Position numbers and translations under genes: made by a program. DNA of 64,000 nucleotides, taken from NCBI GenBank assembly GCA_043228905.1, contig JBHGNT010000008.1, forward strand, positions 8,370,001-8,434,000. Direction: 5' to 3'. Positions 1 through 64,000 of this stretch are shown in pieces. The stretch is from Azolla caroliniana (taxonomy: Eukaryota; Plantae; Polypodiophyta). Under the pieces are notes generated by a model, which had not been told where the DNA came from, did not search any database, and saw only the letters and a list, made by a program, of their open reading frames with translations. Numbering within the stretch: position 1 is the first letter of the stretch; every line of letters starts with the position of its first letter.

Positions 1-2
1 AT

Positions 3-986
3 GAGATTGCTCAAGCTCTGCGGAAAGCGGATGTGGGTAGAGATGGGCAGCAATGCAAAGACAAGTGGGAAAAGCTTATGGCAGGGTATAAGGAAGTCCG
101 GGATGGAAACCGAGATAAAGATGATCTCCCATTTTACGACGACATACACTATTTACTCTCTGGAAAACGTGGAAATAATAGTATTGGAAACTATGTAGAA
201 GATGGCATTGAGATGAAGGGAACTAATGGGCATTCTATGGGAATGCCTCATGTGATGCATGATGTTGGAAATGTAAGAGAGGCTATCCAACACGAAGAAA
301 CCTTTTTGAGGAAGAGGAAAAGAGAAACAGAGTATGGGCCTCTAGCAGATATGTCTATTGTGCAAGAGCTTTTGGAGACGGTTTTGAGTACCCAAGAGCG
401 TCTTTTTAGAGATGTGCTGGATGCAGTGGAAAAGAAAGAGAGGGTTAGGGAGCAGATAAGGCAGGAGAGAGAGGACATTTGGAGGGCAGAGGAGAGAGCT
501 CAACGTTTTGCATTTAACAACACTATGGTGATATTAACTCAAAAGCTTTTAGGTGAAATGCCACCTCCAGGAGGAAGAGAATCCGTGGCTTCTCCAGCAC
601 CACCCACCGCACTACAGCCCATTAACTCATCACCGAATGATCTTGGGAGCTTGAAGAAGAGGTCGAAGAACTGGAAAAAAACTGAAGTGATGCATCTTAT
701 CAGGTATCGGAAGGAAATGGAGAGCAAATTCGCACAGTCGACAAGGAGAGCTGGGTTGTGGGATGAATTAGGTATGAAGCTAGCTACATTAAGCATCAAG
801 AGAGATGGTAAACAGTGCAGGGAGAAGTGGGATAAGCTCATGGCAGGATACAAGGACGTCATTGATGGAAGACGAGACAAAGAGGAGAGTCCTTATTTTG
901 CTGAGCTTTCAATCTACATGGAAATGATAAAAGAGAAAGACAGCATCCCCTCTGAAGCATCAAAAGATGAGTGCATCGAGGCATAG
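3..986 (+). CDS. Trihelix transcription factor (GT-2-like, tandem Myb/SANT-like domains), 5' end outside window
   Basis: Frame open from nt 3 (EIAQALRKADVGRDGQQCKDKWEKL). Central coiled coil (RE..WRAEERAQR). Second trihelix domain WKKTEVMHLIRYR...LWDEL...RDGKQCREKWDKL...PYFAEL. Stop TAG at 984-986. Confidence 0.9.
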   Translation, partial: EIAQALRKADVGRDGQQCKDKWEKLMAGYKEVRDGNRDKDDLPFYDDIHYLLSGKRGNNSIGNYVEDGIEMKGTNGHSMGMPHVMHDVGNVREAIQHEETFLRKRKRETEYGPLADMSIVQELLETVLSTQERLFRDVLDAVEKKERVREQIRQEREDIWRAEERAQRFAFNNTMVILTQKLLGEMPPPGGRESVASPAPPTALQPINSSPNDLGSLKKRSKNWKKTEVMHLIRYRKEMESKFAQSTRRAGLWDELGMKLATLSIKRDGKQCREKWDKLMAGYKDVIDGRRDKEESPYFAELSIYMEMIKEKDSIPSEASKDECIEA

Positions 987-2849
987 AAAAATCATTGCAT
1001 GCTTTTTAACTATTTAATGGTGATCCTTCACTAATTTTGTTGACAATTTGATGCTTTTGCTGTTGATTGGTAGGAGTCTTATTTTGTTCTATTCGTCTGT
1101 TCGACAATGTCCTAGACGATGATTTTGGCTGTGGTCAGGTCTTATTTTAATGACCTGTATAGACTATGCTAGGCATATTTTAGTGTTGGATCTGTTAGAT
1201 TTAAGCGATGTATTATTTTCTTTTTCAATAATTGACTATGTTGATGTTTTGCTATTTATTGGTTGTGAAATAGGTTTCAGTCAAAGTCTTATTTTGTTTA
1301 GCTGCTGTCTTTTCTATATATATATTTATTTATGCCTCTATCAGTGGCTATAGGTCTAAATCTAATGTAGATATACATTTTTAGTATCATGTCAATGCTA
1401 TTTTGCTGTTAGTAGTGCCTTTGAATTGCAAACACTACACATATATTTATATTCTTGAAGCTCTTGATTTGTATTGGATTATTTTTGGTAATCTTGATTT
1501 CATGAAGACTTGTGCACTACCAGATCATTTCCATTTGAATTTGTAAAGGCATTAATCCCCCTCCATATTTTGCAACTTGCAAGGTTGTGTAGATTGGAGC
1601 ATATCTGCATAGCATCATGTCAATTTATTGATGATAATTCATCCATGAAACCTTCCCATTAGGTAATCATCCAGTTGGCTAAATCATTGTATTTTATGTT
1701 TATTGATCCCTTGAGATAAGCCATCTGATTGACGTGATTCACATGGTTATGTATGAAATTGTGTTTTTGTTGTATTGAAAGGACGGCAGTAAACCAAGAT
1801 GAAGCTTATTCTAGGTGAAATGTATTTTCTCAATTTACTTTTGAGGGCTCATTTCAAGGGTTGTATTCCTTGATGGTTGCCTTGCTAAGAAGGATTGTAC
1901 ACATTTAATGAGTTTCTGTAAGAGCATGTAGGCCTTTATGATGTATCCTAGCATGCTCTGTAAGAGGTCCATTTGTATGGATACAAGCTTGCATATTATG
2001 AAGGAAGTTGTTCAAAGAACATGAAGTATAATGATGCAGATACATTCCAACCTTTCTAATGGTATGAGCTTGCCTATCACTATAAGGGTTTTCACTCTTC
2101 AAGGACATGAAGCATAATGATGCTCTTTGCATTCCCAGGCTAACAACAAGATGTCTGATTTATAACTAAATTTCATATTTTACTTGGTAATATTACACGT
2201 CACCTTGTCATATTCCTTCAAATGTTCCAATAACTGTGAGCATCACATCTTCTCAATTATAGGTGTCTTTTTAATTTCGTCTTAAATCAATCTTTCTTAA
2301 TAGTTATCTTACAATGCACAATCATTTTTCCTCCCATGGTTCTGGAACATGACCTCAAGAAATGACAAATACCACAATAATAACAGTGGATGTGTGCAAA
2401 TTAGTGTATATCACCAATGCAAAGCTTAGAAAAACTGTGATAATGAAGCAGAAATCCCCAATATAGTCCATTTTGTCCAATTTAGATCCAGAATTAGACC
2501 AATTCAATGAAAGTCATGAGATTATCTGTGGAAATACTATGACAATTCCATACGAAATAGAAATATGCAAAAACAATACTCATATACACATCTCCATAGA
2601 ATTTCTATGGGTTATGAATTTGGTAATTCATATATGTTATCACATAGAATCCTCCTACATCTAGAAACCTCAAATCAAATTTGGTATAAGGAAACCTCAT
2701 TGAGGCCCTTGAGATTGTCATGGGCAAAATACAGCTTTCAACACCTTGATATGTGGTAATTTCAATGACGAATTGCCTATTTTCAACCTTGGTTCCAATA
2801 ATGGAGCTACAAATCTGTGGAAAGCAGTAATGCATTAGCATGAGAATGC

Positions 2850-5310
2850 CTATACACTAAAGTTCTCGATCAGTGCAGACTTATCAGTTCTTTTGAGTAG
2901 ACCAGCAATCACCTGTGGGACAAAAAAGATGGTTTATTTGAAAATTTTACTTAACCTCTACCAATGCAGTGAGTGAACAAACAATCATACCTTTCCAGGT
3001 CCAAGTTCATAGCTACTCTTAAGGCCTTTGCCAAGTAGTGTCTTAAGTGTGCTCTCCCATTGAACTGGAGAGGTAACCTTCAAAGTAGAATGACATCAAA
3101 TGGCAGAGCTCACTTAAATACTCTCAAGTCTAGTATACTGTATTTTAACCTATATTCTTTAATTCACAATAGATGAATCATTTGTCAATAGTTGAATAAT
3201 TTTCACAATAGTTGGAAGGAGTTCTCACTTGCTGAGAAAGGACAGCCTTGATGACCTCAGGATCTGAGTGTGGTAGTACATCCACATTGGAAATAACAGG
3301 AATCTTCGGGGCCCTGAACTCTGTTGATGCCAATGCTGCCTCTAGCTTTGGTACTGCCGAAGACATGAATCGCGTGTGAAATGCTCCGGCTACTGCTAAT
3401 CTCACCTGTAGATAAGAAGAAACACACATGTTGCTGCTTAGAAACCAAAAATCTTTTGCTATATAAGTTTGCAAACCATTACTTAGTAAGCCTACTAATT
3501 TCTGGAAGAAAGCCATTGCTTCTTTCTTACCACCATCCGAGCTTTGAAAGACTTTGCCTTTGCCTCGACAGCTTCTATACCTTTGCGACCTCCAGAAACT
3601 ACATAATTACCCTGCAAGAATGCCCACATTTATGGTCACAATTGCTATTGTGAAGGCTAGAATAGAGCATATGCATCTTGACTCTGCACGGAAAAAACAT
3701 AACTATCGCCTACAGAAGCTCACAGTGCACAAATAGTTTGCGATTTGAACTCTCTCCTCCTCGCCTACATCCTCATTTGCAGCATCACAAAGAGCTTGGA
3801 CCTTTTCAGCATCTAATCCTATTACACTTGCCATGCTTCCATTTGTTGCATCAGCCGCAGCCTATACATAAAATTACAAACATCCACATCCATCCCACAT
3901 AAAAAAATCAACAAGCAAGTCACCTTATATTGTCTTGTCTTGAAGTGTATAACCAATTAGACACATTTTTTTTACCTGCATTGCTTCGCCCCGGAGCTTT
4001 ACAAGCTTAAGCCCATCCTCAAAGCTACAGTAGACTGACCTTTTAGCAACATAGTAAATGTGTTCTCTTTCTTTCTTTAGAAGATTCTTTAATGCATATA
4101 CCTGAAGACTCCAGCAAAAGCAAGGGCTGTATACTCTCCTAAACTCAGCCCACAAGCAACATCAACAGAATCGATGATTTCTTGACCTTTACTTTCCAAT
4201 CGTAGAGCCTCGACAGCAGCCAAACTTGCTACATAGATTGCAGGCTATATACCATAGCTTAAACATGTGAAAAACTAATAGCTCAAAAAAGGCATTTCAG
4301 TGGAATCTAAAAGAATCTATTAACCAGAGGAAATATCTTCATATTAACCAAATGTTACCTGGCTAATCACTGTTGAATCTAGCTTCTCTTTTGGTCCATT
4401 AATGCACAGATCTAGTAGATCATAGCTGCCCAAGTTATCATAGGCCAGATCTCAAATAAGTGAAACATTTATCAGGAAGCTAGACGTTTGAAGAACACAT
4501 CAAAATGACAGAGTAACAATGGAAAAAATACATCAAAATAAAAGACTATATCCTGAAAACTGGCTCCAAATGGGAAAATAGCACATCATAGCTACTCACG
4601 CACAATCCAAATGTCAAATAAGTGATACACCAAAATAAAAGCCTACCAGTACCAAATAATACAATCCAGATATGAAATGAGTGGAAAAACATTAACGCAT
4701 CAAAATAGAAAACTGTCGCTAATTAAATGTAAAATTGTGGGAAAATACAAAATATGTAAAAAATATCATATCGTTCTTTATCTGCCCATGTGTCACAATC
4801 CAGATCTCAAATAAGTGAAGAATACGCACATGCATGCATATATATCATATGGTTCAAGACAGATTCAATAAACTCACCCAAGGATATGGTTTGCTTTGCT
4901 GAACAGTTCCATGGCAGCAGGGACTTTCTCTGCATCTTTTCCCATACCAATTGCTTGAGCTCCCTATATCATTGTTTTTCGTGGAAAATTAAATGACAAA
5001 AGAAACAAGATCCTGATACATTGGCAGAAAAATAGAGTTAAAAAGAAGCAGAGAGGGAGTTGCAAAACTCAACCTGTCCAGGGAACATGAAAGCACAAGA
5101 GGCTTTGTAATCTGCGAAGAGAGTATCAGAAGAGATTTTCTCTGTGCTGACAGCAACATTCATGACAACCCGAGCTGAGCGAGGCTTACTCCGACGAAAT
5201 GGAGAAAGGGTGAGTCGAGCAGAAGAAGAACATGCAGGCAGTACTGATGTGGGAGAGAAGAGCATCTCAAGGGGTGGGGGAGGCGAGGAAACACTAACAG
5301 AGGTCGCCAT
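2850..5310 (-). CDS. MCAT: Plastid malonyl-CoA:ACP transacylase (FabD/MCAT), 10 exons
   Basis: Ser-rich transit peptide from ATG at 5310. FPGQ|GAQ split by intron 1 (exons 5310-5074, 4963-4878). Catalytic GLSLGEY (~4130-4150), LAVAGAFH, SPVQWE, YELGPGKVIAG. GT-AG junctions keep frame. TAG at 2850-2852. Confidence 0.95.
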
Positions 5311-5591
5311 AGCGCGATCAGGGAAGGGTGGAGGAGCTCGGATCTCTTGAGGACAACGTAGCGTATGCAGATTTCGATGATCTGATCTCTGCAGAAGAAG
5401 AAGAAGAAGAAGAAGAAGAAAATGGAGTGTAATTGAATGCTTCTGCTTTTGCTTTTGCTTTTGATCTGTTTTTATTTTTGGTGTTAAGAGAGAGCCATCA
5501 TGCAAAGAGAATGAAAATGAACCCCACAAGTTCTTAAGAGCCTTTTTTATTCCTACAGCTTGTTTTCTCCTCTACAAACATGTCTTCTTTT

Positions 5592-6450
5592 GCATGAACC
5601 AGACCGATGACGAGGACGATGCTGACGGGGACCATGACCATGACCATAACCATGACGAGGACGAGGACCATGACCCTGACCATGATGATGACGAGGACCA
5701 TGACCATGATGAGGATGAGGATGATGACCATGACCATGACCATGACCACGACCATGACCATGATGATGAAGAGGATGATGACCATGACTGTTATGGGCAT
5801 GACCATAAATTATCCTGTGGTAAGATTGTAACGTAGTATTCCATACACGTGGATAATGTGTGAGGGTTAGCCGAGCGTGTAAAGAAGGGAGGATTACTTT
5901 TAATCCTGGGGATTGAGACAACCCATTAAGGCTATAAATATGGGGCCTAGCTACCCTCATTTGATACATTATCAACTACGTCGACACTCTGATCTTGTGG
6001 TGATCAACTCTTGTAGTGAGCGCGCCAGCACTAGGTACGACTCGATGCCACATCAGTGGTATGGGACGCTGATCGAGGCTCGAGTTTGTCTCGATCCCTT
6101 CACTCAGGGGTGGTTGGGTGGATCGACACTCTTCTTTCTCTCTCCCCCCTTTCTTTTCTATCTATATATTATTTCCTTATCATATGGTTACATTAGGATT
6201 AATCTCTAACGATGACCATGACCATGACGAGGACAAGGACGATGATGTGACGAGGGCGAGGACGAGGACAATGATGATTGTGACGGTGAGATGACGATGA
6301 CGGTGATGAAGACATTGACAATGACGACCACCACCACCATTGCTACTACAACAATGACCACCATCACCCCAATGTTGATGACGGGTTCTCATCCTTGACA
6401 AGCCAATAATCTTGCATGCCCATTGTCTGCATAACAATAATGATGATGAA
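5592..6450. repeat. Degenerate (GACCAT/GATGAC)n microsatellite, split by a solo LTR
   Basis: Runs of gaccatgaccat/gatgacgag at 5592-5788 resume at 6212. Confidence 0.9.
5789..6211 (+). mobile_element. Solo LTR (423 bp)
   Basis: Termini TGTTA...TAAC(G, mutated from A). Flanked by ATGAC at 5784-5788 and 6212-6216. Internal TATA (gctataaata ~5931) followed by a CT-rich tract. Confidence 0.7.
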
Positions 6451-6965
6451 GGGCGTCTCCTCTACATTTGATAAAATCACATGTTGCTCATGCATTTTTT
6501 CATGAGGTCATTATTGCACTTTATAGAGAGAGCATACATATATACATATTTATTTACTAACTTATGCCGGGTGGCAATAATGTCTAACTTGGATGAGCCT
6601 TTGTGAGGTTGGTACATTTGGTGATGATGGTGGAAATGTTTATGCCTCAATCTTCTTCAAATGGACCATATACATGTGGATTCTCAATAGACCCTCTACC
6701 TTGGTTGACTCCATCATTTTCTTAATGCATCAATTTGTGTGGACTTTTTGCCTAAAATTGGTAATAACATTTAAACTTAGAAATAAGAGACATTGAAACA
6801 TTTTCTCCCCTTCTTCAAAATCATCCTACATGGATGGAGATATATTCTCTCCCTATTACCTCCACTCCATATAACAAGACTTTGGATTCTAATGCATCAA
6901 AACAACAAATCATTACTCGTGAACTTTGACGGTTATCGATATTGCATTTAGATTCAAATATATGA

Positions 6966-7249
6966 TGTTAATAATTAGGTAATTAACTAAGGGTTAATTA
7001 GTGTCTAATTATGTGAGTAGTTAATCACATATGTGATTAAGCAGTGGAAGATTATGTGATACGTGTGTGTGTGTGAGAGGAAGAGAGAGAGGAAGTTACA
7101 CTTATGAACAATAAGACAAATGGGGGATGATTAACACGAGTGTAGCTAGATAACCTTTATATTAATAAGCATCAAGTTACAAAAATACCCACAATAAGGT
7201 ATATATAGATCTAATGTGCAAGGGTGCACATGTGTGAGGAGAATATAGG
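6966..7249 (-). mobile_element. Truncated copia LTR, same family as 19996-20453
   Basis: Colinear with 19996-20269 (attaggt.attaacta.gggttaattagtg...gagaatatagg). Interrupted at 7250 by another LTR. Confidence 0.8.
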
Positions 7250-8547
7250 TGTAAAGAATCGGATATGATTCTGTGCAGCGGAAGAGCTATGTGTGTTTGT
7301 GTATAGCCGAGAGAGAGAGAGAGAGAGAGAGATTATATTATTGTCTTCAGAGATCAAATATGACCTATGAGACCAAAAATATTACATTTCACATGATACA
7401 TGTGAAGGTGAGTAGCGACTCTCGATGTTTAAGAACTTTACCAATGAATGTTGCAATCGAGAGTGCACATCGTGGTTGTGAGAGAAATTCATGCAAGGAT
7501 TGGGCTCGATCGAAGAGTTGTGGAAAGCATGGTCGAATATGATCAAAGTGTGATACTCAGACTCTCGAACTTGTTTAGGGCAAAGTGTGCATAGCCGGCC
7601 ACTCTCATCACTTGTGCCCCAACGCCCCGTCTCACATCTCAATGTGTGCGACCTAAGTCACATGGTAGCAATGGTTTTGTAGTATAATGTGTGAAGCGTG
7701 AGCCACCACATTTGTCCCATGTCATGATACATTGGCGTTGCAAAAAGGCCTCATTTACAGAGGAATCTAGTGACACATCATGAAGCAAGTGTCTTGCATC
7801 CCATCTACCAAACCATTTTTCTAAATCTTGCATCCAACTGGAACACAAAAATTTGCTTTTATGCGTCTTTTGGATCTTTTTGCTTGCTTCCAATGCAATT
7901 CTAGGAAGTCGATGTGAGGGGCTTTTTTTAACCTTAAGCATGTATTCAACAACCCTTTCTATGGCCATGATCTCAATGGGAAGCGATCCCGTCTCAAGGA
8001 GGAGGAGGGTGTAGGGCTTTTGTTTCTTAACTTGTAGAAACTTTGTAGGAAAATGTTTTTGGACATTTTCAAACTCTTTCCACGTAGATTTAGGGATGCT
8101 TCCGCCCCATACTTTCAAACGCATAATATGCTCACTTACCCACCTCTAAGCGGCGTGTAGCACATTCATTCCATTTATGATTTGAAGGAACTTCAAGGCC
8201 AAGATATTTGAAGCTTTCCACACATTCAAGTGGCTCATTGTTGTACTTAATGCATGGTTTATCTCTTTTTGTACTCTTCACAACCATAATGTTTGTTTTA
8301 GAGCTATTGACTCTTAATCTAATATGCATGCAAATTTTTCCAATGCCTTCATAAGCTTTTGTGAAGTATTTGCAAAAAGCACTACATCATTTGCATATAA
8401 AAAAAGCATAATCACAACATTCCCAATGGCAACTTCTTCAACATATTCTTCCTTTACAAACTTGGTAACCATTTCTTCTAATTCATCAATGCATAGACCA
8501 AATAATGTTGGTGAGAGTGGGCATCCTTACTTAACACCAATAGTGCT

Positions 8548-8593
8548 TGTAAAGAATCAAGAGATGGATTCTTGTGAAGCGGAATAGGTGTGA

Positions 8594-8647
<54 letters not shown>

Positions 8648-11600
8648 AGATAGAGAGAGAGAGAGGGAGAGAGAGAGACACAGAGTATACGCAAGGTTAA
8701 GTATGTTAACAAAGGAGGAAGACTCAACATTATACAAGGTGGGAGGAGGGTGCTTTATGTAGTCACCCTCTCTTTTCATTAACTACAAGACTCATGGAGC
8801 ATGGGGAATGTGAAAGCTCATAAGTTATGTGTCATAGAATATGATTCTATGACTCATACTAAATGCTAGAATACAAAGTGGTGACTTAATGGTGACTCTT
8901 GACCGTTGGAGTGTCTATTCACTCTCAAGGCGAGTTCACACACTAGACCAAGTTGAGCTTGATTCTCAACACGTCCCCTCAAGCTCAAGTCGGGTCGGTT
9001 TCAGACGGTATCCGAAATCCGCTTCGACTCATGTTCCGGTGTCCGCGTTGACTCGCGTCGACTTGCTTTATGCGGAGTTGCGGAATTCGTGCTCCAGCTT
9101 GCGTTGTGCGTAGTTACGAAGTCTATGCTTCAGCTTGCGTCTTTCTTCGCGGCTTTGAGCGGTAGATCGGCTCTTCGCAGCTTCGTTGCGTGGTTTCGGA
9201 ATCCACACGTTATTGCGTAATGCGCGGTTGCGGAATCTACGCGTTATTGCGTAGTGTCTTGCGTACTCCCCCTCAAGCTTGGCAGGTCAGGGATCGTTAA
9301 TCCAAGATCGGTCATGAATTGCCATAGCTTGTCGGCTCCTAAAGCCTTACTGAAGATGTCAGCCGTTTGAAGATTTGTGCTAATGTGTTGTAGGTCGACA
9401 TCGCCAGTTAGAACGCGCTCTCGGATGAAGTGATACTGCACTTCGATGTGCTTTGTCCGCGCGTGGAACACCGGGTTCCGAGCCAGATAGATATTGCTCA
9501 TGTTGTTGCAGTAAAGGGAAGTCGGATCCTTGATGGGTACGCCCAGATCCTTCAAAATCCTCTTGAGCCATACGACTTCACACGCAGCTACTGATGCGCC
9601 CCTGTATTCCGCCTCCGTACTCGAAAGAGCGACGGTAGGCTGCTTCTTGCTACTCCAGGATATTGCTCCGCTGCCAAGGGAGAAAACAAATCCAGAGGTT
9701 GATCTTCTATCGGCTTTGTAGCCGACCCAATCGGCGTCAGTGTACCCCTCGAGTCGTATTGGCATCGCGGTCTTGTAGAGGATGCCAAAATCCATTGTGC
9801 CGCTCACGTATCGTAGAACTCGCTTAACGCAATCCAAGTGAGTATCACGCGGTGTTTGCATGAATTGGCTAAGGAGACCGACCGGATAACTGAGATCGGG
9901 TCGTGTGATTGTGAGGTAGATGAGATTCTCGATGAGTTGCCGATACTGAGTCGGCTCACACGCTTTGGTGCCGGAGTTCGCATCTAGTTTGAGATTACAA
10001 TCGAGCGGGGTTGCCACAGATTTGCACTCAGCCATCTCGAACTTGTATAACAAGTTGAGGATGTAGTGCCGTTGAGAGATCATGATTCCGACCGGAGTCC
10101 GAATTACCTCGATGCCGAGGAAGTAGTGGAGCTCCTTCATGTCCGTCATCTCGAACTTGTCGAAAAGGAGGGAATTGACTTTATTGATTTCGACGAGATG
10201 CTCACCTCCAATGACTAGGTCATCCACATATAAAATGATGACGATCGGACTTGCGGAATCGCTTCGTATGTAGAGGGAGTTGTCCGATTTGGACATACAG
10301 AAGCCGATTTGATGAAGATATTGCGTTATCTTCGAATGCCAAGCACGCGGTGCTTGCTTGAGGCCGTAGAGTGGCTTCTTGAGTCGGCATACGGCTTTTG
10401 GATGGGTGCTCGAGTTGAAGCCGGGTGGTTGGATCATGTACACCTCCTCTTCTAATTCGCCTTGTACAAAGGCGTTCTTGACGTCCATTTGATGGAGGTG
10501 CCACCCTTTCGCCGCGGCAATCACAATTACGGTCTGCACCGTCGTCATCTTTGCCATCAGGGCAAAGGTCTCTTCGTAGTTGACGCCATGCGTCTGAGCG
10601 TATCCTTTCACTACGAGTCGAGCTTTGTAGCGGTTTACGGAGCCATCGACGTTATACTTCACCTTGTAGATCCATCTGCATCCGATCGCCTTTTTGTGTG
10701 GTGAGGTGGGAACGAGATCTCATGTCTCGTTCTTCCGTAGTGCCTGCATCTCCTCGTTCATTTCTTCGATCCATCGTGGGTCCTTCGTGGCTTCTGAAAA
10801 GGTTTCTGGCTCCCGTATTGTCGCTACCTTTATCCTAAAGGCATAATGGTACGCCATATAATCGTTGTAGCCGAAGCGGCTTACGAGGTTCTTTTCATGA
10901 GTGGATCAGCGGAGCTTTTCATTTGCAGAGATGAGGGCTTTCTTAGCTCCGATTGGTACCTCGAAACCGCCAAACTCACTGTCGAGTGAGTGAGTTGACT
11001 CATCGTCATTGAAGCGATCGTCTTCGTATTCCGACATTTTCGCCTTGCCTTTGTCCATCTTCGGGCTAGGCCGTGATGTGCTTTGATCGCTCAAAGGCTC
11101 GTGGTCCACTCAATTGGGTCGTGATCGGACTTTCTTCGAATATGCGCATAAGGCAATCTTCATCCTCGATCTCTTGTTCAACGAATTCCGGGTCGAGCGG
11201 AGTCGGAGTTGGAGTTGTCTCTGGTGCGTACCAGGATGCAGACTCGTCAAAAACGACGTCTCGACTTACTCGAGATTTTCGAGTTGAGGGGTTGTAGCAC
11301 TTGTACCCCTTTTGCTCCAATGAGTATCCTACGAGGATACATTTCTCCGACTTTGGGTCAAGCTTTTGACGCTTCTCGTCGGGGATGTGCACGTATGCTA
11401 TTGCGCTGAATATCCGGATGTGCGATAAGTCCGGCTTCTTTCCGAAGTATTTTTCGTGTGGAGTGACCTCGTGCACGCCGGATGTTGTGCACCGGTTCAT
11501 TAGGTAGAGGGCCGTATTTGCAGCTTCAGCCCAATATGACTTGGGCATATGCTTCTCGTTCATCATGGCCCGCGCTACTTCGAGGATGTGCCGATTTTTG

Positions 11601-14098
11601 CGCTCGGCTACTCCGTTTTGTTGCGGAGTGTGTCGGCAAGTGAATTCTCGCCGAATTCCTTCCTTTCGGAGATACGCCGTGAAATCGTCCGAGAAGTACT
11701 CCTTTCCGCCATCCGATCGAAGGCATCGTACATGTCTGCCCGTGGCTTTCTCGACTTCATTCTTGAAATTTTGGAAGTGTTCGAACACTTCACTCTTTTG
11801 CCGCATCGGGTAGATCCAAGTGTGCCTAGAGAAGTTGTCGATGAAGAGCACGTAATATCGGCATCCGCCAAATGTAGCCGTCTGCGCCGGTCCCCATACG
11901 TCGGAATGGACTACGTCGAGTAGACCTTTGCTCACGTTCCGCTCTTTCGGGAATGGGTGTCGGTGTTGCTTGCCGAATTGGCACGCTTCGCATACACCTT
12001 CAATTTCCCTCTCTTTGAATGTCGGGAGTCCAATGACGACTCCTTTCGATTTCATTGCTTTGAGTTTGTTGAGATTGATGTGGCCAATTCGCTTGTGCCA
12101 TAACTCTATGTCGGAGTCGGCTTTTGTGTTTTTCGCGAACATGGCGGATTTCATCTCGTGTGAATCGAGAATGAATATCCGGCCCTCTCTTCGTCCGCGT
12201 GCGATGAGTCGACCCTCTTTTTCGATGAAGCAACCACCTTGATTAAATCGAACTTGCATCCCTGGCTCTACAATTTGGCCGACGGAGACCAAATTCTTCG
12301 TAATGGTCGGTACATGCAAGACATTTTTAATGTAATTTTGCTTACCTTCTTTTCCGAACAGAACATTGCCAATGTGCTGAATCGGGTGCGTAGTGTCGTC
12401 TCCGGTTTTGACATAGTCGGGTCGGTCCAGCTCTCGAAGTTCTCGGAACCATTCTTGATGCGATGTCATATTGTTCGAGGCACCGGAATCGACGAACCAT
12501 ACATCTTCCGAACCGGAGGCACTAGTTGAGGTAGCGGTCGACATAGAGTTTGCTCTATGTTTCATCATGAACATTCCGCCACGGTCGGAGTTGTGCGCAT
12601 ACATTCCGCCACGATCTTCGTAGTCAGAGTTGTGCTCGTACATTTCGCCACGGTCGGAGTTGTGTGCATACATTCCACCACGATCTTCGTAGTCGGAGTT
12701 GTGTGCGTAATTCGTGAGTTGTTGGCTTGTGGAAGCCGATTCACGCATCTTCTTTCGACATTCTTCTTCGTGGTGGTCGAGCTTTCTGCAATATCCACAT
12801 TCGGTTGCGTTTTGACGGCTCAGGCCAGAGTGGAAGCTCCCCCTTCTTGCGAAGGTTCCTCGTTGGCCTCCGTTTTGCAGCCGAAATTGGGAGTTGTTGT
12901 CGTAGGTTGGACCTCGTCCGCGTCCTCTTCTTCCATTAGAGTGCGTGTAGAGCATGTGGCCTTCCGACTCATTGCTCCTTGTACGCACGTGGTTTTCTTT
13001 GACCAATAGCATTGATTGGAGCTCGAAGAAGGAGGGAGATTTCTCCCATGCTAGAACGGCGGTTCGCATCGTGCCAGACCGTGGTGCGAGGCCACCGAGG
13101 CATATTTGCACCATCTCATCATCATCTATACTTACGCTTATTGAGCCGAGCGAGTCGCAAAGCTCCTTGATCTTCAAGGTGTATGTCGTGATGGACATGT
13201 CCCTTTGTTGAATGTTGTTCAACTCTTAGCGGAGTTGAAGCTTTCTCGCGGTCGTGTTAGCGGCGAAAATCTTTCGTAGATTTTCCCACGCTTCCTTTGG
13301 CGTCTTAGCTTCTCGAATGTAACCGAGCATGTGGTCGTGAACACATGTCGCCAAACAATACATCACGCGGCTTGCGGCTTGCTCCCATGTTACGTATCTG
13401 GGAGCCGCTTCGGCGGGTCGGTCTTCATGCACTCCTTTGATGTAGCTCCAATAGCCTTATCCGACAAGGTATTGGTGCATCTTGTACTCCCAAGATGCGA
13501 AATTGTTTTGATCCAACTTCTCGGTAGGGAGAGCGCTCCCCATTTGAGTATTCATTATGTCGATTTTTCTTCTTCTTCTTCTCTCTTCGAATGCGAGCTA
13601 TGTAGCGAAGCTACGGTAGCTATGAGCCGGTTCTTGGTCGTCGGCGTAGAGCACAACACACAATCACGATGAGGCGAATGGGCTAGATCGAGCTACCAAA
13701 TCGCTCTGATACCATGTAAAGAATCAAGAGATGGATTCTTGTGAAGCGGAATAGGTGTGAACTGTGTGTGTGTGTGTGTATGAGATAGAGAGAGAGAGAG
13801 AGACACAGAGTATACGCAAGGTTAAGTATGTTAACAAAGGAGGAAGACTCAACATTATACAAGGTGGGAGGAGGGTGCTTTATGTAGTCACCCCCTCTCT
13901 CTTCATTAACTATAAGACTCATGGAGCATGGGGAATGTGAAAGCTCATAAGTTATGTGTCATAGAATATGATTCTATGACTCATACTAAATGCTAGAATA
14001 CAAAGTGGTGACTTAATGGTGACTCTTGACCGTTGGAGTGTCTATTCACTCTCAAGGTGAGTTCACACACTAGACCAAGTTGAGCTTGATTCTCAACA
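8548..14098 (-). mobile_element. Full-length Ty1/copia element A
   Basis: LTRs 8548-8971 and 13715-14098 (TG...CA). TSD GTGCT (8543-8547, 14099-14103). PBS TGGTATCAGAGC (13703-13714, tRNA-iMet). PPT at 8972-8985. Domain order gag-PR-INT-RT-RH. Confidence 0.97.
9244..13543 (-). pseudogene. Copia A gag-pol with a few stops/frameshifts
   Basis: MGSALPTEKLD start, Zn knuckle, DSGA protease, HSDVWG/ERKNR integrase, YVDD RT, TDADW RNaseH. Split into ORFs 13226-13432, 11066-13222, 10906-11109 and 9244-10662. Confidence 0.92.
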
Positions 14099-15593
14099 GT
14101 GCTATTGAAAAAATCCGAAAGTCTATCTCTCATACGCACACAACATATAACCTTCTCATATATTCGGGAAATTGCAAGCATATATGCACTTGGCACCTCA
14201 AGTTCTTCCATCCACCTCCAAAGATGCTCACGAGGTACCATATCAAAAGATTTCTTGAAGTCTACAAAGCAACAATATAAACCTTTACCTCTAAGGCGAC
14301 TTTCCTCCATTAATACTCGAAGAGTGACGAGATGATCAATGGTGCTATGGTGTTTTCGAAAACCAGCTTGTCCATAAGCTCTCTTACCATTTTTTTCTGC
14401 CCATACACTTATCTTTGATTCCATTATACATCCAAATAGTTTTGTCATTAATGAGCCAACCATGATGGTTCGATAGTTGTTTACATTATTTACATCTGCC
14501 TCTTTATGTAAAGGTTTGATCCAATTTGTAGTCCAATCATATGGCATACCATGTTGCAATGCATCATTAAACATATCGCATATCCATATATGTGCTTCCT
14601 TTCCCGTCCATTTGAGCATTTCAGCTTTTATACATTGAAGATTGCTTGCCTTTCGAGAGGCCAATTTCTTAAGTCCTATGCATATATCTTCAATTGTAAA
14701 GATGGGAGACATATGTGAAAGAGAACCATAACACATCATCTTTCCGGCAAGAGATAACTCATATAAATTCTTACAATGCATAGACAAGTCATGAAGAGTT
14801 AAGTCACCATAACTCTCAACACGTTTCCCCTTTAGATTTCCCCAAAATTTAGCACATGCATGTGCTTTCTCTTGCGTTTGGAGAAGTTGTTGAGTAACTT
14901 CCCATATTCGTCTCTTTCTTTGAATAAGCCTTTTATAGTCATGCAAATGCTTTTGGTAATTTTCTTTATCCTTAACTACATCCAAAACCATAAGGCACTT
15001 TCGAGCTTCATGACATTCTTTATCAAGCCATTTTTTCTTACATTTCTTGGTACAATTCCATGATGTGCGGTTGGTCGAAAAACATTTGTTTGTACAAGAG
15101 AGAATGACATTCTTAAAAGCTTCCCATTTGCATTCTAGTGTGGCATCATGTTGTGTCTTTGTCATTTGTAACATATCCTCAACCATCTTGGAATACATGG
15201 GCGCTCGCTTAAGATTCATGCTCAAGTGCGTTTGTTTACTATCTTCAATGACCTTCTCGCAATCAAACCTATGCATACATTTGAGATCAATACATAAATT
15301 CCTATGATCGGATTTTGGTGTCCGTTCCCCCGGTGAGAATTCATGTATACGATCCAAAATAGAGAGAGGAAAACGGAGTTATACAGAAAACAAGAAAAAA
15401 CAGTATTGATAAGACTAAGACAACCAACTGTTACAAGGAGGAGAAATATGTTTATGTAGTCACCTTCTCTCTGTATTCTCTTTCTACAACCACCATTTAC
15501 TAAAGAGAGGTGGAGACTTAACTACACTAAATATATGTCATAAAACTTTTAAGGTTCTATGACACCCTAGTTACTATATTAGAAGGTGGGGTG

Positions 15594-16019
15594 TGTCAGG
15601 AATAGTACTAAAGCAGAGATGGAATTAGTACTAAGAGGAGTAGTACTATTAGTACTAAGAGGACGGGACTACGTAAGATTCCCGAGAGAGAGGAAGTGAG
15701 AAGAGGAGAGAGAGGGAAATAGGATGATGACAGCAGCTCTTATATTATATGAAAGATAAGTACAAATCGGCTAAGAGGCTTAAGACTGGTGTTGAACCAA
15801 TTTGGTTCAAAACAATGCCTTGTGCCTCCTTTTATAGTGTTTTTAGGAATAACCCTGAAGCTTCTAGAATGTTCCAGAGAGATCTGGAATATACATCAAT
15901 TTTCTATGATAAAGCATAAATGAAAATAATATCCTACAAGTTACAATTCATGGTCTAATGGTAAGAGCTCAACCCATGTAGCATAAGGTCATGGGTTCAA
16001 GTCTTGCCATATCATGACA
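15594..16019 (-). mobile_element. Solo LTR (426 bp) inserted in the copia B LTR
   Basis: Termini TGTCA...TGACA. TSD GGGTG (15589-15593, 16020-16024). TATA-like ctataaaagg on the minus strand (~15828-15837) followed by a CT-rich tract. Confidence 0.88.
15944..16012 (+). promoter_or_regulatory. tRNA-like Pol III internal promoter within solo LTR
   Basis: A box TGGTCTAATGG (15951-15961) and B box GGTTCAAGTCT (15994-16004), 32 nt apart. No intact cloverleaf. Confidence 0.7.
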
Positions 16020-18855
16020 GGGTGTTCACACACTTGAATATGCTAAGGGGAAGTTGAGTTTGATTCTCAACACGCCCCTTCAAACACAACATTCGGTTGC
16101 CGAAAAATTGGTTCACACTAGTCTTTAGGTCGGCTTCGAATCGACTCCGGCTTTGGCTTCGGATGGCCGACTCACTCCCATGATCATTCCGCTCTGTTTG
16201 ACTTCAGTCGGATGATTCCTTATCCATACTCCCCCTCAAGCTCGGTTGGTCGGTAATAGAAAGACCGAGGTTCGTCGTGAACTGCTACAGCTTGTCAGCT
16301 CCCAGGGCCTTCGTGAAGATGTCAATCGTCTACAGGTTCGTGTTGATGTGTTGTAGGTCGACATCTCCGGCCAGGACACACTCTCAAATAAAGTGATAAT
16401 GCACCTTAATGTGCTTAGTTTGAGCGTGGAATACTGGGTTGCGGGCTGGCTAGATGCTACTCATGTTGTCGCAATACAGGAGAATCAGATTATTGATGGG
16501 AACGCCTAGATCTTTCAAGATTCTTTTGAGCCCAATGGCTTCACATGCGGCGATGGTCGAGCCCCTATGTGCTCAACAATGCCACTATCAGCTATTTCTT
16601 ACTACTCCACGAGATGGTTCCACTGCCGAGGGAGAAGAAGAATCCGGACGTTCATCGTTTGTCGGCATTGTAGCCGGCCCAATCGACGGATGTGTACCCT
16701 TTGAGTCAAATTGGTGTGGTTGACTTGTAGAGGATGTCGAAACCCATCGTTCCACTCACATAGCGTAGCACTCGCTTAACACAATCTAGGTGAATGTTTC
16801 ACGGTGTCTGCATAAACTAGCTAAGGAGGTTGACTGGGTAGCTGAGGTCGGGTTGAGTGATGGTGAGATAGATAAGGCTTCCAACTAGCTTCCAATAGAA
16901 AGTCGGCTCACCCTCTTCTATGCTGGAATCGGTGTCTAGCCTTATATTTCGATCGAGTGGGGTAGCAACGGGCTTACACTCTATCATCCCAAACTTGAAA
17001 GAAGATTGAGGATATAATGATGTTGGGAGATCATGATGTCATTGGGAGTCTGAATTACTTCTATACCTAGAATCTAATATAGCTCCTTCATATCTGTCAT
17101 TTCGAATCGGCTGGAGAGTAGCTTCTTGGTATGTTCGATATTTGTTAAATGCTCTCTTCCAATCACCAAGTTGTCCACATAAATTATGATGAATAGCTGT
17201 CCTTTGGAGTCATTTCGGATTAACAAAGAATTTTCAAACTTGGACATTTTAAAGTCAATTTGGTGAAGATAGTGGGTTATCTTCTAATGTCATGCTCTTG
17301 GTGCCTACTTGAGACCGTAGAGAGGCTTTTTGAGTCAGCAAATAGCAGTTGGATGTGTACTCGACTCGAATATGGGTGGTTGAACCATGTACACCTACTC
17401 TTCTAATTCGCCTTGGAGAAAGGTGTTCTTCACGTCCATTTGGTGGAGGTGCCACCCTTTGGCTGCTGCAAGCGCGATCACGGTTCGAATGGTTGTCATA
17501 TTTGTCACTGGGGCAAAGGTCTCTTCGTAATCGACCATGTGTGTCTGCGCATACCCTTTTGCCACAAGTTGGGCCTTATACCGATTGACGGTGTCATCGG
17601 TAGTGTGCTTCACCTTGAATATCCATCAACATCTGATTACCTTTTGATTGGGTGAAGAGGGGACGAGATCCCATGCCTCGTTTTTGGAGAGTGCCTGCAT
17701 CTCCTCATTCATCACTTTGACCCATCGCGGGGCCTTCGTGGCTTTGGAAAAAGTTTCCAACTCTCGAACTGTTGCCACCTTCATTAGGAATGCATAGTGA
17801 TATGCCATGTAGTCATTGTAGTCGAATCAGCTGATTACATTCTTCTCTCGGTTGGAGCAACGTGGTGCCCCTAGTGTCCTCATGCTAGGCACATCCAATC
17901 CACCATACTCATTGTTGGGTGAGTAATCCAATTTATTTCCATTTGAGTCTTCCTATTAAGGCATTTTGGCCTTTCCTTTGTCTTGTTTCAGACTTGGCCA
18001 CGATGTGCTTTGGTCGCTCGATGGCTACTGTGGCCCACTCAATCTGGTTGACATTGGACTTTCTTCTTATGTGGGCCTTAGTAGATCATCCTCCTCTGAG
18101 TCTATATCGAAATCGGTTTCGATTGGGTTAGATGGAGCTAAATTGATTGTGTACCAGGATGTTGATTCGTCGAATACGACATCCCTACTCACTCGTACCT
18201 TCTTGGTAGAGGGATTGAAGCACTTATACCCATTTGTTCGAGCGAGTACCCCATGAGTATACACTTCTCTGATTTTGGATTGAGCTTTTGCCGCTTTTCA
18301 TCAGGAATATGTACAAATGCAATAGAGACAAATATCCTAACGTGGGACAAGTCCGGCTTCTTTCCATAGAACTTCTCATGGGGGGTAATATCGTGCACTC
18401 TGGATGTTGTGTAGCAATTCATTAGATAGACGGCCGTGTTGGCAACGTTAGCCCAATATGATTTTGGAAGATGTTTCTTGTTCATCATTGCCCTTGCCAC
18501 CCAAGTATATGTTGGTTCTTTCATTTGGCTACTTCGTTTTATTGAGGTGTGTGTCGGCAGGTGAACTCCCGTTGAATTCCTTCTTGTCGAAGGTATGTTG
18601 TGAAGGCATCAGAGAAATACTCCTTGCCGCCGTTCGATTGAAGGCATCAGACATGCCAATCGGTTGCCTTTTCGACTTCGTTTTTGAATTTTTGAAAGTG
18701 AGAGAACACTTCACTCTTCTACCGCATTAGGAATATCTAGGTGTGCCTAGAGAAGTCGTCGATGAACGTCACATAATATCGGCAACCTCCAAATGTTGCC
18801 GTTTGGGCTAGTCCCCATACATATGAATGCATTACATCCAGGATCCCTTTGCTCA

Positions 18856-19150
18856 CGTTTGTGTTTGCGTATGAGGCTTGGTGAGCGAATTGCGGACGCG
18901 GATGGTGTGGGGCATGTTTGATCTACACCGTTAGATCATTATCCAAAAAAAGTGTGTTACTATAAAATCTATTTTTTGTTAACATGAGAACCCAAACTTT
19001 CAAATATTAGTAGCTTGGCTCACCTCAACAACTCGTCTCGATTTGTCTTAAAATAGTCGGCTCCAAATAGTAACCCAACCCCAATGTTCATTTCAGTAGC
19101 CTAACTCATTGCAGTAACCTAACTCCAATGTAGTAGCCTAACTCAATGAC
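18856..19150 (+). mobile_element. Diverged terminal fragment related to the putative DNA-transposon ends at 29513 and 53145
   Basis: cttggtgagcgaattgcggacgcggatggtg resembles gttggtgagggaatcgcggccacagacggtg. cccaaccccaatgttcatttc resembles cccaaccaaatgtaccatttc. Subterminal agtagcctaactc repeats. Confidence 0.45.
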
Positions 19151-19189
19151 CACGTCGCCTCTTATTGATGATAGTTATACATGCCCTCT

Positions 19190-19990
19190 TGATCCACTGC
19201 TTCCCAATCTAGTAGAGCTTCCACATCTCTCTCCTTCTCCCTCCCCCTGCTTTTGTGTAAAGCACTTCAAGCTTTGCCCAAAAATTGTTGTCCACATATG
19301 GATGGTCTAACCCCAACATTCTTCATTAAATATTGGGACTTGTAAAGCAAATTTATGTACAACATTCCAACAAATTATTCGTGAGGGTAATATGCCTTCG
19401 CATTTTATAGAAGGACCAATTTAACTTATCCCTAAATCAAACGGTTCTTCACTAGACATCAAGAAATGGTGTTTGATTACACTACTGAATATGGTGTATA
19501 AAATCCTAGCTAAAGCAATCAGTATACGACTTAGTACTATAATGCTTACAGTTGTACATATGACTCAAACAAGATTCATTCAAGAAATGAGCATTTTGGA
19601 TAAAGTTTATACATTTTGGGAATTAAATCTAATCAAAAGTTGGCCATTGTTATGCTTGATTTTGAGAAAGCTTATGATCGTGTTGACTATGAATTTTTAC
19701 AAGGTTTATTGGCTTGTTTTGGTTTCTCGAAAGAATGGATGAGAGGTATTTCTTCATTATATAATTCTACACAAAGCCAACTCTTACTGGTTGGGAATTA
19801 TGGCCCTTTCTTTTCTATTTCTCGATCAGTTTTGCCAAGGTTGTCCTTTGGCTCTCTTCCTGTTTCTGTTTTTTGTTGAGGCAATGATTTCTTTTTTGAA
19901 TGTTGGTGATATTGGTATACGTGGACTATGCATCCCACTCTCAAATATAGAAGAAGTAAGGGATGTTGAATTTGCATTGCCCTATACTTA
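19190..19990 (+). pseudogene. Degenerate L1-type LINE reverse transcriptase fragment
   Basis: ITLLNMVYKILAKAIS.RL, LDFEKAYDRV and QGCPLA motifs across shifted frames. Confidence 0.8.
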
Positions 19991-19995
19991 AAAGG

Positions 19996-22372
19996 TATTA
20001 ACAATTAGGTGATTAACTAGGGTTAATTAGTGACTAATTATGTGAGTAGTTAAGCAACGAAAGATTATATGATTTGTCTGTGTATGTGTGTGAGAGGAAG
20101 AGAGAGAGGAAGATACACTTATGAACAATAATATAAATGGGGGATGATTAACAAGAGTGTAGCTAAAGACCTTTCTCTATATTAATAAGCATCAAAATAC
20201 AACGATATCCTCAATGAGGTATATATACATCTCATAGGCAAGGGTGCACATGTGCGAGGAGAATATAGGTACAAAGGTGTAACTCCTATATTAAATGAAC
20301 ATGGGAGTGGAGGATCTACAATGTATCCCACTCAAGTACAAAATCCTATTTAAGGTGTTAAGGTCAACACACTAACTAGATTCTATCTAGGTAACTACTA
20401 AGTTATGTGTGTTGACTAACTAACTAAATCTAATTGAGCTTAATATCTCAACACGCACCCTCAAGCTCAAGTATGAGGCATTCAACATCTGCTTTGGTTT
20501 TCGTCGGCTTCCGTCCGGCCTTTGGCTTTCTTCGGCCTTTCCGAGGCAGTCTTGGTTCCTCCCACTCGAGCTGGTGACGAAAGCTTGTAATGTGAAATGG
20601 GTGAAGGCCGACTACTTCTACCCATCGTGGGTCACGAGCCGCTTCAGTAGAGCTCTCAAGCTCTTGCTCAATCGCTACCTTCATCGAAAAGGCATAACGA
20701 TGGGCCATGTACTCGTTGTAGCTGAGCCAAATGACAGGGTTCTTCTCTCTAGATGAGCGTCAAAGTTTTTTGCTTGCCGATATGAGTGCCTTCTTTACTT
20801 CGGGTGCCTGCATGATGGGTACACCAAACTCACTATCTAGTAAGGAAGCCGACACATTCGAATCACTATCGTCGAGGTGGTCGACTTCGTATTCGGGCAT
20901 CTTACCTTTGCCTTTGTCCAAACTCGTACTTGGCCGCAACGTGCTTGGAATGCTTGAAGGCTCATGTGGGCCACTTCGCTCGGTAGAGCTTGGATTGTCC
21001 TTTGGTAAAGGACTTGGCCGAATATCGTCCTCCGAGTTGACATTCAACTCTTCCTCGGAGAATTAGGCTTATACCAAGATGCTAATTCGTCAAAGACTGC
21101 ATCTCGACTCACCCGAACCACTCGGGTCGAAGGGTTATAGCACTTGTACGCCTTTTGCTCGGACAAATATCCTACGAGGATACATGTCTCCGACTTCGCG
21201 TCGGGCTTCTGTCGTTGTTCGTTCGGGATGCGTACATTCGCAATGCTTCCGAATACTTTGAGGTGTGACATAATCAACTTCCTTCTGACAAGGAGCGCGT
21301 ATGGATTTAGCTCATGCACTCCACTAGTGGTGCACTAATTCATGAGATAGACGGTCGTGGATGCCGCTTTGGCCCAATAGAAGTTCAGCATGTGCTTCTC
21401 ATGCATCATGCGTGCTACCTTGAGTATGTGCTGATTCTTCCTTTCCGCGACTCCATTTTGTTGGGGTGTGTGGCACGAGAATTCTCTCCGGATGCCTTCA
21501 CCTTGGAGGTAGGAGATGAATTTGTCGGAGAAGTACTCATTGCCTCCATCCGATCATAGGCATCGAATGTGCCAACCAGTTTCTTTTTCGACTTGGCCCT
21601 TGAGCTTTTGGAAGTGGGAGAGCACTTCGTTCTTCTTCTTCATGGGGAAGATCCACATGTAGTGGGAGTAGTCGTCAGTAAAGGTGATGTAGTATCGATA
21701 TCCACCGATCGTCAGCGTTTGAGCTGGTCCCCATACATCCGAATGTATGACGTCGAGGAGGCCCTTGCTTACGTAGCTCTTCTTCAGAAATGATAGTCGA
21801 TGTTGTTTGCTGAGTTGACATGCTTCGCACACGCGATTGACTCTTTTTGACTCAAAGGGATGTGTGGTGTCGTCTCCCGTCTCTATGTAGCCGGGTCAAT
21901 CCGGCGTTCATAAGTCATGGAACCACTATTGGTGTGACGTCATATGATGTGAGGCCTTGGTGTCGATGAACCACATGTCTTCCGAGTTGGAGGTGCTTGT
22001 GGAATTGGATGCCTTCATAGAGTTCGCTCTATGCCTCATTACAAATAATCCACCGTAGTCGTCATATTCGGAGTTGGTGGCGTAGTTTATGAGTTGTCGG
22101 CTTGTCAAAGCCAACTCACTTCTCTTCTTCCGACACTCCTCTTCAAGGCGACTGATTTTGCTGCAATAGTTACAAGTGGTGGGCCTCGTTTGCCGACCTT
22201 GTTTGGCATGGAAGCCCCCACTTCTTCCGAAGGTTCCTCTATGGCTTCCACCATCTTGATGTCGAAGGTTTGAGGTCCCTTCATGAGATGGGTCGAATCG
22301 ACCTCTTCTACTGCCTCGACCTCGTCCTCGGCCACCATTCGAATTCAAGAAGAACATTTGTCCTTCCGACGT
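19996..22372 (-). mobile_element. Internally deleted, 5'-truncated Ty1/copia with 3' LTR (19996-20453)
   Basis: LTR ends atctcaaca followed by PPT. Gag Zn knuckle (CNYCSK), protease (WFIDTKASHHM) and integrase (HSDVWG) remnants. RT/RH deleted near 20610. Confidence 0.85.
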
Positions 22373-22374
22373 CT

Positions 22375-22712
22375 ATGCGATGCATGCATGCATCGCATAG
22401 ATACATACTCTACATACATGCATGCATCACATAGATACAAACTCTACATACATAGATGCATGCATAAGATAGATACATGCATGCATCACATAGATACATA
22501 CTCTACATACATAGGTGCATGCACTGATTACATACATACTCTACATACATACATAGATGCATGCATTACATATATACATACGCTACAAACATACATGCAT
22601 GCATTGCACGCATACATACTCTACATACATACATACATGCATGCATTACATTCATTATACATACATGCATGCATTGCATACATCACAAACATACATACAC
22701 ACACACACAGAT
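22375..22712. repeat. Degenerate (TACA/TGCA)n low-complexity repeat upstream of Cpn60B
   Basis: Recurrent catagatacatactctacatacat and catgcatg units. Confidence 0.85.
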
Positions 22713-22916
22713 ATAAGAAATGAATGGATAAGCCCAGGCTTCTAGAACCTTCTCTTCCGCTTATCCCCCTACCTTCTCCACTGAACCTCTCCTCCTCCTC
22801 CTCCTCCTCCCACTAATCAATCAGAGACACACCTTGCCTGTGCTCTGTGTTTTAGGGTTTCATTCTCCTCTCTCAGACACACACACACACACAGAGCTCT
22901 CTCGCAGAAGCACCTC

Positions 22917-25900
22917 ATGGCAGCCATGATCGCAGCAAAGCTCTCTTCCCTCTCTGCTACCGCTCCCCTCAGTGAACGCAGACGTTTGCCCCCCTCTGAG
23001 AAGGCCCTCTCCTCCTCCTCCTCCTTCTCCTCCTCCTTCCCTCAGCCTAAGATATCCAAGAGCAACGCACCCCTCTCGAGGAAGCATTGTGCTGTCTCCA
23101 CCAGAGCTATGGCGAAAGAGCTTCACTTCAACAAAGATGGTGCCACCATGAAGAGGCTCCAGGTCCTTATAAATTCTGTCGTTCTTTCTTTCTCTTTCAA
23201 TGACAGGCTGTGTCAATCCGCAAGAATGGGCCTTTTTGTTTCTTGCTTCCATCCCGTTTTAAAAAATCGAGGTTTCTTTCTGCTTTCTTTCACGCCCAAG
23301 CACGAATAGTTCTCTTTCCTTCTCCTTTCCGAGTGACAGAAAATCGGATAAGAATTGCAACGTGTTTTGTTTTTCTGTCTACATCAAAGTGATGAACACG
23401 TTCCTGTTTCGTATCGTGATGAGATATCAAGTTTTTGTTGTCTATTTTTTCTACAGGCTGGAGTGGACAAACTTTCAGATCTTGTCGGTGTTACCTTAGG
23501 TCCTAAGGGGAGAAATGTTGTTCTTGAAAGCAAGTACGGAGCTCCAAAGATCGTTAATGATGGAGTTACGGTAGCTAAAGAGGTTCGTTCGCTCTTTGTT
23601 CTGATTGTTTTCCATTTTCTTCTTTGTATGGAATTTGATGCAGTTCTTCAATTTCGTGCTCCAGTTTGAGTAGGACTATAATTTATATTTGATAAGTGCC
23701 ATAGCTTGAGCTGGAGGGTATTGGTGGAAACATTTATTTTGCTTCCAAAGTGTGTAATTCATTTGAGTTAAAATATTAGCCTGTCTCGATAATTATCTTC
23801 ATTGTGTTGTCATATGTTCAGTTAGGAGATAACTTCTTTCAGTAATTTTATTAATTCCAGTCCATAAGTTTGAGTTACAAGGTAACATCTTTTGATCATT
23901 TCCTTCAGCTTTGTGTGAAGATTGAGGTTGAAGATTATAGTTTTAGTAATTTTCTTATTTTTGTGCCTACGATTGTAGCATTCTATGAGATAGAAGATGC
24001 CTTTTTAAATAAACTATTTGATTTGAGGTGAAAGTTCCTGTTGAAAATGGTGTCTGATCATTTGTGTCATTTTTGGAATACATCTTGAGGTGGAACCTCC
24101 AGGTCATGTTGTAAACCCTTTTTAGTGATTTGTCTCGTTATTTTAATATATGCTGATCTGGTATTCTCAACAACTGTTTTCGTTCATAGTTTTCCTCTCT
24201 CATTTGCTATAGGTGGAGCTGGAAGATCCTGTTGAAAACATTGGTGCAAAGCTGGTGAGGCAAGCTGCAGCCAAAACAAATGATTTGGCTGGTGATGGTA
24301 CAACCACTTCTGTTGTATTAGCTCAAGGACTTATTGCTGAAGGTGTGAAGGTACTATTCCATCCGAGATGATACTTCTTTATTTTTGAATTCATGCTGAA
24401 AGAGTAACATTGTAGGTGATGAGGAACTGCTAGAAAGTGGTAGCATTCATGCAATAGTTCGAGCGCTTGGAAAATGTTGAATAGTCAGACATGCTGATGA
24501 ATCCGTGATTACTTATTGGTGCAGGTTATTGCTGCTGGAGCTAATCCTATCCAGATTACAAGGGGGATTGAGAAGACTGTGAAGGCTCTTGTGGAGGAAT
24601 TGAAAAAAATGTCCAAAGATGTAAGCTTCTTGCTAAAGCTGGTTTAGTGTTGCCCTTCCATTTTGCTATCAGAGATGAATACGTGAACTGTTTCTGGCCT
24701 TCTGTGGCATAGGTTGAGGACAGTGAACTAGCTGATGTGGCTGCTGTTAGCGCTGGAAACAATTATGAAGTTGGTAACATGATCGCTGAGGCTATGAGCA
24801 AAGTTGGACGGAAAGGAGTTGTTACCCTTGAGGAAGGGAGAAGTGCAGAGAATAGTCTCACTGTTGTGGAAGGAATGCAATTTGATCGTGGTTATATCTC
24901 TCCCTATTTTGTGACTGACACTGAGAAGATGATAATCGAGTATGCAAATTGCAAAGTCAGTAAGAAATAGCTTGGCAATAATTTTTTGGAGTGCACCATC
25001 AATGGAATTTGTGATTAAGACCTTTATCACTTGTATTTTCAGCTCTTCCTTGTTGACAAAAAGATTACTACAGCCAGAGATATCATCGGGATTTTGGAAG
25101 ATGCTATTCGTGGTGGATATCCCCTCTTGATCATTGCTGAAGATATTGAGCAGGAAGCACTTGCCACCCTTGTTGTAAATAAACTGAGGGGTAGCCTGAA
25201 AATTGCTGCATTAAAAGCACCTGGATTCGGAGAAAGGAAAAGCCAGTATTTGGATGACATTGCCATATTGACTGGAGGTAAGCAGTCATACATAGTTGCT
25301 GTGTTGGTGTTCTCACGTACAATGGGTGTGCTGTATTGTCGATATTCCTACTGTGGCCTAAACATGAGGTGTTAAATATGTTAGGAACCGTGATCAGAGA
25401 TGAGGTAGGACTCTCTTTGGATAAGGTTGGGAGGGAAGTTCTGGGAACTGCAGCGAAAGTAGTGCTTACGAAAGATGCAACAACCATTGTAGGCGATGGT
25501 AGTACTCAAGTAGAAGTTACTAAACGTGTGGCTCAGATCAAGAGTTTGATAGAAGTAAGCTTATAAGTGAACTGATAAACTTTGAATTTAGATTTTTGAA
25601 AATAGATAAATGTTGTGTTCTGTATTTGTTATTTATTTCTTAATATTTGGAGAATGCAGGTTGCGGAGCAAGAGTATGAGAAGGAAAAGCTTAACGAAAG
25701 AATTGCTAAGCTGTCAGGAGGAGTTGCAATACTTCAGGTGATATAAGAATCTTAGGAAGTTGATCAGATTGTACACTGCTTTATGTGGGTACATTTAATT
25801 TTTGTTTAATAAGCCAAATTTGTATGTTTATTGCTATATCTTGCCATCCATTGTTGAATGCTTCATGTGGATGATGCTTGACAAACCTATCCATTGTCAT

Positions 25901-27034
25901 GACAGGTTGGTGCCCAAACTGAGACAGAATTGAAGGAGAAGAAGCTCAGAGTTGAGGATGCTTTGAATGCCACGAAGGTGTGTTGAATTTACCTTTGGAA
26001 TATGTAATCTGCGTTGACCATGCCTTTTCTCTGTGATGGTATTTCCTCTTTGGACTGATCCTGTATAATATAAACCCAAATTTAATACCTGATATGCATA
26101 CAGGCTGCTGTTGAGGAGGGTATTGTTGTAGGAGGAGGATCTGCATTACTAAGATTAGCTTCAAAGGTTGACGCAATTAAGGAAACTCTTGATAACTATG
26201 AGCAACAGGTGTGAGTTATTTTTAAATTAGTAGCTTAAATTGTGTTTAGAGAGTGCTATGCTGAGTACATAATATTGATGCAGGTTGGAGCTGATATTGT
26301 GAAGAGGGCCCTGAGTTACCCATTGAAGCTTATTGCGAAGAATGCTGGTGTAAATGGCAGTGTGGTAGTTGAGAAGGTTCTTTCAAATGACAATCCTAAG
26401 TATGGTTATAATGCTGCTACTGGAAAATATGAAGACCTTGTGGCCGCTGGGATCATTGACCCAACAAAGGTACTTGTCAAAACATAATGGTATTATTTGT
26501 ACACATAGTGTTGGGTTTTAACTGTAACTGTACTTGGCCATTAGCCCTATTCGATGGTTAGAGATAGGCGTAGGGAAATGTTCCATGTGATATGCATCAG
26601 TATTTTTAAAGCCATATAAACATGAACCTGAAAAGTGGTGTGCACATCATAGTTATTATTTAAGTTGAAGATCTATTTATTGCATCGACAGGTTTGAGAG
26701 TATAAGCTAGAACTGAAGTTTCATAGTATATTATATGGCAGCTTCTTGTGTTAAAATTGTGTATGCTATTCTTTTCATTCAGGTTGTTAGGTGCTGCTTG
26801 GAGCATGCTGCATCTGTGGCAAAAACATTCCTGACATGTGATGTCGTGGTGGTTGAAATCAAAGAACCTGAAGCAGCTGCTCCTGCTGGTAACCCAATGG
26901 ATAACTCTGGTAAGTAATAGAGTTGTTTGTCCAAAAGTGCAATCATTACTTTTGTATATTTGCTGAAATTGAATGAATGTATGATCTGTAAATGTTGACA
27001 TGTGACTAATGCTTTTGCAGGCTATGGTTACTAA
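22917..27034 (+). CDS. CPN60B: Chloroplast chaperonin 60 subunit beta, ~13 exons
   Basis: Transit peptide then [53 protein letters not shown]. Beta-type C-terminus PMDNSG|YGY* (last exon 27021-27034). GT-AG introns. Confidence 0.96.
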
Positions 27035-29344
27035 ACATGAATTGATAGAATAGGAAAACTTGCCCAATCAGTGGAACCAGATTTATTGCATTAACCTCTG
27101 GATGTGAGTTTTGTAGCCCTACCATTTCTAGCTTGCGGAATTTGATCTATGACTTTTTAAAATTGAGAAGAGAAGAAACCCATTTGGATGAAAAATGACT
27201 TCAAGAATTCTTTCTTATTATATATGCTGTAATTCCCATTTATGATATTGTGGTGTCCCTCACAATATTGATAAAGGCGGTGTAACAATGCCTTGAGTTC
27301 TTAGCACTGTAGCAATTCTCATAGTTTTGTAATGTTAAAGACATGGCAAAATCTTCTGCTCATCATCATATGCAAAAATGTGCTTGCTTATTGTGTGTTC
27401 TCAGTCAGTGAATATGTGAATTGACATTGGTTCAAAGGGACTTATAATTTATTGAAATTTAGAGGGGAGAAACTAATTGATAGACCCAAGACATACATAC
27501 TATAGTCACAGAGACTTGACGATAGTAGTCATAGTATGCTAGGCTTGATAATCGTTAAATTTGATTATTTCAGAATTTTTTTATGTTTTAGGAAATTGAT
27601 AAATTGCTACCTTAAATACCTTATACCAACTACTTGGAATTGGTGTAGTGGATCTCAATCCATGATGTCCTTAATAAATTGTAGTACAGGAACTTAGCTC
27701 CTTGTGAGGATCCATGAGTCTACTTCTTGTGAGAAGCATTGGATCTATGAATATATTCGAAAGGAAATTGGAATCATCAAAATTGCTATTGGGGAAACGG
27801 AAGTACTTGAAAGAAAAATGGTTGAAAAATGTCATCCTTAGGATAGAGTATTCTACAAAGTGTCAATTCATTCAATAGATTGATTAAATTAATAACTTGG
27901 CAAAATCGATAGATTGACTAAATCAATAACTTGGCAAAATTGATGATCATTGTTTTGAAATGATAAGCCTTTGAAATCAACGAGATGTTTGAAAATGATG
28001 GACTATGGTGCCGGAATTGTTGAGTTGCCATTTGTCAGGTGATTGCTAGGCCTTTTTCAAAACTATGTTCCGTGCTATAGGGTTTCAGCCTTCTTTGCCA
28101 ACTGCTAGGCTCAAGTTTCAACATCGATCCTCTAGGTTTCACCCACTTTGTCCACCTTGCACTTACCTTTACCTTGTACACATACCCCGTCATTCCTAAA
28201 CTACCCCCCAACCTAGTTCCTCAAAAGAAAATAAGATAATTATATTCTTAAAATGCCCTTCTTGCTTTCCTCCTTACGGTCTACATGTGTTCCCTAAAGT
28301 TATACCTTGCGATTCACATTCCTTAAACGCTTAAAATTCCTGAAATCCATACTTTCCAAAGTCCTTACCCTTTAAACTTTTAAGTCACAAAATATAAACA
28401 CTTAAATAATTTCACATTCACACACTTATAATTACACAAACACTTCCACATTCACACACACACACATAATTACACATTAATTTAATGTATATTAGCACAA
28501 GAAAATTCTCATATACAAACATGCACAATTACATTCTATATGATCATCAATCAATCCTGTTTACCTATAAACACACGTACACAAAGGCTTTACATTCACA
28601 AGCGTAACTAAGTGCTGTCACCCCAATAAATGAATTTTCTAAGAGTGTGTTCATGTGCTAGCTTGTTGACTTCAATAGGGATTATGAATGCTACATTATG
28701 TGAACCAATCTTACATGGTTCAAAGACCTTGGTGCTTTTGCTCCCATTTTCACCTACACATGTGAATATCCGCAACAACGTCACCCTTTGAGATTGTCTT
28801 TCCTCTACTACCAACTTAGCCCCCTGGTAATGTCCCTTTAGTCTAATTGCCTTTGGTCTCTATGCTCATTGTGTTGTAATCATTGTTTTGCCATTGACCA
28901 CAACAACATCCCTTTAGCCCTTCCATGCATCCCGAATGAGATATGACCATGCCTTGAAGGTCGATGACCAAAGCATGTTGTATCTATGATCCCAAGTACT
29001 GTGACGAAGATGATGTCAAGGTGTAGCTTATACCCTTTCCAATGACTTGACAAGTGAAGTGTCCCAACACCCTTTGTCTCATGAACACAAATGTCACTTA
29101 GATTGCCGAATTCAGTTAATTGCTAAATGGCATGGCCATCAATTGGTGCGATCACTATCCGCCTAACCATTTTTAAACCTTCAATTGAGTGCAATATGAC
29201 TTCATGTACATGGTCTTGTGACACATCTCTTTGAAGGAGACACACTCTTCTAGGCAACATAGTCAAGAGATCCAATCAAGTGTTGTTCGAATTTGTAATC
29301 TCAATTCTAGCAACGACTCTAGAAGCTACCTTTATGATTGCATG

Positions 29345-29410
29345 CCATCCCATCCATCCATCACATCCATCACATACATACATACATACATACATACATA
29401 CATACATACA

Positions 29411-29441
<31 letters not shown>

Positions 29442-29512
29442 GTACATGCATGCATATACACACGAACACCTACATACCATATACACACAAACACCTACAC
29501 ACACACACACAC
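29345..29512. repeat. (CATC)n(CATA)n(CA)n compound microsatellite
   Basis: Directly visible tandem tetra- and dinucleotide runs. Confidence 0.95.
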
Positions 29513-29594
29513 CGACGTGTCTATTAGCTACCAAATCATAAATAGGGTTGGAGAGGGAATCGGGGCCACAGACATTGTAGGTCGCTCAACTGAT

Positions 29595-32092
29595 TGTTGG
29601 CATAAAAGGTTGACTCCTTCCAATTTGTATCCTTGGTGTGAACACGTTCCCTAGTTAGGGCTTGAGTATATAAGCCCAACTATAACATTGTAAAGAGATA
29701 GAGTTTTTCTGAAGAGAATAATACAAGTCTCCATTAGAGCTTCAATTGAGCTTCTTGTTTATCTTGCCTATCTTGGTTACCTAGATCTTTCTGTGTTGTT
29801 TGTTGTACACATCTTATTGCAAGTCCTCATCATCCATTGTCCACCATAATATCTTCAACATTTGGTATCAGAGCGACCTTCTTGTCCAACGACAATGAAC
29901 AACAGAAAGCTAAAGAAAAGAAACGGACCAGTTGAAAGAAAAAGACCGAGCCAACAACATCTACTCCCAAAAAAATGACGCCATAGTTCGGCACTAGTGT
30001 GGAAATCTGAAAGTTCGACGGAAAGAACTTCACCTTGTGGAAGGAAATGATGCAAGATGTGTTGATAATCTGACAACAAATAGAAGCCATGCAACATAGT
30101 GCTCGACATGCTTCAATGTCAATCGAGGAGTGGAGATCCTTGGACGAAATCGCCAAATCCAATAAACTTGACTGAAAATGTTGATTTCAGCATGGCGAAG
30201 GAGACATCGACATTCTGCTGGTCGATATAAAGAAAGGAGAACGGTCGGCGATTCGATTGGACACAAGGACAATCTGATTCAAATTGTTTTCCTACTGAAA
30301 ACCAAGTCAATGTTGTCGAATCCCGGTCCGGAGAAGTTCTCCTTGGAAGACTCCTCGACCGGTGAAGTTCTATATAGTGTGCATGACGCACAAACGTGGT
30401 TGCTAGACTCCGGCACCACTTTTCACGTAACCCCCGATATCAAATGGTTTTCAAACTATTTAGATGGAACTGACAGCATAGTCCGACTCGGCAACGGGCA
30501 AGAGTGCCAAATCGAAGGGATTGGACAAGTTCCCATTTAATTACCAAACGACAATTCAATTACCCTGCATCTAGTCCAACACTCAATTACCCTACATCTA
30601 GTCTCCATTCTCCATTAGCATGCTAGCCGAATCCGGGTATCGGATGACTCTAATTGAGCCGTCATGGGTGATCAGCCGAGGGAACATGTAAGTCAGCTCC
30701 GGATACAAGTACAACAACTTGTACTCGATGATGGTGATTGGTCCAGAAGAGGCCGTGAATGTAGCCGATTCGTTAGAATCAAACTGATGTCATGGCCGAC
30801 TGTGCCATATGTCACAAGCCGGACTAGACCAGATGATGGGGATTGGCTACATCCTGAAACTCCAAACAAAGATGGACTTTTGCGAACATTGCCGTTAGGG
30901 GAAACAAACTCGAAGTCCACACTCTCTCAAGTACGAGACGATACAACGACCTCTAGAGCTGGTTCACACCGACATCTACGGGCTGATGCCTGAGAAATCT
31001 CTGGGCCTACTTGATTAGGTGAAAGACAAAGCGCTCAACGTCTTAACTCAGTGGTTAGCTGAAGTGGAGAACCGACCAAAACATATAGTGAAGACAATCC
31101 GGTCTAACAATGGAGGTGAGTACACCTCCCAAGCCTTCAATCAATACCTCTTCGACAAAGGAATCGAGCATCAGAAAACTCCCTCGCAGAATGGTGTGGC
31201 AGAATGAATGAATCGGAAAATTCAAGAGAGGGTGACGGCAATGTTCCAGCAATCCGGACTAAATATGGAATTCTGGGCCGAAGCATTGTAGAAGGCAGTC
31301 TATCTAATAAATTTGTCGTTGTCGAGAGCAATACATCTCGAAGTGCCACAAGCACTATGGTCTGGCAAAAAGCCGACCTACGATAGGCTCCATACATTCA
31401 GATGCGAATCTGTAAAGAATCGATGGTGATTCTTGTGTAGCAGAAGAGATGTGTGTTATGTGTATGTGTGAGAGGAATTAGAGGAGAGATGAGAGAACAC
31501 AAGATAGATAGAAAAAGGAATACTCAAGAAGAAGGTGTATATTTCACAAGTAGAATAAGAATTACAAAATGTAGCATAATAAGGAGTCACAACCAACTTA
31601 GTATGAAGTATGAGGAGGGTGCTTTATATATAAAGTCACCCTCTCTCTTCATTAACTTACAACAACCACTCTCTCTCTTGGGGAATGTGAAGACTCATAG
31701 TCATGGGGAATATGTAAGTCATTAGTTATGTGTCACGGATGCACAACTTACTTTCAGACTTAATACCTCAGCCAAAGTCGAAGGCTACACTGATTTCGAC
31801 TACGCTGGAAACACAGATAATCGGAAATCGACATCAAGCTACATCTTCACCTATGGTGGCGGTGCAATATCATGGAGGTGAAAACTTTAGGAGTGCACGA
31901 CTTTGTCTACCACAGAAGCTAAGTACATAACAGCGTCAAAAGCAGTGAAGGAAGCGATCTGGCTGCACCGATTGTCTACCGATTTCGGAATTGCAAACCG
32001 AATAGATCGACCAGCGCCAACCATCTATTGCGACTCACAGAGCTCGATACACCTCATCAACAATCTCGTCTACCATGCGAAGACGAAGCACA
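29595..32092 (+). mobile_element. Degenerate Ty1/copia E, 5' part
   Basis: 5' LTR 29595-29860 (TGTTGG...TCAACA). PBS TGGTATCAGAGC 29863-29874. Decayed gag (KFDGKNFTLWK), WLLDSG protease, integrase (IRSNNGGEY) and RNaseH remnant 31734-32092. Confidence 0.85.
31411..31735 (-). mobile_element. Truncated LTR of the copia A family
   Basis: Begins tgtaaagaatcg, contains gagggtgcttta and agtcaccctctc. Breaks at ttatgtgtca and fuses directly into copia E RNaseH. Confidence 0.8.
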
Positions 32093-34903
32093 TGTTAGGT
32101 TTTTCCTGTTCACATTAATAAGTAAATAAAATGGGCCTTAAACGCCCAAAACTTGTATTTTTAAAAATAGTGTGAAAGGGGTTCACACAAGAAGACGTTA
32201 CATATCTACACTATGTAACACATTCTTTTTGAGTGTGTTAAAAAGGGAAAAACGAGCATTGAAACAGATTTCAGAGAGCACATACTCTCTTTCTTAGCTA
32301 ATTCCTTAAATCTTTCTAAAGTACACCAACACACTCAGACATCCGAACATCGCCGCCTCCGTCATCAGCCACGTGTTGTGAGTTTTGGTGGTTTTTTTTG
32401 CGTTCCTTTTTGTTGAGTTTTTATTTGTTGAGGGAACATCATATTCCTCGATTGCTCATAGTACTCTAACTTGTTCATAGTAGAACTTTGGTGTATCAAT
32501 TTTATATTGATAGTGAATTAGTTCTGGACTAGGTCCTGTGGTTTTTACCTCTTTGAGGGTTTTCCATGTTAAAAATATGTGGTGTATTGTGTATTGATTT
32601 GTTGTGTATCTTTCTTTTTTTCTCTTTAAATCTTGCACAACATATTTCCTGTTTTACATAAGTGTTTAAGTGCTACTAAGTTTCGGAACAAGTGGTATCA
32701 GAGCCAAGTTGAGCACTTCTTATGGAGGCAAATTTTTCCACAATGGTTTGCTTGAATGGCACCAACTACCAGAAATGGAAAGGTAAGATGAAAGACCTTC
32801 TTTTTGTGAAAAATCTACACTTACCCGTTTTTGCAAATGCTAAACCGGAGAGCAAAACTGCCGAGGAATGACTTTTCGAGAATCAACAGGTATGTGGTTT
32901 TATTCGACAATGGGTGGGAGACAATGTTTTAAACCATATTGTGAATGAAACTAATGCTAAAGCTCTATGGAATAAACTCGAAACGTTGTATGCATCAAAG
33001 ACAGGTAACAATAAGTTATTCTTGCTTAAACAAGCAATGCATTTAGTGTATAAAGAAGGTAGTTCCATTTTAGATCATCTAAATGAATGTCAAGGATTTT
33101 TCGACCAACTTTTTGGTATGGGAGTGAAATTTGATGATGAGATTAATGCATTATTCATGGGAAACTTTTAGGGTATCTCTAACTAATGCAACCCCAAATG
33201 GAATTGTAACTATGAAATATGTCAAGAGCGGTGCTCTAAACGAGGAGATGAGACGAAGGACACAAGGGACATCGTCACATTCGGAGGTCTTGATGGTTGA
33301 GAGAGGGAGGAGTAAGCATACAAGCCAAGGTCAAAACAACCGAGGGAGGAGTAGAAGTAAATCAAAACCAAGGTATAAAAATCTAGAATGTCATTTTTGT
33401 GGTAAAACAGGACACACAAAGAGGTATTGTTACAAGTGGAAAAAGGAGAACCACACATCTAGCGGTAAACATGAAAACAAAGGTAACGATGAAAATTCTA
33501 ATCGTGTTAATACAACCTCATCAGATGATTTACTTGTTGTTTATGATGAAAATGTGATTAATCTTGCTCACAATGAAACTAATTGGGTTGCTGATAGTGG
33601 AGCATCGTTCCATGTCACATCTAGAAGGGAGTTTTTTACTTCTTATACTTGAGGGGATTTTGGAGTTGTGAAGATGGGCAATGATGGTCTTTCAAAGGTG
33701 GTAGGCATCAAGACTATTTGTTTGGAAACCAACACAGGTTCAAAGTTGATTCTCAAGGAGGTAAGACATGTACCCGACATTCGCTTACATCTTATCTCAA
33801 CCGGCAGATTAGATGATGATGGCTATTGCAACATCTTCAATGAGGGACAATGGAAACTCACTAAGGGCTCATTGGTTGTAGCTCGTGGTAAGAAATGCTC
33901 TAGTTTGTATTTATTACAAGCATCTATTTCTACTAATCTTGTGAATTTAGCTAAAAGCAACAATATGTCAGAGCTATGGCATAAAAGGTTATCTCATATT
34001 AGTGAGAAGGGGCTTGATTGTTTAGCAAAGAAAAACTTGCTTTTGGGTCTAAAAGATGCCAAGTTAGACATGTGCAATCATTGTTTGGTAGGAAAGCAAA
34101 GAAGAGTTGCGTTCAAACAACATTCTTCTTCAAGAAAGGAAGAGGTACTTGAGTTGGTACATTCAGATGTTTGTGGTCCTTTAAAGGAAAAATCAATAGG
34201 TGGTGCACTCTACTTTGTTACTTTTATTGATGGCTATGCTAGGAAACTTTGGATTTGAACATTGAAAACTAAGGACCAAGTATTTAATGTGTTCAAAGAA
34301 TTTCATGCTTCTGTAGAAAGAGAGACATGAAAAAAGCTGAAATGCATTTGCACCGACAATGGTGGGGAATACCTTGGAGCTTTCGATGCATACTGTCGAG
34401 AACACGGGATTAAGCATCAAAGGACACCACCAAAAACCCCACAACTAAACGGCTTGGCGGAAAGGATGAATAGGACTCTAGTTGAAAGAGTTCGATGTTT
34501 TCTCTCGGATGCGAAGTTATCCAAATCCTTTTGGGGTGAGGCTTTGAGTACCGTTGCATATGTTATTAACCTATCTCCTACTGTTGCATGGCAGGGCGAC
34601 GTTCCTAATAGAGTTTGGTATGGTAAGAATGTTTCATATTGTGAAATGCTCTCAAGAATAGCCCCCTTTTCATTATGTCTCAAGTTACATTTTATAGACA
34701 CTCTCTTAGCGTGGAGGGTGTTCTCCCGCTCCAATTAGCTCTACTAATAATGGGGCTTGGTGGGGGTCTAGTTTGGGTGTGGTGCATGAGGCTTGGTAGG
34801 GGCCTAATTTGGGTGTGGTCTATGTGTGGTGCATGGGGCTTGGTAGGGGCCTAATCTAGGTGTGGTCCATGTGACCACCACAATTCCCCCTTGTAAAAAA
34901 AAG

Positions 34904-37900
34904 TTACTGTGTAGTCGAAGCGCGACGAGGCGTGGACGACGGTTCCAGACGGGGGGATGACACGGGCGTGGGCGTAGGCATGAGTGTGGGCGGGGGCGGT
35001 GGTAGTTGATGGAAGGGATTCATGCGAGACTGGTGAGCAAAGGTAGAGCGGTTGTTGGAGGCGCGACGGAGCAGGTATGTAGTGTCGCGTATCTGCTTTT
35101 GAACTTCGAAGGGACCGATCCATCGGTGCATGAGCGATTCGCTGAGACCGCGACGACGGATGGGGAAGTAGACGAGGACTTTGTCACTGACGTGGTATTG
35201 ATGGTCGACACGGCCTATATCGTGTTGTCGTTTTTGGCGTAGTTGTGCCTGGTGCAGGTTGCTCGTGATGGCTTTGCGGAGGAGGGGCTGGAGTTGTTGT
35301 AGGTGGGACCACCAAGACACTGCGTCAGCGTGGAGTCGTGTGGTTGGTTGCGGGACTGCCACTTCTGGGGGTAAGCGCGGGTCCCTTCCGTAAAGGGCCC
35401 GAAAGGGGCTAATGCGGGTAGAGGCTTGCACAGTTGTGTTGTAGGCATGTGTAACGAAGGGCAAGATTCGGTCCCAGGTTGAGTGCATCGGATCAATGTA
35501 GGCTGAGATTTGTTGTTTTAAGGTTCGATTGAGGCGCTCCGTCAACCCATTCGTTTGCGGATGGTAGGGTGACGTGAATAACTGTTGGATTCCTAGTTGT
35601 GTTGAAACGAGGCGTAGGAGCTCACCGTTGAACTGGGGTCCTCGATTGGACAAGATTTGGAGTGGACAACCGTGGGGGAAGATGATTCTCTCCAATAGTT
35701 TGGAGGCGATGGTCATAGCCTTTGCATCTGGGATAGCGGCCGTCTCAGCCCAACGCGTCAAGTACTCGGTGATGACGAGGATGAATTTGTTCCCTCCTTG
35801 TGACTCGGGAAAGGGGGCCATAATGTCCCATCCGACGATTTCAAATGGAGCTTGAACTTGTATCGGATGTAAGAGGCCTTGAGCCACTTGAGGTGATTTG
35901 ATGGCCTGACATAAGTTGCATGCTTTGATGTAGGAGGCGACCTCGTGGCGTAGCCCAAGCCAATAGAATTTGCGACGAATTTTGTCGAGCACCTTATGAA
36001 AACCCAAGTGGCCGGACAACGGGTGATCGTGGAAGAAACGAAGGTAAGACTGGCGTAGTTGCTCAGGTACGTAGACTCGGGGTTCTTTGCCTACTTGACA
36101 AAAAAGTAGGACATTATCCTGGATCATGAATTGCTTGGTGAGGGATGATGTCGGTTCAGCTCGTAGGCGGTGGCAGATATCTTGGATTTGTTTGTCGTGT
36201 TGTTGCATGTTGGCCATTTGGGACGAGGATATGGGGAAATCGATTGTGTTGGAGGTGATCTGGTTCGCCTGAAAGGATATGCGGGATAATCCATCGACGA
36301 CGATGTTTTGTGGACCATGGCGATAGCGCAGAGTGAATGTGTAATCCTGTAGCGCCAAAACCCAACGAAGTAAGCGGCCGGGTGGATGAGCAATGGCTGA
36401 TGGTCGGTTTCGACTGATGTATTTGATCCGTGAAGGTATGGGTGGAAACGATGGAATGCCCAGACGATGGCGAGGAACTCTTTTTCAGTTGTCGAGTAAT
36501 TTTGTTCGGCTTTGGTAAGTGACCGACTGATGTAGGCAATCGGGCAGAGTTGGTCGTTGTCGTCGGATTGGAGTAGGACCGCACCAAGGCCGACATTGGA
36601 GGCATCCGTCTGCAGATGGAAAGGCTTCGTGAAATCAGGGTGGGCCAGGAGGTCAGAGGCTTGGAGTGTTCTCTTGAGCTGCAGGAAGCTGGATTCGCAG
36701 GCTTCGGTCCACAGGAAGGGTGCGTCTTTTTGTAGGAGCGCGCGTAGTGGGGCTGACAGGTCGGCTAGCCGTGGGATGAAACGAAGAGAGAACGTGAGGA
36801 GGCCGAGGAAGCATTGAAGCTGCTTGACTGTGGTGGGGCGTGGGAATTTTTGGACTGCTTTTGTCTTCTCCGGGTCCATTTGTATTCCGTCGGAGGAGAT
36901 GACGTACCCAAGGAAGCGGAGGCACGTACTACCCCATCGGCACTTCTTCCATTGCAGCTGCAATCGATAGCGTTGAACACAAGTTAGGACCTCCCAAAGG
37001 ACTTGAAGGTGTTCTGCCCAAGTGCTTGTATGTACCAGAATATCGTCTAGATAGACGATGACGACACGACGGGTGATGAGATCATCGAAGATGGCATTAG
37101 CCATTCGCTGGAATGTGCTCCCCGCATCAGATAGGCCAAAGGGCATCCGTGTGAACTGAAAAATGCCTTTCCTAGTGCGGAATGCAGTTTTGTGGGCATC
37201 GTGAGGATTCATCGGGATCTGCCAATATCCCGAGGCTAGATCGAGGGAGGTGAAGTACTTTGATTTGCCAAGCTGGTCGAGGAGGTCATCGATACGAGGG
37301 AGAGGGTATCGGTCATGGGTGGTGACATGGTTCAGTTGTCGGAAGTCGACACAAAAGCGGTAAGAACCATCCCCTTTCTTTACCATGTGTGGCTCCGAGA
37401 TCCACTCGCTCTTGGAAGGTGTGATAATCCCTTGTTGGAGCAGAGTTTTGACGGCGTTGTCGATGCGCTCGTGGTCGAGAGGCGAGCGACGTCGGGGAGC
37501 TGCGTTGATGGGGCGGGCGTTGCCTATAGGAATCGTGTGGTGAATCGGAAAACGGACCGAGGGAGGTTTTACAGGTGGTGTAGACAACGAGGGAAAGGTG
37601 GCGAGGAGCCATCTGATGTCGTTGATGCGCTCCGCCGGTGATATCAGGTACTGTGTGTTGCTGATGTGGGTGGTATCCCGCGGAGTAGTGAAGAGCGCGA
37701 TCGGAATGTGATTTGGGAGGATGAGCTGTTGTGCGGAGAAATCGAGACAGGCTCGACTATGGAGGAACCAATCACATCCCAAGGTGATTGGGAACAACTG
37801 GCGCGGGAGGACGTAGAAACGATGGTGGATCTGGGCGGAACTAATGGTGAGCATGCACCTGACTTGCGTATGTGAGTGGTACACCCGTTGTTGGTCGCCG

Positions 37901-38169
37901 AAGAGGATTTTAATGGGCGGTGCGTGGCTCGTGGGAAGTTGTAATTGGGTGACTAAATCTGCGCTGATGGAAGAGATGTTGCTGCCGGAGTCAAGGAGAA
38001 CTTCTTGGGTCGTGTGTTGGAGGCGGGCGATTGTGGTACAAACGGGCGAAGTTGATGAAGTGGAGGCGTGGACGTGCGGGGGCGGCTCGATCGTGGGAGA
38101 AACGGGAGAAGTTGAGGACGTGGAGACGTGGACGTGCGGGGGCGGCTCTCCCTGCGGCACCCCGCGCAT
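34904..38169 (-). pseudogene. Gypsy pol with one frameshift in RNaseH
   Basis: ORFs 36124-38169 and 34904-36358. Frameshift after TDHQPL. Integrase HHCC, YHPQTNG..ER and GPF motif; no chromodomain seen. Confidence 0.9.
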
Positions 38170-39119
38170 TAGTTTTCCGGGAGCTCAGAGAGGGAGGCAG
38201 CGTCAGCTAATTGGACGTTCTGCTTCTGTTGGTGATTCTGCCACTTTCGGCAGTGACGCCGAATGTGGCCATAGTTGTTGCAGTAGAAACATTTGGGGCG
38301 TCCCTGGCTGTCTCGTTCGGGCAATGCATGCTTGGCACGTAATTGCGCGTTCTGGATGTCGATGTCCATGGGAGTGACGGTTGGTATAGTGTTTGTATGA
38401 TCATGACTGAGATTACCTGGTGTGTGCATGTCATGCGTGTCTGCAGCTTCGATGCGTTGGGCAGTGAGGATGGCTTCGTGTAGTGTCGTCGGGCCTTGAT
38501 CGCGTACACGGCGGCGGAGGTCATGTCGTATACGCGGCCAGAAAAAAAACAACTTCATGTCCTCCGACATGTTGGCGTCAGCCCGGCGTAGGATCTGCAC
38601 AAAACGAACCGCGAACTGGGTGATGGGTTCGCGTGGTGGTTGGGTAATTGACTCAAGTTGTTGTAGGGCCGTCTGGCGGGAGTCTTGATGAGCAAAATTC
38701 CGAATCATGGCTGCCCGTAACAGATCCTAGTCGTTGCGTGTCTCTTCGGGTTGTTGTACAAGCCATGTTGCCGCGATATTCTCGAGGAGTGTCTTCATCT
38801 CCATTGCCTTCCGAGGGTGTGGCCATTGGTGGTAACTGGCCACCATTTCGAAATGATCCAGCCAAGAGAGGACGTCTTCCGATGGTAGGCCGGAGAACGG
38901 TTTTGGGCGAACTCGAGAGTCCGGGAGATTTTGTTGTGGCTCGGATCGTGCTGAAAGAAAGGACAACATGGCTTGGTTAGTATGGTTAACTTGTAAAATG
39001 ATGTTGGACAGAGCTTGAACCAGTTGGTCGATTGGCGATGTGGGCTGGTGTCCTTGATTGTGTTGTAGGAATTCCGGATTCATCGAGTTTGCGTTGCCGT
39101 CGTTGTTGTCGTGTTGCAT
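38169..39119 (-). pseudogene. Gypsy gag with one in-frame stop
   Basis: ORFs 38727-39119 and 38169-38708 are in the same frame, separated by TAG (likely TGG). PKPFSG, CFYCNNYGHIRRHC knuckle. Confidence 0.88.
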
Positions 39120-42100
39120 CGTGGCGGGCGTTGTTGGGGTCGTGAGTTGGGGTGGCTTGGCCCGTCTTCTCCACCAAGATGTGAAATGCTCAAGATGTGA
39201 AATGCTCTCAAGAATAGCCCCCTTTTCATTATGTCTCAAGTTACATTTTATAGACTCTCTCTTAGCGTGGAGGGTGTTCTCCCGCTCCAATTAGCTCTAC
39301 TAATAATGGGGCTTGGTGGGGGCCTAGTTTGGGTGTGGTGCATGAGGCTTGGTAGGGGCCTAATTTGGGTGTGGTCTATGTGTGGTGCATGGGGCTTGGT
39401 AGGGGCCTAATCTAGGTGTGGTCCATGTGACCACCACAATATGATCATTTACGTGTGTTTGGGTGTAAATGCTTTGTACATATACCTAAAGATGAACGGT
39501 CTAAATTAGATGTTAAATCTAAAGAATGTATTTTTATTGGTTATGGCCAAGATGAGTTTGGTTACAGATGTTATGACCCAATAGAAAGGAGGCTTATTCG
39601 AAGTCGTGATGTGGTATTCGTTGAGGATCAAACTATCGAAGATATTGAGAAGGTCAAAGAATCTAACACTCAAGAAGATGGCGGGCTTATTGATTTTGAC
39701 CCGATTCCTACGACTGAAGATGCTACATATGGAGATGCTTCCCAACAAGACGAAAACCGTGAGGATGTTCATGAACCAGGTATTATAAATAATAGGGTTG
39801 AAGCTAATCATGATGATATTTTACCTCAAACAAGTTTTGAGTGGGGGGAGCAAACTTCCTTACAAGAGGTAGTCAATGAACAACCTAGAAGGTCTACTAG
39901 AGAACGAAAACCATCTGTAAGGTATCCTAGTTCAGATTATGTTTTAATCTTTGACGAAGGGGAGCCTGAAAGTTATTATGATGTTTTAAATCATAAAGAT
40001 AAGGATGATTGGATAAAAGCCATGCACGATGAAATGAACTCATTAAAGAAAAATAATACCTTTAATTTAGTAGAACTTCCTAAGGGAAGAAAAGTTTTGA
40101 AAAATAAATGGGTGTTTAAGTTAAAACAAGGTGATGGTAACCTTGTAAAACATAAGGCTCGTTTAGTCGTAAAAGGTTTCGGCCAAAAGAAAGGTATTGA
40201 TTTCGATGAAATTTTCTCACTAGTTGTGAAAATGAGTTCTATTCGAGTTGTTTTAGGTTTGGCAGCCACTTTAAATCTTGAGATTGAGCAGCTCGATGTA
40301 AAGACAACTTTCTTGCATGGAGACTTGAAGGAAGAGATCTACATGGAACAACTGGAGGGTTTCGAAGAGAAAGGAAAGGAGCATATGGTATGCAAGCTGA
40401 GGAAAAGTCTTTACGGCCTAAAACAAGCACCGAGACAATGGTATAGAAGGTTCAATTCATTTGTGGCAAGTCAAGACTACACCAAGACTAATGGAGATCA
40501 TTGTGTGTATGTTAAGCATTTTTCTGAAGGTAATTTTATAATTCTTTTATTGTATGTCGATGATATGCTAATTGTAGGACAAGATGTAGGAAATATCCAC
40601 AAGTTAAAGGTGGATCTATCTAAGGCCTTTGACATGAAAGATCTAGGTCATGCTAAGCATATTTTAGGCATGAAAATTACTCGCAATAGGGAATGTGGAA
40701 AGTTGTGGCTTTCTCAAGAAAAATACATAGAACGAGTATTAGAAAGGTTTAATATGCATAATGCAAAACCAGTAAGTACCCCCCTTGCTAGCCATTTTAA
40801 ATTATGTAGAAAAGATTGTCCACATACCGAGCAAGAGAAAGAAGAGATGTCTTCAATTCCTTACTCTTTAGCGATTGGTTCGTTGATGTATGCTATGGTT
40901 AGCACAAGGCCAGATATTGCCCATGCCGTTAGTGTTGTAAGTAGATATCTCTCCAATCCGGGTAAGTCTCATTGGGATGCCATAAAATGGATCTTTCAAT
41001 ATTTAAGAGGTACATCAAAATTATGTTTATGTTTTGGAGATTCTAAAGAAACTCTTGAAGGTTTTTTAGATTCAGATATGGTAGGAGATCTTGATGGGAG
41101 AAAATCTACTTCGGCTTACTTATTTACATTTGCAGGGGGAGCCGTGTCATGGCAATCTAAGTTGCAAAAATGTGTTGCTTTGTCTACAACAGAAGCGGAA
41201 TATATTGCAGCCACTGAAGCCGCCAAAGAGATGCTATGGTTGAAAAGGTTTGTTTTAGATTTGGGTTTAAGTCAACTAACTTATGTGATATTTTGTGGCA
41301 GCCAAAGTTCAATAGATCTAAGCAAGAATTCGATGTACCATTCTCGTATGAAACATATTGATGTAAGGTATCATTGGTTGTGCTCGGCAATTGAAGATCA
41401 ACTTCTACAACTCAAGAAAATTCACACAGATGAAATGTTGCCGACATGTTGACGAAGGTAGTCTCTAAAGAAAAACTTGAGCTATGTGTCAAGCTGGCTA
41501 GAATGAACAGAAACTAAGTGATTCAATGGAATCCTCTCCTATGTGGCCAGAGGGGGAGATTGTTAGGTTTTTTCTGTCCACATTAATAAGTAAATAAAAT
41601 GGGCCTTGGACGCCCAACACTTGTATTTTTCAAAATAGTGTGAAAGGGGTTCACACAAGAAGACGTTACATATCTACACTATGTAACACATTCTTTTTGA
41701 GTGTGTTAAAAAGGGAAAAACGAGCATTTCTCTGTTGAAACAGATTTCAAAGAGCACATACTCTCTTTCTTAGCTAATTCCTTCAGTCTTTCTAAAGTAC
41801 ACCAACACACTCAGACATCCGGACATCGCCGCCTCCGTCATCAGCCACGTGTTGTGAGTTTTGGTGGTTTTTTTTGCGTTCCTTTTTGTTGAGTTTTTAT
41901 TTGTTGAGGGAACATCATATTCCTCGGTTGCTCATAGTACTCTAACTTGTTTAGAGTAGAACTTTGGTGTATCAGTTTTATATTAATAGTGAATTAGTTT
42001 TGGACTAGGTCCCGTGGTTTTTACCTCTTTGCGGGTTTTCCACGTTAAAAATATGTGGTGTATTGTGTATTGATTTGTTGTGTATCTTTCTTGTTTTCTC

Positions 42101-42166
42101 TTTAAATCTTGCACAACATATTTCCTGTTTTACATAAGTGTTTAAGTGCTACTAAGTTTCGGAACA

Positions 42167-43167
42167 GGGAGGCTGTCAAGCACATCCTTAGGTATCTAAA
42201 AGGAACCACGGATGCACAACTGACTTTCGGACTGAACATCTCAGCCGAAGTCGAAGGCTACACCGATTCCGACTACGTTGGAAACACAGATAATCGGAAA
42301 TCGACATCAGGCTACATCTTCACCTATGGTGGCGGTGCAATATCATGGAGGTGAAAACTTCAGGAGTGCACGACTCTGTCTACCACAGAAGCCGAGTACA
42401 TAGTAGCATCAGAAGCAATCAAGGAAGCGATCTAGCTGCACCGACTGTCTGCTGATTTCGGAACTGCAAACCGAATAGACCCACCAACGCCGACCATCTA
42501 TTGTGACTCACAAAGCTCGATACACCTCATCAACAATCTCGTCTACCATGTGAAGACGAAGCACATTGAGGTACGGTATCATCATATCCGGGAGGTCGTG
42601 ACTGACAAGAAACTCGAAGTTCGGAAGATCGACACCGAGGTGAACATCCTTGATTGCCTGACGAAGCCACTCCCAGATCAACACTTCAGAACACTAAGGA
42701 GGAAGATGGGGCTACGACAAGCAACCAAGCAAAAGAAAGCCAAAAGAGGAGCAGAAGGTAAGAGCTGACTGACACTCATACTATACCTCTACCGATTCGG
42801 CTATTTGCCGATAGACTTGTCTAGTTAAACTTGTAATCTAGGTTTACGGGGGAGATAACCCCAAGCATTTGCATATGTACAAAAGAGTAGTCCTTTTACG
42901 GGGAAGTTTGTTGGCATAAAAGGCCGACTCCTTCCAAATTGTATCTGTCCGAGTCTAAACTCGTTAATAAGTTAGGGCTTAGTATATAAGCGAATACCTA
43001 ACATTGTAATGAGTGATGACGAGAAGGGTATTGTATCTCTGAGTGAGAACGAAGTAATAAGAAGCTTTCCATTAAAGCTTGATCTACTGTCGAAGTCTTT
43101 ATTCATTGTATTTTCTGTGTGTGTTGTTTTCTGAGCATAAACGTACAGGTCCTCAAACGTTTCCACA
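42167..43167 (+). mobile_element. Ty1/copia E-family 3' part (RNaseH, PPT, 3' LTR 42909-43167)
   Basis: EAVKHILRYLKGT...YTDSDY...KTKHIEVRYH. PPT ggggaagtt. LTR starts tgttggcataaaagg like 29595 but then diverges. Confidence 0.85.
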
Positions 43168-46100
43168 TACGTATATACATATACATATATATTCCACAAG
43201 CATCTCCTCAAATGAGGTGCAAGTCGAGTTAGGAGGTGGTTGCCAATATGCGCGACAGAGAAGATTCGATGCTTGCACTGTGATGTCTTGAGGGACTCAA
43301 ATGCTGATTGTTGCAAGAATTGTGGCCGCATCTTGCCGTCATCTGCAGATGAGCCATAAACATGGATTGAGTGGTTGTTTAGGAACATTGCTTTAAGATG
43401 TTTAGTTTAGGAACTTTAGTTTAGTCAATTTCAAATGACTGGATTTGTTTGGTTTTGCGAACCATTGTTATTGGGTTTACGAATCAAGTATGTTTTAAGT
43501 TGTATGTTTCAAGTATGTTTTAAGTTGAATTCTGGGTGTTAGGTTAAGTGTCTGTATTTTATGAACTTTTATATTTTATGTTTTAAGATTGAAAAGAATG
43601 GCGTGTGGAAGCAATATAGGAAACCGAACAATAGAAAACGCAGGTTTAATGGAAAGCTTAGGTTTGCATAGTACACACGGGAGAGACAGAGAGAGAGAGT
43701 AAACACAAGAACTTAATTCAAAAATAATACTCAATCTGTACATCGTGTGTGTTCAATGAACACTTTTATACAAGTCCTTTTCGGACTAACAGAAGTACTG
43801 ATAGTACTTCAATGCTCATTGAGGAGCCCCTACACTAACTCCCAAATATATTCCTTACGGAATATCTTTCCGATGGCCTCCCGGTTTCTGCATCGATCCG
43901 GCCTTCCTACGCACCGGTCTGCGTACCGGTTTCCAACTGATCCGGCCTAACCGATCGGTCCCAACCGATCTGGTCCTCGGCTTGCTCAGCCGATCCGGCC
44001 GATGTTGAGCTTGTCTCTCAACACTCCCCCTCAAGCTCAACTTGAGGCTCTTCCGGATCTTCCGGATCACCACTTCGGTTCCTCCTGGCTCCACGCCTCA
44101 CTCGCGCTCCTCGACCTGTTCGACTCCGCGCGCTTTGACCCTTCCGGTCGGCTTGTCTGCTCCCACAGCCCTTCACAGCTCCCTCGCTGTCGCGGTGTTG
44201 GCGCTTCTCTTGATGCCTTCTTTTCTGCTTGGCCCTCGGTTGATTCAGTGTATCCGAATCAAACATCCGAACCGACTCGGCTACCTCCGATCGGTTTTCG
44301 CTCTCGTCTGAGTTGGTTGTCTCCAACTCGTCTTCAGTCTTCTCGCCCTTAACGGCTTCATCTCCCCCATGCTTGGTTGACTTCGGCTCTTCCTTTCGGC
44401 TGCTCCCCTTATGTCTGCTTCCGGAATCTTTCGCGGGTCTGCCCTCAGCTTCTTTAGTCGATCCGAAATCGAATTCATCATCCGACTCGGCGTCGCGGTC
44501 TTCTCTCCCCCTCCCGAGGTCATTCAGGACATCTCTCCCTCTCAAGTTTGGCACGTCGAGGTGACGCAACCCATGTGCAACCAAGAATTGCCGCAACTTG
44601 TCCAGTCCAAGAGGCTTGGTGAAGATGTCGGCGGTCTGCCGATCTGTCGGAACATACTAAAGTTCGACCTCACCGGAGAGAACACGCTCACAGACGAAAT
44701 AGTAGTGCAACTCAATGTGCTTAGTCCGGGCGTGCAAAACGGGGTTCTTGGCGAGCTGGATGTTGCTGAGGTTGTCGCAATAGATAGTCGTTGGATCGGA
44801 CACCACCACATGAAGATCCTTAAGTATCCGCTTCAACCATATGGCTTCGCATGTCGCGACAACTGCTCCTCTATACTCACCTTCGGTGCTCGACAATGCA
44901 AATGTCAGCTGCTTCTTACTGCTCCACGCTATCGCAACACTCCCAAGAGAGAACGCGTATCCGGATGTGGATCGGCGATCGGCAGCGTTGCCAGCCCAAT
45001 CAACATCGGTGTGGACGACCAACTGCGAGGCTGTACCGGTCTGATATAGTAGTCCCCGGTCCTTAGTGCCGATTACGTACCGCAGTACGCGTTGCGCACA
45101 TTGAAGGTGCTCCTCGGTAGGTCGCGCCATGAACTGACTGATCACCCCGACCGGATAATTGAGATCGGGTCGGGTGATTGTCAAGTAGATAAGGCTTCCG
45201 ACAATTTGTCAGAACCTCGTCAGGTCGCATACCTTTCCGGAATTGGGGCGAAGTTTGACGGTTCTATCCAGAGGAGTTGAGACGGACTTACAGTCTGTCA
45301 TCCCGAATTTGAAGAGCATATTTAGCGCGTAATGACATTGGCTGATCAGTATGCCTTTGGGGGTGCAGATCACTTCGATCCCGAGGAAGTAATGAAGGTC
45401 CCCCAGATCCTTCATGTCGAATGATGCCGCAAGCTAGAGCTTCACGCGGTCGATTTCACCTAGGTCGGTGCCAGTGATGACCAAGTCATCAACATATAGT
45501 AAAATGTTGACCGGACCGAGTCGACCTTTCCGGATGAACAGGGAAGAGTCTGATTTTGATGTTGCAAAGCCCATCTGACACAGTTGCTGCGTGATCTTCG
45601 CGTTCCAAGCACGCGGGGCTTGCTTCAGTCCGTAAAGGAACTTCTTCAATTGGCACATTGCCGACGTGTTCGTTCCGGAGTGAAATCCGGGGGGTTGTAC
45701 CATGTACACCTGTTCCTCAAGGTCACCTTGCATGAACGCATTCTTTACATCCATCTGATGTAAGTGTTACCCCTTTGCCGCAGCTACCGCGAGCCAAACA
45801 CAGACGTTCGTCATCTTTGCGACCGACGCAAACGTCTCATCGTAGTCGATGCCGTGTTTCTGCGCGTAGCCTTTTTGCCACTAACCGGGCCTTGTATCGA
45901 TTGACTGAGCCGTCGGTGTTGTACTTGACCTTGTACACCCACCTACATCTGATCGGCTTCACACCCTTCGGTGCGTCAACCAGGTCCCAGGTCTCATTTT
46001 CCGCCAATGCGTGCATCTCTTCCTCCATCGCGGTGCGCCAATTCGCGTCCTTACCCGCTTATGCGTAGCTCTCTAGCTCAAGCACTTCCGCTACACGGGT

Positions 46101-47894
46101 CATGTACGCATAATGATGCGCCATGTACTCGTTGTATCCGAACGACACAACTGGGTTCTTCTGGCGGGTAGATCGGCGTAATCAGTCATTAGCCGATGTT
46201 GAGGTCTTCTCGACCGACATGGACTTCACTCTTGAAGACCCATCACCGCTGCCCTCGAAGTCGGACCCGCGTCGGTATGACTCGTTCCTATCCGTGCCGT
46301 AATCCGACACGTTCTTCTTCCCTTTTTCCTGGCGCGTAAGCCGTCTCCTTGGGTTCCTGCGCGGGGAATGCACGACCCAGTCTCCACTACTTGCCGGCTC
46401 TCCATGGGACTGGTCGAACCGACTCGGTCGTTCATTCGGTCCACTTAACCGAAACGAAATCAGACTCTCTTTGCAGGTCCCGATTTCAGGCTCATCCGGA
46501 GGCATCTCGGCCTCGCTGACCTCATCGTCAGAAATCGGATTGGAGGTGAGGTCCGGAGTCGGAGGCAAGTACCAGGACGCGGATTTGTCAAACACAACGT
46601 CGCGGCTCACGCGCGCTTGTTTGGTGCGCAGGTTATAACACTTATAACTCTCCTGCTCGTCCGAATAACCGACCAAGATACATTTCTCGGCCTTTGCATC
46701 CAGCTTCCTCCGTTTCTCTTTCGGCACATGCACATACGCAATGCTACCGAAAACTCGTAAGTGTCGCAAGTTCGGCTTCGTTCCGAAATATAGCTCATGC
46801 GCTGACACTTTGTCTCCGATCCGGTTCTAGATGTACACTGCGGTTCGTACCGCCTCGGCCCAATAGAACTTGGGCAAGCTTTTTTCTTCCAGCATTGCCT
46901 GCGCCGCTTCCACAACCGACCGATTTTTCCTCTCGGCCACGCCGTTTTGCTCCGGCGTGTATCTACAACTGAATTCACACCGAATTCCCATATGTTGTAG
47001 ATAACCATTGAATTGACCGAAAAAGTATTCTTTTCCGCCATCCGATCGCAGGCACTTGATCTTCCTTCCTATTTCCGTTTCCACGAACCCTTTGAGGTCC
47101 CGGAAACAGTCGAAGACTTCGCTCTTCCTCTCAATGAGGTAGATCCACGTGTGCCGCGTGTAGTTGTCGATGAAGGAGACGAAATATCGGCTCCCGCCAA
47201 GACTAACGTTTTGTGCCGGCCCCCACACATCGGAGTGTATCAAGTCGAGCTTGTTCCGGTTCCGGTTACGCTCATTGGGGAAGGGAAGTCGGTGTTGCTT
47301 CCCAAGCTGGCAGGCTTCACAAATTTGTGCCTTCCGGCCACTAAATTTGGGCAATCCGAACACCACCTGTTTCGATTGCAGGTCCTGAAGCCGTTGATAG
47401 TTGACGTGGCCTATCCGCTTGTGCCATAAGTCGATGTCCGACTCGACTTTTTGTCCCTTCGCGAACATTGTGATGCCACCGTCAATAGAGTCGAGGATGA
47501 ACATCCTCCCATCTTCGTGCCCTTGCGCAATAACACGACCTTCTTCCTCAATGAAGCACCCGAGGTGTGTAAACCAAACTTGCATCCCCTGGTCAACAAT
47601 CTGCCAGACTGACACCAAATTCTTCGTGATTGTCGGGATGTGTAACACGTTCATAAGTTTCCCTTTCTGCCCGACATGGCTCAAGGGAACTTCACCAACA
47701 TTCGCGATCGGATGCGGAGTGTTGTCTCCGGTTGCGACTACTCCTGGTTGCGTCGGTTTCTCAAGGTATGAGAACCACTCCTCGTGGCACGTTGTCGTAG
47801 TGTATTTCGTACACTACGTGAAAAAGTAAAAATAATATAACTGATTTAATTACATATAAATAAATAAAATAATATATCAAGATATTTATCACAT

Positions 47895-47965
47895 GCATAG
47901 GGCAGGATTCAAACCCTATACCTCCACGTAGCCAAACCTCAACTTTACCATTATGCTACCTTATC
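47895..47965 (-). promoter_or_regulatory. tRNA-like Pol III internal promoter in 5' LTR (second copy at ~50524-50594)
   Basis: A box TAGCATAATGG (47958-47948) and B box GGTTTGAATCC (47915-47905), 32 nt apart. T-runs downstream. Confidence 0.7.
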
Positions 47966-48590
47966 TTTAGTGTTCTATAAATAGATTTAATAAGTATAAT
48001 TGCTTTATTTACGCCTACCTTTATTAAAAGGTAAATCATGCATTTTTAGAGTGCGTGAATAGAAAAACGCAAGCAACTAAAAAGTGACTCATGCACATCT
48101 AGCGTGCATGAGCACTATATTTAGCAAATAAAAGTAGCAAATAAAAGCAAGGATTAGAAAAGCATCACATGCACATTTAGTGTGCATGAACATATTAGAA
48201 AAAAAGCATGTAGCTATGCTTAGTCTCTCCCATCACTACATAAGGATGGGGAGCACAATGTAATAGAGGTGTGAAATATTTGGAAATTGGATATATTTCC
48301 GAAAACACCAACCGATTAATATAATCGTGGGATTCACGAAAATAATATAATCTATACTTGTGGGATTCACAAGTTTCTTATATCTTTCTTTCAATCTAAA
48401 TACATATTCTTATCTAAATATTGATTAATCGAATAAAATACACTCGTGGGATTCACGAAATTTCTATCTCTCTTTCTAATAATCTATTTATTACTAGCCT
48501 CATCTCATATTCTTCTTTCTCCTAGTCCAAAACCTCGGCGGTTCCCACCCGACTCACGCAACGATCCGGAGCCGAAAGGCACGACACAGT

Positions 48591-48608
48591 TGGTGAACCC
48601 GACGTGAA
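48591..48608 (+). promoter_or_regulatory. Primer binding site, tRNA-Trp
   Basis: TGGTGAACCCGACGTGAA is complementary to the plant cytosolic tRNA-Trp 3' end (..TTCACGTCGGGTTCACCA, recalled sequence). Confidence 0.85.
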
Positions 48609-48624
48609 GGCGGGTGGTAAGGAG

Positions 48625-50469
48625 ATGGAGAATCAACAAGAAGCGATGAATATGATGATGATGATGGTTGAGCGGATGCAACAAGAACAACGCGCGATGA
48701 CGGAGATGAAGGCGGTAGTAGAGCGGCTTGTGCGACGAAATGGGGAATTCAACGGAAATGATGTGTCACACTATCTACGTGACTACAAAGGGGAGATGAT
48801 GCGATGTGGGATACCGGAAGGATTACAAGTGATATCCTTCAGTCGGGTAGCCACGGATGAGTTACAAGAAAGAATCTACAAGATACGGCAACAAAATCCA
48901 ACATGGGGGTCCTTCGAAGAAGCTTTACGAGAGGCATATGATTACAAGAGATCGAAGGGAAAAGATCGGCGAGAATTCGACGAATGGGTGGCATCGGAGA
49001 AGACCCACCGAAGTGCAACACAAGCATTCCTAGAGTTCGAGCATCGTCTTGCTCAACTCTCGGAGCGGGAACAACGATTGGTGGGAGAAGATAAAGTCCT
49101 AATGTTCGTAAAATCGATCGATCGAAAAGAAAGGATGGACATCGGGATCGAACTTGAAGACGATGAAGGTACGAATGGTCTTACCGAAGATTGGGCCGAA
49201 GTCCAAAGGGTATGCCGGAGACATGATGAGAGGAAGATGAGAATCTTGTCAACGACATGGCCAATGAAGGATGGTCGATTGAAGACAAACGATGGAGCCG
49301 ATATGAAGGCCGAAATACAACATGATGGTCCGACGGAAGAGGGTGTAAAACAAGCTACCCTCTTGTCTTGCGAAAGAACAACGACGAAGGATAAGGCCGA
49401 TAACCCAAGTGTAGAAGAAGATTTCGGATTACAAGTGTCCGAAACATCGGGTGAAAAAGGGGTAAGCATAATTGATGCAGTGAAAGAGAGCAAGGAGGAC
49501 TTGATTGAGGAGGTCACCATGAAAGATGACATCGAATCGAAGGTGGCTATGGACGAATCAATGGCGGATGGCCATATCGAGATTTCTCCACCGCTGATTC
49601 CAGAGACTCCGGCGGTTGCGTTCGAAAGGCAACGTGAGACCGAAGAGACGGAAGGTGGTGGAGAGAAAACAAAGGTCGAAGCCGATTCATACGACGGAGA
49701 GATAGCCGAGAAGGAGGCTATGGTTGAAATGACAGAGGATGATAATACCGAGGATTCCTACCCACTAATTCTAGAGACTTCGGCAGTTGTGTCCGAGAAC
49801 CAACGTGAGACCGGAGAGACGGGAGGTGGCAGCAAGAAAGGTAAAGTCGGAAGCCGGTTTGGATGGAAGGTGATCCGGACGGGATTCCGATCCGAAAGAA
49901 AGCCGAACCGGGTAAAAGAGGATTCGACCGAAAGTCGACCCGAAAGAAAGCCGAACCGAAAGGAAGAGAATTCGGCCGAAAGACGACACAAACGAAAGCC
50001 GAACTGGGCGAATGAGGATTCGGCCGAAAGACGACCCAAAAGAAAGCCGACCCGAAAAGGGGTCGACTCGGTCAAAACCGATCGACCGAGTCTAACTTGG
50101 CCGAACGCGAATATGGATGGAAGCCGACCTAGCCGAAAGTTGATCGGACAAGAGCGATCCGGAAAAAAGTCAAGGTTGATGAAGACAAGAAAGAGGCCAG
50201 TAAAAGACACTACCACGAATGACAAGGGCCAAGAATATGACGAGAGAGAACAAAGAATATGGTGGATCGGATGGCGACAATGGTTCGGGTGGAAAGAATG
50301 GGTCTACTCAAAATGGAGAGACAAAGTTGACATAGCGGGACAAACGGAGGATGAAGGGGAGACAACGAGCATCGGCAACTTCGGCACATACCGGAGGATG
50401 TGCGGGTTCGGAGGGGGCGAGTGTCGTAGTGTATTTCGTACACTACGTGAAAAAGTAAAAATAATATAA
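48625..50469 (+). CDS. Gag-like protein with long repetitive charged tail (~614 aa)
   Basis: Uninterrupted ORF from ATG just after the PBS into the 3' LTR. Capsid-like N-terminus FNGNDVSHYLRDY...WGSFEEALREAY, then acidic repeats, basic 16-aa repeats and a Trp-rich end. Confidence 0.75.
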   Translation: MENQQEAMNMMMMMVERMQQEQRAMTEMKAVVERLVRRNGEFNGNDVSHYLRDYKGEMMRCGIPEGLQVISFSRVATDELQERIYKIRQQNPTWGSFEEALREAYDYKRSKGKDRREFDEWVASEKTHRSATQAFLEFEHRLAQLSEREQRLVGEDKVLMFVKSIDRKERMDIGIELEDDEGTNGLTEDWAEVQRVCRRHDERKMRILSTTWPMKDGRLKTNDGADMKAEIQHDGPTEEGVKQATLLSCERTTTKDKADNPSVEEDFGLQVSETSGEKGVSIIDAVKESKEDLIEEVTMKDDIESKVAMDESMADGHIEISPPLIPETPAVAFERQRETEETEGGGEKTKVEADSYDGEIAEKEAMVEMTEDDNTEDSYPLILETSAVVSENQRETGETGGGSKKGKVGSRFGWKVIRTGFRSERKPNRVKEDSTESRPERKPNRKEENSAERRHKRKPNWANEDSAERRPKRKPTRKGVDSVKTDRPSLTWPNANMDGSRPSRKLIGQERSGKKSRLMKTRKRPVKDTTTNDKGQEYDEREQRIWWIGWRQWFGWKEWVYSKWRDKVDIAGQTEDEGETTSIGNFGTYRRMCGFGGGECRSVFRTLREKVKII

Positions 50470-53265
50470 CTGATTTAATTACATATAAATAAATAAAATA
50501 ATATATCAAGATATTTATCACATGCATAGGGCAGGATTCAAACCCTGTACCTCCACGTAGCCAAACCTCAACTTTACCATTATGCTACCTTATCTTTAGT
50601 GTTTTATAAATAGATTTAATAAGTATAATTGCTTTATTTACGCCTACCTTTATTAAAAGGTAAATCATGCATTTTTAGAGTGCGTGAATAGAAAAACGCA
50701 AGCAACTAAAAAGTGACTCATGCACATCTAGCGTGCATGAGCACTATATTTAGCAAATAAAAGTAGCAAATAAAAGCAAGGATTAGAAAAGCATCACATG
50801 CACATTTAGTGTGCATGAACATATTAGAAAAAAAGCATGTAGCTATGCTTAGTCTCTCCCATCACTACATAAGGATGGGGAGCACAATGTAATAGAGGTG
50901 TGAAATATTTGGAAATTGGATATATTTCCGAAAACACCAACCGATTAATATAATCGTGGGATTCACGAAAATAATATAATCTATACTTGTGGGATTCACA
51001 AGTTTCTTATATCTTTCTTTCAATCTAAATACATATTCTTATCTAAATATTGATTAATCGAATAAAATACACTCGTGGGATTCACGAAATTTCTATCTCT
51101 CTTTCTAATAATCTATTTATTACTAGCCTCATCTCATATTCTTCTTTCTCCTAGTCCAAAACCTCGGCGGTTCCCACCCGACTCACGCAACGATCTGGAG
51201 CCGAAAGGCACGACAACGTCATGTGGTGTGACGCGCCGGAGTCGACGTATCACACCTCCTCCGACTTCGGGGTGATCTTCTTCATTGAGTTTGCTTCGTG
51301 TCTCATCACGAAGACTGACCCTTTTCCGGCTTCTCCGGATCCTTCGGCATACTGTGATCGTTGCCGATTTCCTTTGTTGGTCTGTCCGGAACCTGTTCCA
51401 GACCCGGTTCTCTCCGAATCGGCGCGCTTTTTCCAGCACTCGCTCTCCCTGGCCTTTCTTGCCACAATACCAGCATTTCGCGGGGGATTTCCCTTGCTGG
51501 TTCTCGTCGCCTCGACTCCCCCTGTTTCCGGAGGGTCCGAAATTGTTGTCGGCATCACTTCGGTGCCTTCTTCCTTGATCCCGTCGGTCGCCTCCATTGC
51601 ATACCGACTCGCCTCATCCGCCACGACCACGGGGCCTCTCTCCCTCCATGTACAACATCTTGTTGTCGGCATGCGTGCTTGTCAACGTACCCACGTGGTT
51701 CTCCTCTACAAGGAGCATCGACTGTAAGTCGAAAAAGGACGGCGTATTCTCCCGTGTACACACAACAATTCGGAACACTCCGAACTTTGACGCCAAACCC
51801 TCGAGACAGACCTGGACCATCTCGTTTTCCTCGATGTTCACATCGATGGAAGCTAAGGAGTCGCATATGTCCTTGATCTTCGAGGTATAGTCAGCCACCG
51901 ACAAATCGCGTTGTCGTAGGTTGCTCAACTCTTGTCGGAGCTGAAGCTTCCTGGCTGTGGTGCTCACGGTGAATATCTTCTTCAGATTTTCCCACGCACC
52001 CTTCGGCATTTTTGCATCCTGAACGTAGCTTAATAGTTGGTCGCCCACACAAGACGCAAAACAGTACAACACTCTGCTCGCCGATTGTTCCCACGCCGGG
52101 AAGTCTTTGTGTGTCGAATCGAGTGATGTGTCATTTGCTCCATCGACATAGCTCCAGTAACCGTGTCCGAGCAGGTACTGGTGCATCTTGTAGGACCAAG
52201 ATGCGTAGTTGGTTCTGTTGAGCTTCTCCGTCGGAAGCGAGCTAGCCATTCCTCTGTCCATCGGTTTTCTTGTTCTTCTTCGTTGGTTTTTCCTACAAGC
52301 AAAGTCTACTGTAGAGGTTCTCAACCCTCGCGCTCTGATACCATGAAAAGAATGGCGTGCGGAAGCAATATAGGAAACCAAACAACAGAAAACGCAGGTT
52401 TAATGGAAAGTTTAGGTTTGCATAGTACGCACGGGAGAGACAGAGAGAGAGTAAACACAAGAACTTAATTCAAAAATAATACTCGATCTATACATCGTGT
52501 GTGTTCAATGAACACTTTTATACAAGTCCTTTTCGGACTGACAGAAGTACTATGACAATACTTCAATGCTCATTGAGGAGCCCCTACACTAACTCCCAAA
52601 TATATTCCTTGTGGAATATCTTTCCAATGGCCTCCCGGTTTCCGCACCAATCCGGCCTTCCTACGCACCGGTCTGCGTACCAGTTTCCAACCGATCGGTC
52701 CCAACCGATCCGGTCCTCGGCTTGCTCAGCCGATCCGGCCGATGTTGAGCTTGTCTCTCAACAAAGATGATTTTTGTTGTAAAGACTAAGTTTAAGTATG
52801 GGAAAGTTTGTCGATTTTGGAAGTTTTAATGTTTTAGTTTGTGGTTGTTTGATTTGTTATTTGAAGTTTTAAGTTTGAAGCATACACTTATTAGAAGATT
52901 TTGGGTGGAAATGGTACATTTGGTTGGGCAAGCTACAACGGTTGGGTGACCTGCAACAATCAAAGTTGGGCAACCTTTGACAGCTTTTTCTTTCGCGCGT
53001 TCTTTCTTATCCAAATCAGACGATGCAGATCGCGTAAATCGGACAGTGCAGATCGCACGCGCCATCAGCTGAGCGACCTGCACCGTCTGTGGCCGCGATT
53101 CCCTCACCAACCCTATTATGGTTTGGTAATGGATATACATGAGCGACACACACATACATAACATACATAACATAACATACATAACATACATACATCCAAA
53201 CTAGTCAAGTCAACAGTCGTATGTAACTGTCATTTTTTTGGTTTGTATTTTTGAATCTCTTCATC

Positions 53266-53296
<31 letters not shown>

Positions 53297-53781
53297 AGAT
53301 CTCTGCACCTCAAGCTTTTCCTGTTTTTCGCCATAGCCTGCTACCATATGCTGTGAAGCTCCTCACATTGGTATGTAGGGACCAGAGAATAAAGAAACGG
53401 AGGGAAAATTGAGAATCGAGAGAAATCTTTTGCCCTACCTTCTCCCTCTCCCTCTCTCCGTCTTCGCCTGTTATTCCATCTTAGATACATCCTACAGATC
53501 TGAAGCTCAAATTCCCTGCTTTTCATAACCCTGTTATTGTCTATAGCTCCAAGCCCAAATTTTCTCTGAAGCTCACAGTTCCTGGTTTCCTCGGACGCTC
53601 ACAGAAAGAAAATTGAAAAAACTGTTCGATAAAGAAAAGAGAGAAATTGATTTTTTGCCGTTGCTTCCCCGTCTTCCGTAGTTGTAGGTCATGCAGATCT
53701 GAAGAACATAACTCTCTAAAACAACAAAAGTCAGGAAAAAAGCTAAAGTTTTATTTATCTCACTGACAGAGATATTTAGTG

Positions 53782-55675
53782 ATGGTATACATGGCTTCTC
53801 CTTCAAACAGTGAGTCTACATCTTCTCGCAGCTCCACTCCTTCTCCAAAACAGGTATTTATTTCTTCTTCTTCAAAAGGTTTTATGTAGAAAGTCCAAGA
53901 TCTAGGTTTTCTAACTTAATAATGTTTACGATTTAATGATTCGACTTTTGGTGTATAACGTTCATGCCTTACAGCTTATTGTTTCTAATGGATTTTAAGT
54001 TTGAGAGTTAGGGGTTGCAGAATAGAGTTTGAATTTTATTTTCTGTGTTTTAGTAGCAGATTTGTATATTTGGGTTTAGGTTTTAGGTTAGATTTTAGGG
54101 TTTAGGATGTAGGTTGATGGTTGACGGTTGTGTATTTAAGGTCTCGGGCGTAAAGTTGTAGGTTCATGTGTTATGCTAATGTAATAGAGTCAGATTTGTA
54201 TATTTATGTTAGCGAGATTTGCTGCCTCCATGTTTTTGGGCCGTTATACATACGTAGACTTGATAAGAAACCATTTGTATTTTCTGGCCAGCAGGGTCTT
54301 CCAGCAGAAAGGAGTTGGATGGAAGCAGACTCATTTGCATTGCACAAGGGCTTGGAAGCCATAGCTTCATCCTTATCACTCTTGAGTGATACACTCGGGA
54401 CTGCAATTGAGGTACCCCTACCTTAAGTCATGGGTTTTTTCTTGTATTTGTATTCATAATATGATACATATGCTTGTTTCTCTTTCAAGCATTTGATGCA
54501 TATGAATTGTTTCTCTATCAAGCATCTAGATTCTAGTGTATGTAAGATTATCGGTGCCTTTTTCAATGATCTTTTATGTTGTTAGAGATGTTCTTAACCC
54601 TGGTTGTAAATGTGGTAGGAGGGTTTGTCTCTTGTTGAGAAAAAGGCCAACAATTTGATTTACACCGGGACACCACCGACAAGGAGATGTTCGATTACCA
54701 CCACTCCTCTTCGAAGTTTGAGCCCCAACAAGTCTATACCACCATCTCCAAAACTTAAAGTGACCACCACTGACAGGAAGAATGGCTTACCAGAGGATAA
54801 CCAACTCAAGGCTTCTCGTGATGTAAATTTACCTATCCATGATCATCTTTTTTGGATTTGAGCAAAACATTTGTCATTCTTCAATGGTGATGTTTGTGCC
54901 TAAAATGTTGACAATGTTTCTAGGTGGCCATGGCCATGGCGACCAAGGCGAAGCTACTTTTGCGTGAACTAAAAGGTGTCCGGTCAGATCTCACATTCAG
55001 TAGGAACCGATGTGCACAAGTTGAGGAGGAAAATCGACGATTAAGGGAGAGTATTGAGAAAGATATCAGACATGAGGAGGATGACCTGGTAAAGTTCTCA
55101 GCTCTCAATGCAGAAAACATGGTTTCTTATCTTTCCATCCCCCTTTCATTGCGGCACACAATCTTAGAGTAAATGTAGAAACATCTGCTTTTCAAGCATA
55201 ATATAAAACTGTAACCCTAAAACTTTCGTACCTAGACTCTACCCATAACATTAAACTGCAAACCCATATGCTTAAGTCCTGAACCTTACAAAAAATGAAT
55301 CAGAAAAGTATTTTACAAGCAGAGCAATGAGAAATTTATACCTAACTCTATGGAATTCTATCCCGACAGGTGAGACTCCAACTCGAGACTTTACTTGCTG
55401 AAAAGGCAAGACTTACTCAAGAGAATGCTGAATTTGCTCGCGAAAACCAGATCCTACATGAAGTAGTGCAGTATCATCAGCTGAAATTCCGGGATATGGC
55501 CATATCAGATGAACATATGATTGTGGAAGATGAGGATATGATAATCGATGAAGATGGAAGTGGGGGTCTCGAGGGTGCATATGGTGTAGATGTGGATTTT
55601 CTTCCATTGTATCCTCAAGAGAAGGATATCATTGCATTGGAAGAATCTGTGGTGAGAAGGTCAAAACCATTTTAA
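53782..55675 (+). CDS. Plant-specific coiled-coil protein of unknown function, 5 exons
   Basis: Exons ~53782-53853, 54292-54411, 54619-54822, 54924-55088, 55370-55675. Conserved block QLKASRD|[17 protein letters not shown]...DDL|[17 protein letters not shown]...[15 protein letters not shown] (At4g02800/At5g01970-like family, from memory). Confidence 0.85.
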
Positions 55676-57687
55676 ATAAGATCCCCGAGTTATTGCTTGC
55701 TTGATTAAGTTTCTGAACCTTATTGCACGGTTTCAAGAGTGATACTACTCTGTTTCATGTGGGCCTACTTGTTATGAAAGAGAGGCCCACATACCACAAG
55801 AAGCTTTTATATGCAAACTGAATCTTGTTGCTTGTTTGCAATACATATATATGAAATGAAATCATTTGGATGTATACAAGTTTTTTCAGGTATTGGGCAC
55901 TGGTCTTACATCCAATAGTCTACTCTTTCTTCACCCACTACTTCAATATTTGTTTGTTTGCACTTGTCAAGTTTCCTTTGGTAGCCTGTCCATTACTGCA
56001 TTTTTGTGCAAATTAAGTCACTGGATGTAATTTGTATGAGACTTTTATGCTAGATACGTGTTTGTCTTTTGCTAAACCTTGAGGAAATATATCTTTTGTA
56101 GCTTTTCAGATTGAGATAAAGTGCAAGACTCTTTTGTTGATAAGTGTATTCAACCTAGTCATTCATTTTTTTCATTTAAAATAAAGTTAACTTTCTCCAT
56201 TTAGATTTTTTTTACAGTGGAGCACATCCTTGCTAGACATATTTCGTTTAACCAAGTAAATTGTGTGAAATGAATTAACCAACTGAATTATGTGAAACAA
56301 ATCATTCAATCTCTATTAGAGTATACATTACGACTTGCATCAAGAGCTAGAATTGTTGTGGCTGCGTCTTCTTTCTTGCATTCATACCTTTCTTCTATTA
56401 TTTATCCAATCAGAAGGCACTAAAAGGCTATTCTCTTGTTACCTAATATCTAAATCAAAGCCGTTTGTCTTTCGTTAAATCGTTGCATCTTATTAGGAAA
56501 TAAGTCTTGCACTGCGCGTTAATGGTCACTATGTAATCAGCATTCACTGCCCTGAACACAAGAAAAATAAGGTTTCTTGTGAATTTTGTTTTATTGAGTC
56601 AAATGGGAGCATATTAGCAAAACATTTTTATGCATATGAACCTCCATGAGTATAGGTATCAGAACCCTAGCAAGGTCTCAAGTGCTAGATATATGCATTC
56701 AGTAGTAAGTACTAACAGTTCATGTGAATTTGGCGTCCTTCAAAGCCATTAATTGTATAAGGGGGACCATGCAATTGTTGCTTTTGCTTACAAAATTCAT
56801 CATGAAGTCTTTAACAAAATGTCACCTTTCATGATCATAAATCATTAATAATAATTTTTTTATTAAAACGTCACCTTTATTGACAACAAACATTCTAAAC
56901 GTTACAGACCATCGTATGATAAGTTAATAATGTGCATGTTTATGTGTAACATAGTATATGATACAAACAATTTTTTTATTTTTCTGTTGTTAGCATACAT
57001 TGTGTTGCACAATCATTATTTTATGTAAGACTTAAGACATTGTCCATGTCTATTGAGTTAAATGAAGCATATGACTATTTTCTACGAGATATGAATATTC
57101 ACGATGAATTTTTTAAAAACCCATAGATAATTTCATGAATACATACGTATTATATTTATGACTTCTAAATCGTAGATACGTGACCCCTTCCGGTACCAAT
57201 GCTACTACTACCTTCTAAGACTCTAAATATACATCCACCAAGAAAGCTTAACCTACGACATATACTATGCATGAGGAAGTGGAAAAATGGAGAAATGCAG
57301 CAGCATCCTTGTTGAGCTCAGATAAGTGTATTGGACATTTGGTGCTGCCAATTTCATGTATTTTGTGGTATTTAACTAAGGAATAGTACTGCACAATAAT
57401 ATACATATTAACATAGCAACTTGCAAAACGACAATATAAAAATATAACATGAACAAATTGATAAAAAAACTTATGCACTATTATATTGACATAGGCCAAA
57501 TCTAGAAATACTGTGGCAAATAAATAACAACAAAACATTTGCCACTGGTAAAAAAGGGAACCCTCGTGTACAAACTCAAGTCCATGGCTTCAAACATGAT
57601 GACTGCTTTGGTCAGAAGAGCAACAACGACAAAACAAAGATAATGCCAACCATAAATCCATCCATCCCTTCATGAGCAGAGAAGGAC

Positions 57688-60384
<2,697 letters not shown>

Positions 60385-60410
60385 TCTTTCAGTCTGCTGA
60401 AACCAATTAC

Positions 60411-61310
60411 CTGCAAGAAAACATGCGTAGAAGTTACTAGGATTTGCAATGAATGAAATGAAACCCGTAAAGCCGAAAATGAGAATATGAGAATATGAGA
60501 ATATGAATTGTAAAGATGAAATCACTACTTGTGGCATTTGGTTTTTTCTAATGTTTGATACTGAACATTACGAACTCGTAATCATGATGATTTTTACTTT
60601 GAAAACCTAAAATATCTAACTGTGGTGATTGCAATCGTAAAACCCTAAAAATTGCTATCCCTAACTGTCATGATGTCAAATATAAAACCCTCAATATTGA
60701 TGATTTTAGCAAAACCCTCAACATTAAAGATTACTAGCTGTAGTGATATTAAGTGTGAAATCCACCCCAAAAAATCCATTTAAAAGTCAAAATTTGAAAT
60801 TCCTAACTGCTACATAAAACACTATACTGTAAATCAGTAACAGCTGTAGTTTTAACTATATTAGAATTCCTTGACTGTAGTAAAATGTAGATGCAAAACA
60901 CTCAAGGTTTAAATCCTAGCTGTGGTGGTTTTAACTGTTAAACACTCTACAGGTTAAAATCGTGAAATTTAACTGTGAAGCCGGATCAGTGAATAACCCT
61001 AACTGCAGCTATTTTATATATACGAAATAGCTATGAAGAGCTAGAATTGAAATGATGTATGAACCCCTAAATTTTAATTAAGTGTTTCAATACCCTAAAA
61101 TTTTAAAAATAGCTATGAAACCACAAAATTGAAAAACAAGCATCAATAAAACCCTAAGTTTGGAAATAGCTATGAAACCCTAAATTTGAAAATAGCCACG
61201 GAACCCTAAGGTATCGAAATCCCTGGACGAGGTAGCTTTAGAAACAATATCCAAAAGGGAGACACATGCTCACACTAACTCGCTTTACACAAACAAAAAC
61301 AGAGTAGTAC
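60411..61310 (-). other. Actin 5'-UTR (leader) intron
   Basis: Donor GAG|GTAC at 61310 and acceptor TTGCAG| at 60411, 26 nt before the ATG. Leader introns are typical of plant actins. Confidence 0.7.
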
Positions 61311-63732
61311 CTCAGATCTGAAGTTTCGCAGGGAATTGAAGGAGCTTCTCTTCGACTGTGAAGAATTGGGGGCAAGGGACTGCAAAAATACATACATATA
61401 TATATAATACATACATACATACATAACATACATACATATGTATATATGTATATATGTATATATGTAATAATGTATGTATATGATATGAGTGTATGAGTAT
61501 ATGAGCATAAAAATGGAAGATGGGAGGATTTGAACCTGGTCCCTTTTGCATCCATGCCGTTCGAAATAAAACAATCATGAATGTATGTTATGTGTCGAGA
61601 GATCATCGACGTATGTGTCGATTTGTTGAGCTTCACCCCTCCTAGAGTCCTATGTTCCGATTCCCGAATAAAGGAAAATCTTGCCATTTGGTGATTCTTC
61701 AACAGAAGCAAGGATATGGATTTAGTTTATTTTTGTCTTATCACGGCTCTTGTGATTATGAGACATGAAAATGTTGAGGGCACAACCATTGTGTGGAAGG
61801 GAACCTATGGTTGTTGGTTATCTCACCATCCATCGTTCACAAGTTCTCCAATTTTGTGCATTAGCAATCCATAAATCAATCGAGTTTAATTTTGTGCATG
61901 AACTCTATTTCTCCACCACAAGTATGGAAGATGAAATGTTAACTAACTCTACTGGCAGCTTTATTATTATGTTGGTTCAAACAAGATCGTCGATATATTC
62001 ATATAGATGTAAGCATGTGACCGTTGTTTGTCTCTCATCACCCATTCATATCACGACCACAAACTCATGCATGTTTTGCTAGTGATTATTAACATGCAAT
62101 TTATAGATCAGATACCTAAGGAGTCGAGATTAGAATAAAGAATGTAGTATGCATGCTCAACCATTTTACACGGTTTTACATTCATCCCAATTTGAGCATA
62201 CACTTGCACTTTCAATCGATGAGCATAGTTTGAATGTTGTTTGCTTGAAGCTCAACGGCTTCATATATAGTAGAGATAGGGGAAGCATCAAAAAAGAGTT
62301 TGAATAAAGATGGGATAAACATGAGGCCCACCTTTTATACTTTATAAAGTGTTCAAGGGGGTCACATTCGAAGAAAAAGCACAAGCTATTCGTGTCTCTA
62401 TCTTAGAAGAGATAAGTTCGTATTCAACTTTGTCCTTCAAGTGGGAAAGTTTGATTCCACCATCATGTCATCTAAAGCTTGCTTTTTCCTTGAAAAAAGG
62501 TTCTATCTAAAAGCATCCAACCATTGACAAAATTTGACTAGCACACATTATATTTTGCGAAACGAACAAGTATACATTTTGCCCTTCAAGACAAAAGAAA
62601 CCATACAAACTACAAATATGAGAGGTTTCTGACAAAAAGCAACCCACAACTTTTTCAATTTTCTTTTTATGTCGATGACGAGGAAAATGGCTTGGCCCAA
62701 ATATCAGCATGACACCCGTTGTTGCATTGCACCAAATAGTTATACCAACATATATATATATATATATGTATTAGGGTTAGATTTAGAATATTTAAGTATA
62801 CACAGAAAACGTATGGTCATTGGAAAATCATAAGCAAGAATTGATTTTGGGTTCTACAAGCATAGCACAATCTAAGGATATTAATTGAAATGGATAAACT
62901 CCAAATCTTTCTTGTCATCTTGTTTTTATCAATCTACCTCTCATGTGAGTTCAACCTAAGCAAGTTTGTGAAGGTAATTAATTACTTCTGTGAGACAAGA
63001 ACAAGCTTATAACAAGATATCCTAGCATGGCAACCAACACATATATAAATACATGTACATTTAAATCGATAATAGCTGTTGATGATTATCACTCATTTGC
63101 ATACTTTTATGATCCTTCCTCATGATTACCACTAATTTGCATGCTTTAGATGATTCTTCATCACAAGTATGTACAAGGTTTTGCCAATTTAAAAGACCTT
63201 CCCGCAATGGTTTTGATCATCTACCCTTGTCACATTGTGATTTATTCACAATACAAGTATGCAACATGTAATCATGAAATCTAATACTATTTTGCTTCTC
63301 ACTGTTCTGTTCAATTTTCATTGATAAAAGGCAATCATTATTTTATCATCATATCGTATTGCTAATCTCATCCATAAACATATGAGTAACACCTTGTTCC
63401 TTCTGACACTTTTGTTCTTCATTAGCACTTCAAATCAATACTTTCCGAATCCTTTGAGGTCTTCTTTACTAGGACCAATTTGGACAACCAAGCTTCAGGT
63501 TATATGCCTGACACACTTTTCACAATTAACATAAGTTGAATTGAACCCTGAGGCTCATGACAAGAAGACATTATACTCCATAAAAAACTGTCACCAATTC
63601 AGCGACCAATTTTATTATAGGATGATTCCTTTCTGAAAACATAGGAAAAAATATATATGAACAACTTTGAGAGCTTCCTTGTACATATGCATATATAGAT
63701 TTATTCCATAACAAAAAGCTTTGAGTCCAACC

Positions 63733-64000
63733 TCAAAGCTTGGATAGTCTTTTGTCAGAAATGATGATTCCATCGTTATCCACATAGCACCATTCGCCCG
63801 GAGCTATTCTAACACCCCCAACACTGACAACGACATTCGTAGAACCTTCCCCTTTCTTCGAGCTTTTAAGCGGGTGGGATGCAAGGGCTCTAACCCCGAT
63901 CTCACATTCATTGATCTCATCCACATCACGGACACATCCATTCACGATGATCCCCGCCCAACCATGGTTTTGTCCGATTGCGGCCAAATTACCGCCCAAG
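63733..64000 (-). CDS. RraA-family / 4-hydroxy-4-methyl-2-oxoglutarate aldolase, 5' part outside window
   Basis: LGGNLA...GWAGIIVNGCVRDVDEI...GVRALASHPLKS.KKGEG...PGEWCYVDNDGI. Confidence 0.92.
   Translation of the reverse strand, partial: LGGNLAAIGQNHGWAGIIVNGCVRDVDEINECEIGVRALASHPLKSSKKGEGSTNVVVSVGGVRIAPGEWCYVDNDGIIISDKRLSKL

What the first reader, a model, noticed from the sequence alone, without database searches (positions are those of the whole stretch)
15944..50594. Two unrelated LTR families carry an antisense tRNA-like Pol III cassette near the LTR 5' end
Seen: the solo LTR 15594-16019 has TGGTCTAATGG-N32-GGTTCAAGTCT (15951-16004). Both LTRs of the gag-only element have TAGCATAATGG-N32-GGTTTGAATCC (47958-47905; 50587-50534). 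The LTRs are otherwise dissimilar and have different TSD lengths (5 vs 4 bp). In both, the cassette lies in U3, is antisense to the LTR and points outward (solo-LTR orientation inferred from its TATA). Known: these match the tRNA type-2 A/B-box consensus and spacing; Cassandra TRIMs carry a 5S Pol III promoter in their LTRs; TFIIIC-bound B boxes can act as chromatin barriers. Inference: a tRNA-based counterpart of Cassandra, in which LTRs recruit TFIIIC/Pol III as an insulator against silencing or to make a small RNA.
Basis: partly seen in the sequence, partly recalled or inferred. Interest (0 to 1): 0.85.

Follow-up and report, generated by a model that had tools for sequence, protein, structure and literature searches.

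The report
Backwards tRNA promoters in fern retrotransposons
Two unrelated jumping-gene families, likely from a fern, carry a back-to-front remnant of a tRNA gene at the outer edge of their terminal repeats, and in the family that could be tested its promoter-critical bases change less than the DNA around them, so it likely still binds the host's tRNA-gene factor and may shield the element's own promoter.

Summary
Three A-box/32-nt/B-box cassettes lie where stated, 3 seen against 0.005 expected. They are tRNA-derived but not tRNA genes. The solo LTR belongs to an autonomous, self-priming chromovirus (Tcn1-like); the other to a gag-only Phygy-like Gypsy. Both cassettes are antisense, in U3, pointing outward. 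The cassette is family-wide, not a stray SINE: 31 of 31 chromovirus copies that reach the LTR end keep the B-box segment and 28 the A-box segment. In that family the 11 invariant box bases vary about a third as much as matched U3 sites (P about 0.002-0.07 by test), while degenerate box bases vary freely. Against function: the second family's B box has a decayed core C in about half of read depth and in both LTRs of this recent copy. No RNA or ChIP data were available. The 'tRNA counterpart of Cassandra' is already published (Helenus, 2024), but Helenus are tiny non-coding TRIMs, sense-oriented in the examples seen. The chromovirus cassette also folds into a long hairpin. Earlier scan notes report similar LTR tRNA relics in fungal DNA. 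Verdict: new variant of a known kind; TFIIIC-site role likely but unproven.

The parts
15594..16019 (-). Solo LTR (family 1) of a Tcn1-like chromovirus; 5' (U3) end at 16019; TSD GGGTG; nested in the 3' LTR of a Copia element
   Evidence: polypurine tract beyond 16019 and self-priming site before 15594 in family copies; integrase+chromodomain; full pol P0018 99% identical to L004 ORF
15951..15961 (+). A box of cassette 1 (antisense to LTR)
   Evidence: family variants fall mainly on degenerate positions
15994..16004 (+). B box of cassette 1, 15 nt from the LTR end
   Evidence: segment present in 31 of 31 copies that reach the LTR end
15958..16010 (+). Long imperfect inverted repeat pairing the A-box half with the B-box half (about 20 bp stem)
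   Evidence: z -5.8; median z -3.35 in 30 copies, upstream control median -2.2; pair table
15830..15837 (-). Candidate Pol II TATA box of family 1 LTR, back to back with the cassette about 115 nt away
   Evidence: sequence; used as the cassette-independent search anchor
47793..48586 (+). 5' LTR (794 bp) of gag-only Phygy-like Gypsy element (family 2); TSD ACGT
47905..47958 (-). Cassette 2 (A box 47958-47948, B box 47915-47905 with T at C56), followed inside the LTR by T4 at 35 nt and T5 at 72 nt
47976..47983 (+). Candidate Pol II TATA box of family 2 LTR, 18 nt from the A box, back to back
   Evidence: sequence; use not tested
48591..48606 (+). Primer-binding site; tRNA-Trp assignment is recalled, not tested
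   Evidence: sequence
48526..50469 (+). 647-codon gag-like ORF, no pol; runs through the PPT into the 3' LTR
   Evidence: no Pfam hit
50410..50421 (+). Polypurine tract
   Evidence: sequence
50422..51215 (+). 3' LTR of family 2 element
50534..50587 (-). Cassette 3 (copy of cassette 2, also T at C56)

Best explanation
Two separate Gypsy lineages carry a tRNA-derived A-box/B-box module antisense in U3 as a fixed part of the LTR, and in the chromovirus family it is likely kept as a binding site for the Pol III factor TFIIIC that would act on local chromatin rather than make the element's RNA. Shown: presence, position, orientation, family-wide fixation, and lower variation at invariant box bases. 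Inferred: each lineage captured a tRNA or tRNA-SINE head once, and reverse transcription then copied it into every LTR. Only the antisense orientation is likely tolerated, because a sense copy would send Pol III across the Pol II promoter and put a tRNA-like fold in the genomic RNA. Inferred and untested: TFIIIC bound at the outer edge of the 5' LTR, between host flank and TATA box, holds back neighbouring heterochromatin or keeps the promoter open. That would suit a chromodomain-bearing element, which is thought to insert into heterochromatin. Some outward Pol III transcription may be a by-product. In the Phygy-like family the module is partly relaxed.
For: Chance excluded. Gap-free alignment of the cassette core to a host tRNA-Arg gene in L013, with identity concentrated in the boxes. 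Copies were collected with a TATA-side anchor outside the cassette: of 49 matches, 31 reach the LTR end, all 31 have the B segment and 28 the A segment. Parsimony on 30 sequences: 0 internal-branch changes at 11 invariant box sites against about 4-5 expected from context-matched sites, P 0.006-0.012; 8-11 changes at the 11 degenerate box sites. Tree-free test on 32 sequences: minor-allele fraction 0.035 at invariant sites against 0.115 expected, P 0.002; degenerate sites 0.155; non-box hairpin-stem sites 0.085, P 0.11, so the constraint follows the promoter consensus more than the hairpin. In runs of organisms C and D, laid depth is concentrated at the TATA region and the B-box half; in organism D the family 2 B-box side is a local depth peak. 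A family 2 relative (31 contigs) keeps the A box and the spacer length while the spacer sequence is mostly replaced (table 7, compared by eye). Five other LTR-type stretches and two unassigned repeats in the window lack the module, with 5 or more mismatches.
Against: No transcript, ChIP or methylation data. Only 16 of 31 family 1 copies match both boxes strictly (A 22, B 23). Whole boxes are not less variable than flanks: sites with shared variants 3/11 and 4/11 against 18/50 upstream. Dropping the two most divergent copies weakens the parsimony test to P 0.05-0.07, and 4-11 of 115 shifted patterns also give zero; 5 of 102 upstream 11-nt windows are as conserved. Sites were treated as independent. 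The contigs may be assembly mosaics: none of 7 non-PPT loci with both LTR ends found shows a TSD. In family 2, about half of the laid depth has T at C56 in all four runs, and both LTRs of this recent copy have it, so a copy without the canonical B box still transposed. The B box of family 1 lies 15 nt from the integrase attachment end, which could explain its cross-species depth. Orientation is 2 of 2 only.
Confidence: 0.48

Rival explanations
1. Neutral passenger: a tRNA or SINE head was captured once in each lineage's founder and hitch-hiked to fixation, with antisense orientation simply the tolerated one.
For: C56T at about 50% in family 2 and in both LTRs of a recent copy; only 16 of 31 family 1 copies fully match; Kojima notes that 'not a few' Repbase LTRs hold tRNA-like sequence (PMC10886601); an earlier unchecked note read a fungal case this way (e1-9852194).
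Against: Invariant box bases are more conserved than matched sites while degenerate ones vary; spacing stays 32-33 nt in most copies that keep both boxes.
Confidence: 0.27
2. The module is a real Pol III gene making a small RNA: a hairpin in family 1 (pre-miRNA-like or a Dicer decoy, as in foamy-virus LTR cassettes) and a roughly 100-140 nt RNA in family 2.
For: Family 1 hairpin z -5.8 in the window, z <= -3 in 18 of 30 copies, lower energy on the tRNA-sense strand in 25 of 30; divergent copy L002 keeps 17 of 20 pairs with two double-sided changes; family 2 has T4 and T5 runs inside the LTR; precedent in PMC3993851.
Against: Family 1 has no terminator at the hairpin base (first T4 519 nt away in the window; 42-1195 nt in 14 of 17 locus matches, 0 nt in two ambiguous ones, none in one). 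Non-box stem sites are not significantly conserved. A nearby U3 stretch also folds (median z -2.2), so this U3 is palindrome-rich. Family 2 lacks the hairpin (z -1.9, -0.65).
Confidence: 0.15
3. In family 1 the selected thing is the inverted repeat next to the PPT and attachment site (plus-strand priming, packaging or cDNA-end structure), and box conservation is a by-product.
For: 8 of the 11 invariant bases lie in or at the stem; the hairpin starts about 10 nt from the LTR end.
Against: It folds worse on the genomic-RNA strand in 25 of 30 copies; non-box stem sites vary at near-flank rate; family 2 has boxes but no such hairpin.
Confidence: 0.07
4. Landing pad: the boxes attract tRNA-gene-targeting retrotransposons, as an earlier unchecked note proposes for a fungal chromovirus (e1-10420520).
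For: Only the analogy; L032 and L048 break roughly 76-79 nt upstream of the A box (read by eye).
Against: All three window LTRs are uninterrupted; the six broken copies break at different places and the new sequence does not start with an LTR-type TG.
Confidence: 0.03

Closest known systems
Helenus / TRIMp3 (Kojima 2024, PMC10886601; parts 1-5 of 6, searched passages and supplement passages read)
   Same: tRNA-derived sequence with conserved A and B boxes fixed in LTRs; not a functional tRNA; proposed origin by SINE insertion into an LTR; solo LTRs with 5-bp TSD; one plant case (Selaginella).
   Different: Helenus are 311-1263 bp non-coding TRIMs; the tRNA part reads sense in the four consensus pairs whose internal part I could see and is proposed to drive the element's RNA. 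Here it is antisense, at the U3 edge of TATA-bearing LTRs of an autonomous chromovirus and a 3.4-kb gag-coding element.
Cassandra TRIM (as described in PMC10886601; original paper not read)
   Same: Pol III internal promoter carried in LTRs of a plant element.
   Different: 5S-derived (type 1), non-coding TRIM, transcribed from the 5S part of the 5' LTR into that of the 3' LTR.
Foamy-virus LTR Pol III miRNA cassettes (PMC3993851, passages read; PMC7693620, listing only)
   Same: A/B-box Pol III units with hairpins inside the LTR of a Pol II-driven, protein-coding retroelement.
   Different: Animal retroviruses; terminator at the hairpin base and proven small RNAs. Family 1 has no such terminator, and RNA is untested.
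TFIIIC/B-box and tDNA chromatin barriers of yeasts (Noma 2006, Simms 2008; seen only as references in PMC13578239, content recalled)
   Same: B-box or A+B-box site at a border between silent chromatin and a promoter.
   Different: Host-encoded fixed sites; not shown in plants or within LTRs in anything I read.
Tcn1 chromoviruses and Phygy non-chromoviruses (Neumann 2019, PMC6317226, passages and one supplement row; PMC2864245, passages)
   Same: Family 1: chromodomain, self-priming, non-seed plant. Family 2: 4-bp NCGN TSD.
   Different: No tRNA-like LTR cassette is mentioned in the passages read; Phygy was described from a moss only.

Membership tests
Helenus/TRIMp3 | tRNA-derived A/B-box sequence inside the LTR | tested here: met
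Helenus/TRIMp3 | TRIM: short (about 1 kb), non-coding element | tested here: not met
   family 1 LTR abuts an integrase-chromodomain ORF and a full pol exists; family 2 element is 3.4 kb with a 647-codon ORF
Helenus/TRIMp3 | Pol III promoter oriented to transcribe the element itself | tested here: not met
   antisense and outward in both families; Helenus examples read sense
Ordinary SINE insertion | Present in a minority of LTR copies, with precise empty sites | tested here: not met
   31 of 31 keep the B segment; listed joints that skip parts are single low-depth contigs and none excises the cassette cleanly (joint list cut)
Ordinary SINE insertion | Free copies outside LTRs with own TSD and tail | tested here: inconclusive
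   none in the window or 84.5 kb of loci, but no whole genome was held; family 2 has a T-rich tail-like stretch
tRNA gene | Cloverleaf recognised by ARAGORN or Rfam | tested here: not met
Tcn1 chromovirus (family 1) | Integrase with chromodomain | tested here: met
   PF00385 in L004 and L041
Tcn1 chromovirus (family 1) | Self-priming site instead of a tRNA PBS | tested here: met
   loose ends before 15594 and L043 flank are complementary to the LTR stretch downstream of the TATA box
Tcn1 chromovirus (family 1) | RT/RH/INT phylogeny within Tcn1 | not tested
   no named Tcn1 references in hand; named hits were fungal, fish, amphibian and algal Gypsy proteins
Phygy (family 2) | 4-bp NCGN target-site duplication | tested here: met
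   ACGT against supplement row
Phygy (family 2) | tRNA-Trp PBS | tested here: inconclusive
   PBS present at 48591; Trp identity is recalled only
Phygy (family 2) | pol phylogeny | not testable with these tools
   element has no pol; no other family 2 copy could be fetched
Foamy-virus-type Pol III hairpin gene | Hairpin holding the A/B boxes | tested here: met
   family 1 only
Foamy-virus-type Pol III hairpin gene | T-run terminator at the hairpin base | tested here: not met
TFIIIC barrier element | TFIIIC occupancy and block of silencing | not testable with these tools
   needs ChIP and reporter assays

The most novel reading that the evidence does not exclude
Protein-coding plant LTR retrotransposons have repeatedly captured tRNA promoters back to front at the U3 edge and use host TFIIIC as a portable chromatin boundary, letting a heterochromatin-seeking chromovirus stay transcribable and scattering very many TFIIIC sites, or sources of Pol III hairpin RNA, across fern genomes.
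Probability: 0.3. Interest if true: 0.8.

Novelty: new variant of a known kind. Interest (0 to 1): 0.52.

Why it matters
If TFIIIC binds these sites, it offers a testable answer to how chromoviruses that insert into heterochromatin are still expressed. It would extend Pol III promoter capture from tiny TRIMs to autonomous plant elements with a non-transcriptional use, and make a very abundant repeat a source of mobile boundary elements. If the module is a passenger, it is an ordinary captured tRNA relic, worth knowing mainly for repeat and tRNA annotation.

Tried and rejected
No whole genome was held, so a genome-wide LTR survey was impossible. Run search listed no RNA holder; this is no evidence on expression. 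All laid runs were contigs, so depth is not copy number, and the variant, joint and loose-end tables were cut. Family 2 copies were not found in viral or prokaryote collections or in the 48 loci; chromovirus relatives were not found in viral contigs. ARAGORN at lowered thresholds gave only noise; Rfam gave no tRNA hit. RNAalifold on 27 sequences gave a weak consensus with no double-sided change in its 11 pairs. An IQ-TREE run failed and was replaced by FastTree plus parsimony. Rows dropped: L006 and L009 (large deletions) from tree and folding tests; L002 and L020 in one sensitivity run; 13 matches ending at contig ends and 5 broken copies from the alignment. A recalled remark on high tRNA-gene counts in fern genomes was not found in PMC6786969 main text or the supplement hits shown; its supplementary discussion may not be among the files held. 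My first guess of a moss host was dropped. The same-genome notes on a tRNA-Arg end replacing the PPT concern another lineage; both families here have a PPT.
Full report
Observation. The three cassettes are present at 15951-16004 (+), 47958-47905 (-) and 50587-50534 (-), each with 32 nt between the boxes. They are the only such hits in the window. In 200 Markov shuffles the mean count was 0.225 with loose spacing, 0.005 with 31-34 nt, and 0 when an AGGT variable-loop word was also required, which all three have. ARAGORN and Rfam call no tRNA there, so these are tRNA-derived relics, not genes. Their core aligns without internal gaps, bar one D-loop base, to a real tRNA-Arg gene found in locus L013, with identity concentrated in the boxes. 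The box consensus motifs are recalled; that TFIIIC recognises A and B boxes is stated in PMC13578239 (passages).

Host and elements. A host gene beside one family 1 copy (L041) is closest to a fern protein (71%, against 59% liverwort and 55% lycophyte), so the host is likely a fern. The solo LTR (426 bp, TSD GGGTG) sits inside a Copia LTR. Contigs laid on it continue past 16019 into a polypurine tract on the minus strand, and before 15594 into a site complementary to the LTR's own sequence just downstream of its TATA box (L043). Loci L004 and L041 show an integrase-chromodomain ORF ending at that tract, and a 1158-aa pol 99% identical to the L004 ORF exists (P0018). This is an autonomous, likely self-priming chromovirus, as Neumann et al. 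describe for Tcn1 (PMC6317226, passages). The second element (47793-51215) has 794-bp LTRs differing at 3 sites, TSD ACGT, a PBS, a PPT and a gag-like ORF only. The 4-bp NCGN TSD matches Phygy; no pol was available to confirm it. In both, the cassette is antisense, in U3, facing out.

Family-wide or stray insertion. I collected family 1 copies with a 20-mer at the TATA box, outside the cassette: 48 loci, 49 matches. Thirteen end too early, five are broken, and 31 reach the LTR 5' end. All 31 have the B-box segment, 28 the A-box segment, and 16 match both boxes strictly. In the laid runs, listed joints that skip part of either cassette are single contigs of depth about 50-60 or less against 10^4-10^6, and none excises it cleanly. 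No free-standing copy was seen in the window or in 84.5 kb of loci. An ordinary minority SINE insertion is therefore rejected, though a founder SINE or tRNA capture remains the likely origin. Five other LTR-type stretches and two unassigned repeats in the window lack the module.

Constraint. Taken whole, the boxes are not less variable than flanking U3. Split by consensus role, they are. On a tree of 30 sequences the 11 invariant box bases show 0 internal-branch changes against about 4-5 expected from context-matched sites (P 0.006-0.012), and the 11 degenerate bases show 8-11; without the two most divergent copies P is 0.05-0.07. A tree-free test gives minor-allele fractions of 0.035 (invariant; expected 0.115, P 0.002), 0.155 (degenerate) and 0.085 (non-box hairpin stem, P 0.11). 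Limits: small sample, sites treated as independent, and possible assembly mosaics, since none of 7 non-PPT loci with both LTR ends found shows a TSD. In other organisms' runs, depth falls over most of U5/R but stays at the TATA region and B-box half; that half also adjoins the attachment end. Family 2 is weaker: about half the depth has T at C56 in four runs, and this recent copy has it in both LTRs, so the canonical B box was not needed for its move. That C56 is critical for TFIIIC binding is recalled.

An unexpected feature. The family 1 cassette folds into one long hairpin joining its A half to its B half (z -5.8 in the window; z <= -3 in 18 of 30 copies). Divergent L002 keeps 17 of 20 pairs with two double-sided changes. 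But another U3 stretch also folds (median z -2.2), there is no terminator at its base, and family 2 lacks it while having T4 and T5 runs inside the LTR. The feature shared by both families is the box pair, its spacing, orientation and U3 position.

Mechanism. An antisense, outward promoter cannot make the element's RNA, so it does not work like Cassandra or as proposed for Helenus. I judge it most likely (0.48) a retained TFIIIC site acting on chromatin at the LTR's outer edge, back to back with the Pol II TATA. This fits an element whose chromodomain is thought to steer it to heterochromatin (PMC7466625, passages). Binding and barrier action are inferred. Rivals: neutral passenger (0.27), small-RNA gene like foamy-virus LTR cassettes (0.15; PMC3993851), replication hairpin (0.07), landing pad (0.03). 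The orientation match is weak evidence: 2 of 2, and a sense copy would likely be purged anyway.

Novelty. tRNA-derived LTR promoters are in print: Helenus, named the twin of Cassandra (PMC10886601). That paper also says not a few Repbase LTRs hold tRNA-like sequence but analysed only TRIMs. The present case fails two Helenus criteria (size and coding; orientation). My searches (open-access library only) listed no paper on antisense A/B modules in autonomous plant LTRs; Repbase annotations and closed papers were not seen. Earlier unchecked notes of this scan describe similar LTR tRNA relics in fungal DNA, which suggests the pattern recurs but is not independent support. Verdict: real, family-wide, a new variant of a known kind, function plausible but unproven.

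Noticed in passing
window 48526-50469: The gag-like ORF runs through the PPT and ends inside the 3' LTR; relatives P0008-P0010 end with the same C-terminal peptide, so this read-through is a family trait. It also holds a 48-bp tandem repeat at 49888-50077.
   Followed up: partly
window 47976-47983: A strong TATA-like word lies only 18 nt from the family 2 A box, back to back; TFIIIB placed by the cassette would overlap the likely Pol II start, hinting at promoter interference.
   Followed up: no
window 15790-15815 and 15860-15890: Family 1 LTR holds two further palindromes, one at the likely transcription start and self-priming target.
   Followed up: partly
window 32093-42166 and 34640-39440: A Gypsy element with 245-bp LTRs (99% alike) is nested, in opposite orientation, in a Copia element; neither has the cassette.
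   Followed up: partly
window 43590-52763: The gag-only element is inserted into the integrase region of a minus-strand Copia element.
   Followed up: partly
window 13993-15378: Non-LTR-type reverse transcriptase fragment (RVT_1) between two Copia elements.
   Followed up: no
window 22918-27035, 58159-59451, 5038-5571: Host genes: a multi-exon plastid chaperonin-60 beta-like gene, an actin gene, and a first exon with a transit-peptide-like start; names are recalled from the translations.
   Followed up: no
L002 896-986; L020 about 1330-1420: Two divergent family 1 copies keep a longer tRNA-like 3' end after the B box; L002 has a perfect T stem and a Thr(TGT)-like loop by eye, a lead to the donor tRNA.
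   Followed up: partly
L013 1944-2019 (-): A tRNA-Arg(TCT) gene about 0.9 kb from a family 1 LTR.
   Followed up: partly
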